This document shows, piece by piece, positions 1 to 54,199 of a DNA stretch of 54,199 nucleotides; position 1 is the stretch's first letter; every line of letters starts with the position of its first letter. The notes under the pieces were generated by a model that saw only the letters and a program-made list of their open reading frames with translations, had not been told where the DNA came from and searched no databases. The DNA comes from Myxococcota bacterium. GTDB lineage: Bacteria > Myxococcota_A > UBA9160 > PR03. The translations under genes and the position numbers were made by a program. Location: the NCBI GenBank assembly GCA_041611735.1, contig JBFIML010000029.1, forward strand, positions 1 to 54,199. The letters run 5' to 3'.

Positions 1-3000
1 CCCCCACGCCCGGCTCGCACCACTCGCGCTGGAGGCCGCGGGGATGGAAGTCGCCGGCCAGGAGCTTCTCCCGGGCGGCGAGACCGGACAGGATGGCCTC
101 CCCGTGCGCGGGGGGCAGCGCATAGCGGTCGGCCACGGTCCGCGTCACGAAGGGGCCGTGGTGGCGCGCCCAGCGCAGCAGCAGCTGCTCCACCGCCCGC
201 TCCACGGGCTCGAGCAGGGCCCCCGGCAGCCCGGGGGGCGGCACCGCGCCGAGGGCGTCGCGGTAGAGGGCCGCATCCTCGGCGGCCACCCAGCGGTCCT
301 CGCCGCCGATCTTCATGACGACCGCGCGCCGCGCCCGCTCGAGCTCCGTCAGCCAGGCGCCCAGCGCCGCCGGATCCACGCAGCGCTCCTCCAGCTCGGA
401 GCGGCCGAGATCGCCCACCCGGCGCAGCAGGTCATGCAGCCCGTCCGCATGGCGGGCCCGGAAGGGATCGCTGCGCCCCTGCAGCTCCGCCTCGACGGCG
501 TCGATCACCGACGCATCCAGCAGGTCGCGCAGCTCCTCCTGCCCGAGCAGCTCGCGCAGCATGTGCCGATCGAGCGTCAGGGCCTGGGCGCGGCGCTCCG
601 CCACCGGTGTGTCGCCCTGGTACAGGTAGGTGGCGGTGTAGGCGAAGACCAGCGAGCGCGCGAAGGGCGAGGCCGCGGGCGTCTCCACGTCGTCCACGCG
701 CACGGCGCGGCGCCGCACCGCCCGCAACAGGTTTACGAGCCCGGGCAGGTCGAAGACGTCCTGGAGGCAGGTGCGATAGGTCTCCAGCATGATGGGAAAG
801 GCCGGGAACTCCCGGGCCACCGCCAGCAGGTTCTGGGCGCGCAGGCGCTGCACCCAGAGCGGCGTGCGGGAGCCCGGGCGGCGGCGCGGCAGCAAGAGGG
901 CACGGGCGGCGTTCTCCCGGAACAGCCCGGCGAACAACGCCGAGCGTCCCAGCTGCTCGACGACCCGGTCCTCCACCTCCTCGGGCTCCGGCAGGAGCGC
1001 CTCGCGGTCCGGCGGCTCGTCCGCGTCGGCGAAGCGCAGCACGATGCCGTCGTCGCTCCATAGCATCTGCGCCTCGAAGCCCGCGCGCTCCGCGAGCGCC
1101 GCCTCGATGGCCAGGGCCCAGGGCGCATGGAGCCGAGCTCCGAAGGGCGAGAGGATGCACACGCGCCAGTCGCCGAGCTCGTCGCGGAAGCGCTCGATGG
1201 TGATGGCGCGATCCGTGGGGAGGGTGCCCGTCGCCTCGTGCTGCTCGATCACGTAGGCCACCAGGTTGCGCGCCGCCCAGGCGTCGAGACCGTACTCCTC
1301 GCGCAGCCACGCCTCGCCCCGGGCCCGGCCGGCGTGCAGCCCCTCCCCTCCTCCGCAACGCTCGGCCAGCTCCCGCACGAAGGCACCCAGGGCCCGCCCC
1401 AGCTCCACGGGCCGGCCGGGGCCGTCGCCCCGCCAGAAGGGGAGCTTCCCGATCTCGCCGGGCGCCGGCGCCACCACCACCCGGTCGCGGCTGATCTCGA
1501 GCACGCGCCAGGTACTGGCGCCGAGGGTCAGCGTCTCCCCGGAGCGGGTCTCGTGGACCATCTCCTCGTCCAGCTCGCCGATGCGCGGCCCGTCGGGGCC
1601 CAGGTGGACGGCGTACTGCCCGCGGTCCGGGATCGTGCCGCCGGAGACGAGTGCCAGGCGCTCGGCGCCGCGGCGCGCCTCCACCACGTCGCGCTCGCGG
1701 TCCCACACCAATCGCGGCCGCAGCTCCGCGAAGTCCGTGGAGGGATAGCGCCCGGACAGCATGTCGAGCACGCCCAGCAGGTGCTCGCGGGGCAGCTCGC
1801 GGAAGCTCGCCGTGCGCCGCACCACGCGCTCCAGATCCTCGACCCGCCAGGCGCCGCGGCTGCAGGCTGCCACCAGCTGCTGCGCCAGCACGTCCAGCGG
1901 ATTGCGGGGCACGCGCAGGGGCTCCACGTCGCCTCGCGCCATGCCACGCGCCACCACCGTCGCCTCCAGGAGGTCGCCCCGGTGCTTGGGCAGGATCCAG
2001 CCCCGGCTCACCTCGCCGACCCGGTGTCCGGCCCGGCCCACGCGTTGCAGCCCCCGGGTCACCGCGCCGGGCGACTCCACCATCATCACCAGGTCGACGG
2101 CGCCCATGTCGATGCCGAGCTCGAGGGAGCTGGTGGCCACCAGGCCCCGCAAGGTGCCGGCCTTGAGCGCCTCCTCGATCTCCCGCCGCTGGCCGTGAGC
2201 CAGGCTCCCGTGATGGGCGCGCACCAGATCTTCGCCCGCCAGCTCGTTCAGGCGCCGGGCCAGCCGCTCGCACAGCCCGCGACTGTTCACGAACACGATC
2301 GAGCTGCCATGGGCGCGGATCCCCTCCAGCAGCCTCGGATACAGCGCCGGCCACAGGCTCGCGGCGGGCTCGGGCTCGTCGGCGCGCCGCAGCTCCGCGA
2401 GCAGCGAGCCCCGGGCCGGGGCGTGCTCCGGCCGGGGCGCCGGCGCGGCGGACTCCGGGCGCGTCATGTCCGGGACCGGCACCGAGAGGGTCACGTGGAG
2501 GTTCGGCGGCGCACTGGCGTCCACCCCCGTCACCTCGCGGTCGCCACCCAGGAAGCGCGCCACCTCGCCGAGCGGTCGCGCCGTCGCCGAGAGCCCGATG
2601 CGCTGGGGGTCCGGCCCCGACACCGCCGCACACAGACGCTCCAGGGAGAGGGCCAGATGGGCCCCGCGCTTGCTGGCGGCCAGCGCGTGGATCTCGTCCA
2701 CCACGATCGCCTCGACGCGCTCCAGGGTCTCGCGCTGGCGGGAGCCCAGGATCAGGTACAGGGACTCCGGGGTGGTGACCAGGATCTCGGCGGGCTCCCG
2801 GGCCTGGGCGCGCCGCTCGCGCTGCGGGGTGTCCCCGGTCCGCATCGCCACGCGCGGCGGCCGGAAGCCCGTGTCGCCCAGGGCCTCGGCGGCGCGCGCG
2901 ACGCCCACCAGGGGCGCGCGCAGGTTGCGCTCCACGTCGTAGACCAGGGCCTTGAGGGGCGAGACGTAGACCACGCGGACCCCGGGGCGCGCGTCCTCGG

Positions 3001-3184
3001 TCCGGTGGCCCAGGCGATCCAGGAACCAGAGGAAGGCGGCCAGGGTCTTGCCGCTGCCGGTGGGAGCGATCAGGAGCGCGTGCTCGCCGCGGGCGATGGG
3101 GCCCCAGCCCGCGCGCTGCACGGGGGTCGGCGCCTCGAAGCTCGCCTGGAACCAGCGACGCGCCGCGGGGCTGAAGGCGTCCAT
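1..3184 (-). CDS. lhr: ATP-dependent Lhr-family DEAD/DEAH helicase (runs off left edge)
   Basis: Hand translation from ATG 3184: MDAFSPAARRWFQASFEAPTPVQRAGWGPIARGEHALLIAPTGSGKT (Walker A), VVDEIHALAASKRGAHL (motif II), QRVGRAGH (motif VI). Not in the ORF track because no stop lies in the window. Confidence 0.93.
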   Translation of the reverse strand, partial: MDAFSPAARRWFQASFEAPTPVQRAGWGPIARGEHALLIAPTGSGKTLAAFLWFLDRLGHRTEDARPGVRVVYVSPLKALVYDVERNLRAPLVGVARAAEALGDTGFRPPRVAMRTGDTPQRERRAQAREPAEILVTTPESLYLILGSRQRETLERVEAIVVDEIHALAASKRGAHLALSLERLCAAVSGPDPQRIGLSATARPLGEVARFLGGDREVTGVDASAPPNLHVTLSVPVPDMTRPESAAPAPRPEHAPARGSLLAELRRADEPEPAASLWPALYPRLLEGIRAHGSSIVFVNSRGLCERLARRLNELAGEDLVRAHHGSLAHGQRREIEEALKAGTLRGLVATSSLELGIDMGAVDLVMMVESPGAVTRGLQRVGRAGHRVGEVSRGWILPKHRGDLLEATVVARGMARGDVEPLRVPRNPLDVLAQQLVAACSRGAWRVEDLERVVRRTASFRELPREHLLGVLDMLSGRYPSTDFAELRPRLVWDRERDVVEARRGAERLALVSGGTIPDRGQYAVHLGPDGPRIGELDEEMVHETRSGETLTLGASTWRVLEISRDRVVVAPAPGEIGKLPFWRGDGPGRPVELGRALGAFVRELAERCGGGEGLHAGRARGEAWLREEYGLDAWAARNLVAYVIEQHEATGTLPTDRAITIERFRDELGDWRVCILSPFGARLHAPWALAIEAALAERAGFEAQMLWSDDGIVLRFADADEPPDREALLPEPEEVEDRVVEQLGRSALFAGLFRENAARALLLPRRRPGSRTPLWVQRLRAQNLLAVAREFPAFPIMLETYRTCLQDVFDLPGLVNLLRAVRRRAVRVDDVETPAASPFARSLVFAYTATYLYQGDTPVAERRAQALTLDRHMLRELLGQEELRDLLDASVIDAVEAELQGRSDPFRARHADGLHDLLRRVGDLGRSELEERCVDPAALGAWLTELERARRAVVMKIGGEDRWVAAEDAALYRDALGAVPPPGLPGALLEPVERAVEQLLLRWARHHGPFVTRTVADRYALPPAHGEAILSGLAAREKLLAGDFHPRGLQREWCEPGVG

Positions 3185-3197
3185 GCCGAGTCGGAGC

Positions 3198-3806
3198 CTA
3201 GCGCGCGGAGGCCCCCTGGCGGGCGCAGGCGATGCACAGGCGGGTGTCCGGCAGGGCTTCCAGCCGCTCGAGGTCGATCGTCTCGTCGCACACCGCGCAG
3301 CTTCCGTAGGTGCCGCGATCCATGGCATCGAGGGCGCGGTCGATGGCGTCGAGCCGCCGCACCCGCAGCCTCTCCAGGGTGTTCCCGAACCGGAGCGAGA
3401 GCTCCGCGCCGGCGCGCTCCGCGTCGTCGGTGATCTCCTCGCGGCCCGTGATGGCCGCGAGCCGAACCGCCTCCTCCTTGAGCGAGCGGTTCTCGGCCAC
3501 GATGCGCTCGCGCTCGCGCTCCAGCCGCTCGCGCAGCCGGTGCAGCGTCCGGGTCCGGGCTTCGGGCACGCCCGCCAGCCCCTCGTGGCCCTCTTCGCGC
3601 AGGCGCGTGGCGCGCGTCACCAGCAGGTCGCGCTTCTGGGCGAGGCTCAGCACGTCGCACTCCACCAGGCCCCAGCAGGGCGTGAAGCCCTTGGCGTCGC
3701 ACAGCTCCTCCAGGATGGGCCCGGCCCCGCGTCGGTTGCCAGCCAGCTCGGAGGCCGGCACCTGGATCACGCGCAGATGGGCGCAACGGTGGAAGTGGTG
3801 ACGCAC
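3198..3806 (-). CDS. TraR/DksA C4-type zinc-finger protein with N-terminal extension
   Basis: Coiled coil, then IDRALDAMDRGTYGSCAVCDETIDLERLEALPDTRLCIAC. GTG start at 3806 preceded by GGAGG. Confidence 0.85.
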   Translation of the reverse strand: MRHHFHRCAHLRVIQVPASELAGNRRGAGPILEELCDAKGFTPCWGLVECDVLSLAQKRDLLVTRATRLREEGHEGLAGVPEARTRTLHRLRERLERERERIVAENRSLKEEAVRLAAITGREEITDDAERAGAELSLRFGNTLERLRVRRLDAIDRALDAMDRGTYGSCAVCDETIDLERLEALPDTRLCIACARQGASAR

Positions 3807-3823
3807 GGGCGACCTCCAGGGCC

Positions 3824-5338
3824 TCAAGCCCTCCGGGCCGGGCGCACGCCGCCGCGGGGGGCGACCCGGCGCGCGGAGCGGGCGGAGCGACGCGCGGAGC
3901 GCTGCTCGAGCGCGCCGAGGCTCTGCTCGAACAGGCTGGCCACCCGGTGCGGGTCGGGGATCGCCTCCGGGTCGGTGTCGATTCCGACCTCCACGCTGCC
4001 GGCGTAGGACAGCAGTGCGACCGCCAGGGGCATGCCCTCCACGACGCTCACGAAGGGGTAGAGGGCCTCCACGCCGGCACCCGCCAGGTAGCGGCGCTCG
4101 CCCGGGCCCGGGACGTTGGTGCAAACCAGGTTCACCCGGGAGAGCGCCCCGCGCGCCATCCAGCGGAAGGCGAGACCGGGGAGCAACGCCAGCGGCTGGG
4201 CCAGGAAGGGGAGCGCCGCGCCGCGCCGGTCCTGCTTGGCGGCGCGCGTCTGCTCCGTCACGCGGCGCAGGCGCTGCTCGAAGCTCCTCTCGTGCAGCGG
4301 CAGTGCGATGTGGAACGTGCCCACGCGGTTGCCGAGCGGATCCCGCTCGGACTGGCTGCGCAGGTTCATGGGAACCATGCAGTTCAGGCGCGGGATGCGA
4401 ACGCCGCGCTCCCGGTGATAGGCGTCGAGGGTGGCCGCCAGGGTCGTCAGCACCACGTCGTTCAAGGTGACGCCGAGGGCCGCCTTGATCCGCACCAGGC
4501 GCTCGAACGGGATCCGGACCACGTCGAGGCGGCGCGACAGGCCGGCGCCCGAGCGCGCCAGGGGGTCGCTCACCCGGGCTGCGGCAAGCTCCGCCACGAC
4601 CCCGCCGATCCCCCGGGCGGTTCGCCAGGCACGCTCCGCCGAGGCGGCGGGATGGCGCAGGGCGCGAGCCGGCGCCAGGGCGGCGCGCCAGGCGAGGCGC
4701 ACGGACTGGCGCCCGTTGTCCAGGGCCAGCCCCGCGAGCCGCTCCAGCGCGCCGCTCGGACTCGGCGAGCCCGCTTGCGGGTCGAACGGGAGCCGCGGCG
4801 GCTCCGCGTCCCGGTGGCGCTGGGTGAGGGCATTGAGGATCGCGACGGCGCCCACCCCATCCACCAGACAGTGGTGCAGCTTCAGGAAGAGCGCGGCTCG
4901 CCCGCCCTCCAGGCGGTCGATCCAGTACGCCTCCCACAGGGGCCGCTCGTGGTCCAGGGGCGTGGCCAGCAGCGTGGCCACCAGATCCAGCAGCTGCCGG
5001 AGCCGGCCGGGCTCGGGCAGCGCCAGGCGCCGCAAGTGGTAGGAACGGTCGAAGTGCGAGTCCTCGACCCATTCGGGGAGACCCAGGTGGAGCGGCACCT
5101 CCACCACGCGCTCACGCAGGCGGGGAAGCAGGGCGAAGGCGGCATCCCAGGCGCCCTCTGCCCGACCCCAGTCCGGCGCGCGATCGAGCACGAAGAGCCC
5201 GCCGATGATGGGACGCAGGGTCGGGAGCGCGCTCTCCGCGTACCAGAACAGGGCGTCTGTGGACGTCATGCGTGCGGCGGGGCGCACGGGTCGCAGCAGC
5301 GATGAAGGGGGCACCGACACGGGCTCGCCGGCCTCCAT
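3824..5338 (-). CDS. Wax ester synthase/diacylglycerol acyltransferase (WS/DGAT)
   Basis: Catalytic HHCLVDG (HHxxxDG), PLDHERPLWE, TLNDVVL, TNVPGP. True start may be the Met at ~5269. Confidence 0.92.
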   Translation of the reverse strand: MEAGEPVSVPPSSLLRPVRPAARMTSTDALFWYAESALPTLRPIIGGLFVLDRAPDWGRAEGAWDAAFALLPRLRERVVEVPLHLGLPEWVEDSHFDRSYHLRRLALPEPGRLRQLLDLVATLLATPLDHERPLWEAYWIDRLEGGRAALFLKLHHCLVDGVGAVAILNALTQRHRDAEPPRLPFDPQAGSPSPSGALERLAGLALDNGRQSVRLAWRAALAPARALRHPAASAERAWRTARGIGGVVAELAAARVSDPLARSGAGLSRRLDVVRIPFERLVRIKAALGVTLNDVVLTTLAATLDAYHRERGVRIPRLNCMVPMNLRSQSERDPLGNRVGTFHIALPLHERSFEQRLRRVTEQTRAAKQDRRGAALPFLAQPLALLPGLAFRWMARGALSRVNLVCTNVPGPGERRYLAGAGVEALYPFVSVVEGMPLAVALLSYAGSVEVGIDTDPEAIPDPHRVASLFEQSLGALEQRSARRSARSARRVAPRGGVRPARRA

Positions 5339-5390
5339 TAGCCTTCAGGATAGTGGATTCCCTCGCACCGGGCGTCCTCGCGCCCTGAGC

Positions 5391-5966
5391 TCAGTCGCGC
5401 CCGCGCAGGCGCTCGCGCAGGGCCTCCACCTCCCGGGCCAGCCACCCGAGGCTGTCTTCGCCGGCCCTCTGGAGCTGCTCGAGCACGTCGCGCAGCCCCT
5501 CCTCCGCCTGGGCGCGGCGGCGCGTCCAGCGGGCCCGCTCGCGGGCATCCTCGATCTCGCGCCGCGAGGCCTCACCCAGGTCGTCCAGCTCCCGGGCCAC
5601 CCGGATCAGCACGTCGTCGAGGGAGACGATCCCCACCAGGCGCTCGCCCTGCACCACCGGGAGTCTTCGCATCCCGTTGGAGCTCATGCGCTCCACCAGC
5701 TGCTCCAGGCGATCGTCCGGGGAGACCGTCACCAGGGGCTTGCTCATGATGTCGGCGGCCCGTGTCGCCGCCGGATCGCGGCCCTCGGCGATGACGCGGC
5801 AGGTGAGATCCCGGTCCGTGACGATCCCGATCGGCCGCTCCGCCTCGTCGACGATCACCACGCCGCCCACCGCCGAGAGAGCCATGGGCTCCACCAGCTC
5901 GCGCACCGTGGCGTCGCTGCGCGCCCGGACCACCTCGCTCCGGTAGTGTCCCAGGGGCTTCATCAC
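5391..5966 (-). CDS. CBS-pair protein with C-terminal helical/coiled-coil tail
   Basis: GIVTDRDL, MRRLPVV, GIVSLDD. Overlaps the stop of the upstream CBS gene. Confidence 0.88.
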   Translation of the reverse strand: MMKPLGHYRSEVVRARSDATVRELVEPMALSAVGGVVIVDEAERPIGIVTDRDLTCRVIAEGRDPAATRAADIMSKPLVTVSPDDRLEQLVERMSSNGMRRLPVVQGERLVGIVSLDDVLIRVARELDDLGEASRREIEDARERARWTRRRAQAEEGLRDVLEQLQRAGEDSLGWLAREVEALRERLRGRD

Positions 5967-6439
5967 TCCACCTCCGGACCGGGAACGGTCTCGCCTTCCC
6001 AGCCGGCCCGGCCGCCCGCGGCGGGCGCCTGGGCGGCCACCGCCTCGGCCAGGCCGCCGAGCTCGCGCGCCAGCAGGCGCAGCACGTCGTCCGCCGCGAT
6101 CACACCCACCAGGCGCTCGGAGCGGTCCACCACCGGCAGCCTCCGCACGCCCCGCCGTCGCATCATGCCCGCCACCAGGGCGAGGGGGGCGTCCGCGTGT
6201 ACGACCACCGGCTCGCGAGCCACCAGGGCGCGCACAGGCGTCGCGTCGGGGTCCCGCCCCTCGCGGAGCACCTGCAGGGCCAGGTCTCGATCCGTCAGGA
6301 CCCCGGCCACGCGCCGATCCTCGTGGACGACGACCAGGGCCCCGACCCCCTCGTCACGCATGCGTCGGGCGGCGGCCCGGAGCGGCTCGTCCGGGTGCAC
6401 GGTCTGGACCGGCTGCCGGCAGTAGTCTCCGACGGGCAT
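5963..6439 (-). CDS. CBS-pair protein (Hrp1/Rv2626c-like)
   Basis: GVLTDRDL, VRRLPVV, GVIAADD. ATG 6439 with GGAGGAG RBS. Confidence 0.88.
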   Translation of the reverse strand: MPVGDYCRQPVQTVHPDEPLRAAARRMRDEGVGALVVVHEDRRVAGVLTDRDLALQVLREGRDPDATPVRALVAREPVVVHADAPLALVAGMMRRRGVRRLPVVDRSERLVGVIAADDVLRLLARELGGLAEAVAAQAPAAGGRAGWEGETVPGPEVE

Positions 6440-6468
6440 CGCGCTCCTCCTCTCCCGCCCTGCACTCT

Positions 6469-6484
6469 TGCAAGCCACGTGCCG
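6469..6484 (-). promoter_or_regulatory. sigma54 -24/-12 promoter for the CBS-CBS-WS/DGAT operon
   Basis: Minus strand CGGCACGTGGCTTGCA = GG-N10-GC, ~30 nt upstream of ATG 6439. Confidence 0.75.
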
Positions 6485-6630
6485 AGCCAGGCCATGTTCC
6501 GGACCCCCGGAGCCCCGGTGCGGCACGCTGCCCTGCAGCGGGACGGCCCACCTCCCTGGGAGCCGCGCGCGTCGTGCCCGTAGTTTGCCTACTCTCCGCT
6601 CCTCGGGCGACGCGAGAGCGGGAGGCAGCC

Positions 6631-6846
6631 ATGCACCGGGAAGAGGCGGACCAGCTCGGCGTCTGTGCGGACTGCGGCGCCCCCATCGAACCCGGGAGCG
6701 ACCGCAGCTACGCCTTCGGCGAGGCGGCTACGCTCTGCTGGGATTGCGCCGTGCGCCGCGGCGGTCGCTACGACGCCGCCCAGGAGCGCTGGAGCGACCC
6801 GCCCCGCGTCTCCGACCTGCTCGAGCGCGAGCCGACTCCCCGCTGA
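6631..6846 (+). CDS. Small CxxC...CxxC (zinc-ribbon-like) hypothetical protein, 71 aa
   Basis: GGAGG then ATG 6631; CADC and CWDC motifs. Confidence 0.65.
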   Translation: MHREEADQLGVCADCGAPIEPGSDRSYAFGEAATLCWDCAVRRGGRYDAAQERWSDPPRVSDLLEREPTPR

Positions 6847-6854
6847 GCCAGCCC

Positions 6855-7493
6855 TCACAGCGCCGGGACGCCCATGCGCCGGGGCAACACCAGGTGGGCG
6901 AAGGCCAGCGCCATCACGATGGTCACGAAGCCTCCCACCCAGAAGGTGGCCGGGCCCGGCAGGCTCGTCACCGTGAAGTTGGCCAGCTGCTGGGTGCCGA
7001 TCACCGGCGGCATGAAGGGCTCCACCGTGAAGGGAGCGTGCGGATCCAGGTTGTGCCCATAGCCATAGAGCTTGAAGACGAAGCGCCCCGCGGAGAAGAT
7101 GCCGAAGTAGATGGCGATCACCGCGAGGTCCACCAGCGAGCGCACGTCGCCGATGGCCGCCACGCGCAAGGCCAGCAGGATCAGCGCCCCTAGGGCGAAG
7201 GGGATCCAATCGAGGTCTGCGAAGTCGGCGCGCTCGAGCGCCTGCATGCCGATGTAGTGGTTCAGGGTGTTGATCTCGCGCAGGTCGCGGCCCTCGCGCC
7301 CGCCTTCGATGGTGTAGGCGTACACGTAGAGATCGAGGCCCTTCGGATACTGGGGCGCCTGCATGTGGATGTGCCAGAGCGGTCCGGTGAAGGCCAGCAC
7401 CAGCAGTACCACCGAGACGGCCAGCACCGCCCGGCTCCAACCGGCCACCGGCCGGTGGAGGATCTCGTGGAAGCGCGCCCAGAACGTGTTCAC
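6855..7493 (-). CDS. nosB: NosB-like membrane protein of clade II nos clusters
   Basis: WHIHMQAPQYPKGL and INTLNHYIGM motifs, about 4 TM segments, lies in the nos operon. Confidence 0.8.
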   Translation of the reverse strand: MNTFWARFHEILHRPVAGWSRAVLAVSVVLLVLAFTGPLWHIHMQAPQYPKGLDLYVYAYTIEGGREGRDLREINTLNHYIGMQALERADFADLDWIPFALGALILLALRVAAIGDVRSLVDLAVIAIYFGIFSAGRFVFKLYGYGHNLDPHAPFTVEPFMPPVIGTQQLANFTVTSLPGPATFWVGGFVTIVMALAFAHLVLPRRMGVPAL

Positions 7494-7529
7494 GACCCTT
7501 CCCTCCCCTCTGCTTGCGCGGATCGGCGC

Positions 7530-8363
7530 CTACACCGCATCGCGGCGCTCGAAGGCCCGCCAGGCCAGGCCGAAGACGCCGAGTCCGAAGGCCAGCGGCC
7601 AGCCCGTGCCCAGGGCGAAGAGCGCGCCGCGACCGATGCGGTTGGCCAGGTAGAACCCGACCGGCCCCAGCACGGCCAGCTCGGGCTCGGCGGTGGAGAG
7701 GAGCGCGAGCCGCGCCGCCTCCACCGGATTGAAGACCGCCAGGGCGAAGACCGTGCGGGCCGGGAGCTGCCACTGGAGCAGGAGCCCGATCAGCGCCACG
7801 TCCAGCAGCGCCACCCCGAGGGCCCAGAACAGCAGGATCCACGTGGTGGCCCGGGACACGCTGCCCGCCAGCACCGAGGTGGCGATGCCGAGCGCCACGA
7901 AGGCCCACAGCAGCGCCAGGCTCACGGCGGTGATGCGCAGCAGGAGATCCCAGGGCACGGTCTGGCCCAGCACCCCCCGGCCCCAGGCGGCGAGGCCCAG
8001 CAGGACCACCACCAGCGGAAGCGCAACGGCGGCGAAACGCACCGCGGTCACCCCCGCCAGGTAGGCGCCGCGTCCGATGGGCTGGCTCAGCCAGAACTCG
8101 AGGGAGCCGTCCTCGCGCGCCCGGGCAATGGCGGCGCCGGTCCCGGTGAGGGCCAGGAGCGGCAGCAGCAGGACCAGCGCGTGGCACAGGCCGAAGAGCA
8201 CGCGGCCGAGACCCGTGAAGCCGAGCACGCTGGACTCGCGGAAGCCCACCAGGACGAAGAGCGCCGCCAGCACGGCGTAGACCCCGGCGCAGAGCAGGAT
8301 CCAGCGCGAGCGCAGCACCTCGCCGAGGTCCACGCGCATCACCGCCAGGAATGCGTCGGGCAC
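7530..8363 (-). CDS. nosY: ABC transporter permease NosY
   Basis: Multi-TM; EDGSLEFWLSQPIGR; FNPVEAAR; nos context. Confidence 0.85.
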   Translation of the reverse strand: MPDAFLAVMRVDLGEVLRSRWILLCAGVYAVLAALFVLVGFRESSVLGFTGLGRVLFGLCHALVLLLPLLALTGTGAAIARAREDGSLEFWLSQPIGRGAYLAGVTAVRFAAVALPLVVVLLGLAAWGRGVLGQTVPWDLLLRITAVSLALLWAFVALGIATSVLAGSVSRATTWILLFWALGVALLDVALIGLLLQWQLPARTVFALAVFNPVEAARLALLSTAEPELAVLGPVGFYLANRIGRGALFALGTGWPLAFGLGVFGLAWRAFERRDAV

Positions 8364-8366
8364 GAG

Positions 8367-8828
8367 CTACTCCGCCGGGCGCGCGGCGTCGCGCGCCCGC
8401 ACCCGCTGCAAGGCCTCCGCCGGGGTGAGCGGGTTCGGCGCCGTGCCTCGCTCGATCGCACCGAGGCCGTAGCCCATGGGCGTCGGGCGCTCGACGGCCA
8501 CGAAGGCCGCCGCCTCGAGCCGCACCCAGCGCGCCTCCGCGTGGTGGTGGAGCCAGACCGCGTGTCGCGGCGGGTGCTGCTCGGCTTCGTGGAGCAGCAG
8601 GCAGCCCGGGTCGTCGAAGGACAGCACCTTGCCGTCCGGGGTCTGCACCTGGGCCGCGAAGGCGGGCTCCCCCACCAGCATGCCGCAGCGGGCACAGCGC
8701 TCGCGGTTCCAGGACACGGGCAGCGGTCCCTCGGGCAGGCCCGGCGGCCGGGCCAGCAGCCAGGCCAGGGCGCCCGCCACCAGAACGAAGGCGACGCCGC
8801 CCGCCAGGCGAACGGCGCGGCTAGCCAC
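8367..8828 (-). CDS. nosL: Copper chaperone NosL
   Basis: CARCGM, FDDPGC and TPMGYG motifs. Confidence 0.88.
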   Translation of the reverse strand: MASRAVRLAGGVAFVLVAGALAWLLARPPGLPEGPLPVSWNRERCARCGMLVGEPAFAAQVQTPDGKVLSFDDPGCLLLHEAEQHPPRHAVWLHHHAEARWVRLEAAAFVAVERPTPMGYGLGAIERGTAPNPLTPAEALQRVRARDAARPAE

Positions 8829-9723
8829 CGCCGTTCGCTTCCGGCGCCTGGCTGGCGCCCGCGAGCTCGAGGGCCTGGAGCTCGCGAACGTTCACGTCCT
8901 GGAGCGCCTCCCCGAGGCCCGCTGCCATCTCCGCCAGCAGGTGCCGCTTCTCCCCGCGCGGCACCACGCGCAGCCACCACCCTGCCGAGGCGGGCCGGAA
9001 GCCACGCTCCCGCAGCCACGCCCGCCCCGCCTCGTCCGCCACCTGCACCTCGATCACGCTCATGGCCGACGCCTCCAGGAAGCCCACCGCGGATCCGTCG
9101 TACACCACGCGTCCCTCCTGGAGCGCGAGCACGTGATCCACCAGGGGCCGGATCTCCTCCAGGCGGTGGGAGCACAGGAGCACGGTCGTCTCGGCCGGTA
9201 GCTCCCCACACAGCTCGAAGAAGGTCTCCCGGGTGCGCGCATCGAGGCTCGCGGTGGGCTCGTCGAGCACGAGCAGCGACGCTTCCGAGGCGAGGGCCAG
9301 GGCCACCAGGAGCTTCTGGCGCGTCCCTCCGGAGAGGGCGCGGAACGCGGTGGTGGTGATTCCGGCCAGATCCAGGGCGAGTCGCGCCGCCAGGCGCTCG
9401 AAGCGCTTGCTCTCTACGTGTCGAACGCGGCCCACGGCGCCGATCAGGTCCCGCACCGTGGCGGCAAAGCCGGGCGCCGTCTGGGGCACGTAGGCGAGCC
9501 GGTGGGCCAGGGCTTGGCGCTCGCGCCGGGAGCCCCGTCCTTCGAGACGGATCGTCCCCGCGTGCCCGATCAGCCCCATGAGCGCGCGGTTCAGCGTGGA
9601 CTTCCCCGAGCCGTTCGGTCCGACCAGCGCCGTGCGGCGGCCCGGCGGGAGCACGAAGCTCACGCCGTCCAGGGCCACCACGCCTCCGAAGCGCTTGGCG
9701 ACCTCGCGCGCCTCAACGTGCAC
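8821..9723 (-). CDS. nosF: ABC transporter ATPase NosF
   Basis: GPNGSGKS, LSGG, LVLDEP; follows nosD. Confidence 0.87.
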   Translation of the reverse strand: MHVEAREVAKRFGGVVALDGVSFVLPPGRRTALVGPNGSGKSTLNRALMGLIGHAGTIRLEGRGSRRERQALAHRLAYVPQTAPGFAATVRDLIGAVGRVRHVESKRFERLAARLALDLAGITTTAFRALSGGTRQKLLVALALASEASLLVLDEPTASLDARTRETFFELCGELPAETTVLLCSHRLEEIRPLVDHVLALQEGRVVYDGSAVGFLEASAMSVIEVQVADEAGRAWLRERGFRPASAGWWLRVVPRGEKRHLLAEMAAGLGEALQDVNVRELQALELAGASQAPEANGGG

Positions 9724-11059
9724 CGCTGGCCTCCGGACGCATGCGCGGCTGCGGGTCCACCAGCAGCGTAGTGGGCCGATACAGGGGCACGAGACGCCCC
9801 ACCGCCTCTACGAGGGCCATGGCGGCGGTGCCGCGGAAGAACGCGAGCGACGGGTAGCGCACCACGAGATCCGCCTCGACGCTACGCACCTCGTGGGGCA
9901 CGTCCCCCACCCCGTCTCCGTCCAGGTCGTAGCCCCGGTACTCGTCGAACCAGTTGCCCTCCCAGTGCACACCTTCGGCGCGGCTGCGCCCCTCGATGCG
10001 CACGGGCCAGCGGTTCGAGGCCAGCTGGTTGCCCTGGAACAGATTGCGCTGCTCGCTGCCGTGCAGCACCACGGCGGCGTCGGAGAACTGGAAGCGGTTG
10101 CCGCGAAACCGGTTGTGGTCGTCCACATAGAGAGGGCACGTGTCCAGGTAGACGCCCACCGTGTTGGCCAGGAAGGCGTTCTCGGAGACGTCCAGATCGC
10201 CGGACTCCTTGCAGCCGAGGCCCACGCCCGCCGCGCCTCCCGACTCGGCGAAGAGGTTTCCCACCATCTCGATGTCCCGACTGTACATCACGAACACGGC
10301 CACCACGTTGCCGATGAAACGCCCGCCCTCCAGCCGGTTGTGGTGGCTGTACATGAAGTGCGTGCCGTAGCGGCCTCCCTCCACCACGTTGCCCACGAAG
10401 CGGTTGCGGGACGAATACCAGACCACCAGATCGCGGCTGTCGCGCAGCAGGTTCTCCTCCACCCGGGAGTCCCGGGTCTCCCACAGGCGGATCCCGTCGC
10501 CGCGCATGCCCAGGGCCTTCTCGGCCTCCCCCAGCACCTCGTTGTGGCGCAGGACGACGCGGTTCGACTTCTCCGCGAGGATGCCGAACAGGGCACGCAC
10601 GACCCGGACCCCCTCCACGCGCACCTCGTCCCCCTCCACCCGCACCGCCGCGTCGAGGCGATCGAAGCGCGCCCCGCTGCCGTCCACGGTGACTCCGAGC
10701 AGGGCCGTGCGCGGCGCCTCCAGGCGCACGCTGGTCCCGACTCCGAGGGAGCGGATCACCGCCTCCCGCGGACCCCACAGGGTGGTCCCGGGACGCAGCT
10801 CGAGCGGCCCCATCCAGACTCCCGGCCCGAGGCACAGGGCGGCGCCGTCGCCCAGGGCGTCGAGCTGGGCCTGGAGCGGCGCGGCCGGGTCGGCCTCCTG
10901 GCAGGCCGGCGGTCGCGGCGGCGGGTCGAAGCGCGGCGGCTCCCGCACCGGAGCGGCGCCCGCCAACAGGAGCGCCGCCGCCAGCAGCCCGGCCCGCCGC
11001 CCGCCGGGAGGCCCCGCCCCGCGCACGGCGGAGCGGGGCCCGAAGCGGCGCGGCGTCAC
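9713..11059 (-). CDS. nosD: Nitrous oxide reductase maturation protein NosD
   Basis: Beta-helix repeats; RGDGIRLW, RYGTHFMYS...FVMYS, GNWFDEYRGYDLDGDGVGDVP. Confidence 0.92.
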   Translation of the reverse strand: MTPRRFGPRSAVRGAGPPGGRRAGLLAAALLLAGAAPVREPPRFDPPPRPPACQEADPAAPLQAQLDALGDGAALCLGPGVWMGPLELRPGTTLWGPREAVIRSLGVGTSVRLEAPRTALLGVTVDGSGARFDRLDAAVRVEGDEVRVEGVRVVRALFGILAEKSNRVVLRHNEVLGEAEKALGMRGDGIRLWETRDSRVEENLLRDSRDLVVWYSSRNRFVGNVVEGGRYGTHFMYSHHNRLEGGRFIGNVVAVFVMYSRDIEMVGNLFAESGGAAGVGLGCKESGDLDVSENAFLANTVGVYLDTCPLYVDDHNRFRGNRFQFSDAAVVLHGSEQRNLFQGNQLASNRWPVRIEGRSRAEGVHWEGNWFDEYRGYDLDGDGVGDVPHEVRSVEADLVVRYPSLAFFRGTAAMALVEAVGRLVPLYRPTTLLVDPQPRMRPEASGAR

Positions 11060-11063
11060 CGCA

Positions 11064-13061
11064 CTAGGGCTCCACGATCAGATAGCCGGCCATCTCCAGG
11101 TGGAGCGCCGAGCAGAACTCGGTGCAGTAGAAGGGGAACACGCCGGCCCGGTTGGCGACCAGGCTCGCGTTGGCGTGCTCGCCCGGCTCGAGGCTCAGGT
11201 TCACGTTGTAGGAGCCCACCCCGAAGCCGTGGGTGGCGTCCTTCGCCTGCTCCACGTTGGTGATGTGGAAGTAGACCTTGTCCCCCTTCTTGACCCGCAC
11301 CACGTCCGGTGTGAAGTGGCTGCGCACCGCAGTCATGTACACGTGCACGCCGTCGGAGCGGCGCTCGATGCGCTCCTTCCCGCCTTCCACCGTGTTGGGA
11401 TCCTTGCTCCCGGTGATCGGGTTGTAGCCGACCGGCTGATAGGTCTCGTGGGCCTTGATCTTGTCGGCCTTGATGATCTGGGCATAGTGCGGCTCGCCCA
11501 CCCCGATGGGCATGTCGTACAGGAGCTGCATCTTCTCGCCGGAGACGTCGATCAGCTGGAAGTTCTGCGGCAGCAGCGGCCCCACGTCCGCGAAGCGGTC
11601 GATGGACCACTTGTTGAGGGAGACCAGGTAGCGTCCGTCCGGGCTCACCGTGTCGCCCTCGGCCATGGCGATGTGCCCCACGTTGTAGTGGACCGGGATC
11701 TTCTCCACGAGCTTCAGGTCCTGGAGGGACCACTTCGCCACCTTGGACTCGATGAAGACCGAGGTGTACGCGAAGCCCTTGTCGTCGTACTGGGTGTGGA
11801 GCGGGCCGAGCCCGATCTCCACCTGACCCCGGATCGACTCCTCGAAGGGCAGGATCGGCACGCCGTAGTCATCGGTCCCGGCGAACTTCTTCTGCTCCAT
11901 GAGCTGCTTCATCTTCGCGAAGCTGTAGACGGTGGCGTGCGTGTCCAGCTTGCCGGAGATGACGATGTCCTCGCCGTTCGGTGCCACGTCCACGCCGTGG
12001 GGGCTCTTGGGCTCACCCACGAAGGCCAGCACGCCCTCCTTGGCCGCCACGTCCAGCGGGATCACGCGCATCCCGACGATGGTGCGGGTCTTGCCGTCCG
12101 CCACCAGCTTCTCGGCGCGCTTCCAGTCGATCAGGTGCAGGTAGTCCATGTCGTTCTGGGAGGCGCCGGACTCCAGGGGCGGGTTGCCCTCGGCGATGCC
12201 GCCCCAGGAGCGCTCCGTGTTGAACGAGTTCAGGAACACCCACCCCTCGCTGGGCCCCTTGCCGGCGTCGGCCAGGTCCTGCATGTAGGGCGGCAGCTCG
12301 ATCGCCCAGGACTGCTCGGGCACGATGCGCCCCTTGGCGCGGTCGAACTTCCAGAAGATCACAGCCCCGCGGTACTTCTCCGCGTACTGCTCGATGGGCG
12401 CATAACCGCCCCCGAGCGGGGCGGGATACTGGGCGCCCTCGATCACGTACTCGGTGTTCGGCGTGACGAAGGTGGAGCCGTGGTCGTTCAGGATGAGCGG
12501 GGTGCGCACGATCTGGACCGTGGCGAAGTCCTTGAGGCTCACCACGGCGATGCGCGCATTGGCCTTGTCGTTGATGAACAGGAACTCGCCGTCGTAGTCC
12601 CCCCGCGTCTCGCTCAGGGCCGGGTGATGGGTGTCGCCCCAGGTGAGACCTTGCCCGTCGTGGTCGCCGGCCGCCAGCAGCTGCGTGGTCTCGTCCCCGT
12701 ACGCGTAGCCCTGCCAGGGCTCCGGCGTGAAGACGCCGATCATCTTGAGCAGGCGCATGCTCGGAATGCCGATCACGAGGGCCTGCCCGGAGTGGCCGCC
12801 GGACGAGAACATGTAGTACTCGTCCCGGGCCCCGGTGGGCACGTAGGTCTTGACCGCCGCCACCACGTCGGCCTCCTTCAGGCCGCGGGCCTGCATGAGC
12901 GCCGCCAGGGACCCGTTGGTGGCGGCCGCGGACGCTGCGGGGGCGGCCGGCGCCTCCGCTCGCTCCTGCCCGGCCTCTCCGCAGGCGAAGAAGCCCACGG
13001 CGATCCCGACCAGCGCGACGGCGAGAGCGCTCGCCCTGCCTTCCCAGTGCACTCCGAACAT
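11064..13061 (-). CDS. nosZ: Clade II (Sec-dependent) nitrous oxide reductase
   Basis: ATG 13061 after AAGGAG. Signal peptide lacks a twin-Arg motif and ends FFAC. SGGHSGQ, WGDTHHP, NDHG, SPHG, GPLH, EPH (CuZ His ligands); FYCTEFCSALHLEM (CuA). Confidence 0.97.
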   Translation of the reverse strand: MFGVHWEGRASALAVALVGIAVGFFACGEAGQERAEAPAAPAASAAATNGSLAALMQARGLKEADVVAAVKTYVPTGARDEYYMFSSGGHSGQALVIGIPSMRLLKMIGVFTPEPWQGYAYGDETTQLLAAGDHDGQGLTWGDTHHPALSETRGDYDGEFLFINDKANARIAVVSLKDFATVQIVRTPLILNDHGSTFVTPNTEYVIEGAQYPAPLGGGYAPIEQYAEKYRGAVIFWKFDRAKGRIVPEQSWAIELPPYMQDLADAGKGPSEGWVFLNSFNTERSWGGIAEGNPPLESGASQNDMDYLHLIDWKRAEKLVADGKTRTIVGMRVIPLDVAAKEGVLAFVGEPKSPHGVDVAPNGEDIVISGKLDTHATVYSFAKMKQLMEQKKFAGTDDYGVPILPFEESIRGQVEIGLGPLHTQYDDKGFAYTSVFIESKVAKWSLQDLKLVEKIPVHYNVGHIAMAEGDTVSPDGRYLVSLNKWSIDRFADVGPLLPQNFQLIDVSGEKMQLLYDMPIGVGEPHYAQIIKADKIKAHETYQPVGYNPITGSKDPNTVEGGKERIERRSDGVHVYMTAVRSHFTPDVVRVKKGDKVYFHITNVEQAKDATHGFGVGSYNVNLSLEPGEHANASLVANRAGVFPFYCTEFCSALHLEMAGYLIVEP

Positions 13062-13105
13062 CGCTTTCTCCTTCGCTTCGGCTCGCCCCCCGGCGAGCCG
13101 GTGGA

Positions 13106-13543
13106 TCATTCGCGCAGGCTGCGGACGTGCGCGACGAGCCCCGCCAGCGCCGGGGGCTGGTTGGCCAGGTCCGGGTGGGCGGGCATGATCGGGCTCAGCC
13201 CCACGGCGGCTCCGCCGTAGGAGATCACCCGCACGATGTGCTCGTCGCTCACGGACTCCTGCCAGGCCGCCTGCCGGAAGTTGCGCGGCTTGGGAACCAG
13301 GGCCGCGGCGCCGGCCCCATCGCCGGCGCCCTCGGCGCCGTGGCACGTCGCGCAGCGCGAGGCGAACAGCTGGGCCGCCTCGGTGGGCGGGATGGAGGCG
13401 GTCTCCTGGGCGGCAGGCTCCGCGGCGGGCGCCGCCTGGGGCGCGCTCGCGCCGGCAGTCGGCTCGCTCTCGCCGCCCCCGCAGGCCCACAGGGCCACGG
13501 CGAGCAGCGTGGCGAGGACAAAGCCCCGGCGAAGGTCGGTCAT
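13106..13543 (-). CDS. Monoheme cytochrome c, probable lipoprotein
   Basis: LWAC lipobox, Ala/Pro-rich linker, CATCH, PRNF, distal MP. Confidence 0.88.
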   Translation of the reverse strand: MTDLRRGFVLATLLAVALWACGGGESEPTAGASAPQAAPAAEPAAQETASIPPTEAAQLFASRCATCHGAEGAGDGAGAAALVPKPRNFRQAAWQESVSDEHIVRVISYGGAAVGLSPIMPAHPDLANQPPALAGLVAHVRSLRE

Positions 13544-13574
13544 GAGTCCCCCCCAGGTAATCGACCCGGGCTAG

Positions 13575-13590
13575 AGCAACTCCCGTGCCC
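13575..13590 (-). promoter_or_regulatory. sigma54 -24/-12 promoter for the cyt c-nos operon
   Basis: Minus strand GGGCACGGGAGTTGCT, ~32 nt upstream of ATG 13543. Confidence 0.75.
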
Positions 13591-13726
13591 GCGGATGTCC
13601 GGTGTGGGCGGGACTCCGTGGGTGAAGATCGGCGCGTAACTCGAAGGGAAACGGCCCGCAGGTCCTTCTCCGAGGCGGGGGCGGGCCGCATTGTACGGGA
13701 CTTTTCGCCGCATGTTGCCCTCGATC

Positions 13727-13743
13727 GGGGACACTCTGCCCCA
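13727..13743. promoter_or_regulatory. Candidate enhancer (UAS) palindrome
   Basis: GGGGACA-CTC-TGCCCCA, ~140 nt upstream of the nos sigma54 promoter; weaker copy at 13696-13712. Confidence 0.45.
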
Positions 13744-13747
13744 ACGA

Positions 13748-15169
13748 TCACACCGTCCTGCTGAAGCGCGCGGCCCCGGAGCGCTGCTGCTCCGGCAGGT
13801 AGGCATCGAAGAGCGCCGCCACGTTGCGCAGCAGGAGGCGCCCCAGCGGGGTGACCTGGAAGCCGCCGTCCGGCTCGCACAGGACGAGACCGTCCGCCTC
13901 GAGCGGAGCCAGCCGCGCCAGCTCCGGAGCGTGACGCTCGCGCAGCGTGGCCCCGAAGCGACGCCGGTACTCGGCGCCGTCCACCGCTCCGTGACACAGG
14001 AGGCGGGCGATGATCCAGCCCCGCGCCCGGTCTTCCGCCGACAGGCGATGGCCCCGCCAGGTGGCCAGCCGGCCCGCGCCCGCCTCCCGCTGCCAGGTTC
14101 CGAGATCGCGCTGCGACTGGGCGTAGCCCGTGCGCAGCTCGCTGATGGCGCTCGGCCCGAAGCCGAGCAGCTCCACGCCCGCCTGGGTCGTGTAGCCCAT
14201 GAAGTTCCGGCGCAGGGTCCCCGCTCCAAGAGCCCGGGTCAGCTCGTCTTCGCGGCGAGCAAAATGGTCCATCCCGATCGGCACCCAGCCCGCCTCCACC
14301 AGCCGCCGCAGCGCCAGCAGCTGGAGCCGCAGCCGAGCCGCCGGGTCGGGCAGGTCCTGGCGCTCGAAGCCCCGCTGCTGCTTGGCCACCCAGGTGACGT
14401 GGGCGTATCCGTAGACGGCGAGCCGGTCCGGCGCCAGGGCCACCACCGTGTCCAAAGTGTTCGTAAAGGACGCCAGGGTCTGGAAGGGAAGCCCGTAGAT
14501 CAGATCGAGATTCACGCTGGCGAAACCCGCCCGCCGCGCGGCGTCCACGAGCCTCGCGGTCTGCTCCGCGGGCTGCAGGCGGTGGATCGCCGCCTGCACG
14601 CGCGGGTCGAAGTCCTGCACGCCGAGGGAGATGCGGTCGAAGCCGCATTCCCGCAGCGCCTCCACGTGGGCCTGGGTGGTGACGCGGGGATCCACCTCGA
14701 TGGAGACCTCGGCGCCGGGCGCCAGCGGGAAGGCGTCGGTCACGGCCCGGAACAGCCGCCGGACCGCGTCGGGCGCCAGGTGCGTCGGCGTCCCTCCGCC
14801 CCAGTGGAGCTGGCTGGCCGCCGGCGCCCGGGGCATGGCGCTGCGCAGCGTCGCGATCTCGCGTTCGATGGTGTCCAGGTAGCGGGCCGGCCGTTCCGGG
14901 TCGCGGGTGACGACGCGGTTGCAGGCGCAGAAGTGGCAGAGGCTGCGGCAGAACGGCACGTGCACGTACAGGGAGAGGCCCTCGTCCGGAGCACCCCCCG
15001 CCCGGGCCAGGTCCTCTTGGAAGGCTTCCGGGCCGTAGCTCTCGCTCCAGACCGGGACGGTCGGGTAGCTGGTGTAGCGGGGCGCGGTCGTCACGTAGCC
15101 CGGCAGCAGCGCCTCGGCGCGCGCCAGGTCGATGGCGGTCGGATCGGGCAGCGGAACCACGGCGCTCAA
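13748..15169 (-). CDS. hemN: Oxygen-independent coproporphyrinogen III oxidase (radical SAM)
   Basis: PRYTSYP, YVHVPFCRSLCHFCAC (CxxxCxxC), HWGGGTP, IGMDHFA, LRRNFMGY. Start approximate (TTG 15169 or GTG 15160). Confidence 0.92.
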   Translation of the reverse strand: MSAVVPLPDPTAIDLARAEALLPGYVTTAPRYTSYPTVPVWSESYGPEAFQEDLARAGGAPDEGLSLYVHVPFCRSLCHFCACNRVVTRDPERPARYLDTIEREIATLRSAMPRAPAASQLHWGGGTPTHLAPDAVRRLFRAVTDAFPLAPGAEVSIEVDPRVTTQAHVEALRECGFDRISLGVQDFDPRVQAAIHRLQPAEQTARLVDAARRAGFASVNLDLIYGLPFQTLASFTNTLDTVVALAPDRLAVYGYAHVTWVAKQQRGFERQDLPDPAARLRLQLLALRRLVEAGWVPIGMDHFARREDELTRALGAGTLRRNFMGYTTQAGVELLGFGPSAISELRTGYAQSQRDLGTWQREAGAGRLATWRGHRLSAEDRARGWIIARLLCHGAVDGAEYRRRFGATLRERHAPELARLAPLEADGLVLCEPDGGFQVTPLGRLLLRNVAALFDAYLPEQQRSGAARFSRTV

Positions 15170-15344
15170 TACTCGCACTCCGCCCGGAGTTCGCCCGCCG
15201 CCCCGCGCAGCCTGGCTCGCCAACCCGGTGCCGGCCCAGGCCGCCCGGGGGCCCGCCCGGGGCGGCGCCGGAGCCTGCCTCCGCCGGCGCATCGACCTGC
15301 CGGCTGGCCCCGCCTGTGGGCCGGGAGGGGTCGCAGCGCGGATC

Positions 15345-16244
15345 TCAAGCGGGAGCGGGAAGCTCGAGCTCCAAGCCGATGCGCTCGAGACGGCGCCGCC
15401 ACTCGCCGAGCACCGCGTCGGCGAGGCGCCGTTCGAGCTCCTCGGGCTCGAGATCTTCCATCCGCTGGCCGCACCAGAGCGGCCGGGTGCGCAGGTCGGC
15501 CCCACCGCGACGCGCCAGCTCCTGGCGCAGGCGAGCCCGCTCGGCGCCCCGGGGCACGTGACGGAAGGCGTGCGCGAAGGTGTCGAGCATGGCGCCACTC
15601 AGCTCGCGCTGCATGCTCTCGAACTCCGCGCGCACTCCCCGCTCCTGGCGCAGGAGCGCCTTCACCCGCTGCTCGCCAAAGCGGGTGTGTCGCCCCTCGT
15701 CCGCCAGCACCCCGGCGAGAGTCCGGGCGAACTTCGGGTTGATCCCCTCGTTGGCCACGTGGAGCAGCTCGAGGACGTGGCCGGCCAGACCCTCCAGGAA
15801 CACGTTCTGGCCCAGCAGGCAGCCCAGGAAGTCGCGCTGCTCGAGCTTCTCGAGCAGCACCCCCGTGAGCCTCCGGAGGTGCGGATTCGCCCGCTCCTCG
15901 ATGACTGGATCCAGCTGCGTGCGCGCGACGCCCAGGTCCACCAGACGGCTGCGGAACACCTCCAGGTGGCGCGCCTCGTCCAGGGCCTGGGCGGCCAGGA
16001 AGCAGCGCGTGGCGTCGTCCGGGGCCAGGCCCACCAGCCCGGAGGCGGTCACCAGGGCGGCGCGCTCGAAGATCGCCAGCTGTACGGTCGTATCGATGGC
16101 CCCCTCGCGCAGGGCCTCGTTCTCGAGCAGCGCCCTCGGCTCCGCCTCCCCGGGCAGGTGGCCGTGCTCCGTGCCCAGCAGGTAGCCCTGGGCAGCGCTC
16201 TCGAGCCAGCTCTGCACCGTGTAGCCGAAGGCCAGGTCCGTCAA
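15345..16244 (-). CDS. Ferritin-like diiron-carboxylate protein
   Basis: E(FERAA)...DEARH and E(LEGLA)...DEGRH, two ExxH pairs. TTG 16244 chosen because it follows the sigma54 promoter. Confidence 0.78.
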   Translation of the reverse strand: MTDLAFGYTVQSWLESAAQGYLLGTEHGHLPGEAEPRALLENEALREGAIDTTVQLAIFERAALVTASGLVGLAPDDATRCFLAAQALDEARHLEVFRSRLVDLGVARTQLDPVIEERANPHLRRLTGVLLEKLEQRDFLGCLLGQNVFLEGLAGHVLELLHVANEGINPKFARTLAGVLADEGRHTRFGEQRVKALLRQERGVRAEFESMQRELSGAMLDTFAHAFRHVPRGAERARLRQELARRGGADLRTRPLWCGQRMEDLEPEELERRLADAVLGEWRRRLERIGLELELPAPA

Positions 16245-16276
16245 GCGGCGCCCCCGCAGTCCCTCGTGCCGCCTCT

Positions 16277-16292
16277 CGCAAGCGGCGTGCCC
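16277..16292 (-). promoter_or_regulatory. sigma54 -24/-12 promoter for the ferritin-like gene (and possibly hemN)
   Basis: Minus strand GGGCACGCCGCTTGCG. Confidence 0.72.
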
Positions 16293-16489
16293 AAGGCGGG
16301 AAGCCCTCTTCGTGCCCGCCACGGGAGGCGTGTCCCGGAGCGCCGCACCCGCTGTGCAACCCTGCCTCACGCCGCGGGTGGCGACCCCGCCGGGCCTCGG
16401 CCACCTTAGGAGTCTGACCCGGGACTGGCGTGGGAGGGTCGGGCTCCTGGCTGGCGCCGGCGCCCGAGCTGTGGGCGAGGAGGGCGTGC

Positions 16490-16978
16490 ATGACCTGGAC
16501 CGCCCGCGACCTGATGCACGGCGCCGTCCACACCGTGGACCCGGACATGAGCCTGGCCGACCTGGAGCGCAGCTTCCTGCGCACCGGCGTGTCGGGCTTC
16601 CCGGTGGTGGAGGATGGCCGCCTGGTGGGCATCGTCTCCCGCTCCGACGTGGTGCGCCAGCTCTCGGTGGAGCGCAGCCAGGCCGAGACGATCTCGGACT
16701 ACTATCGCGAAGCCACCGGCATCGAGGACGCGGAAGCCAGCCTCGAGGACATCGCCGAGCGCGTGGGGGCGCGCCTCGAGCGGCTGCGCGTGGCGGACCT
16801 CATGATCCGCCGCCTCATCACCGTCTCTCCCGAGCAGCCCCTGGGCGAGGTGGCTCGCATCCTGCTCGAGCATCGCATCCACCGTCTCCCGGTCACCGAG
16901 GCAGGGCGGTTGGTGGGCATCGTGAGCAGCCTGGACCTGGTGCGGTTGTTCGCAGAGGATCGGGTCAAGCCCGCCTGA
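16490..16978 (+). CDS. CBS-pair protein
   Basis: SGFPVV, GIVSRSD, IHRLPV, GIVSSLD; GAGGAGG RBS. Confidence 0.88.
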   Translation: MTWTARDLMHGAVHTVDPDMSLADLERSFLRTGVSGFPVVEDGRLVGIVSRSDVVRQLSVERSQAETISDYYREATGIEDAEASLEDIAERVGARLERLRVADLMIRRLITVSPEQPLGEVARILLEHRIHRLPVTEAGRLVGIVSSLDLVRLFAEDRVKPA

Positions 16979-16994
16979 GAGGGGGACCGGAGCG

Positions 16995-19421
16995 ATGGAT
17001 CCTTCCGCCTTCGTGCGCGGGTTCTCCGAGCTCGGCATGGACGACGTGCCGAGCGTCGGCGGCAAGAACGCCTCGCTCGGCGAGATGGTGCGCGCCCTGG
17101 CGAGCCGCGGCGTGGCGGTCCCGGACGGCTTCGCACTGACCGCCGACGCCTACCGCTTCTTCCTGGCCGAGGCGGGCCTCGCCCAGGAGATCCCCCGCGT
17201 GCTCGCGGGACTCGACACCCACGACGTCTACGATCTGCGCCGGCGCGGCGCCCGGGTGCGGGAAGCGATCCTGGGCGCCCGCCTTCCGGAAGCCCTGGAG
17301 CGCGCCATCCGGGACGCCTATGCGCGGCTGTGCGCCGAGACCGGCGACGAGCTGGACGTGGCGGTGCGCAGCAGTGCCACCGCCGAGGACCTGCCCGACG
17401 CGAGCTTCGCCGGCCAGCAGGAGACCTACCTGAACGTGAGGGGGCCCACGGCGCTGCTGGACGCCTGCCGGCGCTGCTTCGCCTCCCTGTACACGGACCG
17501 CGCCATCTCCTACCGGGCGGACAAGGGATTCGATGCCACCCCCATTGCCCTCTCCATCGGCGTGCAGCGCATGGTGCGCTCGGACCTGGCCACCTCCGGT
17601 GTCCTGTTCTCCGTCGACACGGAGACCGGCTTTCGGGACGCCGTGCTCATCAACGCCGCCTACGGGCTGGGCGAGAACGTGGTGCAGGGTGTCGTCAACC
17701 CGGACGAGTACACGGTCTTCAAGCCCACCCTGAAGCAGGGCTACCGGCCCATCGTCCGGCGCGTGCTCGGCAGCAAGGAGGTGAAGCTGGTCTACGCGTC
17801 GGGGGGCGTCCGGGGTCTGCGCAACGTCCCCGTTCCGGTCGAGGATCGCGAACGCTTCGCCCTCGACGACGAGGAGGTCCTCACCCTGGCACGCTGGGCG
17901 TGTGTGATCGAGGACCACTACAGCAGCCGGCGCGGACACCCCACGCCCATGGACATCGAGTGGGCCAAGGACGGACGCTCGGGCGAGCTCTTCATCGTGC
18001 AGGCGCGCCCGGAGACCGTGCACTCCCGGCGCCGTCTCGACGTGCTCGAGGTGCACCGCCTGCGCGAGCACGGCAGGCCCCTGGTGAGCGGCCGCAGCAT
18101 CGGCGACCGCATCGCCCAGGGTCCCGTCCGCGTGATCCTCGACGCTCGCGACCTGCACCGCTTCGCGACCGGCGAGGTGCTGGTCACCGACAGCACGGAT
18201 CCCGACTGGGAGCCGATCATGAAGCGCGCCGCCGCCATCGTCACCAACCGCGGCGGACGCACCTGCCACGCGGCCATCGTGGCGCGCGAGCTCGGGGTGC
18301 CGGCGATCGTAGGAGCGCAGGCTGCCACCGGGGTGCTGCACGATGGCCAGGAGGTGACCGTCTCCTGCGCGGAGGGGGAAACCGGCCACGTCTACGAGGG
18401 TCGCCTGGCCGTGGACGTGGAGCGCATCGAGCTCGCCAACCTGGCTCGCCCCCGCACGCGGATCCTCCTGAACGTGGCCAACCCCGAGGAGGCCTTTCGG
18501 CTCTCCTTCCTGCCCAACGACGGCGTCGGCCTGGCCCGCCTGGAGTTCATCATCAATACGGAGGTGCGCATCCATCCCATGGCGCTCGTCGCCTGGAACC
18601 AGGTGGAAGACCCGGAGGTGCGCGCGGAGATCGAGCGACTCACCCGGGGCTACCCGGACAAGCCGAGCTACTTCGTGGACCGCCTGGCCGAGGGCGTGGC
18701 CACCATCGCGGCGGCCTTCCATCCCAAGGACGTGATCGTCCGCATGAGCGACTTCAAGTCCAACGAGTACGCCAACTTGATCGGGGGGCGCGGGTTCGAG
18801 CCGAAGGAGGAGAACCCCATGCTCGGCTTCCGGGGCGCCTCACGCTACTACGATCCCCGCTACCGGGACGGCTTCGCGCTCGAGTGCCGCGCCATGAAGA
18901 AGGTGCGCGACGAGATGGGGCTCGAGAACGTCAAGCTGATGATCCCCTTCTGCCGCACGCCGGAGGAGGGACGTCGCGTGCAGGCGGAGCTGGAGAAGCA
19001 CGGCCTGCGGCGTGGGGAGCGCGGGCTGGAGCTGTACGTGATGTGCGAGATCCCCAGCAACGTGCTGCGCGCCGACGAGTTTGCCGAGCTGTTCGACGGC
19101 TTCTCCATCGGCTCGAACGACCTGACCCAGCTCACCCTCGGGGTGGACCGGGATTCGGAGCTGCTGGCCGCGCTCTTCGACGAGCGGGACCCGGCGGTGC
19201 GCGCCATGGTGGCCCTGGCGGTGCGGGCCGCCCGGGCCCGGGGGCGCAAGATCGGCATCTGCGGCCAGGCCCCCAGCGACTATCCGGAGTTCGCGGAGTT
19301 CCTGGTGGAGATCGGGATCGACAGCATCTCGCTCAACCCGGACGCGGTCGTGAGGACGCTGCAGCGCATCCGGGACCAGGAAGAGAAGCTGGAGGCCTCC
19401 GGGAGCCGCTCGGGCACCTAG
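16995..19421 (+). CDS. ppsA: Phosphoenolpyruvate synthase (pyruvate,water dikinase)
   Basis: VGGKNASLGEM, AVRSSATAEDLPDASFAGQQET, GGRTCHAAI (phospho-His), EENPMLGFRG, FSIGSNDLTQ. Confidence 0.96.
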   Translation: MDPSAFVRGFSELGMDDVPSVGGKNASLGEMVRALASRGVAVPDGFALTADAYRFFLAEAGLAQEIPRVLAGLDTHDVYDLRRRGARVREAILGARLPEALERAIRDAYARLCAETGDELDVAVRSSATAEDLPDASFAGQQETYLNVRGPTALLDACRRCFASLYTDRAISYRADKGFDATPIALSIGVQRMVRSDLATSGVLFSVDTETGFRDAVLINAAYGLGENVVQGVVNPDEYTVFKPTLKQGYRPIVRRVLGSKEVKLVYASGGVRGLRNVPVPVEDRERFALDDEEVLTLARWACVIEDHYSSRRGHPTPMDIEWAKDGRSGELFIVQARPETVHSRRRLDVLEVHRLREHGRPLVSGRSIGDRIAQGPVRVILDARDLHRFATGEVLVTDSTDPDWEPIMKRAAAIVTNRGGRTCHAAIVARELGVPAIVGAQAATGVLHDGQEVTVSCAEGETGHVYEGRLAVDVERIELANLARPRTRILLNVANPEEAFRLSFLPNDGVGLARLEFIINTEVRIHPMALVAWNQVEDPEVRAEIERLTRGYPDKPSYFVDRLAEGVATIAAAFHPKDVIVRMSDFKSNEYANLIGGRGFEPKEENPMLGFRGASRYYDPRYRDGFALECRAMKKVRDEMGLENVKLMIPFCRTPEEGRRVQAELEKHGLRRGERGLELYVMCEIPSNVLRADEFAELFDGFSIGSNDLTQLTLGVDRDSELLAALFDERDPAVRAMVALAVRAARARGRKIGICGQAPSDYPEFAEFLVEIGIDSISLNPDAVVRTLQRIRDQEEKLEASGSRSGT

Positions 19422-19837
19422 GCCTGGCCGCGGGCCACCAGGGTCACGAAGTCCGCCTCGGTCAGGATTCCCACCAGCTGGCCGCCCTCCAGCACCGGCA
19501 GGCAGCCGAGCTTGCGGGTCAGCATGAGGCGGGCCGCCTCCTCCAGGGGGGTGTCGGGGCTGGTGGTCTGAAGCTCCGCGCTCATCACGTCCTTCACCAC
19601 GAGCAGGCCGAGCATCTTCTGCTGCGCCACCTGGCCGTAGCCCAGGGCCCGGCCCAGGGCGCCCCGGAACAAGTCCCGCTGGCTCACGAGGCCCACCAGC
19701 TCCTCGCCCTCGTCGTCGAGCACCGGCATGTGGCGGATGCGGCCGAGGCGCATCACGTCGTCGGCAATGGTGAGCTTGTCGTTGCGGCGCAAGGTGGCCA
19801 CCTCGCGCGTCATGACGTCCCGCACTCGCAAGCCCAC
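19418..19837 (-). CDS. CBS-pair protein (AcuB-like)
   Basis: IRHMPV, GLVSQRD, LGCLPV, GILTEAD; GTG 19837 after AGGAGG. Confidence 0.87.
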   Translation of the reverse strand: MGLRVRDVMTREVATLRRNDKLTIADDVMRLGRIRHMPVLDDEGEELVGLVSQRDLFRGALGRALGYGQVAQQKMLGLLVVKDVMSAELQTTSPDTPLEEAARLMLTRKLGCLPVLEGGQLVGILTEADFVTLVARGQA

Positions 19838-19956
19838 TGGCGGTCCTCCTGGACCCCGCAATCTAGCCCCGGGTCGTCGACCCGTCGAAGCGGGCCAGGC
19901 GGCTTCGCTGCCAACCGCTTGCCTCCCCGGGAGGAAATCGCTTTCATCCCGGGTCG

Positions 19957-21234
19957 ATGTCGCGTTCGGCCAGCCTCGAGGAGCGCCTCGCGTTCCTCGG
20001 CCTGATGGAAGCCGACCTCCTCCTCTTGGGGGAGCTGCGGCCACTGCTCGAGCAGCATGCGGAAGGCCTGGTGGACGCCTTCTACCAGCATCTGCTGGCC
20101 TTCGAGCCGACCCGGCGCCTGCTGGCGGATCCCCAGGTGAAGGACCGGCTGCTGGGCAAGCAGCGCGACTACCTGCTGAGCCTGAGCGAGCCGCGCGTGG
20201 ACTCCGCCTATGAGGCCGAGCGCGTCCGCATCGGCGAGGTGCACGAGCACGTGGGCCTCGAGCCGCGTTGGTACCTGGGCGCCTACGGCGTCTATTTCTC
20301 CCTGCTGGTTCCCGTGATCTGCGAGGCCTTCGGCTCGGACCCCAACCGCACCGAGCGCATGGTGGCGGCGGTGGTGAAGCGGCTCCTGCTCGACGCGCAG
20401 CTCGCCATGGAGGCGTACATGGCGCGCCGCGAGGCGGAGCTCGAGCACCTGAACCGGGAGCTCGCTTCCCTGAGTCGAGGCCTGGCCCAGGAGGTGAAGG
20501 AGAGCCACTTCTCCCTGCGCGAGACGGAGCGCCGCGCGCGGGCGGCCGAGGAGCTCGCCTCCACGGCCACCCTGGTCGCCGGCCTCGCCCACGAGATCGG
20601 GACGCCCCTCGGCGTGATCCGGGGTCACGCCGAGGCCCTGGACACCGCGGTCCAGGGCGAGCGCCCCCAGTGGCGCCTGCGCACGATCCGCGCGCAGATC
20701 GATCGCATCTCGAAGATCATCGAGGCGCTGCTGAACATGGCCCGCCCGCGGGAGTCCGTGCGCGTGCCGGTCGCCCTCGACGAGATCCTGGAGGTGACCC
20801 TGGCCTTCGTGTCCGAGAAGCTGCGTCGGCGCGGCATCCAGGTGGTGCGGGACCTGCGTCCGGTGCCCCCCATCGCCGGCGACCCGGAGAAGCTCCAGCA
20901 GCTCTGGCTGAACCTGTTCCTGAACGCCGCGGACGCCATGCCGGAAGGCGGACAGCTGGGCGTCCGGCTGCGGGCGGAGGAGCCGGAGCGGGTCGAGGTG
21001 CACGTCTCGGACACCGGCGCCGGCATCGACCCGGACGCCCTGCCGCACATCTTCGAGCCCTTCTACACCACCAAGCCGCCGGGCCGGGGCAGCGGTCTGG
21101 GCCTGCTGGTGGCGCGCGGCATCGTGCTCGACCACGGCGGCTCGATCGACGTCTGGAGCGAGCCGGGCAAGGGCTCGGAGTTCCGGATCTCGCTGCCCGC
21201 GGGCTCCAGCGGAAGGCAGCCTCCGAGCGCCTGA
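19957..21234 (+). CDS. Globin-coupled sensor histidine kinase
   Basis: N-terminal sensor globin (LAFLGL, VDAFYQHL with B10 Tyr, RIGEVHEHVGLEPRWYLGAY with proximal His), then HisKA AHEIGTPL and HATPase NAADA/DTGAGI/FEPFYTTK/GSGLGL. No TM segments; same architecture as Anaeromyxobacter AfGcHK. Confidence 0.88.
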   Translation: MSRSASLEERLAFLGLMEADLLLLGELRPLLEQHAEGLVDAFYQHLLAFEPTRRLLADPQVKDRLLGKQRDYLLSLSEPRVDSAYEAERVRIGEVHEHVGLEPRWYLGAYGVYFSLLVPVICEAFGSDPNRTERMVAAVVKRLLLDAQLAMEAYMARREAELEHLNRELASLSRGLAQEVKESHFSLRETERRARAAEELASTATLVAGLAHEIGTPLGVIRGHAEALDTAVQGERPQWRLRTIRAQIDRISKIIEALLNMARPRESVRVPVALDEILEVTLAFVSEKLRRRGIQVVRDLRPVPPIAGDPEKLQQLWLNLFLNAADAMPEGGQLGVRLRAEEPERVEVHVSDTGAGIDPDALPHIFEPFYTTKPPGRGSGLGLLVARGIVLDHGGSIDVWSEPGKGSEFRISLPAGSSGRQPPSA

Positions 21235-21258
21235 CCCCCAGGGAAAACGACCGGCGTG

Positions 21259-21275
21259 TGTGGCGCCGTGCCCCA
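21259..21275. promoter_or_regulatory. Candidate enhancer (UAS) palindrome
   Basis: TGTGGCG-CCG-TGCCCCA; degenerate second copy at 21279-21295. Confidence 0.45.
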
Positions 21276-21333
21276 TCCTGTGTATGAATGTCCCTGAGGG
21301 AGCGTCCGGAGCGTCCTTCGCTGGCCGGTGGGC

Positions 21334-21349
21334 TGGCACGGGTTCTGCT
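21334..21349 (+). promoter_or_regulatory. sigma54 -24/-12 promoter for the response regulator-USP genes
   Basis: TGGCACGGGTTCTGCT, ~18 nt upstream of ATG 21367. Confidence 0.72.
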
Positions 21350-21366
21350 TCGCTTCGAGGTTCGTG

Positions 21367-22746
21367 ATGGCAGACGTCCGCTCCGTCCTGGTCGTCGACG
21401 ACGAAGCCGCCATGCGCGAGATGGTCGTCTCGCTGCTCGAAGACGAGGGCATCCACGCGGCGGCGGCCGGCACCGCCGACGAGGCGTGCGAGAGCCTGCG
21501 CGAGCACGAGGTGGACGCGGTCCTCTCCGACATCCGCATGCCCGGACGCACCGGTGTCGAGCTGCTCGGCGAGATCCGCGAGCTGCGGCCGGGCACGCCG
21601 GTGATCCTGATGACCGCCTTCGGGAGTATCGACTCGGCGGTGGAGGCCATGCGGGCGGGAGCATTCGATTACGTCACCAAGCCCTTCAAGCGCGACGAGC
21701 TGCTCGTGACCCTCGAGCGCGCCTTCGAGCGCCGCGCCCTGGAGGAGGAGAACCGCCGGCTGCGCGCGGCCGTGGACCGCACCAGCTCCTTCGGCGACCT
21801 GATCGGAGCGAGCCCCGCCATGCGCGAGATCTTCGCCCTGATCCGCAAGATCGCCGACAGTCGTAGCAGCGTGCTGATCACGGGCGAGAGCGGGACCGGC
21901 AAGGAGATCGTGGCCCGCACCATCCACTTCTCCGGCGCCCGCTCCCGCCGCCCCTTCGTGCCGATCAACTGCACCGCCATTCCGGAGGGTCTGCTGGAGA
22001 GCGAGCTGTTCGGCCACCTGCGCGGTTCCTTCACGGGGGCCCACGCCACCAAGCGGGGTCTGTTCGAGCAGGCGGCGGGCGGCACGCTCTTTCTGGACGA
22101 GATCGGGGACATGGGCCTGGGCCTGCAGGGAAAGCTCCTGCGCGTGCTGCAGGACCGGGAGATTCGCCCCGTGGGCAGCACCCACACCGTGAAGGTGGAC
22201 GTGCGCATCATCGCCGCCACCAACCGCGAACTGAAGACCGAGATCGAGGAAAGCCGCTTCCGCCGCGATCTCTTCTATCGCCTGAACGTGATCCCGATCC
22301 ACATCCCCCCGCTACGCGAGCGACCCGAGGACGTGGCGCCGCTGGCGGAGACCTTCCTGCGCAAGCACGGAGAGGGCCGGCCGCGGCGTGTCTCGGCGAC
22401 CGCCCTGGAGCGGCTCCGGCGCTGTCGCTGGGAGGGCAACGCCCGTGAGCTGGAGAACGTGCTCGAGCGCGCGCTCGCGCTCTCGGACAAGCCCGAGATC
22501 GGCCCCGACGACCTGCCTCTGGTCGAGCACGAGGAGGTGGCGGCTCCGGAGCCCGAAGAGCTGCTGCGCGCTGCGGTGGAGCGACGCTTCACCCTGGGCG
22601 AGCTCGAGGAGCTCTACATCGACCAGGTGCTGCGCGAGACCGGGGGCAACAAGGTTCAGGCCGCTCGCATTCTCGGCATCAATCGGCGCACGCTCTACCG
22701 GCGCGGGGAGCGCTCCCGCCGCCAGCTGGAGGAGAAGGCTTCGTGA
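21367..22746 (+). CDS. NtrC-family sigma54-dependent response regulator (REC-AAA+-Fis HTH)
   Basis: VLVVDD, SDIRMP, GESGTGKE, ELFGHLRGSFTGA, LFLDEIG, DLFYRLNV, WEGNARELEN, AARILGINRRTLYR. Confidence 0.95.
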   Translation: MADVRSVLVVDDEAAMREMVVSLLEDEGIHAAAAGTADEACESLREHEVDAVLSDIRMPGRTGVELLGEIRELRPGTPVILMTAFGSIDSAVEAMRAGAFDYVTKPFKRDELLVTLERAFERRALEEENRRLRAAVDRTSSFGDLIGASPAMREIFALIRKIADSRSSVLITGESGTGKEIVARTIHFSGARSRRPFVPINCTAIPEGLLESELFGHLRGSFTGAHATKRGLFEQAAGGTLFLDEIGDMGLGLQGKLLRVLQDREIRPVGSTHTVKVDVRIIAATNRELKTEIEESRFRRDLFYRLNVIPIHIPPLRERPEDVAPLAETFLRKHGEGRPRRVSATALERLRRCRWEGNARELENVLERALALSDKPEIGPDDLPLVEHEEVAAPEPEELLRAAVERRFTLGELEELYIDQVLRETGGNKVQAARILGINRRTLYRRGERSRRQLEEKAS

Positions 22747-23189
22747 CCCGCTTCCGTACCCTGCTGGTCCCCGTGGACTTCTCGAAGCATTCCGAGGCCG
22801 CGCTCGAGCTGGCCGGGGGGCTGGCCAAGACTCTCGGAGCCAAGGTGCACCTGGTGCACGCCTACGAGCTGCCCGTGGGCGTGACGGCGGCCTACGGGGT
22901 GGCGATTCCCGAGGCGGTCTGGACCGGCATGCGCGAGGCCGCCAGCACGCGGCTCGAGAAGGCCCGCCAGAAGCTCGAGGTGGCGGGCGTGAAGAGCGAA
23001 GCGCACGTGGTGGCATCGACCCCGGTGGAGGCGATCACCGAGCTGGCGCGCTCGCTCCCGGCGGACCTGATCGTGATGGGGACGCGCGGCCTGACGGGCC
23101 TCAAGCACGTGCTGCTCGGCAGCGTGGCCGAACGCACTCTGCGCACGGCCCCCTGCCCCGTCCTCACCGTGAAGGGCGCCGACGACTGA
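22743..23189 (+). CDS. Universal stress protein
   Basis: LVPVDFS, LIVMGTRG..LGSVAE, PCPVLTV; GTGA coupling to the regulator. Confidence 0.92.
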   Translation: MTRFRTLLVPVDFSKHSEAALELAGGLAKTLGAKVHLVHAYELPVGVTAAYGVAIPEAVWTGMREAASTRLEKARQKLEVAGVKSEAHVVASTPVEAITELARSLPADLIVMGTRGLTGLKHVLLGSVAERTLRTAPCPVLTVKGADD

Positions 23190-23317
23190 TCGCGTCGAGG
23201 GGCGGGTGCCTCCAGCGGGGTCTCGGTGGCCATCCGCCAGCCCGGGGGAGCGCGGGAGGCTCGGGCGTGCAGCGCGGCATGGGGCATCGGGCCTCGGCGA
23301 GGCGGTCCGCCCTGGGG

Positions 23318-23800
23318 CTAGCCGCGGGGCGGCTCCTTCTCCAGCAGCGAGATCAAGTCGAAGCTGGAGAGGATCCCGGCCAGGCGACCGTCCTCCACCA
23401 CCAGCACCCGGTGAACGTGCTGCCGGCGCAAGGTCCGCGCCACCTCGGCGATGGGCGCGTCGGCGGGCACCGTCACCACCTCCTCGGTCATGGCGTCGGC
23501 CACGCTGAGCTGAGCGAGGCGGTCCTGGAGATCCTCCGGCGGGGCGCCCCAGTCGGGGCCCGAGAACTCCAGGAGCTCGCGAAAATAGACCGGCGCGCTG
23601 GCCGCCGTCTCGTGCTCTTCCTCCACGGCGCGCAGCAGATCGAGGGTCGTGATGACGCCGATCACGGTGCCTTCGTCGCTCACCACGGGGGCGCCGTGGA
23701 TCTCCTCCTCGACGAAGAGCCGGTGCACATCCAGCAGCCGCGTCTCCGGCGAGACGCTCAGCACGTGGGTCTGCATGAGGTCGCGGGCCAGGACGCTCAT
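23318..23800 (-). CDS. CBS-pair protein
   Basis: IHGAPVV, GVITTLD, VHRVLVV, GILSSFD; AAGGAG RBS. Confidence 0.88.
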   Translation of the reverse strand: MSVLARDLMQTHVLSVSPETRLLDVHRLFVEEEIHGAPVVSDEGTVIGVITTLDLLRAVEEEHETAASAPVYFRELLEFSGPDWGAPPEDLQDRLAQLSVADAMTEEVVTVPADAPIAEVARTLRRQHVHRVLVVEDGRLAGILSSFDLISLLEKEPPRG

Positions 23801-23833
23801 GGGGGGCTCCTTTCCGGTCCGATGCGTTCCGTT

Positions 23834-23849
23834 TGCACGAGCCATGCCA
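23834..23849 (-). promoter_or_regulatory. sigma54 -24/-12 promoter for the CBS gene
   Basis: Minus strand TGGCATGGCTCGTGCA. Confidence 0.62.
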
Positions 23850-23876
23850 GCCGTGCCCCTGGCAGTCGGGCCGGGC

Positions 23877-23892
23877 GGGCACGACGCTTGCT
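23877..23892 (+). promoter_or_regulatory. sigma54 -24/-12 promoter for the kinase-CBS genes
   Basis: GGGCACGACGCTTGCT, ~25 nt upstream of ATG 23917. Confidence 0.72.
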
Positions 23893-23916
23893 CCCCCACA
23901 CGCGGGAGGAGCCTGC

Positions 23917-25572
23917 ATGATCGCCTCCGGCGGGGCGTCCGTCGAGAAGCTACCGGCGGGCCTTCCCGAGGGCCTGGCCCGGGTCTCGGCTTACCCCGGG
24001 GACGCCAGCGCCCGGGACGGTGTCCAGTGGGTGCAGACCCACCTCTCCCACGTCTTCCTCACCGGAGAGCGCGTCTACAAGCTTCGCAAGGCCGTGGACC
24101 TCGGCTTCGTGGACTTCTCGACCCGCGCCCTCCGCAACCAGGACTGCCTGCGGGAGGTGGCGCTCAACCGGCGCCTGGCCCCGGACGTCTACCTGGGCGT
24201 GGCCCCCGTCGAGGGGGGCGGCACACCCCACGTGGGCCCGCTCGCCGAGGCCCTGGCGCCCTGCGGGCCGCACGGCGCGACCTCCGAGCATTGCGTGGTC
24301 ATGCGGCGCCTGCCCGACGGGCGCGACGCCCTGAGCCTGCTCCAGGCCGGGCGCCTGCGCTCGCGTCACCTGGACGCGGTGGCCGCCCGCATCGCCCGCT
24401 TCCACGAGGCAGCCCGTCTGGGCGTGCCCGCACCCTTCTCGCCCGAGGCGTGGCGCGCTCGCCTGTGGGCCCCGGTGGAGGAGACGCTCGGGGCGCTGGC
24501 GTCCGAGGCGGGCGGCGCTCGGGTCTCCCGGGTCAGCCGCGAGCGGGTCCTCGCCCGGGCCCGGTCCTTCTTCGACGACCACGCGGACCGCTTCGAAGCG
24601 CGCCGCCGGGATGGACGCGCCGTGGACGGCCACGGGGACCTGCATCTCCAGCACGTCTGGTTCGAGAGCGAGGCGCCCGAGCCCCTGTTCGTCGACTGCA
24701 TCGAGTTCCGCGAGGACCTGCGCCGCATCGACGCCGCCGCCGAGGTGGCGTTCCTGGCCATGGACCTGACCTACCGCCGTCGGCGCCGGTTCGCGGCGCG
24801 CTTCCTGCGCCGCTATGCCCGCGAGAGCGACGACTTCGATCTCTACGGCGTGGTGGACTTCTACGTGAGCTACCGCGCCGCGGTGCGCGCCAAGGTGGCC
24901 GCGCTGGCTGCCGGGGAGCCCGAGATCGCACCGGTCCAGCGAGCCGCGTCGGTGCGCAGTGCGCGTCGCCACCTGGCCCTGGCGGAGCGGGCGCTGGCGC
25001 CGCGCCGCCGCGGCGCCCTCGTCCTGCTCACCGGGATCATCGGCACCGGCAAGAGCTCGGCCGCCGAGTTGGTGGCCGACGAGCTGGAGGGCGTCGTGAT
25101 CGCCTCGGACCGCGTGCGCAAGCGCCTGGCCGGACTGCCCCTCACGGCGCCGTTCGAGGCCGGCATGGACCCGGAGCTCTATGGGCCCGAGCGCGTCGAG
25201 GCGGTCTATGGGGCCCTGCTCCCGCGCGCCGCGCCCGTGGTGGACTCCGGACGCGTGGCCGTGCTGGACGCCAGCTACGACCGGGCCTCCCGCCGGGCCG
25301 CGGCGCGACGCTGGGCCCAGGCGCGCGGCGTGCCCTTCTGGATCGTCGAGACGCGCTGCGCGGAGCCCGTGGTGCTGGCGCGACTGGCGCGTCGGCGGGC
25401 CGCGGGGCAAGATCCCTCGGACGCGGGTCCGGAGCTGTACCGGGCCAAGGCCGCGCAGTACGAGTCCGTGGAGGCCGACGCGCCGGGCGAGCACGTGGTG
25501 ATCCACACCGACGCAGCCGGCTGGCGCACCCGGGCGCGCAAGCTCGCGCGGCGTCTGGCAGGCAGCCGCTGA
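23917..25572 (+). CDS. Bifunctional aminoglycoside-phosphotransferase-like/P-loop (AAA_33) kinase, Rv2004c-like
   Basis: QTHLSHVFL, YKLRKAVDLGFVDFST, NRRLAPDVYLG, HGDLHL, DCIEF; C-terminal GIIGTGKS, SDRVRK, VLDAS. Confidence 0.88.
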   Translation: MIASGGASVEKLPAGLPEGLARVSAYPGDASARDGVQWVQTHLSHVFLTGERVYKLRKAVDLGFVDFSTRALRNQDCLREVALNRRLAPDVYLGVAPVEGGGTPHVGPLAEALAPCGPHGATSEHCVVMRRLPDGRDALSLLQAGRLRSRHLDAVAARIARFHEAARLGVPAPFSPEAWRARLWAPVEETLGALASEAGGARVSRVSRERVLARARSFFDDHADRFEARRRDGRAVDGHGDLHLQHVWFESEAPEPLFVDCIEFREDLRRIDAAAEVAFLAMDLTYRRRRRFAARFLRRYARESDDFDLYGVVDFYVSYRAAVRAKVAALAAGEPEIAPVQRAASVRSARRHLALAERALAPRRRGALVLLTGIIGTGKSSAAELVADELEGVVIASDRVRKRLAGLPLTAPFEAGMDPELYGPERVEAVYGALLPRAAPVVDSGRVAVLDASYDRASRRAAARRWAQARGVPFWIVETRCAEPVVLARLARRRAAGQDPSDAGPELYRAKAAQYESVEADAPGEHVVIHTDAAGWRTRARKLARRLAGSR

Positions 25573-25607
25573 CGCGAGCGCGCGGCGGATGAAGAAGGAG
25601 GTCGGGG

Positions 25608-26072
25608 ATGGCAAAGCACCGGGTGGCGGATTTCATGAGCCGGAAGGTGGTGAGCCTGCGGCCCGACGCGAGCGTGCGCGAGGCGGAGGCCCTGCTGGCG
25701 AAGCACGGCATCGGCGGGGCTCCGGTGGTGGACGAGCATGGCCGCGTGCGGGGCGTCGTGTCCCAGCGCGACCTGGTGCGCCTGGAGGCCACACCGGCCA
25801 CCGCCGGCCAGAGCGGCGAGTTCTACACCGACATGGAGGAGTTTCGGGACCTGGCAAAGACGCCCGTCGAGCGGCACGGCACCCCGGTCGAGAAGGTCAT
25901 GACGACGAACGTGATCCAGGTCGGGCCGGACGCGGAGGTAGCCGAGGCGGCCCGGACCATGCGCGCGCACCGCGTTCACCGCCTGCTGGTGATCGACGGC
26001 CAGGTGCTGGTGGGGATCCTGACCGCCCAGGACCTCCTGCGCGCCCTGGAGGAGCAGCCCGCTACTCCGTGA
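25608..26072 (+). CDS. CBS-pair protein
   Basis: IGGAPVV, GVVSQRD, VHRLLV, GILTAQD; AAGGAGG RBS. Confidence 0.88.
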   Translation: MAKHRVADFMSRKVVSLRPDASVREAEALLAKHGIGGAPVVDEHGRVRGVVSQRDLVRLEATPATAGQSGEFYTDMEEFRDLAKTPVERHGTPVEKVMTTNVIQVGPDAEVAEAARTMRAHRVHRLLVIDGQVLVGILTAQDLLRALEEQPATP

Positions 26073-26478
26073 CCTGGATGCTCTCCAGGTAGTCGAGGAT
26101 CACGAGGATGCGGCCGCGCTGGCCCACGCTCTTGCCGGCACTCTCCGGCATCCCGAGCAGCAGGCGATCCCCCCAGACCGGCATGTCGCCGGGCCCGTGG
26201 GCGCGTACGTAGCGACGGCCGTCGATGAACTCGGTGAGCATGGGCTTGGGCAGCGGCGTGCCGTAGCGCTGGGCCAGGCGCGTCAGGTCCGCGGGGCGCT
26301 CCTTGAGCACCGGGGCCAGGGGGCCCCGACCGTCGGCATAGATCCCGTGGCACGAGGCGCAGTACTGGCGGTAGGTGGCGTAGGCCGGATGACCGTCCTC
26401 CAGGCGCCCCGGTCCGGGCTCCGCCGCGCCCCAGGCGCAGGCCGCCAGCAACAACGATCCGGTCACCGCTCTCCGCAT
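26062..26478 (-). CDS. Monoheme cytochrome c
   Basis: Signal peptide, YCASCHG, PADLT, HGPGDMPVWG; GGAGG RBS. Confidence 0.87.
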   Translation of the reverse strand: MRRAVTGSLLLAACAWGAAEPGPGRLEDGHPAYATYRQYCASCHGIYADGRGPLAPVLKERPADLTRLAQRYGTPLPKPMLTEFIDGRRYVRAHGPGDMPVWGDRLLLGMPESAGKSVGQRGRILVILDYLESIQVTE

Positions 26479-26642
26479 GCATCCTCCCTGCCTTCCAGGC
26501 CTCCCCCAATGCGCTCCTCCACCTACCACGCTGGCGTTCCCGCGTGCAAGGGAGAGGCGGAGCGCGTCGCACCGGCCTCCGAGGAAGTCTCCAGACGAAC
26601 CCGCCTCAAGGGCGGTGCCACGCGCTGCCGATGAAACGAGGG

Positions 26643-28124
26643 ATGGCCGTCTCCCTGTCCCAGCGTCTGGTGGCCCGTTTCGCCGCCTTCCTGCTCGCCG
26701 TGAGCGGGATGGTGAGCCTCGCCAACCACCCGCTCCCGAAGCTCGCGGGCATGAGCAACGCGGGCATCGCGGTGGTGAGCGGCGCCAGCGTGGGAATCGC
26801 GGTGCTGGCCTGGTTCCTGCCCTGGGACCGCTGGCCGCGCCGGGCGCTCTACGGCTTCGTCCCGCTCGCGCTGGGCCTCAAGATGCTGGCCAACCACCTG
26901 GGAGGCGTCGGACCCTACGGCTACGGCCTGCACTTCGTCCTGATCTTCAGCTGGATCGGCCTGGCGCTCCCCCAGTGGACCTCCCTGCTCACCACGCCCC
27001 TGCTCGCAGTCGCCTACCTGTTGCCACTCTGGGTGCGGAGCGCTCCGGTGGCGGAGATGACGTCCTTCGCCGTGGTGGTCCCCATCTGCCTCCTGGTGGG
27101 CGAGTCCACGGCCTGGGTGGCGAGCCGGCTGCGACGTGCCGAAGCCCAGGACGTGGAGCGCATGCGCCGCATGGAGAACCTGTTGCAGGCCACCCTCGAG
27201 CTGGCCCACCGCCACGACACGAGGGGCCTGGCCGACCGGATCGCTCAGTACGCCGTGGAGCTGCTGAGCGGCGAGCGGGCGGTGGTCCTGCTCAACGACC
27301 CGCGCCGCATGCTGCGCGGCGCCGGCGTCCACCGCTGGGGCGCCGATCCCCAGGCCCTCGTGCTGCGTCCCGACGAGCACCCGGCCCTGGCCCGGACCCT
27401 GCGCAACGAGGAGATCGTCTGGGGCCACGAGCTCGCGCCGGCCCTGTCCGAGGCCCTGGAGCTGCCCCTGATGGCAGCCCTGCCCCTGGCGGGCTCCGCT
27501 GCGCCCCTCGGCGTGGTGCTGGTGGCGCTGCGGCGCGGAGCCCCGCCCCTCGATTCCTTCACGCGCTCCCTGGCCCGCACCTTCGCCACCCAGGCGGGCC
27601 TGGCCGTGGAGCGACTGCGCGCCACCGAGGCGCTGCTCGACGCCTCCCTGCGCGACGACCTCACCGGAGTCGGCAACCGGCGCAAGGGCAACGCGGCGCT
27701 CCGGCAGCTCAACCCGGGCGACGTGCTGATGCTGATCGACCTCGACCACTTCAAGCAGGTGAACGACCGCTACGGCCACGCGGCGGGCGACGCCGCCCTG
27801 GAGGCCCTGGGCACGTACCTGCGCAACGCCGTGCGCGCCGGGGACCAGGTCTTCCGCTGGGGAGGCGAGGAGTTCCTGATGATCCTGGCCGGGGTGTCCG
27901 ACGGGGCCGAGGCGGCGGGCCGGCGCCTGTGCGAGGGCTGGCGGCGCCTGGGACCCCTGACCACCTTCAGCGCCGGCCTGGCCGTGCACCGGGCCAGCCA
28001 GGATCCGGCGGTTACGCTGGTCCGGGCCGATGCCGCCCTGTACGCCGCCAAGGAAGCCGGGCGCGACCGGGTGCACGTGGAGCGCGGCACGGCGCTGGCC
28101 GGGGCGGGGGGGGCCGCCGCCTGA
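26643..28124 (+). CDS. Membrane-bound GAF-GGDEF diguanylate cyclase
   Basis: About 6 TM segments, GAF-like region, DDLTGVGNRR, DLDHFKQVNDRYGH, RAGD I-site, RWGGEEF. Start 26631 or 26643. Confidence 0.88.
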   Translation: MAVSLSQRLVARFAAFLLAVSGMVSLANHPLPKLAGMSNAGIAVVSGASVGIAVLAWFLPWDRWPRRALYGFVPLALGLKMLANHLGGVGPYGYGLHFVLIFSWIGLALPQWTSLLTTPLLAVAYLLPLWVRSAPVAEMTSFAVVVPICLLVGESTAWVASRLRRAEAQDVERMRRMENLLQATLELAHRHDTRGLADRIAQYAVELLSGERAVVLLNDPRRMLRGAGVHRWGADPQALVLRPDEHPALARTLRNEEIVWGHELAPALSEALELPLMAALPLAGSAAPLGVVLVALRRGAPPLDSFTRSLARTFATQAGLAVERLRATEALLDASLRDDLTGVGNRRKGNAALRQLNPGDVLMLIDLDHFKQVNDRYGHAAGDAALEALGTYLRNAVRAGDQVFRWGGEEFLMILAGVSDGAEAAGRRLCEGWRRLGPLTTFSAGLAVHRASQDPAVTLVRADAALYAAKEAGRDRVHVERGTALAGAGGAAA

Positions 28125-28179
28125 GGCGCGGGCGCCGGATTGAGCGGCGCGCCACGATCCCCCATGCTCGGCCCCACGC

Positions 28180-28809
28180 GTGACGCCCTTCGTCCTGCTC
28201 ACGGTCCTGTCCACGGCGGCGCTGCTCGCCGCCGAGTGGCGTGGCCTGCGCCCGGGTGTGTGGATCGCGAAGCCCCTGGCCTCCAGCGGCTTCGTGGCTG
28301 CCGCCTGGGCGGCCGGGGCGTCCGACTCCGTCTACGGACGCGCCGTGCTCGCCGCCCTGGCCCTCTCCTGGCTCGGAGACGTGCTGCTCATCGCCCGCCG
28401 CTCGCCCGGCCTGTTCCGCGCCGGACTGGCGAGCTTCTTGGTGGCCCACCTGGCCTACGCAGGCGCGTTCCTGGCCCGTGGCCTGCACCCGGGAGCCACC
28501 GGTCTCGGGGTGCTCGCCGTGGTGGCGCCCGGGCTGTGGGCGCTGCGCTGGCTGCGCCCCCACCTGCCCCCCGGCATGGCGGGTCCCGTGCACGCCTACG
28601 TGGCGGTGATCTCGACCATGCTGGCCTGCGCCGCCGGCACGCTGCCGGGCTCCGGCGGGCCGGCGATCGCCCTGGGCGCCGGCCTCTTCTACGCCTCGGA
28701 CCTGGCGGTGGCGCGCCAGCGCTTCGTTGCCCCGAGCTTCTGGAACCGCGCCTGGGGGCTTCCGGCCTACTACGCAGGTCAGCTCGTGCTGGCCTCCACG
28801 GTGGCCTGA
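28180..28809 (+). CDS. YhhN/lysoplasmalogenase-family membrane protein
   Basis: AKPLAS, LGDVLL, FLVAHLAY, LFYASD, YYAGQ. Confidence 0.85.
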   Translation: MTPFVLLTVLSTAALLAAEWRGLRPGVWIAKPLASSGFVAAAWAAGASDSVYGRAVLAALALSWLGDVLLIARRSPGLFRAGLASFLVAHLAYAGAFLARGLHPGATGLGVLAVVAPGLWALRWLRPHLPPGMAGPVHAYVAVISTMLACAAGTLPGSGGPAIALGAGLFYASDLAVARQRFVAPSFWNRAWGLPAYYAGQLVLASTVA

Positions 28810-30248
28810 AGCGCGCGATCCAGGCGGTCCAGGAGCTTCGCGTACTGCACGAGGTGACGCAGGCCAAGATAGCGTTCCCGAACGCGCTCTCGCGCTGCCG
28901 CCCCCAGCCGCGCGGCCAGGGCGGCGTCGCTCAGCACCCGGCCCAGGGCGTCCGCCAGGGCATCGCGATCGCTGGGGTCCGGCAGCAGCAGACCGTGGAC
29001 GCCGTCGTCGATCTGGTCCTGGATGCCTCCCACGGCGCTCGCCACCACGGGACGCCCCTTCCACATGGCCTCCGCCACCGTGAGGCCGAACCCCTCGCGC
29101 AGGCTCTTCTGGACCACCACCGCGGCATGCCGTTGGAGGGCGTTCACGATCACCGCGTTCTCCTCCACGTCCGCCGTGGGCAGGCAGGCCAGATGCACGC
29201 GGCCGCGGATCGCCGGAGGGAGCGCCCGCCACGCCTCCAACGTCTCATCGAAGACCTGCGCGGCCTCCGGGTCGTCCGCCACGCCCTGCACGTCGGGACC
29301 CGCCAGGACCAGATGCGCGTCCCCGCAACCGCCCCCCTCCACCAGGCGGGCAAAGCCCTGGAGCACGCCGACGGGATCCTTGAGGGGATCCCAGCGCGAC
29401 ACCTGCACCACCAGCGGCGTCTCCCAGGCGGGCGCCCGGCCGAGCCGAACCACGTCCGCGCAGCGCTCCACCCGGCCCGGCGTCTCGTCCTCGCGCGCGA
29501 AGACGGGCGCCTCCTTCGTGGGCGGTGGACCCTCCACGAGACCCACGTGGACCAGGATGGCCCGGACCGTGTCCTCGTCCAGGGCCTGGTTCTTGGGGGA
29601 GAAGGCGTCGATGCTCGGCGGGATGATCTCCGCCTTGCCGTGATCGCAGTAGTCGGGCACGTAGGCCTGGCGGGTGAAGATGTAGAACGGCACCTGCTGG
29701 ACGTAGGGGAACAGGAAGCGCCAGCCGCCCTCCACCTCCTCGTTCGGCTTGTCGGCGCCGATGTGGCAACGCCAGATCACCAACGCCCCCGCCTCCAGCA
29801 GGCTGGCTGCCAGCCCCGCCGGCTGCGGATCGTGGAGGATCACCACGTCGCGGGGCTTCACCAGCGAAACGAGCTCGACGGCGTTCTCCCGCAGCGTCTC
29901 CTGGTAGACCCGGTGTTCGGCCTCCCCCAGCGGAGAGCCGTCGCCGCGCGCGCCGTGAAGCGCGTGGTGCAGACGCTTGGTGACGCGGAAGAAGTCCGAG
30001 TTGCCGCGGATCACCAGCCAGCGGGCGTCGATCCCGGCGCCGCGCGAGTAGGCCAGCAGGCTCTGCAGCATCTCCGCGACGCCCCCGCCCACGGCGGTGG
30101 AGTTCACGTTCCAGACCACCCGCCCCTTGAAGCGCTGGCGCGCCATGCGTCCGATCGCCTGCACCTTCCGCACGTGCTGCTTGCCGAGCAGCGGCACGAA
30201 GCGATCCAGGGGCTCGGCGCCGAAGTGGACTTCCTCGAGATGGGTCAT
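28779..30248 (-). CDS. treT: GT4 glycosyltransferase, TreT-like trehalose synthase
   Basis: VNSTAVGGGVAEML, TKRLHHALHG, HDPQP, WRCHI, VSRWDPLKD, KSLREGFGLTVAEAMWK. Confidence 0.82.
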   Translation of the reverse strand: MTHLEEVHFGAEPLDRFVPLLGKQHVRKVQAIGRMARQRFKGRVVWNVNSTAVGGGVAEMLQSLLAYSRGAGIDARWLVIRGNSDFFRVTKRLHHALHGARGDGSPLGEAEHRVYQETLRENAVELVSLVKPRDVVILHDPQPAGLAASLLEAGALVIWRCHIGADKPNEEVEGGWRFLFPYVQQVPFYIFTRQAYVPDYCDHGKAEIIPPSIDAFSPKNQALDEDTVRAILVHVGLVEGPPPTKEAPVFAREDETPGRVERCADVVRLGRAPAWETPLVVQVSRWDPLKDPVGVLQGFARLVEGGGCGDAHLVLAGPDVQGVADDPEAAQVFDETLEAWRALPPAIRGRVHLACLPTADVEENAVIVNALQRHAAVVVQKSLREGFGLTVAEAMWKGRPVVASAVGGIQDQIDDGVHGLLLPDPSDRDALADALGRVLSDAALAARLGAAARERVRERYLGLRHLVQYAKLLDRLDRALQATVEASTS

Positions 30249-30294
30249 GGCACTGCCTCGTCCTGCGGCCCACAAGCTCTCCCGGCCACGCGGC

Positions 30295-31302
30295 TCAGGC
30301 CCGGAAGGGGCTCGAGTAGGACTTGAGGGTCCGCACGTAGTTGGCTCGCTCGTAGGCGTTCGGGTCGGCGACGGCGCGCTGGCTCATGCTGCCCTGGAGC
30401 TGCCTCACGGAAGCGTACTCCCGCTCGCTCATCCACTCCAGCAGCCCCTTCTCGATCCGGCTCAGCTGCTCCGGACCGTGTTCCAGCAGCGCCGAGGCCA
30501 GCATGGCCACGTTCGCCCCGGCCAGCAGCAGCTTGAGCACGTCGACGGCGCTGTGCACGCCACCGGTGGCCGCCAGGGACGCCTGGAGGCGCCCGTGCAG
30601 GATGGCGATCCAGCGCAGCGGCAGGCGCAGCTCGTCGGAGGTGCTGAGCACGAGGCGGGGCACCACGGAGAGGGTTTCCAGGTCCACGTCGGGCTGGTAG
30701 AAGCGGTTGAAGAGCACGAGGCCGTCCGCCCCGGCCTCCACCAGCTCCCGAGCCGAGTGCGCCAGGGCCGTGAAATAGGGGCCGATCTTCACGGCCAGCG
30801 GGATGCGCACGGCGCCGCGCACGGCTGCCACGAGCTCCCGGTAGCGACGCTCCAGGGTCTCGGCCGAGAGCTCCGGGTCCGCGGCGATCAGGTACAGGTT
30901 CAGCTCGAGGGCATCGGCACCGGCCTGCTCGATGCGCCGTGCGTGCTCGGTCCAGCCCCCGGGCGAGGTGCCGTTCAGGCTCGCGATCACCGGGATCCCC
31001 AGCGAGCGCTTGCCCTGGGCGATCAGCTCCAGGTAGTGGTCCGGGCCGGTGTTGTAGTCGTCGAGCTCCGGGAAGTAGGAGAGCGCCTCCCCGAAGCTCC
31101 CGGCGCCGGTCTCGAGCAGCCGGTCGATCTCCACGCTCTCAGCCTCGATCTGCTCCTCGAAGAGCGAGGGCAGCACCACCGCGCCGGCGCCGGCGTCCTC
31201 GAGGCGGCGCAGGCCGTCGAGGTCGCCGGTGAGCGGCGAGGAGGAGGCCACCAGGGGGCTGCGTAGCGCGAGCCCCAGGTAGTCGGTGCCCAGGTCGGTC
31301 AC
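30295..31302 (-). CDS. Dihydroorotate dehydrogenase-like FMN protein (PFOR-associated type)
   Basis: YLGLALRSPLVASSSP, SLFEEQI, ALELN, LAVKIGPY, LVLFNRFYQPD, YERANY; GTG 31302 coupled to the PFOR stop. Confidence 0.87.
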   Translation of the reverse strand: MTDLGTDYLGLALRSPLVASSSPLTGDLDGLRRLEDAGAGAVVLPSLFEEQIEAESVEIDRLLETGAGSFGEALSYFPELDDYNTGPDHYLELIAQGKRSLGIPVIASLNGTSPGGWTEHARRIEQAGADALELNLYLIAADPELSAETLERRYRELVAAVRGAVRIPLAVKIGPYFTALAHSARELVEAGADGLVLFNRFYQPDVDLETLSVVPRLVLSTSDELRLPLRWIAILHGRLQASLAATGGVHSAVDVLKLLLAGANVAMLASALLEHGPEQLSRIEKGLLEWMSEREYASVRQLQGSMSQRAVADPNAYERANYVRTLKSYSSPFRA

Positions 31303-34300
31303 GTTCCGTCTCCTTCCCCCGTGGGCGGCACGGCCGGGGCTTGCGCGTGGGGTACGGTGCGTTCGACCCGGGCGAGCTGCTCGTAGAGCCGCCAGCGCTC
31401 GTCCACGTCCGCCTGGGCCAGCGCCAGCAGCCGGCGCGCCTGCGCGGGATTGGTGCGCTCGAGCATGGCGAAGCGCGCCTCCGATGCCGCGAATTCCCGC
31501 AGCGGCAGGGTGGGCTTGCGGGAATCGAGCCGGAGCGGGTGCTGGTGCGGGTCGAGGCCCGGGTGATAGCGCCACAGGGGCCAGAAGCCGCTGCGCACGG
31601 CGTCCTTCTGGTGCGTCATGGAGCGGGTCATGTCGATGCCGTGGGCGATGCAAGTGCTGTAGGCGACCAGGAGCGACGGCCCCGGCCAGGCGTCCGCCTC
31701 CAGGAAGGCGCGCAGCGTCTGCTGGTCGTCCGCTCCGAGCGCCACCTGGGCCACGTACACGTTCCCGTAGGCGCTTGCGATCATGCCGAGATCCTTGCAA
31801 GGCACGGTCTTGCCGCCGGAGGCAAACTTGGCGACGGCCGCGCGCGGCGTCGCCTTGGAAGCCTGCCCGCCGGTGTTCGAGTAGACCTGGGTGTCGAGCA
31901 CCAGCACGTTCACGTTGCGGCTCGAGGCCAGCACGTGGTCCAGACCGGCGGAGCCGATGTCGTAGGCCCAGCCATCGCCGCCCACGATCCAGATGCTCTT
32001 GCGCACCAGCTCGTCGGCCAGGCCGAGCAGGCGTCGCACGTCCCGATCCGCACCGCCGAGCTCCGCCAGGCGGTCGCGCAGCGCCTCCACCCGGGCCCGC
32101 TGGGCGGCGAGACCGGCCTCGTCGTGCTGGGGGGCCTCCAGCAGCTCCCGGGCCAGCTGCTCCCCCAGCCGCGGGGCCAGCCGCTCGACCAGCGCCCGCA
32201 CCTCCGCCACGTGGCGCTCCAGCGCGAGCAGCATGCCGAAGCCGAACTCGGCGTTGTCCTCGAAGAGCGAGTTCGCCCAGGCGGGGCCGCGCCCCTGGCG
32301 GTTCGTGCCCCAGGGGGTCGTGGGCAGGTTGCCCCCGTAGATGGAGGAGCAGCCGGTGGCGTTCGCCACCACGATGCGATCCCCGAAGAGCTGGCTGAGC
32401 AGCTTGAGATAGGGCGTCTCCCCGCAGCCGGCGCAGGCGCCGGAGAACTCGAAGAGGGGCTCGAGCGCCTGGGCGTTCTTCACCACGTGGGGTGACACGC
32501 GCTCCCGCGCCAGCTCGGGGATGTCGAGGAAGAAGGCGAAGTTCGCGCGCTCCTGCTCCCAGTGCTCCGCCGCCGGCCGCATGTCGATGGCCTTGTGCTT
32601 CACCTCCTCCTTGCTGCGCGCGGGGCACACCTCCACGCACACCCCGCACCCGGTGCAGTCGTCGGGCACCACCTGGATGCTGAGCTGGAGTCCGGGCAGC
32701 TCCCGGGATCGGAACGCCTTGGTCGGGAAGCGCCCCGGGGCGTCGGCGAGCGCCTCGGGCGGGTAGAGCTTCATGCGGATCGCGGCGTGCGGGCACACCG
32801 CGGCGCACTTGCCGCAGTCGATGCAGATGGCCGGGTCCCAGATCGGGATCTCGGTGGCGATCTGCCGCTTCTCGTAGCGCGCCGTGCCGGTGGGGAAGGT
32901 CCCGTCGGGGGGCAGCGCGCTCACCGGCAGCAGGTCCCCCTCCCCGGCCATCAGCCGCGCGGTCACCCGCTGCACGAAGTCCGGCGCGTCCGCCGGAACC
33001 GGGGGACGCATGCGACGCTTGGACGTCACGGCTCCGGGCACCTCCACCCGGTGCAGCGCCTCCAGGGCGCGATCCACCGCCGCCCGGTTCCGCTCCACCA
33101 CCGCCGGGCCGCGCTTGCCGTAGTCGCGTTCGATGGAGCCATGGATGGCCCGGATCGCCTGCTCCCGGGGGAGCACGCCGGCCAGGGCGAAGAAGCAGGC
33201 CTGCATCACCGTATTGATGCGGTTGCCCATGCCCACTTCCCGGGCGACCCGATCCGCATCGATCACCCAGAAGGCGAGCTGCCGGTCCAGGATCTGCTGC
33301 TGGACCTCCTGGGGCAGGGCGTCCCAGACGGCCTCGGGCCCGTGGCGGCTGTTCAGCAGGAAGGTGGCGCCCGGCGCGGCGCGGCCCAGCACGTCCAGGC
33401 GCTCCAGGAAGCCGAAGTGGTGGCAGGCCACGAACTCGGCGCGGTCGATCAGGTAGGTGGAGCGGATCGGCCGGGGGCCGAAGCGCAGATGGGAGACCGT
33501 GACGGCGCCCGATTTCTTCGAGTCGTAGACGAAGTAGCCCTGGCTGTACAGGTCCGTGTGCTCGCCGATGATCTTGACGGAGCTCTTGGTGGCGCCCACG
33601 GTGCCGTCGCTGCCGAGGCCGTGGAACAGCGCCCGCACCCCCTCGGGCTCGGCCCGGAAGTCGCGATCCCACGCAAGGCTGGTGTGCGTCACGTCGTCCA
33701 CGATGCCGACCGTGAAGTGGTTGCGCGGCGACGCCAGGTCGAGGGCGTCCAGCACCCCCTTTGCCATGGCCGGCGTGAACTCCTTGGACGCGAGGCCGTA
33801 GCGCCCGCCCACGACCCTGGGCAGGCGACCGTCCGTCAAGGCGCCCTCCGCCGCCGCCTCGGCCAGGGCCGTTACCACGTCCTGGTAGAGCGGCTCCCCC
33901 GGTGCGCCCGGCTCCTTGGTGCGGTCGAGCACGGCCAGCGCGCGCACGCTCCGGGGCAGCGCCTCGAGGAGCGCCTCGGACGGGAAGGGCCGGAAGAGCC
34001 GCACCTGGAGCAGTCCGACCCGCTCGCCGCGCGCACACAGCGCATGGACCGCCTCCTCCGCGGCGCCGACGCCCGATCCCATCAGCACGAGCACCCGCTC
34101 CGCATCCGGCGCGCCCACGTAGTCCACCAGCCGGTAACGCCGCCCCACGCGCCCGGCGAGCGAGTCGAAGCTCTCCTGCACGAGGCCGGGCACCGCGGCG
34201 TAGAACGGGTTGGCGGCCTCCCGGGCCTGGAAGAAGACGTCCGGGTTCTGGGCGGAGCCGCGCAGCACCGGGCGGTCCGGGGTGAGGCGCCGCTCGCGAT

Positions 34301-34907
34301 GGGCCGCGATGGCGGGCTCGTCCAGCAGGGCCTCCAGGTCCGCGTCGCTCAGGGGCTCGATCTTGTTGATCTCGTGGGAGGTGCGGAAGCCGTCGAAGAA
34401 GTGCAGGAAGGGAACCCGCGCCCGCAGGGCGGTGGCGTGGGCCACCAGCGCGAGGTCCTGGGCCTCCTGCACCGAGGCGCTCGCGAGCAGCGCCCAGCCC
34501 GTGGTGCGCGCGGCCATGACGTCGCTGTGGTCGCCAAAGATCGAGAGCGCGTGGGTGGCCACGGTGCGCGCCGCCACATGGACCACGCCGGGAAGCAGCT
34601 GGCCCGCCACCTTGAAGAGGTTCGGCAGCATGAGCAGCAGGCCCTGGGAGGCGGTGAAGGTGGTGGCGAGCGCCCCCTTCTGCAGGGCGCCGTGCAGGGC
34701 GCCGGCGGCGCCGGCCTCGCTCTGCATCTCCACCACCTCGGGAACGACTCCCCAGAGGTTCGGCCGCCCCTGGGCGCTCCAGGCGTCCGCCCACTCGCCC
34801 ATGGGCGAGGCGGGAGTGATCGGGTAGATGGCGATCACCTCGGCGAGCCGGTGGGCGATGCGGGCCACCGCCTCGTTGCCGTCGATACAGGTCCAGCGAC
34901 GCGCCAT
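31299..34907 (-). CDS. nifJ: Pyruvate:ferredoxin/flavodoxin oxidoreductase (homodimeric)
   Basis: IDGNEA, YPITPASPM, MQSEAGAAG, FDGFRTSHE, two CxxCxxCxxxCP ferredoxin motifs, FSGACAGCGETPY, GGDGWAYDIG (TPP). Confidence 0.96.
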   Translation of the reverse strand: MARRWTCIDGNEAVARIAHRLAEVIAIYPITPASPMGEWADAWSAQGRPNLWGVVPEVVEMQSEAGAAGALHGALQKGALATTFTASQGLLLMLPNLFKVAGQLLPGVVHVAARTVATHALSIFGDHSDVMAARTTGWALLASASVQEAQDLALVAHATALRARVPFLHFFDGFRTSHEINKIEPLSDADLEALLDEPAIAAHRERRLTPDRPVLRGSAQNPDVFFQAREAANPFYAAVPGLVQESFDSLAGRVGRRYRLVDYVGAPDAERVLVLMGSGVGAAEEAVHALCARGERVGLLQVRLFRPFPSEALLEALPRSVRALAVLDRTKEPGAPGEPLYQDVVTALAEAAAEGALTDGRLPRVVGGRYGLASKEFTPAMAKGVLDALDLASPRNHFTVGIVDDVTHTSLAWDRDFRAEPEGVRALFHGLGSDGTVGATKSSVKIIGEHTDLYSQGYFVYDSKKSGAVTVSHLRFGPRPIRSTYLIDRAEFVACHHFGFLERLDVLGRAAPGATFLLNSRHGPEAVWDALPQEVQQQILDRQLAFWVIDADRVAREVGMGNRINTVMQACFFALAGVLPREQAIRAIHGSIERDYGKRGPAVVERNRAAVDRALEALHRVEVPGAVTSKRRMRPPVPADAPDFVQRVTARLMAGEGDLLPVSALPPDGTFPTGTARYEKRQIATEIPIWDPAICIDCGKCAAVCPHAAIRMKLYPPEALADAPGRFPTKAFRSRELPGLQLSIQVVPDDCTGCGVCVEVCPARSKEEVKHKAIDMRPAAEHWEQERANFAFFLDIPELARERVSPHVVKNAQALEPLFEFSGACAGCGETPYLKLLSQLFGDRIVVANATGCSSIYGGNLPTTPWGTNRQGRGPAWANSLFEDNAEFGFGMLLALERHVAEVRALVERLAPRLGEQLARELLEAPQHDEAGLAAQRARVEALRDRLAELGGADRDVRRLLGLADELVRKSIWIVGGDGWAYDIGSAGLDHVLASSRNVNVLVLDTQVYSNTGGQASKATPRAAVAKFASGGKTVPCKDLGMIASAYGNVYVAQVALGADDQQTLRAFLEADAWPGPSLLVAYSTCIAHGIDMTRSMTHQKDAVRSGFWPLWRYHPGLDPHQHPLRLDSRKPTLPLREFAASEARFAMLERTNPAQARRLLALAQADVDERWRLYEQLARVERTVPHAQAPAVPPTGEGDGT

Positions 34908-34922
34908 GGCCCTGAACGAAGT

Positions 34923-34938
34923 TGCATCCCGCGTGCCA
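34923..34938 (-). promoter_or_regulatory. sigma54 -24/-12 promoter for the PFOR operon
   Basis: Minus strand TGGCACGCGGGATGCA, ~16 nt upstream of ATG 34907. Confidence 0.68.
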
Positions 34939-34985
34939 GGGGGGGAGCCTCCCGAGCCCGCCCGGTACCGGGAGCCCGGCCGGAG

Positions 34986-35002
34986 TGCGCCATCCTGTCG
35001 CA
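34986..35002. promoter_or_regulatory. Candidate enhancer (UAS) palindrome
   Basis: TGCGCCA-TCC-TGTCGCA, a near-perfect inverted repeat; half-conserved copy at 35007-35023. Confidence 0.5.
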
Positions 35003-35102
35003 TTCGTGAGGCAGTACGCGCACGACGAGACCGGACGCCTCACGGTCCGGAGCGGCCCGCGGTTGAGTGCCCGGCGGGGAGATGCCATCCTGGGGGTCTC
35101 CC

Positions 35103-36467
35103 ATGCCTTCCCCCGCGCCCCGAGCCGCCCACGTGGTCGCCGTGATCGGCGGCGCAACCGCTGGCGCCGAGATCGCCGGACGCCTCGCCGAGCGGGGCGC
35201 CCAGGTGGTGGTCTTCGAGCAGAACCTGCGGCCCTACGGGAAGATCGAGGACGGTCTCCCGCGCTGGCACGTGGCCCTGCGGCGCAAGGAGTACGAGACC
35301 ATCAACGCCAAGCTCGACCAACCCACGGTGCACTTCGTGCCGAGCACCGGGGTGGGCCACGACGTGGACTTCGCCGAGCTCGTGCGCGGCTGGGGCTTCC
35401 ACGCCGTCGTGTTGGCGTGCGGGGCCTGGCGCGACCGCCCGCTTGCCGTGGAGGGCGCCGACGCCTGGCTGGGTCGCGGCCTCGTCTATCAGAACCCCTT
35501 CATCATCTGGTTCAACCACGCCGAGGAGGCGGCCTACGCGGGTCCGCGCTTCGAGCCCGCCGACGGCGTCCTGGTGGTGGGCGGCGGGCTCGCCTCCATC
35601 GACGTGGTGAAGGTGCTCATGATCGAGACCGCGCGGGCCGCCCTGGCCGCACGCGGGATCGCGGTCCCCATGCTGGAGCTCGAGGTGAAGGGGATTCCGA
35701 AGCTGCTGGCCGCCCACGGGCTCCGCTGGGAGGACCTCGGCCTGGCGGGCTGCACGCTCTTCTACCGGCGCCGCGCCGAAGACATGCCGCTGGTCGAGAT
35801 GCCGCCGGACGTCTCCCTGGAGCGGCACGCCAAGGTGGAGGGAGCGCGGCGCAAGCTGCTGGAGAAGGCCATGGAGAAGTACCGCTTTCGCTTCGAGGCC
35901 CTGGCGGCGCCGGACGCCCTCCTGGTCGAAGGCGAGCGCCTGGTGGGGCTGCGCTTCCGCCGCACCCGGGTGGAAGGGGGCAAGGTGATCCCCATCGACG
36001 AGACCTTCGAGCGGCGCGGGCCCTGGGTGGTGAGCTCGATCGGCTCGATCCCCGCGCCCATCCCGGGCATCGAGATGAAGGGCGAGCTGTTCCGCTTCAC
36101 GGACTGGGAGTTCGGGCGACTGGAAGGCTACCCGACGGTCTTCTCCGCGGGCAACGTGGTCACCGGCAAGGGCAACATCGTGGCGTCGCGCAAGCACGCC
36201 ACCCGCGTGTCCGAGCACGTGATCGAGCGCTTCCTGGGCCTCGGCGCCGAGGGCCATGCGGGCGAGGAGGCCCTCCTGGAGGGGGAGCACGAGGCTGCGG
36301 CCCGCGTGGCGGCGGCGGTGACCGAGGCCACCCGCGCCGCCCCGCCGCATGCGCCGCCGGCGCTCGAGCGGGTGCTCTCCCGGGTGCGCGAGCGCCAACG
36401 TGCAGTCGGCTACGGCGGCAGCTACCGGGCCTGGCTCGAGCAGGTCACGCCGCCCGACCTGCAGTAG
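35103..36467 (+). CDS. FAD-dependent oxidoreductase (adrenodoxin reductase/FprA/GltD-like fold)
   Basis: VAVIGGATAG and VLVVGGGLAS Rossmann motifs, PYGKIEDGLP, FYRR, VFSAGNV. Confidence 0.75.
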   Translation: MPSPAPRAAHVVAVIGGATAGAEIAGRLAERGAQVVVFEQNLRPYGKIEDGLPRWHVALRRKEYETINAKLDQPTVHFVPSTGVGHDVDFAELVRGWGFHAVVLACGAWRDRPLAVEGADAWLGRGLVYQNPFIIWFNHAEEAAYAGPRFEPADGVLVVGGGLASIDVVKVLMIETARAALAARGIAVPMLELEVKGIPKLLAAHGLRWEDLGLAGCTLFYRRRAEDMPLVEMPPDVSLERHAKVEGARRKLLEKAMEKYRFRFEALAAPDALLVEGERLVGLRFRRTRVEGGKVIPIDETFERRGPWVVSSIGSIPAPIPGIEMKGELFRFTDWEFGRLEGYPTVFSAGNVVTGKGNIVASRKHATRVSEHVIERFLGLGAEGHAGEEALLEGEHEAAARVAAAVTEATRAAPPHAPPALERVLSRVRERQRAVGYGGSYRAWLEQVTPPDLQ

Positions 36468-36506
36468 CGGGGCGCCGGGCCCCGGCCCGGCTATCCTCTG
36501 GTTTCG

Positions 36507-37418
36507 ATGCGACGGCCGCGCATCTCCGTCCCGATCAGCGTCAGCTCCGTCCTGATCGCCCTCACCATCACCCTGACCATCGGCTGGCAGATCCTCGTGG
36601 CCCGGGAGTTCCGGGCGCTGGCCGAGGGGTTCACCGCGATCCACTGGGTGTTGGTGGTGATCGGCTCGCTCTTCTTCTGCGCCATCATCACCGCGAGCCT
36701 GCTCCTCACCGTCTGGCTCGTACGCGAGATCCGTACCAACCAACGCCAGCAGGCCTTCGTCGATGCGGTCACCCACGAACTCCAGACGCCGCTGGCCTCA
36801 CTGCGGCTCTCCCTCGAAACGCTGGAGAAGCCCGACCTCGCCGAGGCGGGCCGCCACGAGTTCCTCGGCATCATGCGCGACGAGGTGGCCCGTCTCGAGC
36901 TGCTGGTGGACCACGTGCTGCGCGCCGCCCGCACCGATCCCCAGCACCGCCCTCGCGCCGCCGTGGACCTGGTGCCGCTGCTACGGGCGTGCGCCGACGA
37001 GCTGACCGCGCGCCACGCGCTCGCGTCGGATCGCGTGCGGCTCCTGCTGCCGGAGCGCGCCTGGGTGCGAGGCGACGCCGAGCAGCTCCGGGTGGTGTTC
37101 CGCAACCTGCTCGAGAACGCCATCCGTCACGCCCGCAGCCAGGCCCCCGTGGAGGTGACGCTCTCCTCCGCGGGGGCCCGGGAGCTCGAGGTGAGCGTCC
37201 GGGACCACGGGGTCGGCATTCCGCGCGCGGCGCTGCGGCGCATCTTCCAGCCCTTCCACCAGGTTGGACCCGGGGGCGGGGCGCGCGGGAGTCTCGGGCT
37301 CGGGCTGTCCATCGTGCGCAACATCGTTCGGACCCACGGGGGCTCCGTGCGCGCGCGCAGCGAGGGGCCGGGACGCGGCAGCCGCTTCGTGGTGCGCCTG
37401 CCGGGGAGCGCGGCTTGA
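36507..37418 (+). CDS. Membrane sensor histidine kinase
   Basis: 2 TM with a very short loop; VTHELQTPL, NLLENA, DHGVGI, GLGLSIV. Confidence 0.92.
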   Translation: MRRPRISVPISVSSVLIALTITLTIGWQILVAREFRALAEGFTAIHWVLVVIGSLFFCAIITASLLLTVWLVREIRTNQRQQAFVDAVTHELQTPLASLRLSLETLEKPDLAEAGRHEFLGIMRDEVARLELLVDHVLRAARTDPQHRPRAAVDLVPLLRACADELTARHALASDRVRLLLPERAWVRGDAEQLRVVFRNLLENAIRHARSQAPVEVTLSSAGARELEVSVRDHGVGIPRAALRRIFQPFHQVGPGGGARGSLGLGLSIVRNIVRTHGGSVRARSEGPGRGSRFVVRLPGSAA

Positions 37419-38137
37419 AACCCTCGATCCTGGTGGTCGAGGACGAGCACAACATCGCGCGCGGCCTCGCTTTCAACCTGGGCAGCGAGGGCTACCACGT
37501 CGAGGTCCAGGAGAGCGGCGAGGACGGCCTCGCGCGACTGGCGGAGCGGAGCCGCCCCGTGGACCTGGTCGTGCTCGACGTCATGCTGCCCGGCATCTCG
37601 GGGCTGGACCTGCTTCGCCGGCTCCGGGAGGACGGGGACCGCACGCCCGTGCTGCTGCTCACGGCACGCGACTCGGAGCACGACATCGTCGAGGGCCTGG
37701 ACCACGGCGCCGACGACTACCTGACCAAGCCGTTCTCCCTGCCGGTGCTGCTGGCGCGGGTCCGCACCTTGCTGCGGCGCGCTCCGCGCCCCCGGGACGA
37801 GGCTCCTGCCGCGTCGTTCCGGATCGGCTCCGCCACCGTGCGCCCGGAGCGCTTCGAGCTCGAGCGGAGCGGCGAGACGGTCCCGCTCACGGCCAAGGAG
37901 CTGCGCCTGCTCCAGTTCCTGCACGAGCGCCGCGGCCGGGCCGTGAGCCGGGGCGAGATCCTGGAGGAGGTCTGGGAGCTGCACCCGGACACCCAGACGC
38001 GCGTGGTGGACACCTTCGTGCTGCGGCTCCGCAAGCTGATCGAGGACGACCCGGCCCGACCCGCGCGACTGGTCTCGGTGCGGGGCTACGGCTACCGCCT
38101 CCAGGAGGAGGCGGAAGCCCGCCCGACGCCCCTTTGA
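37415..38137 (+). CDS. OmpR/PhoB-family response regulator
   Basis: TTG start overlapping the kinase stop; ILVVEDE, LDVMLP, DYLTKPF, TRVVDTFVLRLRK, SVRGYGY. Confidence 0.92.
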   Translation: MKPSILVVEDEHNIARGLAFNLGSEGYHVEVQESGEDGLARLAERSRPVDLVVLDVMLPGISGLDLLRRLREDGDRTPVLLLTARDSEHDIVEGLDHGADDYLTKPFSLPVLLARVRTLLRRAPRPRDEAPAASFRIGSATVRPERFELERSGETVPLTAKELRLLQFLHERRGRAVSRGEILEEVWELHPDTQTRVVDTFVLRLRKLIEDDPARPARLVSVRGYGYRLQEEAEARPTPL

Positions 38138-38149
38138 CACAAGTTTGAC
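38133..38149 (+). promoter_or_regulatory. Direct repeat, candidate OmpR-type operator
   Basis: TTTGAC-N5-TTTGAC (11-bp period) between the regulator and the desaturase. Confidence 0.45.
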
Positions 38150-38187
38150 GGGGCGGGCCTTCAGCGCGGGCTAGGCTGCGCCGACAC

Positions 38188-39120
<933 letters not shown>

Positions 39121-39220
39121 ACCGGCGCCCGGGCACTCGCCGCACGGACCGCGGGCGCTTGTCTTCGCAAAGCCGTTGTGCGTACCTTCCGTCCGGAACC
39201 GCATCCCGGAGGAGGTCGAC

Positions 39221-40075
39221 GTGGCCGACGCACCGCAAGCCACCCTGCCGATCGATTCGATCTTCCACCCGTCGGACCTGACCGAGGCGAGTGAGCTCGC
39301 CTTCGCCCACGCGCTCCAGATCGCCCTCCGGTCCCAGGGCTCCCTGGCCATCTTCCACGCGCGGCCCGACCGGGAGTCCTCCCCCCGCTGGGAAGATTTC
39401 CCCCCGGTGCGGGGCACGCTGGAGCGCTGGAAGCTGCTTCCCGCCAAGAGCTCGCGAATGGATGTGGCGAAACTCGGTATTCGTGTGGAGAAGATCTCGG
39501 GCCACGGCCCGGACCCCCTCGCCTCGATCGTCACCTACCTGCAGGACCATCCGGCCCAGCTGCTGGTGCTCGCCACCCACGGCCGGGAGGGCCTGCCCCG
39601 CTGGCTGAAGCGGGCCGTGGCGGAGCCCGTAGCGCGCAAGGTGCATCTCATGACGCTCTTCGTGCCCCACGGCGTGCGAGGCTTCGTGGGCGTGGAGGAT
39701 GGCCGCGTCACGCTCGAACGGGTCCTGGTCCCGGTGGACCACGAGCCGCGCGCCCAGCCGGCCATCACCGTGGCTGCGGCCTTCGGCCGCGCCCTCGGAG
39801 GCGAAGATTCCCGCTTCGTGGTGCTCCACGTGGGCGAACCCGGCGACATGCCGACGATCCGCATCCCGGAGCCCCGGCGCGGAACCTGGCAGCGCATCAC
39901 CCGCAGCGGCCGCGCGCCCGACGAGATCCTACGCGTGTCGGACGAATTCGGCCCGGACCTGATCGTGATGACCACCCGAGGGCGAGAGGGCTTCCTGGAC
40001 GCCCTGCGCGGCACCACCACGGAGCAGGTGCTGCGTCACGCCCCCTGCCCGGTGCTCACCATCCCCGAGGCCTGA
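39221..40075 (+). CDS. Tandem-domain universal stress protein
   Basis: IFHPSD..LVLATHGR and VLVPVD..LIVMTTRG..PCPVLTI; GGAGGAGG RBS with GTG. Confidence 0.9.
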   Translation: MADAPQATLPIDSIFHPSDLTEASELAFAHALQIALRSQGSLAIFHARPDRESSPRWEDFPPVRGTLERWKLLPAKSSRMDVAKLGIRVEKISGHGPDPLASIVTYLQDHPAQLLVLATHGREGLPRWLKRAVAEPVARKVHLMTLFVPHGVRGFVGVEDGRVTLERVLVPVDHEPRAQPAITVAAAFGRALGGEDSRFVVLHVGEPGDMPTIRIPEPRRGTWQRITRSGRAPDEILRVSDEFGPDLIVMTTRGREGFLDALRGTTTEQVLRHAPCPVLTIPEA

Positions 40076-40084
40076 GGCTGGAGC

Positions 40085-41374
40085 TCAGCTCGCGTCGCGA
40101 GCCAGCCGGAAGCCGCTGAACTGCCAGCGGGCATCGGGATAGAAGAAGTTGCGGTAGGTGGCGCGGACGTGGGAGCGGGGCGTCGCGCAAGAGCCTCCCC
40201 GCAGCACCAGCTGATTGCACATGAACTTGCCGTTGTACTCGCCCAGCGCACCGAGCGGCGGCCGGTAGCCCGGATACGGCGCGTAGGAGCTGGCCGTCCA
40301 CTCCCACACGTCGCCGAACAGCTGGATCGGGCCGTCCCCGTCCGGCGCCGGTTCCGGGTGGAAGCGCCCGGCGTCCACGAAGCGTCCCGTCAGCGGCGCC
40401 TGCGCCGCCCAGGCCTCCCACTCCGCCTCACCGGGCAGGCGGGCGCCCGCCCAGCGCGCATAGGCGTCCGCCTCGTAGTAGCTCACGTGACAGACGGGCT
40501 CCGCCGAGCGTACCGCGCGCCGGCCGTTCAGCGTGTGCGTCTCCCACACGCCTTCGCGCTCCTCCCAGTAGAGGGGCGCTCCCCAGCCGTGGCGCTGGGC
40601 GGTGCTCCAGCCGTCCGAGAGCCAGAGCTCCGGGCGCCGATAGCCGCCGTCCTCCACGAAGGCCAGGAACTCGCCGTTGGTGACCGGACGCGAGGCGATG
40701 GCGAAGGGAAGCAGCCACGTGCGGTGGCGGGGACCCTCGTTGTCGAAGGCGAAGCCGGCCCCGGCGTGGCCGATCCAGACCTCGCCGCCCGAGTGACCGT
40801 GCCAGCGCAGAGGCGGCTCCGGGACCGGCGGCGGCGCGGGCGCCCGGCGGTAGGCCGGATGCAGCGGATTCTGGGCCAGGAGGTGCTTCACGTCGGTCAG
40901 GATCAGCTCCTGATGCTGCTGCTCGTGATGCAGGCCCAGCTCCACCACCGCAGCCGCCGCGTCGTCGAGAGCTCCCGGCTTCTCCAGCAGCTCACCCATG
41001 TGCCGGTCCACGTGGCGTCGGTAGTCCCGAACCTCGGCCAGGGCGGGCCGCGTCAGCAGGCCCCGTCGCGGACGCGGGTGCTGGACGCCCACGCTCTGGT
41101 AGTAGGAGTTGAACAGCACGCGGAATTCCGGTCGGAAGGGCCGATAACCGGAGAACTGGTCTTCCAGCACGAAGGTCTCGAAGAACCAGCTTGTGTGAGC
41201 CAGGTGCCACTTGACCGGGCTCGCGTCCTCCATGGACTGGACCACACAGTCCTCGGGCGAGAGCGGCTCGCACAGGCCCTCGCTGGCGGCCCGCACCCGC
41301 GCGTAACGCTCCGGGAGATCCGTCTCCTCGCGTGTGGGCGCCGGATGCCCGGCGTCGGCGGAATCGGTGGGCAT
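40085..41374 (-). CDS. egtB: Ergothioneine biosynthesis sulfoxide synthase (DinB_2 + FGE-sulfatase)
   Basis: SPVKWHLAHTSWFFETF, FNSYY, HEQQHQEL, FDNEGPRH, GEYNGKFM, YRNFF. Confidence 0.88.
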   Translation of the reverse strand: MPTDSADAGHPAPTREETDLPERYARVRAASEGLCEPLSPEDCVVQSMEDASPVKWHLAHTSWFFETFVLEDQFSGYRPFRPEFRVLFNSYYQSVGVQHPRPRRGLLTRPALAEVRDYRRHVDRHMGELLEKPGALDDAAAAVVELGLHHEQQHQELILTDVKHLLAQNPLHPAYRRAPAPPPVPEPPLRWHGHSGGEVWIGHAGAGFAFDNEGPRHRTWLLPFAIASRPVTNGEFLAFVEDGGYRRPELWLSDGWSTAQRHGWGAPLYWEEREGVWETHTLNGRRAVRSAEPVCHVSYYEADAYARWAGARLPGEAEWEAWAAQAPLTGRFVDAGRFHPEPAPDGDGPIQLFGDVWEWTASSYAPYPGYRPPLGALGEYNGKFMCNQLVLRGGSCATPRSHVRATYRNFFYPDARWQFSGFRLARDAS

Positions 41375-41474
41375 GCGGTGGTCCTCCCCGTCGGCCGCTG
41401 CCCGTCAGCATAGCCGCCAGGAACAGGATGAAAGGCTTGCGAGGAGCCGGGGGCCATGGTAGGTCAGGCCCATC

Positions 41475-41855
41475 GTGAGCTCGCCGCGCTCCGGCCCGCC
41501 TGCCTCGCCCTGCGGCCCCTGGGCACCCCTGGCACCGTTGGCGCTCTGGGCGCTGCTGGCGCTGCTCGTCGTGCCGAGCGTCCACCCCGGACCCACACTC
41601 CACGCGCCGGGCCCCGCTGCCGAGCCCGAGGCTCCCGGCCCACGCATGCAGGAGAACGCCGCGCCCCGGGCCGGCGAGCGCCTCTGCGACAGCTGCGCCC
41701 TGCGCCTCCAGGCGCGCAGCCTGGCGCGCAGCCAGGGCAGCGATCGCCCGGGCGAGCGCCCTGGTCTCGCTCCGCTGGACGTGCCCCGGGATCCGGAGCT
41801 GCACGCGGCGCCGGAGCCCCACCGGGCCGAGCCGCGCGCTCCTCCCCGGGTCTGA
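41475..41855 (+). CDS. DUF2946/CruR-like leader protein (TM, CxxC, C-terminal RAPP)
   Basis: Hydrophobic LALWALLALLVV, CDSC, ends PRAPPRV*; directly upstream of a metal-uptake operon. Confidence 0.62.
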   Translation: MSSPRSGPPASPCGPWAPLAPLALWALLALLVVPSVHPGPTLHAPGPAAEPEAPGPRMQENAAPRAGERLCDSCALRLQARSLARSQGSDRPGERPGLAPLDVPRDPELHAAPEPHRAEPRAPPRV

Positions 41856-41972
41856 GCCGGCCCCCGCAAGGCTCTCCAGTCTCTTTGCGAACCCTGCGAG
41901 CCCCGCGCCCCCGAACGCGCGCCGGGCCCGACCACCGGCCCGGCTTCCCGGCCGGGCGGAGGGGGGCTTCGA

Positions 41973-43517
41973 ATGCATGCGCATCCGCCCGAAGGCCGCC
42001 GGCACCTGACGGCACTCGCCCTGCTGGCGGTTCTCGCCCCGGCGGCTCCCGCGTACGCGGAATCCGAGGCAGTCGACGCCCTGCGCCGCCAGGTCGAGGC
42101 CCTCGCCGCCCAGAACACGGCCATGCAGCGCACCCTCGAGCGTCTGGCGAACGAGGTGCGCGACGCCCAGGATGCGGCTCGCGCCGCCCACGACGCTCTC
42201 GACGAGCAGCGAAGCGCGCCGCCGGCCGTGGCGGTCGGCGCCGCTCCGGCGCGCGACGCAGCGCTGCTCTCCTCCGGCGCCCCGGGCGCGGCACGGCTGC
42301 AGCTCCTGGACGTCTCCCTGGACGTCGTGGCCGCCGCGGGCGGGTCGAGCGCCGAGGATGAGCAGCTCGTGCTCCTCCAGGGCGGCGACCACGACCCCCG
42401 TCAGCGGGGCTTCACCCTCCAGAACGTGGAGCTCTCGCTGCTCGGCGCCGTGGATCCCTTCCTCACCGGTGAGGCCCACCTGATCTACTTCCTGGATCCG
42501 GAGGGCGAGTCGCGCTTCGAGCTGGAGGAGGCCTTCGTGACCAGCCAGAGCCTCCCCTTCGGCCTGGCCGAACACGGTCTGCAGCTGGAGGCCGGACACT
42601 TCTTCACGGAGTTCGGGCGGCTGAACCCGCGCCACCCCCACGCGTGGCACTGGCAGGACCAGCCCGTGATCCTGAGCCGCCTGTTCGGGGAGGACGGCCT
42701 GCGCGCCCCGGGCGTGCGGCTCGCCTGGCTCACCCCCCTGCCGTGGTTCTCGGAGCTGCACCTCGGCCTGCAGAACGCGAGCGGCGAGACCGCGGTGAGC
42801 TTCCTCGCCAACGACGAGGTGTTCGAGGAGCGGCCGGTCGGCGGGCGCCCCTTCACGGACCGCCGCGCGTCCAGCTTCGCCGACCTGCTCCAGCTCGTGC
42901 GTTGGGTGAACGCCTTGGATCTTTCCGACACCTGGAGCGGCCAGCTCGGCCTCTCCTTCCTGCACGGGCCGAACGCGACGGGCCCCGACGCGCGCTCCTT
43001 CGTGTACGGCGCCGACCTGGTGGTCAAGTGGCGGCCGCTCCGGGGCGACCGCGGCTGGCCCTTCGTCGTGTTCGAGTCGGAGCTCGTCCGTCGCAGCTAC
43101 CAGGCCGACGCCTGGCTCGGCTGCCCGGTGGAGGAGGGGACGGCGGGCTGTCCCGTGGCGGCGGCCTTGCTGCCCGAGGACGTGCTGCGCGACTGGGGCG
43201 GCTACGCCCAGCTCCTGTGGGGGTTCCGGCGCGGCTGGGCCGCGGGCCTGCGCTACGAGTACGCCACGGGCAGCGGCTCCGGCGTGTCCTTCGACGACGA
43301 CGCGGAGGCGTTCGTGTCCGTCTCCCGCGAAGAAGACCCCTTCCGGAGCGACCGTCACCGGATCGCGCCGCTGCTGGCGTTCCATCCTTCCGAGTACTCC
43401 CGGCTCCGGCTCCAGTACAACTACGATCGCGCCGACTTCCTGGAGAAGAACGACGCGCACTCGCTGTGGGCGGGGATCGAGTTCCTGTTCGGCTCGCACC
43501 CGGCCCACGGCTACTAG
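41973..43517 (+). CDS. Outer-membrane beta-barrel protein associated with metal ABC uptake
   Basis: Signal peptide, coiled coil, FTLQNVEL..AVDPF, LEEAF, FGRLNPRHPHAW, SRLRLQY, C-terminal FGSHPAHGY. Confidence 0.75.
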   Translation: MHAHPPEGRRHLTALALLAVLAPAAPAYAESEAVDALRRQVEALAAQNTAMQRTLERLANEVRDAQDAARAAHDALDEQRSAPPAVAVGAAPARDAALLSSGAPGAARLQLLDVSLDVVAAAGGSSAEDEQLVLLQGGDHDPRQRGFTLQNVELSLLGAVDPFLTGEAHLIYFLDPEGESRFELEEAFVTSQSLPFGLAEHGLQLEAGHFFTEFGRLNPRHPHAWHWQDQPVILSRLFGEDGLRAPGVRLAWLTPLPWFSELHLGLQNASGETAVSFLANDEVFEERPVGGRPFTDRRASSFADLLQLVRWVNALDLSDTWSGQLGLSFLHGPNATGPDARSFVYGADLVVKWRPLRGDRGWPFVVFESELVRRSYQADAWLGCPVEEGTAGCPVAAALLPEDVLRDWGGYAQLLWGFRRGWAAGLRYEYATGSGSGVSFDDDAEAFVSVSREEDPFRSDRHRIAPLLAFHPSEYSRLRLQYNYDRADFLEKNDAHSLWAGIEFLFGSHPAHGY

Positions 43518-43528
43518 GAGACGCCGCG

Positions 43529-44581
43529 GTGGGTGCCCTCCGTCTGGCGCTCGTCCCGGCGCTGATCAGCGCCCTCGCCGCGGCGCTCGCGCCCCCGTCC
43601 CACGCGGGCGGTCGCCTCGGGGTCGTGACCACACTCACCGACCTGGGCAGCCTGGCGCGCGAGATCGGCGGCGACCAGGTCTCGGTCACCGTCCTGGCGC
43701 AAGGACCCCAGGATCCCCACTTCATCGAGCCCCGCCCGAGCTTCATCCGCCTCCTGCACGACGCCGATCTGTTCGTGCAGGTGGGGATGGACCTCGAGAT
43801 CGGCTGGATTCCCACCCTGCTGCGCGGCGCACGCAACCCGCGCATCCAGCCCGGCGGCGCGGCCTTCCTGGACGCTTCCACCGCCATCGACCCCCTGGAG
43901 GTTCCCGCCGGCACGCTGGATCGCTCCGCGGGCGACGTGCACCCCTACGGAAACCCCCACTACCTGACGGACCCCTTGAACGGGTTGCGGGTGGCGCGGC
44001 GTCTGCGCGACGCGCTGGGCGCGCTGCGCCCCGAGGCGAAGCCGGGCCTCGACGCCCGCTATCGGGTCTTCGCGGCGCGCCTGGCCGAAGGGCTCGCGGG
44101 CGCGGCGCTGGCGGAGCGCCTGGAGCCGGAGCGGCTGGCGGAGCTGGTGGAGCGGGGGCGTCTGGATGCCTGGCTGCGCGAGCACGGCGAAGAGGACCGG
44201 CTCGGCGGCTGGCTCGCCGCCGCCCGCCCGCTCTCCGGGCAGCGCGCGGTGGAGGACCACCGCATGTGGGCCTACTTCGCGCGCCGCTTCGGGCTCGTCC
44301 TGGTGGCCACCCTGGAACCGCGGCCGGGCATCGCGCCGACCACCCGGCAGCTGGGCGAAGTCGTGGAGCGGGTCCGCGCGGACGGCGTCGCCTTGATCCT
44401 CTCCAGCCCCTACTTCGACACCCGCCACGCGCGCTGGGTCGCCGAGCGCACGGGGGCGCGCGTGGCACGCATGGCCCACCAGCCCGGCGCTCGCCCCGGC
44501 ACCGACGACTATCTGGCCACCGTGGCCTACAACGTCCGCGAGGTGCTGCGAGCCCTGGGCGAGCGGGGAGCCGGGGGGTGA
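43529..44581 (+). CDS. Cluster A-I (ZnuA/PsaA-like) metal ABC substrate-binding protein
   Basis: QDPHFIEP, GDVHPYGNPHYLTDP, EPRPGIAP; GTG after AGGAG. Confidence 0.88.
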   Translation: MGALRLALVPALISALAAALAPPSHAGGRLGVVTTLTDLGSLAREIGGDQVSVTVLAQGPQDPHFIEPRPSFIRLLHDADLFVQVGMDLEIGWIPTLLRGARNPRIQPGGAAFLDASTAIDPLEVPAGTLDRSAGDVHPYGNPHYLTDPLNGLRVARRLRDALGALRPEAKPGLDARYRVFAARLAEGLAGAALAERLEPERLAELVERGRLDAWLREHGEEDRLGGWLAAARPLSGQRAVEDHRMWAYFARRFGLVLVATLEPRPGIAPTTRQLGEVVERVRADGVALILSSPYFDTRHARWVAERTGARVARMAHQPGARPGTDDYLATVAYNVREVLRALGERGAGG

Positions 44582-45330
44582 CGCCGCGCCCGGTCCTGCG
44601 AGCCCGCGGTCTGGCGCTGGGCTACGGCGCCCGCAGCGTGATCGTCGGCGTCGACCTCGAGGTGCGTCCCGGGGAATCCTGGTTCCTGATCGGGCCGAAC
44701 GGATCCGGCAAGACGACGCTCCTGAAGGGCCTGCTGGGCCTGCTGGCTCCGCGGGCGGGCGCTCTGGAGCGCGATCCCGAGGCGGCGGCGCGGGCGCGGC
44801 TCGGCTTCGTTCCCCAGCGCTGCGAGCTGAACCCCACCCTGCCCACCACGGTCCGCGAGTTCGTCTCGCTCGGCTTCGTGGGCTCGGGCGTCGGGCGCAC
44901 GGAGCGCCCCGCCCGTCTGGCCCAGGCGCTGGCCCAGGCGGGCCTGGGTGGCCTGGGCAGGCACGACTACTGGTCGCTCTCCGGCGGACAACGCCAGCGG
45001 GCGCTGGTGGCCCGGGCGCTGGTGCGGCGACCCCGCCTGCTCCTGCTGGACGAGCCCAGCGAGGGCCTCGACATCGCCTCCGAGGAGGCCTTCCTCGCCA
45101 CCCTGGTGGACCTGCAAGGGCGCGAGGGGCTGACGCTGCTGTTCGTGACCCACAAGCTGGCCCTGGCGGTCCGCTACGCCAGCCACGTGGCGCTGTTCGA
45201 GGGCGGCCGCGTGCTGGCGGGCCCCCGGGAGCGGGTGCTGCGACCCGCGGAGGTGGAGCGCGTCTTCGGCGTCCCCATCGACCTGGGTGCGGCCGCCGGC
45301 CCCGCCCTGGGCGGGAAGGAGAGCTCCTGA
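44578..45330 (+). CDS. Metal ABC transporter ATPase (ZnuC-like)
   Basis: GPNGSGKT, GFVPQ, LSGGQRQR, LLLDEP, VTH. Confidence 0.9.
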   Translation: MTPRPVLRARGLALGYGARSVIVGVDLEVRPGESWFLIGPNGSGKTTLLKGLLGLLAPRAGALERDPEAAARARLGFVPQRCELNPTLPTTVREFVSLGFVGSGVGRTERPARLAQALAQAGLGGLGRHDYWSLSGGQRQRALVARALVRRPRLLLLDEPSEGLDIASEEAFLATLVDLQGREGLTLLFVTHKLALAVRYASHVALFEGGRVLAGPRERVLRPAEVERVFGVPIDLGAAAGPALGGKESS

Positions 45331-46205
45331 TGGCGGAGTTCCTCGCCGCCTGGAGCCTGTTCGGCGTCACCTGGGGCGTGGGCCTGCTCGCGGCGGTGCT
45401 GCTGGCCACGGTGGGCGTCTGGCTGGTGGCCCGGGACCACATCTTCCTGGGGGCGGCCGTGGCCCAGGCCTCCACCCTCGGCGTGGCGCTGGGCTTGTGG
45501 CTGGCTGGCTCCGGGGCCGCGGCATCGCTCGCGTGGCTGGACTCGGACGCCGTGCCCGCGGGCCTGGCCGTGCTGGGCTCGGTGGCCACTGCCTGGCTGG
45601 CGGCGCGGGGCGGTGACGCGGGACTCGAGAGCGAGGAATCCATCACCGGCTGGGTGTTCCTGGTGGCGGCTAGCCTTCCCGTCCTCATGCTGGCCCACAG
45701 CCCGCATGGACTCGAGGAGGTGCACCGCCTGATGTTCTCGACGCTGCTGACCGCGTCGGGCACGGACCTCGGCGTCTTCCTGCTGCTGGCCTTCGCCACC
45801 GGCATCGGGGTGGCGCACACCTGGGAGCGTCTGCTGCTGCTCACCCTGGATCCACAGATGGCGGCGGCCGTGGGCCTGCGCCGGTCCCTGTGGGCCGGCG
45901 CCACCGCGGTGTGGCTCGGCGTAGCTGCGGGGCTCTCGCTGCGCGTGGCGGGGCTGCTCTACACGTTCGGGTGCCTGGTGCTGCCGGCCCTGATCGCGAA
46001 GAACGTGTGTCGCGAGGTGCGCCCGATGCTGTGGGTCTCGCCGCTGGTGGCGGCGGCGGGCGCGGTGCTCGGCTTCCTGCTGGCGCACCGCCTCGACCTG
46101 CCGCCGGCCCACGTCACCGTGTGCCTGCTCGGCGTCGGACTGCTCGGCGCCTGGTGGCTACGGGGCCTGCGCGCCCGCCGCGCCGGCGCCGCTGCGCCCC
46201 GCTGA
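45330..46205 (+). CDS. Metal ABC transporter permease (ZnuB-like)
   Basis: Multi-TM; LDPQMAAAVG EAA-like loop; translationally coupled. Confidence 0.87.
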   Translation: MAEFLAAWSLFGVTWGVGLLAAVLLATVGVWLVARDHIFLGAAVAQASTLGVALGLWLAGSGAAASLAWLDSDAVPAGLAVLGSVATAWLAARGGDAGLESEESITGWVFLVAASLPVLMLAHSPHGLEEVHRLMFSTLLTASGTDLGVFLLLAFATGIGVAHTWERLLLLTLDPQMAAAVGLRRSLWAGATAVWLGVAAGLSLRVAGLLYTFGCLVLPALIAKNVCREVRPMLWVSPLVAAAGAVLGFLLAHRLDLPPAHVTVCLLGVGLLGAWWLRGLRARRAGAAAPR

Positions 46206-46437
46206 GATCCGCGACCCGGGCTCGTCGACACGGCTCGATCGCGCCGTCCCGGCCGCTTACGGGGCACCGGTGCCCACGCTCCGGGTGGCAAGCGGGCGTC
46301 GCCGTGACCCTCGTCGCGGCCCGCGTGTTGGCGTCGGGACGTCGCGCGCGGCGCCGAGCGGCTGCTTGCCCCGCACCGCACGCTTTGCCACAGTCTGCGG
46401 CCCTGCGCGCAACCGGACTGCGCTGCGGAGGACCGGC

Positions 46438-46908
46438 ATGCCCGCCGCCCGTTACCGGGTGATCGTCGTGGGGGTGGACTTCTCGGAGCCCTCCCGCCAG
46501 GCCATGCACCGGGCCCTGGATCTGGGGCGACGCCTCAAGGCGCGGGTGGACGTGATCCACGTGGCCCACAAGATCGACCCGGCCGTGCCCTTCTCGCGCG
46601 AGAACCGCGATGTGGTGGCCCAGCTCCAGCAGGACGAGTTCGACGCCGCGCGCGGGGAGCTGGAGCGCTTCGTCCCCAAGGCCGCCGGCGTCACCGTACG
46701 AACCCACGTGCTGGTGGGCCAGCCCAGCCGCGAGCTGCTGGCCTATGCCGACCAGGTCCGGGCGGACCTGATCGTGCTGTCCAACCGCGGCCTCACCCTG
46801 GCCGAGAAGCTCCTGATCGGGTCCGTGGCGGACCGGGTCCTGCGCAAGGCGCACACCCCGATCCTGCTCGTCCCCCCCGCAGGCCGTCGCAAGCGATCGG
46901 GTCGCTGA
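46438..46908 (+). CDS. Universal stress protein
   Basis: IVVGVDFS, LIVLSNRG..IGSVADRVLR; GGAGG RBS. Confidence 0.9.
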   Translation: MPAARYRVIVVGVDFSEPSRQAMHRALDLGRRLKARVDVIHVAHKIDPAVPFSRENRDVVAQLQQDEFDAARGELERFVPKAAGVTVRTHVLVGQPSRELLAYADQVRADLIVLSNRGLTLAEKLLIGSVADRVLRKAHTPILLVPPAGRRKRSGR

Positions 46909-47577
46909 TCAGGCGCTTCCGTGCGGCTCTCCGCCCGGGGGACGCTGCGGCGCGCCGGGGGTCCGTTCGCCGCGCGGCGGCGGCGCCCCGCGCACCCGGC
47001 GGGCCAGGAACGCGAAGACCCGCTTCAGGCCGCGCCAGATGCGCGGCAGCAGCCAGGCCGCCACCAGCACGAAGACGACGAGCAGCGCCAGGAACACCAG
47101 CGGGTGATGCAGCGCCGTCCACAACCCGCCGATCACCATGGCGTCCTCGGCCAGGGAGGCGCTCCAGTTCGTGACCGGCTCCGGGGAGGTGTTGATCAGG
47201 GCACGCGTGCCGGCCTTGGTGGCGTGGCTTCCCGCCGCCAGGGTGCCGCCCACCAGGCCCGCGGCCAGCGCGAGCGGCGCGCTGACGTCGCCCACGGCCT
47301 GGGACGCCAGGACGGCTCCGGCCGGGATGCGGATGAAGGTGTGGATCGCGTCCCAGCCCGTGTCCACCCCCGGCACCTTGTCGGCGAAGAACTCCACGCA
47401 GTACATGAAGCCGGCAGCCAGCAGCACGAGCGGATCGGCCACGAAGGCCATCTCCGCCGGCAAGGTGATGTGACCGGTGGTCTGCAGCAGGCCCAGCATG
47501 AAGACTGCGGCGTAGAGGTTGATCCCGCTCGCCCAGCCGACCCCCATGGTGAGGGCGATGGTCTCGACGACTCCCAT
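46909..47577 (-). CDS. DUF4126-family membrane protein
   Basis: WASGINLYA, EFFADKVPGVD, SPEP..SLAED. Confidence 0.82.
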   Translation of the reverse strand: MGVVETIALTMGVGWASGINLYAAVFMLGLLQTTGHITLPAEMAFVADPLVLLAAGFMYCVEFFADKVPGVDTGWDAIHTFIRIPAGAVLASQAVGDVSAPLALAAGLVGGTLAAGSHATKAGTRALINTSPEPVTNWSASLAEDAMVIGGLWTALHHPLVFLALLVVFVLVAAWLLPRIWRGLKRVFAFLARRVRGAPPPRGERTPGAPQRPPGGEPHGSA

Positions 47578-47630
47578 GCAGATGCTCCTCCCGGCTTCCC
47601 GGCGCTCCTTGGACGGGAGGTCTCCCGGGC

Positions 47631-48419
47631 CTATTCGGGCCGGGGACGCGGCCCCACTGGCTTGAAGATCGGCAGGTTGGCCTCGGTGGCCACGTAGATC
47701 ACGTTCGGGTTCTCGTTCAGGGTCTGGATCCACAGGTACTGCAGATAGGAGCTCGTGAGCGTGGAGTGGATGATGCGCTGGGCCTCCGCAGCGCCCTTGG
47801 CGCGGGCCACCTCGATCTCGGCGTCCTTCTCGGCCTGCTGAAGCTCGAAGGTCTTCTGCTCCGCCCGCTGCTCGGCGGTGAGCTTGGCCTCGATGCTCTC
47901 CTTGAAGCGCGGCGGCAGCTGCACGTCCCGAAGCAGTACGTCCACCACCAGCACTCCGCGCGACTCCAGGTTCTCAATCAGGTACTCGCGAACCTTCAGC
48001 GCAATCTCCTTGCGCCCGCTCTCGGTGTAGATTCCCTTCACCGGATATCCGCTCACCACGTCCCGCACCCCGTTGCGCAAGTAGGGGATGATCAGTACGT
48101 CCCGGTACTTGCTTCCGATGGTCTTGCGGATCGTGGGCGCCTTTTCCGGGTCCACCCTGTAGAGCAGGGAGGTGTCGAGGCCCACGATCAGGCCCTCGGA
48201 GGACGGCACCTGGGCCTGCTCCTTGTGCTCCTGGAGCTTCACGTTCCAGCGCTCCACCTCGCGCACCACCGGCAACCGCAGCGCCACACCCTGGGGAAGC
48301 GGCTGGTCGTTGATGCGGCCGAAGCGCTTGGTCACCCCCACCTCACCGTCCTCCACGACGGTGCACCCCATGGCGAGGCTCGCCGCCAACAGCACCGAAC
48401 TCCCGAGGCCTCGATGCAT
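47631..48419 (-). CDS. SPFH/prohibitin-family protein, probable lipoprotein
   Basis: AMGC lipobox-like, GEVGV..FG, SSEGL, LLRDVQLP, IEAK..AEQ. Confidence 0.88.
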   Translation of the reverse strand: MHRGLGSSVLLAASLAMGCTVVEDGEVGVTKRFGRINDQPLPQGVALRLPVVREVERWNVKLQEHKEQAQVPSSEGLIVGLDTSLLYRVDPEKAPTIRKTIGSKYRDVLIIPYLRNGVRDVVSGYPVKGIYTESGRKEIALKVREYLIENLESRGVLVVDVLLRDVQLPPRFKESIEAKLTAEQRAEQKTFELQQAEKDAEIEVARAKGAAEAQRIIHSTLTSSYLQYLWIQTLNENPNVIYVATEANLPIFKPVGPRPRPE

Positions 48420-48521
48420 CGTCTTCCTCCTCCTCCGCGTCTAGCGGAAGCCCAGCATAACCCGTACCGTTTGTCGCGTTCAGGGCAACCCGGCGCAGCG
48501 GGCGCTCCTTGCGGAGGGGAG

Positions 48522-48764
48522 ATGATGGTCCGACTGTCCGTGGACTTCGAGCACCCCTCCCGCACCTGGTGGGAGAGCGGGGGCCAGGAGCTGTGGGACG
48601 GGATCACGGAGGGCTTCGACGGCTCCTCGGTGGTCCTCGACGAGGCCCTGGCGGAGTCCTGGCTCGCCGAAGCGCGCAAGCTCCCCGGCTGGGACGACGG
48701 GCCCGACTACGCGCCCCACCCGGTCGGCGTCCGGCCCCTGGCCGAGGACGAGGTGGATCTCTGA
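48522..48764 (+). CDS. Small acidic, Trp-rich hypothetical protein
   Basis: GGAGG RBS, typical codon usage, fills the gap before the NYN gene. Confidence 0.6.
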   Translation: MMVRLSVDFEHPSRTWWESGGQELWDGITEGFDGSSVVLDEALAESWLAEARKLPGWDDGPDYAPHPVGVRPLAEDEVDL

Positions 48765-48789
48765 ACCGCGTGCCCGGGAGAGCAAATCC

Positions 48790-49545
48790 ATGGCCGAAGA
48801 GCCGCTGATCGCCGTCTTCATCGACTTCGAGAACCTGGCCATCGGCGTGCGCGAGATGCGCTGGGGCAAGTTCCAGATCGAGCTGATCCTCAAGCGCCTG
48901 CTGGAGAAGGGGCGCATCGTCTTCAAGCGCGCCTACTGCGATTGGAGCCGCTACCGCGCAGAGGTGCGCGAGTTCCACGGCCACGGCATCGAGATGGTGG
49001 ACATCCCCCAGGGCAAAGTGAGCGGCAAGAACAGCGCCGACATCCACATGGTCGTGGACGCCATGGACCTCTGCTACTCGAAGGACCACATCGACACCTT
49101 CACCCTCCTCTCCGGCGACAGCGACTTCTCGCCCCTGGTCGGCAAGCTCAAGGAGAACGAGAAGCGCGTGATCGGCTGCGGCGTCCGGAAGTCCACCTCG
49201 GACCTGCTGATCGCGGGCTGCGACGAGTTCATCTACTACGACGACCTGATCCGCGCCGCCAAGGAGACCCGGCCCGTCCGGGAGAAGGGAAAGCGAGGCG
49301 AGGGGCGCCAGCAGGAGGCCATCGACCGCCTGCTCGAGATCGTGCGTTCGCTCCAGACCGAATACGACCCGTTGTGGGGCTCCCTGGTCAAGCAGAGCAT
49401 GCGGCGCGTGTATCCGGGGTTCAACGAGAGCTATCACGGCTACCGGACGTTCTCGGATCTCCTGGAGGACGCGGCGGAGCGGGGGTTGATCGAGCTGGAT
49501 TTCGACGAGGATCGGGGCAACTACAAGGTCCGGCTCAAGCAGTAG
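48790..49545 (+). CDS. NYN-domain (PIN-like) protein with C-terminal OST-HTH/LOTUS
   Basis: FIDFEN, KNSADI..DA, SGDSDFSPL, CDEF; FNESYHGYRTFSDLLE. Confidence 0.9.
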   Translation: MAEEPLIAVFIDFENLAIGVREMRWGKFQIELILKRLLEKGRIVFKRAYCDWSRYRAEVREFHGHGIEMVDIPQGKVSGKNSADIHMVVDAMDLCYSKDHIDTFTLLSGDSDFSPLVGKLKENEKRVIGCGVRKSTSDLLIAGCDEFIYYDDLIRAAKETRPVREKGKRGEGRQQEAIDRLLEIVRSLQTEYDPLWGSLVKQSMRRVYPGFNESYHGYRTFSDLLEDAAERGLIELDFDEDRGNYKVRLKQ

Positions 49546-49605
49546 GGGGTGGTATCCCCCTGGCACCGCGGTCCGGGGACGCCCTCTCCCATCGCAACCC
49601 CAGGC

Positions 49606-52224
49606 CTAGCTACCCGGAAGGCGGGCATGGTCCGCGCAGCGGCGCTCCCCCACCTCGAGCAGCGCCAGCACCTTCTCCGGCGGCTCGTGTAGCACCAGCG
49701 AGACGCGCTCCCGGAAGCGTCCGGGCGCCACGCGCACCCCTCGCCCCGACACGTAACGGCCTCCCGGCATGCGCGCCGCCAGCCAGGCCACCGCCGCGCT
49801 GCCGGCCTCTCCAGTCACCCGATACGTGATCTCGAAGCGATCGGGGAGCCGGTCGTGGGAGGCCAGGCCGCTCACCTGGATGCGACAGCGGTCGTCCTCC
49901 GCAGCGCTGGCATCCCCGGGGCGGCGCGCGATCCGCCAGGGGAACAGGAGGTCGGGCCAGCCTCGGCGCGGCGCCGGGCAGGTGGCGCGGGGCTCCGTGT
50001 GCTCCAGGAACCACTCCGGCTGGCCGGGGCAGCGGGGCCCGGCGCGCAGTCCGGTGCCCGGGTCCACGGACACCTGGGTGAGGCCGGGCGGCCGTGCGAA
50101 GTCGTCGGCGCCCGCGGGCGGACCGGCCCGCCGCAGGAAGTCCGCGAAGATTGGCAGGGCGGCTGCGGCGCCGGACAACCCGACGCTGCGCGCATCGTCG
50201 AAGCCGACCCACACCCCCACCACCAGATCGGGCGTGTAGCCCACGAACCAGGCGTCCCGGTAGTCGTTGGTGCTGCCCGTCTTGCCCGCCACGACGCCGC
50301 GCACGCCCAGGCGACGCACGCCGTGGGCCGTGCCCCGCTCCACGGCGCCCTGCAGGGCCGACGTGACCAGGAAGGCGGTGGCGGGATCCGCCACCATGGC
50401 CCGCGGGGCCAGCATCCCCGCCTGGACCGCTCCGTCGGGACCCAGCACGAATTGATGGGAGTGGGGCGCGACGCGCTCCCCGCCGCTCGCCAGCACGGCA
50501 TACGCGCCCACGAGCTCGAGCAGGCTCACCTCGAAGGCTCCGAGCGCGAGGCTCGGCACGGCGGCGAGCGGGCTCTCGATGCCGAGCGCCTGGGCGGTGC
50601 GCACGAGGCGGCCCGGTCCGAGCTGCTGACCCAGGCGGGCGAAGGGCACGTTCAGGGACTGCTCGAGGGCGTGGCGCAGGGTGACGAGGCCTCGGAAGGC
50701 GCGGTCGTGGTTGGCGGGCTCCCAGGCCTCGTCCCCGGCCATCATCTGGAAGGGCTCGTCCTCCAGCAGGGAGGCCAGGGTGAAAGCCGGCTCGCCCCCG
50801 CCGTCGGGCAGGAGTGCCGCCAGCGCCACGATCGGCTTGAAGGCGCTGCCGGGCTGCCGGCGAGCCTGGGTGGCGCGATCGAACTGACTACGGCCCCAAT
50901 CCCGCCCGCCGACCAGCGCCCGGATCTCGCCGTTCCGGGGATCCAGGGCCACCAGCGCCGCCTCCAGCGCCGCGTCTCCTTCGCGCAGGCGCGCATGGCG
51001 GGCCTCGAGCGCTTCTAGACCCTTCCCCACCGCGGCCTCCGCGTGGCGCTGCAGCCCCGGGTCGAGGGTGGAGAGGACGATCAGGCCGTCGCGCGCCAGC
51101 GCCGCGGCGTCGTGCCGGGCCGCCAGATCCTGACGCAGGCGCTCCACGAACCAGGGCGCCAGGCGGCGTCCCGTCGGACGTTCGTCGCGCAGACCCAGGG
51201 GCGCCGCCTTGGCCGCGTCGCGCTCCGTCTCCGAGATGCGTCCCTCCTCGTGCATCAGGTCGAGCACGCGGCTGCGACGCACGCGGGCCAGGTCCGGCCG
51301 CTCGAAGGGGTCGTAGCGGCTCGGCGCCTGGATCAACCCCGCCAGGAGCGCCGCCTCGGACAGATCCACCTCCGCCACCGCCTTGCCCAGGTAGTGGCGC
51401 GCGGCGGCGCCCACGCCGTGCACACCCACGCCGCCTGCCTGGCCGAGATACACCTCGTTCAGGTACGCCTCGAGGATCTCCTGCTTGCTCCGGCTCCGCT
51501 CCAGCCAGAACGCCAGCTCTGCTTCACGCAGCTTCCGCGCGAAGGAACGCTCGCGGGTCAGGACGAGGCTCCGCACCAGCTGCTGGGTGATGGTGCTGCC
51601 CCCCTGCACGATGTGTCCCGCCTGGAGATTGGCCCAGGCAGCCCCGAGGACGCGCCGCAGATCGACGCCAGGGTGATCGAAGAAACGCCGATCCTCCACG
51701 ACCAGCACTGCCTCCACCAGGTGGGGCGGCATCTCCTCCAGTCTGGTGGGTTCCCGGGCCCGGGGCGGCTCTTCGTGAAGCTCCGCCAGCACGAGGGGCT
51801 CGATCCAGGTCTGCGCCAGCCGCCGCCCCGTCTCGTCGAGGAGGGCATCGATGCGCCGGCCCTTGCGCAGGCGAAGCTCGAGCGTTCCAGCGGTCGGGGC
51901 GCCGTCCGGCCCGCGAAACGGCCGGCCTACGATGCGTAGCCGATCCCCGTCCCGCGCCCATTCGCCGGGCCGCGGCGCTCCCGCCACCTGGCGGTAGCCG
52001 AGCCCGCGCAGGTGCTCGAGCAGGCCGCTCCGCTCCAGGTCGGCACCCGGGCGCAGCTCGAGGGGCAGCGAGAGGATGCGCGCCGGCCGCTCCCGCGTGG
52101 CCGCCAGGCCCACCTCGAGGTCTCGCCGCCCCTGGACGGTCAGGAACAGCAGGAGCCCCAGCAGGGCCAGAGGCAGCGCAATCAAGAGGGTTCGGAGCCG
52201 CACGTTCGCTCGGGAGTGTGCCAC
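49606..52224 (-). CDS. mrcB: Class A penicillin-binding protein (PBP1b-like)
   Basis: TM anchor, UB2H-like region, EDRRFFDHPG, GGSTITQQL, RKLRE; SAFK, SLN and KTG transpeptidase motifs. Confidence 0.88.
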   Translation of the reverse strand: MAHSRANVRLRTLLIALPLALLGLLLFLTVQGRRDLEVGLAATRERPARILSLPLELRPGADLERSGLLEHLRGLGYRQVAGAPRPGEWARDGDRLRIVGRPFRGPDGAPTAGTLELRLRKGRRIDALLDETGRRLAQTWIEPLVLAELHEEPPRAREPTRLEEMPPHLVEAVLVVEDRRFFDHPGVDLRRVLGAAWANLQAGHIVQGGSTITQQLVRSLVLTRERSFARKLREAELAFWLERSRSKQEILEAYLNEVYLGQAGGVGVHGVGAAARHYLGKAVAEVDLSEAALLAGLIQAPSRYDPFERPDLARVRRSRVLDLMHEEGRISETERDAAKAAPLGLRDERPTGRRLAPWFVERLRQDLAARHDAAALARDGLIVLSTLDPGLQRHAEAAVGKGLEALEARHARLREGDAALEAALVALDPRNGEIRALVGGRDWGRSQFDRATQARRQPGSAFKPIVALAALLPDGGGEPAFTLASLLEDEPFQMMAGDEAWEPANHDRAFRGLVTLRHALEQSLNVPFARLGQQLGPGRLVRTAQALGIESPLAAVPSLALGAFEVSLLELVGAYAVLASGGERVAPHSHQFVLGPDGAVQAGMLAPRAMVADPATAFLVTSALQGAVERGTAHGVRRLGVRGVVAGKTGSTNDYRDAWFVGYTPDLVVGVWVGFDDARSVGLSGAAAALPIFADFLRRAGPPAGADDFARPPGLTQVSVDPGTGLRAGPRCPGQPEWFLEHTEPRATCPAPRRGWPDLLFPWRIARRPGDASAAEDDRCRIQVSGLASHDRLPDRFEITYRVTGEAGSAAVAWLAARMPGGRYVSGRGVRVAPGRFRERVSLVLHEPPEKVLALLEVGERRCADHARLPGS

Positions 52225-52358
52225 GCTCTCGACCCGGCTTCGACGCAGGGGATTCGGAGCGGATTCGCCCCTCGGGAGCGGCTTGACACGGCGCGACGCA
52301 CCCGCCGAGACTGGGGCTGGCCGGCGTCGCCCCGCGGGCCGACGGAGCGAGACGGGGC

Positions 52359-53696
52359 ATGCGCGTCCGATTCTGGGGCACCCGGGGCTCCCTTCCCAAA
52401 CCCGGGCCGACCACCCTTCGTTACGGCGGAAACACGTCGTGCGTGGAGGTCCGTGCGGACGATGGGACGCTCGTGGTGCTCGACTGCGGCACGGGGATCC
52501 ACGAGCTCGGCCGCGCGCTGACCGCTTCCGGCCGTGCGCCTCCGCGCGGTCACCTCCTGATCGGCCACACCCACTGGGACCACATCCAGGGCTTTCCGTT
52601 CTTCGCGCCGCTGTTCGAGGACCATGGCCAGTGGGGCGTCTATGCGCCGGGAGGCCGCGACCGGCCCATCGAGGCCACGCTGGGCGCGCAGATGTCCTAC
52701 GACTATCACCCGGTCACCCTGAAGGCCCTCGCGGCTTCGGTCCGCTTCCACGACCTCACCGAGGGGCACTTCGACGCCGGCGGCATCCGGGTCACGACCC
52801 AGTATCTGAACCACCCTGCCCTCACCCTCGGCTATCGCCTGGAAGCGGACGGCGTGGTGCTGGTCTATGCCACGGACCACGAGCCCCACAGTCTCCATCC
52901 GCGTCAGGCGCCGCCCGCGGCCGAGCCCGTCCATCACGAAGACCGGCGCCACGTGCGCTTCCTGGAAGGCGCGGACCTGCTGGTCCACGATGCCCAGTAC
53001 GTGCTGGACGAGTTCCCCGAGAAGGCCGGTTGGGGACATTGCCCCGTGGAGCGCAGCGTGGACTACGCGCTGCGCTCCGGCGCGCGGCGCCTCGCCCTGT
53101 TCCATCACGATCCGGATCGTGACGACGACCGCGTGGACCGGCTGGAGGAGCTGGCCCGCCGGCGGGTGGGAGAAGTCGCCGGGGCGGCCCTGGAGGTCTT
53201 CGCGGCCCGCGAAGGCCTGAGCATCCCGCTTGCGCGCCGCGAGCCCTCGACCCGGCGGCCCATCGGTCCGCAGGAGACTGCGCTGGTCGCGGAGCGCGGC
53301 AGGCCCGGGCCCGTCACGGTGCTGGTCGTCGAGGACGATCCGGACATGGCGCGCCTGGTGCGCGTCACGCTGCAGGCCGACGGAGTCCGCACCGTCGGCG
53401 CCGGCGATGGGGAGACCGCGCTGAAGCTCGCCCGGGAGGAGCGCCCCAACCTGATCCTGCTGGACATGCAGATCCCGGTCCAGAGCGGTTTAGCCGTCTG
53501 CCGCCGGCTCCGTGAAGAGCGCGATCCGCACCTGCGCGACGTGCCGATCCTGATCTTGACGGGAACCCTGCTCGCCGAGGAGGACCTGGTTCGGGCCTTC
53601 CGGGCCGGCGCCACGGACTACCTGACCAAACCCTTCAAGCCGACGCTGCTGCGCTCGCGCGTGCGCGGCTGGCTGCTGCGGGGGCGGCCGGCCTGA
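52359..53696 (+). CDS. MBL-fold metallohydrolase fused to a C-terminal receiver domain
   Basis: FWGTRGS, YGGNTSC, HTHWDHIQGFPFF, HDAQY, WGH, FHHDP; then VLVVEDD, LLDMQIP, YLTKPF. Confidence 0.88.
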   Translation: MRVRFWGTRGSLPKPGPTTLRYGGNTSCVEVRADDGTLVVLDCGTGIHELGRALTASGRAPPRGHLLIGHTHWDHIQGFPFFAPLFEDHGQWGVYAPGGRDRPIEATLGAQMSYDYHPVTLKALAASVRFHDLTEGHFDAGGIRVTTQYLNHPALTLGYRLEADGVVLVYATDHEPHSLHPRQAPPAAEPVHHEDRRHVRFLEGADLLVHDAQYVLDEFPEKAGWGHCPVERSVDYALRSGARRLALFHHDPDRDDDRVDRLEELARRRVGEVAGAALEVFAAREGLSIPLARREPSTRRPIGPQETALVAERGRPGPVTVLVVEDDPDMARLVRVTLQADGVRTVGAGDGETALKLAREERPNLILLDMQIPVQSGLAVCRRLREERDPHLRDVPILILTGTLLAEEDLVRAFRAGATDYLTKPFKPTLLRSRVRGWLLRGRPA

Positions 53697-53715
53697 AGCC
53701 CGTTCCGAAGCCCCG

Positions 53716-54030
53716 TCAGGACAGAGCCGCACCGCCGCGCAGGCGGGCCAGGGCCGCGTCCACGGCCCGCCAGGCGTCCTCCGGCTCGGGACCGGCACAG
53801 GACTCCAGGGCGTCCTCGAGCGCTGCAAAGGCCTGGCTCTCCGCATCGAAGCCGTAGGAGCCGGCGGTGCCCTTGAGTCGGTGTGCGAGCCCCCGCGCCC
53901 GCTCGAGCGCTTCCCCGGGCTCGCCCGGCCGCGCCGCCTCCACCAGGCGAACCAGCTCCGCGGCGAGGCCGGGAAGACGCTTGCGGTACTCGGCGCGCAG
54001 GGCCTGGAACTCGCGCTCGAACTCGCTCAC
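53716..54030 (-). CDS. Stand-alone Hpt (histidine phosphotransfer) protein
   Basis: AHRLKGTAGSYG motif. Confidence 0.85.
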   Translation of the reverse strand: MSEFEREFQALRAEYRKRLPGLAAELVRLVEAARPGEPGEALERARGLAHRLKGTAGSYGFDAESQAFAALEDALESCAGPEPEDAWRAVDAALARLRGGAALS

Positions 54031-54119
54031 GGGATCGCTCCCTGATCATCCAGTATTCCACAGGGTGATAGACTGCGGCCCGCCGGCGGCCTGGCACCGG
54101 CACCGCAGGGGAGGATCCG

Positions 54120-54199
54120 GTGGACGGAACCGAGCGACGCCGCACGCTGGTCCTGGGCGCCGCCGGCCGTGACTTCCACAACTTCAACGTCGTCTACCG
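54120..54199 (+). CDS. 5' fragment of a COG2403-type GTPase / cyclic 2,3-diphosphoglycerate synthetase-like protein
   Basis: GGAGG then GTG 54120: MDGTERRRTLVLGAAGRDFHNFNVVY. GAAGRDFHNFN is the N-terminal signature as I recall it. Confidence 0.7.
   Translation, partial: MDGTERRRTLVLGAAGRDFHNFNVVY

Follow-up and report, generated by a model that had tools for sequence, protein, structure and literature searches.

Introduction

The closest described counterpart of the system analyzed here is NmpRSTU of Myxococcus xanthus, in which a protoglobin kinase (NmpU), a hybrid kinase (NmpS), a phospho-sink (NmpT) and an NtrC-like activator (NmpR) are combined (PMC6211767, PMC11841059). All four are encoded in one locus, and NmpU phosphorylates NmpS and NmpT, but not NmpR (PMC6211767). 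The NmpR regulon is induced by hypoxia and contains genes for CBS proteins, USPs, a cbb3 oxidase, HemN and hemerythrin, and the study describing it also mentions the USPs of Mycobacterium tuberculosis (PMC11841059). Among globin-coupled kinases, only AfGcHK from Anaeromyxobacter sp. Fw109-5 (PDB 5ohe) is described as tested; it shows full activity in the Fe(II)-O2 and Fe(III) forms and none in the deoxy Fe(II) form (PMC8697598), and its partner is a two-receiver-domain protein homologous to NmpT (PMC6211767). FixL-FixJ and DosS/DosT-DosR also place heme-based kinases over low-oxygen respiration or dormancy-type genes, using sensors with PAS or GAF heme domains and sigma-70-type regulators of the FixJ/NarL family. 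USPs, a CBS protein, an HSP20 and tgs1, which is a triacylglycerol synthase, are among the members of the DosR regulon. Known regulators of nosZ are the FNR/Crp-family proteins NNR/DNR, NssABC in Wolinella, and NosR, and Crp/Fnr control of clade II nosZ has reportedly been proposed in a clade II thermophile. Our literature search found no control of nosZ via sigma-54, RpoN or an enhancer-binding protein, and the broader literature on nosZ regulation and oxygen, as judged by listings, offered no sigma-54 route.

For a 54,199-nt contig of a Myxococcota bacterium (JBFIML010000029.1; the whole stretch is referred to as the window), an initial annotation had proposed that a globin-coupled histidine kinase and an NtrC-type activator drive a low-oxygen sigma-54 regulon of about 32 kb. 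It knew of no described regulon of a globin-coupled kinase; NmpRSTU is such a regulon, works through an NtrC-like sigma-54 activator and is published (PMC6211767, PMC11841059). The window locus appears to be a simpler, differently wired variant of an NmpRSTU-related system. In both, a heme-globin kinase heads the pathway and an NtrC-like sigma-54 activator ends it, the activator controls (in the window, would control) its own operon, and sigma-54 promoters are preceded by a tandem pair of inverted repeats whose half-sites are 5 bp apart. The targets are strikingly shared as well, with CBS protein, USP and HemN in the window and cbb3 oxidase and hemerythrin in relatives of the window genome. 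However, NmpS and NmpT were found neither at the window locus nor in the assembly nor in 19 related loci, which leaves a plain two-protein layout, and the binding sites differ, with TGNGNC-N5-GNCNCA as the putative site in the window and GCGCA-N5-TGCGC for NmpR; the latter occurs in the window at chance level and upstream of none of the seven promoters discussed below. Clade II nosZ, PFOR, TreT and WS/DGAT in the window go beyond the NmpR regulon as set out in the available parts of its published description. Unlike FixL-FixJ and DosS/DosT-DosR, the window locus combines a globin sensor with a sigma-54 activator.

Results

Seven GG-N10-GC sites that had been placed before start codons were confirmed in coordinates, strand and orientation, with 14-33 nt between the end of the 16-mer and the start codon, and profile matches agree with the identities given to the downstream genes. 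On the minus strand the sites lie at 6469-6484 (29 nt to ATG 6439; CBS pair and WS/DGAT), 13575-13590 (31 nt to ATG 13543; cytochrome c and nosZ/D/F/Y), 16277-16292 (32 nt to TTG 16244; unassigned diiron, ferritin-like protein and HemN), 23834-23849 (33 nt to ATG 23800; CBS) and 34923-34938 (15 nt to ATG 34907; PFOR), and on the plus strand at 21334-21349 (TGGCACGGGTTCTGCT; 14 nt to GTG 21364; NtrC-type activator and USP) and 23877-23892 (24 nt to ATG 23917; AAA_33 protein and CBS). All seven match GGCA(C/T)G-N5-TGC. Chance matches in GC-rich DNA would be compatible with the lack of enrichment of a loose pattern in the window (29 matches with up to two mismatches vs 27.9 expected), and with the 11.5% of matches to 25 scrambled patterns in the same genome (669/5793) that also fall in a promoter-like context. 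The strict 9-base pattern, however, occurs 137 times in the 4.09-Mb genome with 45 occurrences (33%) in promoter-like context, and seven of these 45 sit within 28.5 kb (Poisson P = 4.5e-8). Equivalent sigma-54 sites precede the orthologous genes in related genomes from several genera and families, and a shared upstream site accompanies them, although these relatives are kin and counts across them overstate independence. Clustering, conservation and coupling to the upstream repeat led us to reject chance matching, the probability of which we consider negligible. The behavior of the window sites supports their reading as real sigma-54 promoters kept in relatives. The genome has one rpoN copy and encodes 14 full AAA+ domains of the sigma-54-interaction type, of which one lies in the window.

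The kinase (19957..21234, plus strand) is a soluble protein of 425 aa with the Pfam domains Protoglobin (5-157), HisKA (205-265) and HATPase_c (308-415), and its globin is the sole Protoglobin match in the genome; no sigma-54 site was found before its gene. In alignment with HemAT and AfGcHK, Tyr43 falls on the distal Tyr and His96 on the proximal His, and both are, like the phospho-acceptor His212 (His183 in AfGcHK), invariant across 18 orthologues, while full-length matches with 54-73% identity occur in 25 of 40 relatives. The designation "AfGcHK-type" holds for the architecture alone, a soluble globin-HisKA-HATPase_c protein with distal Tyr and proximal His; the globin itself is distant from that of AfGcHK, an NmpU homologue (39.9 bits, about 29% identity by hand count), and NmpU and NmpR were compared by description. 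The partner would also differ, being an enhancer-binding protein in the window and a two-receiver-domain protein for AfGcHK. This NtrC-type protein (21364..22746, plus strand, with GTG 21364 or ATG 21367 as start codon; REC, AAA+ sigma-54 interaction and HTH_8 domains in Pfam) has AtoC and NtrC as best NCBIfam matches, both under their cut-offs. Its D56, Walker A motif and GAFTGA-type loop (G221-x-F223-T224-G225-A226) are invariant across 17 orthologues, and 32 of 40 relatives contain a match at E <= 1e-150 (57-84% identity). The gene for a universal stress protein (USP; 22743..23189, plus strand; Pfam Usp, 118.8 bits) is probably part of the same operon because it overlaps the activator stop codon, and it directly follows the activator in at least 11 of 18 related loci. 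Before the activator gene, all 18 related loci have a sigma-54 site; of the 17 sites detected by script, 13 are 13-17 nt away from the start codon.

The kinase gene has the activator gene as its neighbor in 17 of 19 related loci, which bears out their description as a pair, and in all 19 the only REC domain and kinase core within about 10 kb either side are the pair's own. Adjacency does not prove direct phosphotransfer, as NmpU shows: it shares a locus with NmpR but leaves it unphosphorylated (PMC6211767). By analogy, the activator could be phosphorylated through a relay or by a kinase encoded elsewhere, and at 95% completeness the assembly may lack a component. However, a REC-HisKA hybrid was not found in the assembly, the 19 loci contain no other two-component genes, and a kinase directly upstream is, by coordinates, the common layout for other activators in the genome. 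Moreover, a homologous kinase core stays beside the activator despite a different sensor domain in four relatives (G039, G024, G020, G032). A relay or remote kinase is thus quite unlikely, and direct phosphorylation by the neighboring globin kinase is the reading followed below.

At distances of 37-130 nt, sigma-54 promoters in the cluster and in relatives are preceded by a 17-bp inverted repeat, TGNGNC-N5-GNCNCA. A motif search in 18 activator-gene upstream regions yielded TGTGgCaaAntGtCaCAT, and a separate search in 48 other sigma-54 promoter upstream regions returned the same motif with a log-likelihood of 194.3, compared to 35.7-48.4 in 10 shuffles; 42 of these 48 regions carry it at 9 bits or more. 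Conversely, a matrix from 38 distant promoters, each more than 600 nt from any activator promoter, detected sites of at least 11 bits at 13 of 18 activator promoters, against 0.015 expected per promoter. Sites of at least 11 bits were found upstream of 5/7 window promoters, 6/38 other promoter-context sites and 1/92 non-promoter sites using a matrix partly trained on window promoters, and a matrix whose training left out the window (the window-free matrix) detected a site at four promoters, those of nos, the activator, PFOR and the ferritin-like gene (p 0.0005-0.007). The bare skeleton is not enriched in the window (4 matches vs 2.4 expected, two of the four inside genes). The 37 site-to-promoter distances, from promoters that are not mutually independent, are helically phased at a 10 bp period (R = 0.53, Rayleigh p about 3e-5).

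Instead of the enhancer-binding protein, a different regulator, for example one of the Crp/Fnr type, might bind the repeat: its TGTG-N9-CACA resembles the CRP site TGTGA-N6-TCACA (that is, TGTG-N8-CACA), and a Crp/Fnr gene is itself under repeat control in one relative (L094). The spacing is, however, 1 bp off the CRP site, and the 17-bp frame, with two 6-bp half-sites and a 5-bp spacer, matches that of sites of the NtrC family. The NmpR site has an N5 spacer too (PMC11841059), and the repeats are tandem, helically phased with sigma-54 promoters and, in 13 of 18 loci, found ahead of the activator's own gene, all of which makes another binding factor very unlikely. At the activator promoter itself, two tandem sites (21259-21276 and 21279-21296) have their centers 67 and 47 nt before the -24 GG, positions that recur in relatives (66-73 and 45-48 nt), and the window-free matrix scores this promoter at 13.0 bits (p 0.002).

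The 13575..13590 promoter serves a cytochrome c-nosZ-nosD-nosF-(NosL-like)-nosY operon (genes 13543 down to 6855, minus strand), whose nosZ matches the Sec-type clade II model TIGR04246 at 866 bits. An upstream site in the HemN-cytochrome c intergenic region (13695..13712, minus strand) is centered 114 nt upstream of the -24 GG and scores 16.4 bits with a matrix from activator-gene promoters only, the fourth best match in the genome; under the window-free matrix it reaches 15.0 bits (p 0.0005). The orthologous nos promoter in L093 has upstream sites of 17.4 and 14.9 bits, and among six independent relatives with cytochrome c-nosZ loci outside the training set the site recurs in four, before variants of the nos promoter (L114, 16.3 bits at 105 nt; L115, 15.7 at 107 nt; L118, 12.0 at 104 nt; L117, 12.1 at 101 nt). 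The -12 element in L114, L115 and L118 is GA, compared to the canonical GC, and the other two loci (L113, L116) have neither a sigma-54 site nor an upstream site. The recurrence supports a link of nos to the shared upstream site in other genera. More distant nosZ loci also have sigma-54-like sites, and nosZ may be served there by other activators because the upstream site is present in only 1/6. Like the systems governed by known nosZ regulators, the window nos genes are proposed to respond to oxygen or N-oxides, but through a sigma-54-type promoter with an enhancer site in place of FNR/Crp-family and NosR control.

The promoter at 16277..16292 precedes a diiron protein gene (16244-15345, minus strand; E60, E90xxH93, E151, E183xxH186; E 2.9e-12 against PDB 6d9f), which is probably followed under the same control by hemN (to 13748; TIGR00538, 476.6 bits). 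Two upstream sites (16331-16348 and 16352-16369) score 10.2 and 10.9 bits, the better, 70 nt upstream, with p 0.007 using the matrix without the window, and orthologous promoters occur in L093, L097, L100 and L102. The PFOR gene (34907-31299, minus strand) has sites at 34985-35002 and 35026-35043, one of 11.1 bits (p 0.006, 57 nt upstream; same matrix) and a second of 8.7 bits, and its transcript probably continues into a DHOD-like gene (31290-30295) and TreT (30275-28779), because the genes are on the same strand and closely spaced. These shared sites support a link between the promoter of the activator gene and those of nos, PFOR and ferritin-like/HemN. For the CBS/WS-DGAT operon (CBS 6439-5963, CBS 5966-5391, WS/DGAT 5338-3824, minus strand; Pfam), a weak candidate site at 6534..6551, 59 nt upstream, is marginal with the matrix without the window (7.1 bits, p 0.06) and reaches 12.2 bits with a matrix whose training included it. 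In L105, the orthologue of this CBS operon combines a sigma-54 site with a 19.5-bit upstream site, and through such orthologues a tie of this operon to the shared site is supported.

The back-to-back promoters at 23834-23849 and 23877-23892 are 27 nt apart and face CBS (23800-23318, minus strand) and an AAA_33 protein with CBS (23917-25572 and 25608-26072, plus strand), respectively. No upstream site of 7 bits or more able to serve them was found within 23200-24600. Judged by their sites, these promoters are of the sigma-54 type but outside the repeat-linked set; the CBS promoter is kept in L093 and L109, and the L093 AAA_33 promoter has CG for GG. The proposal of a single regulon of about 32 kb is partly supported: the repeat stands at the nos, activator, PFOR and ferritin-like promoters, is marginal at CBS/WS-DGAT and is lacking at the divergent pair. 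The cluster could therefore be a patchwork, in which the neighboring activator runs only repeat-bearing promoters, while CBS/AAA_33 and perhaps also CBS/WS-DGAT depend on one of the genome's 13 other full activators; the repeat-free sigma-54-like sites at distant nosZ loci would fit such an arrangement. Strong sites at orthologues, however, point the other way (AAA_33 in L094, 13.4 bits; CBS operons in L099 and L105, 18.5-19.5 bits), as does the common neighborhood that these genes keep with the kinase-activator pair, and we regard a patchwork as somewhat unlikely. Inside the cluster, genes for a CBS protein and PEP synthase (16430..19421, plus strand) have no sigma-54 site in the window, while the closest relative (L093) has one before PEP synthase.

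Discussion

In summary, we consider it fairly likely that the kinase-activator pair drives a clustered sigma-54 regulon that includes nos and is induced as oxygen falls. The kinase would phosphorylate the neighboring activator directly, and the phosphorylated activator would bind the 17-bp repeats, oligomerize and open sigma-54 complexes, raising its own level in a positive feedback. Its further targets would be the clade II nos operon, the genes for the diiron protein and HemN, those for PFOR, the DHOD-like protein and TreT, and those for CBS and WS/DGAT, all of which it would turn on. The "low-oxygen" label is drawn from gene content only: falling oxygen would switch these genes on because the window contains low-oxygen-type genes (HemN, PFOR, nosZ, USP, CBS), and because repeat-controlled genes in relatives encode a 481-aa COX1-family oxidase subunit (probably CcoN), FixP, hemerythrin, Crp/Fnr and HSP20.

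Induction at low oxygen would require a kinase that, opposite to AfGcHK, is active without bound oxygen, or one that is mainly a phosphatase when oxygen-bound. With the polarity of AfGcHK a direct pair would turn the genes on in oxygen and not in its absence, as in a response to oxygen exposure or micro-oxic stress in a largely anaerobic sediment bacterium. The identical distal Tyr and proximal His agree with this, and no inverter of the NmpS type was found (none of 31 HisKA matches has a REC within 400 nt upstream, and none was seen in the 19 loci); USP, HSP20, hemerythrin and the probable high-affinity cbb3-type oxidase would also suit coping with incoming oxygen. On the other hand, the oxygen-labile or oxygen-independent proteins PFOR, radical-SAM HemN and NosZ are under the same control, and a closely similar gene set of M. 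xanthus is hypoxia-induced (PMC11841059). Moreover, polarity need not match at about 29% globin identity, and the PAS-heme kinase FixL has the opposite polarity to AfGcHK (PMC8697598). Activation by oxygen is thus unlikely, and induction as oxygen falls remains our preferred reading. The low-oxygen survival genes apparently controlled in this cluster include that for the enzyme which removes N2O, a greenhouse gas.

Gene Content of the Locus

The assembly in which the window forms contig C29 comprises 4.09 Mb in 118 contigs (72% G+C) and is rated 95% complete, and DNA almost identical to the window is contained in marine and sediment metagenome runs. Matches to Pfam and NCBIfam models were used to map the genes between 3.2 and 35 kb. 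On the minus strand, genes for a DksA-type zinc-finger protein, a WS/DGAT and two CBS-pair proteins are followed by a nos cluster composed of an unassigned gene, a nosY-like gene, a weak NosL-like match (17.1 bits), nosF, nosD, nosZ and a cytochrome c gene, beyond which lie HemN (TIGR00538) and a 299-amino-acid protein. A CBS protein and a PEP synthase on the plus strand precede the globin-coupled histidine kinase (Protoglobin, HisKA, HATPase_c; 19957-21234), the NtrC-type activator (REC, Sigma54_activat, HTH_8; 21364-22746) and a USP gene. After the USP gene come a single CBS gene on the minus strand, genes for an AAA_33 protein, a CBS protein, a GAF-GGDEF protein and a YhhN protein on the plus strand, and genes for TreT, a DHOD-like protein and PFOR on the minus strand. 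The nosZ product belongs to the clade II Sec-type enzymes (TIGR04246, 866.4 bits versus a cut-off of 625), and Pfam matches to NosD, ABC_tran and ABC2_membrane_2 indicate the presence of its accessory genes. The 299-amino-acid protein (gene 16244-15345) has no match in Pfam; since it matches PDB entry 6d9f (E 2.9e-12) and carries a conserved E...ExxH...E...ExxH arrangement, in which E60, E90xxH93 and E183xxH186 are invariant and E151 is at least 90% conserved in 20 sequences, the name ferritin-like diiron protein appears fair. In eight loci from relatives (L097, L100, L102, L103, L104, L109, L110 and L111) this gene is usually represented by two adjacent paralogues, with approximately 50% and 35% identity to the single copy in the window.

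Divergently from PFOR, a FAD-type oxidoreductase gene (35067-36467) is followed by a short histidine kinase gene (36507-37418) whose product has no recognised sensor domain, and by a receiver-domain gene (REC at 37427-37765). Further stress-type genes, a fatty-acid desaturase, a tandem-domain USP and another USP, lie beyond the range considered in the initial annotation (38188-40075 and 46270-46908), and the strict sigma-54 pattern is absent from them. The 535-nt gap between the PEP synthase and kinase genes (19422-19956) holds no convincing open reading frame, Rfam match, sigma-70-like site or sigma-54 site. No Rfam family reached its gathering score, and a scan for sigma-70 promoters and terminators around the kinase gene gave nothing useful.

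A Conserved Pair of Globin-Coupled Kinase and Sigma-54 Activator

The N-terminal sensor globin of the kinase matches PF11563 (Protoglobin) with 126 bits, and its Tyr43 and His96 align with the distal tyrosine and proximal histidine of HemAT and AfGcHK. Tyr43, His96 and the phospho-accepting His212 are invariant in 18 kinase sequences, as are N319 and the G-boxes. The protein has the domains and residues of a globin-coupled sensor histidine kinase, for which haem binding and a response to oxygen are predicted. Likewise, the functional residues of the activator are invariant in 17 sequences, including D12, D13, D56 and K106 of the receiver (Response_reg, 111.4 bits), the Walker A motif G174-K180 of the AAA+ domain (Sigma54_activat, 237.3 bits) and the sigma-54 contact loop G221-x-F223-T224-G225-A226, which reads GSFTGA in the window. 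The C-terminus carries an HTH_8 domain, for which a 17-bp repeat described below is the putative binding site. Assignment of the activator to a named NtrC-family equivalog (such as AtoC, NtrC, ZraR, GlrR or NorR) was rejected, all scores being below the NCBIfam cut-offs, with AtoC (468 bits, cut-off 714) and NtrC (450 bits, cut-off 559) scoring best.

Full-length matches to the kinase at 54-73% identity were found in 25 of 40 relatives, four of the 25 with an internal stop codon, and partial matches in two further relatives, while the activator was matched in 32 of the 40 (E <= 1e-150, 57-84% identity). Among 19 fetched kinase-orthologue loci, the activator gene lies within about 1 kb after the kinase gene in 17; it is 5.7 kb from the kinase in L106, and in relative G006 (L103) it is about 17 kb off on the same contig, outside the fetched stretch. 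USP follows directly behind the activator in at least 11 loci. When the 19 loci were searched by tblastn with three receiver and two kinase queries (E <= 1e-4), the only receiver domain and kinase core detected were those of the pair. From the conserved adjacency alone we infer that the kinase would transfer its phosphoryl group directly to the activator. A specificity argument built on positions H+7, +11 and +12 of the DHp helix, which we take to be kinase specificity residues, was set aside: these positions read G-G-H in the kinase, a combination unique among 70 H-box-like matches, and the argument is too weak to use.

Relatives without a full-length globin match still carry a homologous kinase core near the activator, and in two of them (G039 and G024) a full-length kinase match with 41% identity is found there. 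Kinase cores without a globin match are present in a 736-amino-acid open frame about 1.5 kb from the activator in G020 (contig C6) and in a short, 251-amino-acid open frame beside it in G032 (contig C45), and in G004 an 808-amino-acid open frame with a similar kinase core shares contig C13 with the activator, at a distance of about 7 kb. These three relatives suggest that the sensor domain has been swapped on a conserved kinase-activator chassis. Among the best 120 database clusters listed for the kinase every one has at least 59% identity, and a kinase-based locus search returned mostly matches to the kinase core, in many phyla.

Sigma-54 Promoters

All seven GG-N10-GC sites reported in the initial annotation were recovered with the proposed coordinates and orientation. 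They lie ahead of the CBS/WS-DGAT (6469-6484), nos (13575-13590), ferritin-like (16277-16292), CBS (23834-23849) and PFOR (34923-34938) genes on the minus strand and the activator-USP (21334-21349) and AAA_33 (23877-23892) genes on the plus strand. Each fits GGCA(C/T)G-N5-TGC, a spacing of exactly 10 nt separates its GG and GC doublets as in TGGCAC-N5-TTGC-like elements, and it is placed on the correct strand 14-33 nt ahead of a start codon. A loose pattern (TGGCAYG-N4-TTGC, up to two mismatches) occurred at chance level in the window (29 matches versus 27.9 expected) and was uninformative; it was replaced by the strict pattern in combination with a start-codon and frame test for promoter context, that is, a position just upstream of a coding-like open reading frame and outside any such frame. 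Genome-wide, 45 of the 137 strict matches (33%) were found in promoter context, compared to 669 of 5793 matches (11.5%) to 25 scrambled patterns of the same composition, and seven of the 45 fall within 28.5 kb (Poisson P = 4.5e-8). This test misses true promoters, as those of the activator in L096 and of a CBS gene in L093, the locus of the closest relative, were spotted by eye. The genome encodes one RpoN (one Sigma54_DBD match) and 14 full Sigma54_activat (sigma-54-interaction AAA+) domains, only one of which lies inside the window.

The promoters are also conserved in related genomes. All 18 loci that hold the activator have a sigma-54 site ahead of its gene (17 identified by script, three of these with one mismatch, and L096 by eye), and in 13 of the 17 script-found loci it is only 13-17 nt from the start codon. 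In addition, sites are present ahead of the ferritin-like, CBS and AAA_33 orthologues of relatives and, in L093, ahead of the PEP synthase and cytochrome c-nosZ genes. The site of the activator gene in the window is likewise 13-17 nt from the start (21334-21367), and that of PFOR is 15 nt away (34907-34938). If transcription begins approximately 11-12 nt past the GC, the activator and PFOR leaders would be only a few nucleotides long and would contain no Shine-Dalgarno sequence. The two sigma-54 promoters at 23834-23892 are arranged back to back, their 16-mers being separated by 27 nt; in the AAA_33-side promoter of L093, CG replaces the invariant GG.

A Shared Site Upstream of Several Promoters

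An expectation-maximization motif search of the 18 activator-gene upstream regions yielded TGTGgCaaAntGtCaCAT, which in most of these loci occurs in two copies, with their centres about 66-73 and 45-48 nt ahead of the -24 GG. The same motif was obtained in a separate search of the regions upstream of 48 other sigma-54 promoters, six from the window and 42 from relatives, with a log-likelihood of 194.3, compared to 35.7-48.4 for 10 mononucleotide shuffles, and it scores at least 9 bits at 42 of the 48. It corresponds to an inverted repeat of 17 bp, TGNGNC-N5-GNCNCA. Since 10 of the 48 promoters are located in the same intergenic region as an activator promoter, the analysis was rerun with the 38 at a distance of more than 600 nt. 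The rerun recovered the same motif de novo, and the resulting matrix found sites of at least 11 bits at 13 of the 18 activator promoters, where its genome-wide frequency would predict 0.015 per promoter. The distances between site and promoter cluster at about 37, 47, 57-60, 68-71, 77-81, 88 and 100-108 nt, and show a 10-bp periodicity (R = 0.53, Rayleigh p ~3e-5, for 37 promoters that are mutually non-independent).

When the window was scored with a matrix built from 59 sequences of relatives only (p per 131-nt window), upstream sites were found for nos (15.0 bits, 114 nt upstream, p 0.0005), the activator (13.0 bits, 68 nt, p 0.002), PFOR (11.1 bits, 57 nt, p 0.006) and the ferritin-like gene (10.9 bits, 70 nt, p 0.007), the last accompanied, at a distance of about 21 bp, by another site that scores 10.2 bits; the value for CBS/WS-DGAT was marginal (7.1 bits, 59 nt, p 0.06). 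With this matrix no upstream site was detected at the back-to-back pair at 23834-23892. By a matrix derived from activator promoters only, the nos site is the fourth best in the whole genome (16.4 bits). With a matrix partly trained on the window promoters, a site of at least 11 bits lies upstream of five of the seven window promoters versus six of 38 other promoter-context sites and one of 92 non-promoter sites. The bare skeleton TGNGNC-N5-GNCNCA is not enriched in the window (four matches, two of them intragenic, versus 2.4 expected). The proposal of a regulon driven by the kinase and activator and including the genes for N2O respiration is thus partly supported: the upstream site is present at the nos, activator, PFOR and ferritin-like promoters, and none was found at the two promoters at 23834-23892, which are left unassigned.

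The nos Operon and Other Candidate Members

Matches to NosZ were found in 21 of the 40 relatives. In four of six fetched cytochrome c-nosZ loci (L113-L118), none of which had been used in motif training, a sigma-54-like element is located 27-51 nt ahead of the start of the cytochrome c gene, and the upstream site lies 101-107 nt beyond it (L114, 16.3 bits; L115, 15.7; L117, 12.1; L118, 12.0); the other two, L113 and L116, have neither element ahead of cytochrome c-nosZ. In L114, L115 and L118, which represent three genomes of one genus, the nos promoter reads GGCAC(G/A)-N4-TTGA, so that the -12 doublet is GA and not the canonical GC; the upstream site is kept at 104-107 nt, and a Shine-Dalgarno sequence and a GTG start are found downstream. 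The nos operon of the closest relative (L093) has two upstream sites (17.4 and 14.9 bits) in common with a divergent CBS promoter. Among more distant nosZ loci, a sigma-54-like site is located close upstream in six of 10, and the upstream repeat accompanies only one of these six. On these results the nos operon looks like a conserved regulon member within this family, and sigma-54 control of nosZ may extend more widely in the order by way of other activators.

Outside the window, pairs of upstream site and sigma-54 site precede seven more genes of this genome, which are candidate members of the regulon. They encode a 1001-amino-acid multicopper oxidase (C7:116825-119860), a 426-amino-acid protein that by eye seemingly has the same N-terminal region (C72:11580-12922), a small CxxCH protein (C62:1426-1969), a multihaem cytochrome (C90:1142-1869), a NosD-like beta-helix protein with CxxCH (C43:13157-14899), a TPP enzyme (C25:43927-45707) and an unassigned 334-amino-acid protein (C36:15645-16693). 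In relatives, such promoters are found ahead of genes for a 481-amino-acid COX1-family oxidase subunit (probably CcoN), FixP, a Crp/Fnr regulator, a hemerythrin and HSP20, as well as for more CBS proteins, a baeRF protein, a Nuo51-like protein and a TrkA channel. The two haem-copper oxidase genes of this genome (contig C48) have neither a sigma-54 promoter nor an upstream site, and searches of the 95% complete assembly revealed no cbb3 ccoN homologue (tblastn) and no cytochrome bd (Pfam).

Organisms with clade II NosZ are regarded as the main biological sink of N2O. To our knowledge, the link between oxygen and nosZ expression in these organisms is poorly defined, and the few proposals involve Crp/Fnr-type regulators; one paper reportedly proposed Crp/Fnr control for a clade II nosZ (PMC11539149). 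A search of the literature on nosZ and nitrous oxide reductase found no description of a route through sigma-54, RpoN or an enhancer-binding protein, and none was apparent from the titles and summaries of the wider literature on nosZ regulation and oxygen.

Relation to the Nmp System and Sign of the Oxygen Response

The earlier view that no regulon of a globin-coupled kinase had been described is out of date, as the NmpRSTU system of Myxococcus xanthus has already been reported (PMC6211767, PMC11841059). In that organism the protoglobin kinase NmpU is a homologue of AfGcHK, and its phosphorylation targets are the hybrid kinase NmpS and the double-receiver protein NmpT, not NmpR; upon a drop in oxygen the NtrC-like NmpR is phosphorylated by NmpS (PMC6211767). 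The Nmp system requires NmpS to invert the signal. NmpR binds pairs of GCGCA-N5-TGCGC sites upstream of sigma-54 promoters and induces its own CBS-led operon, nmpUTS, USP, pilR, a P-type ATPase with cbb3 oxidase, and hemN with hemerythrin, and hypoxia raises the activity of the mxan_4236 promoter (PMC11841059).

In contrast, no counterpart was found here of NmpS, the hybrid kinase whose receiver is N-terminal and which passes on the signal in inverted form: none of the 31 HisKA matches in the 95% complete assembly has a REC domain within 400 nt upstream. An NmpT-type double-receiver phospho-sink is likewise missing from the 19 loci, where the only REC domain per locus is that of the activator. 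The NmpR consensus GCGCA-N5-TGCGC (up to one mismatch) occurs in the window as often as expected by chance (12 versus 11.8 matches), and never upstream of the seven promoters. The sensor globin scores 39.9 bits against AfGcHK, weaker than the 57.5 bits against HemAT. The system would work like Nmp yet falls outside NmpRSTU on these three counts (NmpS, NmpT and the NmpR site).

Taken from the sequence, the best reading of the locus is a self-amplifying two-component sigma-54 regulon in which the activator would bind the 17-bp repeats. The weakest step of this model is the sign of the oxygen response. AfGcHK shows activity when oxygen is bound, whereas its deoxy Fe(II) form is inactive (PMC8697598), and without an NmpS-type inverter a kinase of the same polarity would produce a regulon that is induced by oxygen and not by its loss. 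However, the targets resemble low-oxygen genes, namely HemN, PFOR and NosZ here and cbb3 oxidase and hemerythrin in relatives. Given the missing inverter and targets of this type, either the kinase could have its polarity reversed relative to AfGcHK, or it could act chiefly as a phosphatase that oxygen stimulates, or the regulon could be oxygen-induced. A direct two-protein switch, in which the oxygen-free kinase would be active and phosphorylate the activator, which in turn would direct sigma-54-dependent transcription of clade II nosZ, PFOR, HemN and the storage and stress genes, is a tentative proposal that we regard as less likely than not.

Should this direct switch be correct, the four-part Nmp relay would have a naturally occurring short-circuit, which would be common, judged by the identity of at least 59% in the best 120 kinase clusters listed. 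If the pair is instead activated by oxygen, the surprise would be an N2O reductase and a PFOR that are induced by oxygen. The locus also raises the question of whether a globin-coupled kinase with reversed oxygen polarity exists. In summary, the observation of the promoters is confirmed and its interpretation partly supported, and its value lies in a testable connection between an oxygen sensor and clade II nosZ. The locus provides a concrete circuit of one sensor, one activator, a candidate 17-bp binding site and a sigma-54 promoter before cytochrome c-nosZ, which is conserved across several genera of uncultured marine and sediment bacteria and adds a simpler wiring to the Nmp oxygen regulon lately described in Myxococcus. 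If the proposed direct switch is correct, a defined route would for the first time connect oxygen with nosZ in these uncultured N2O reducers of sediments.
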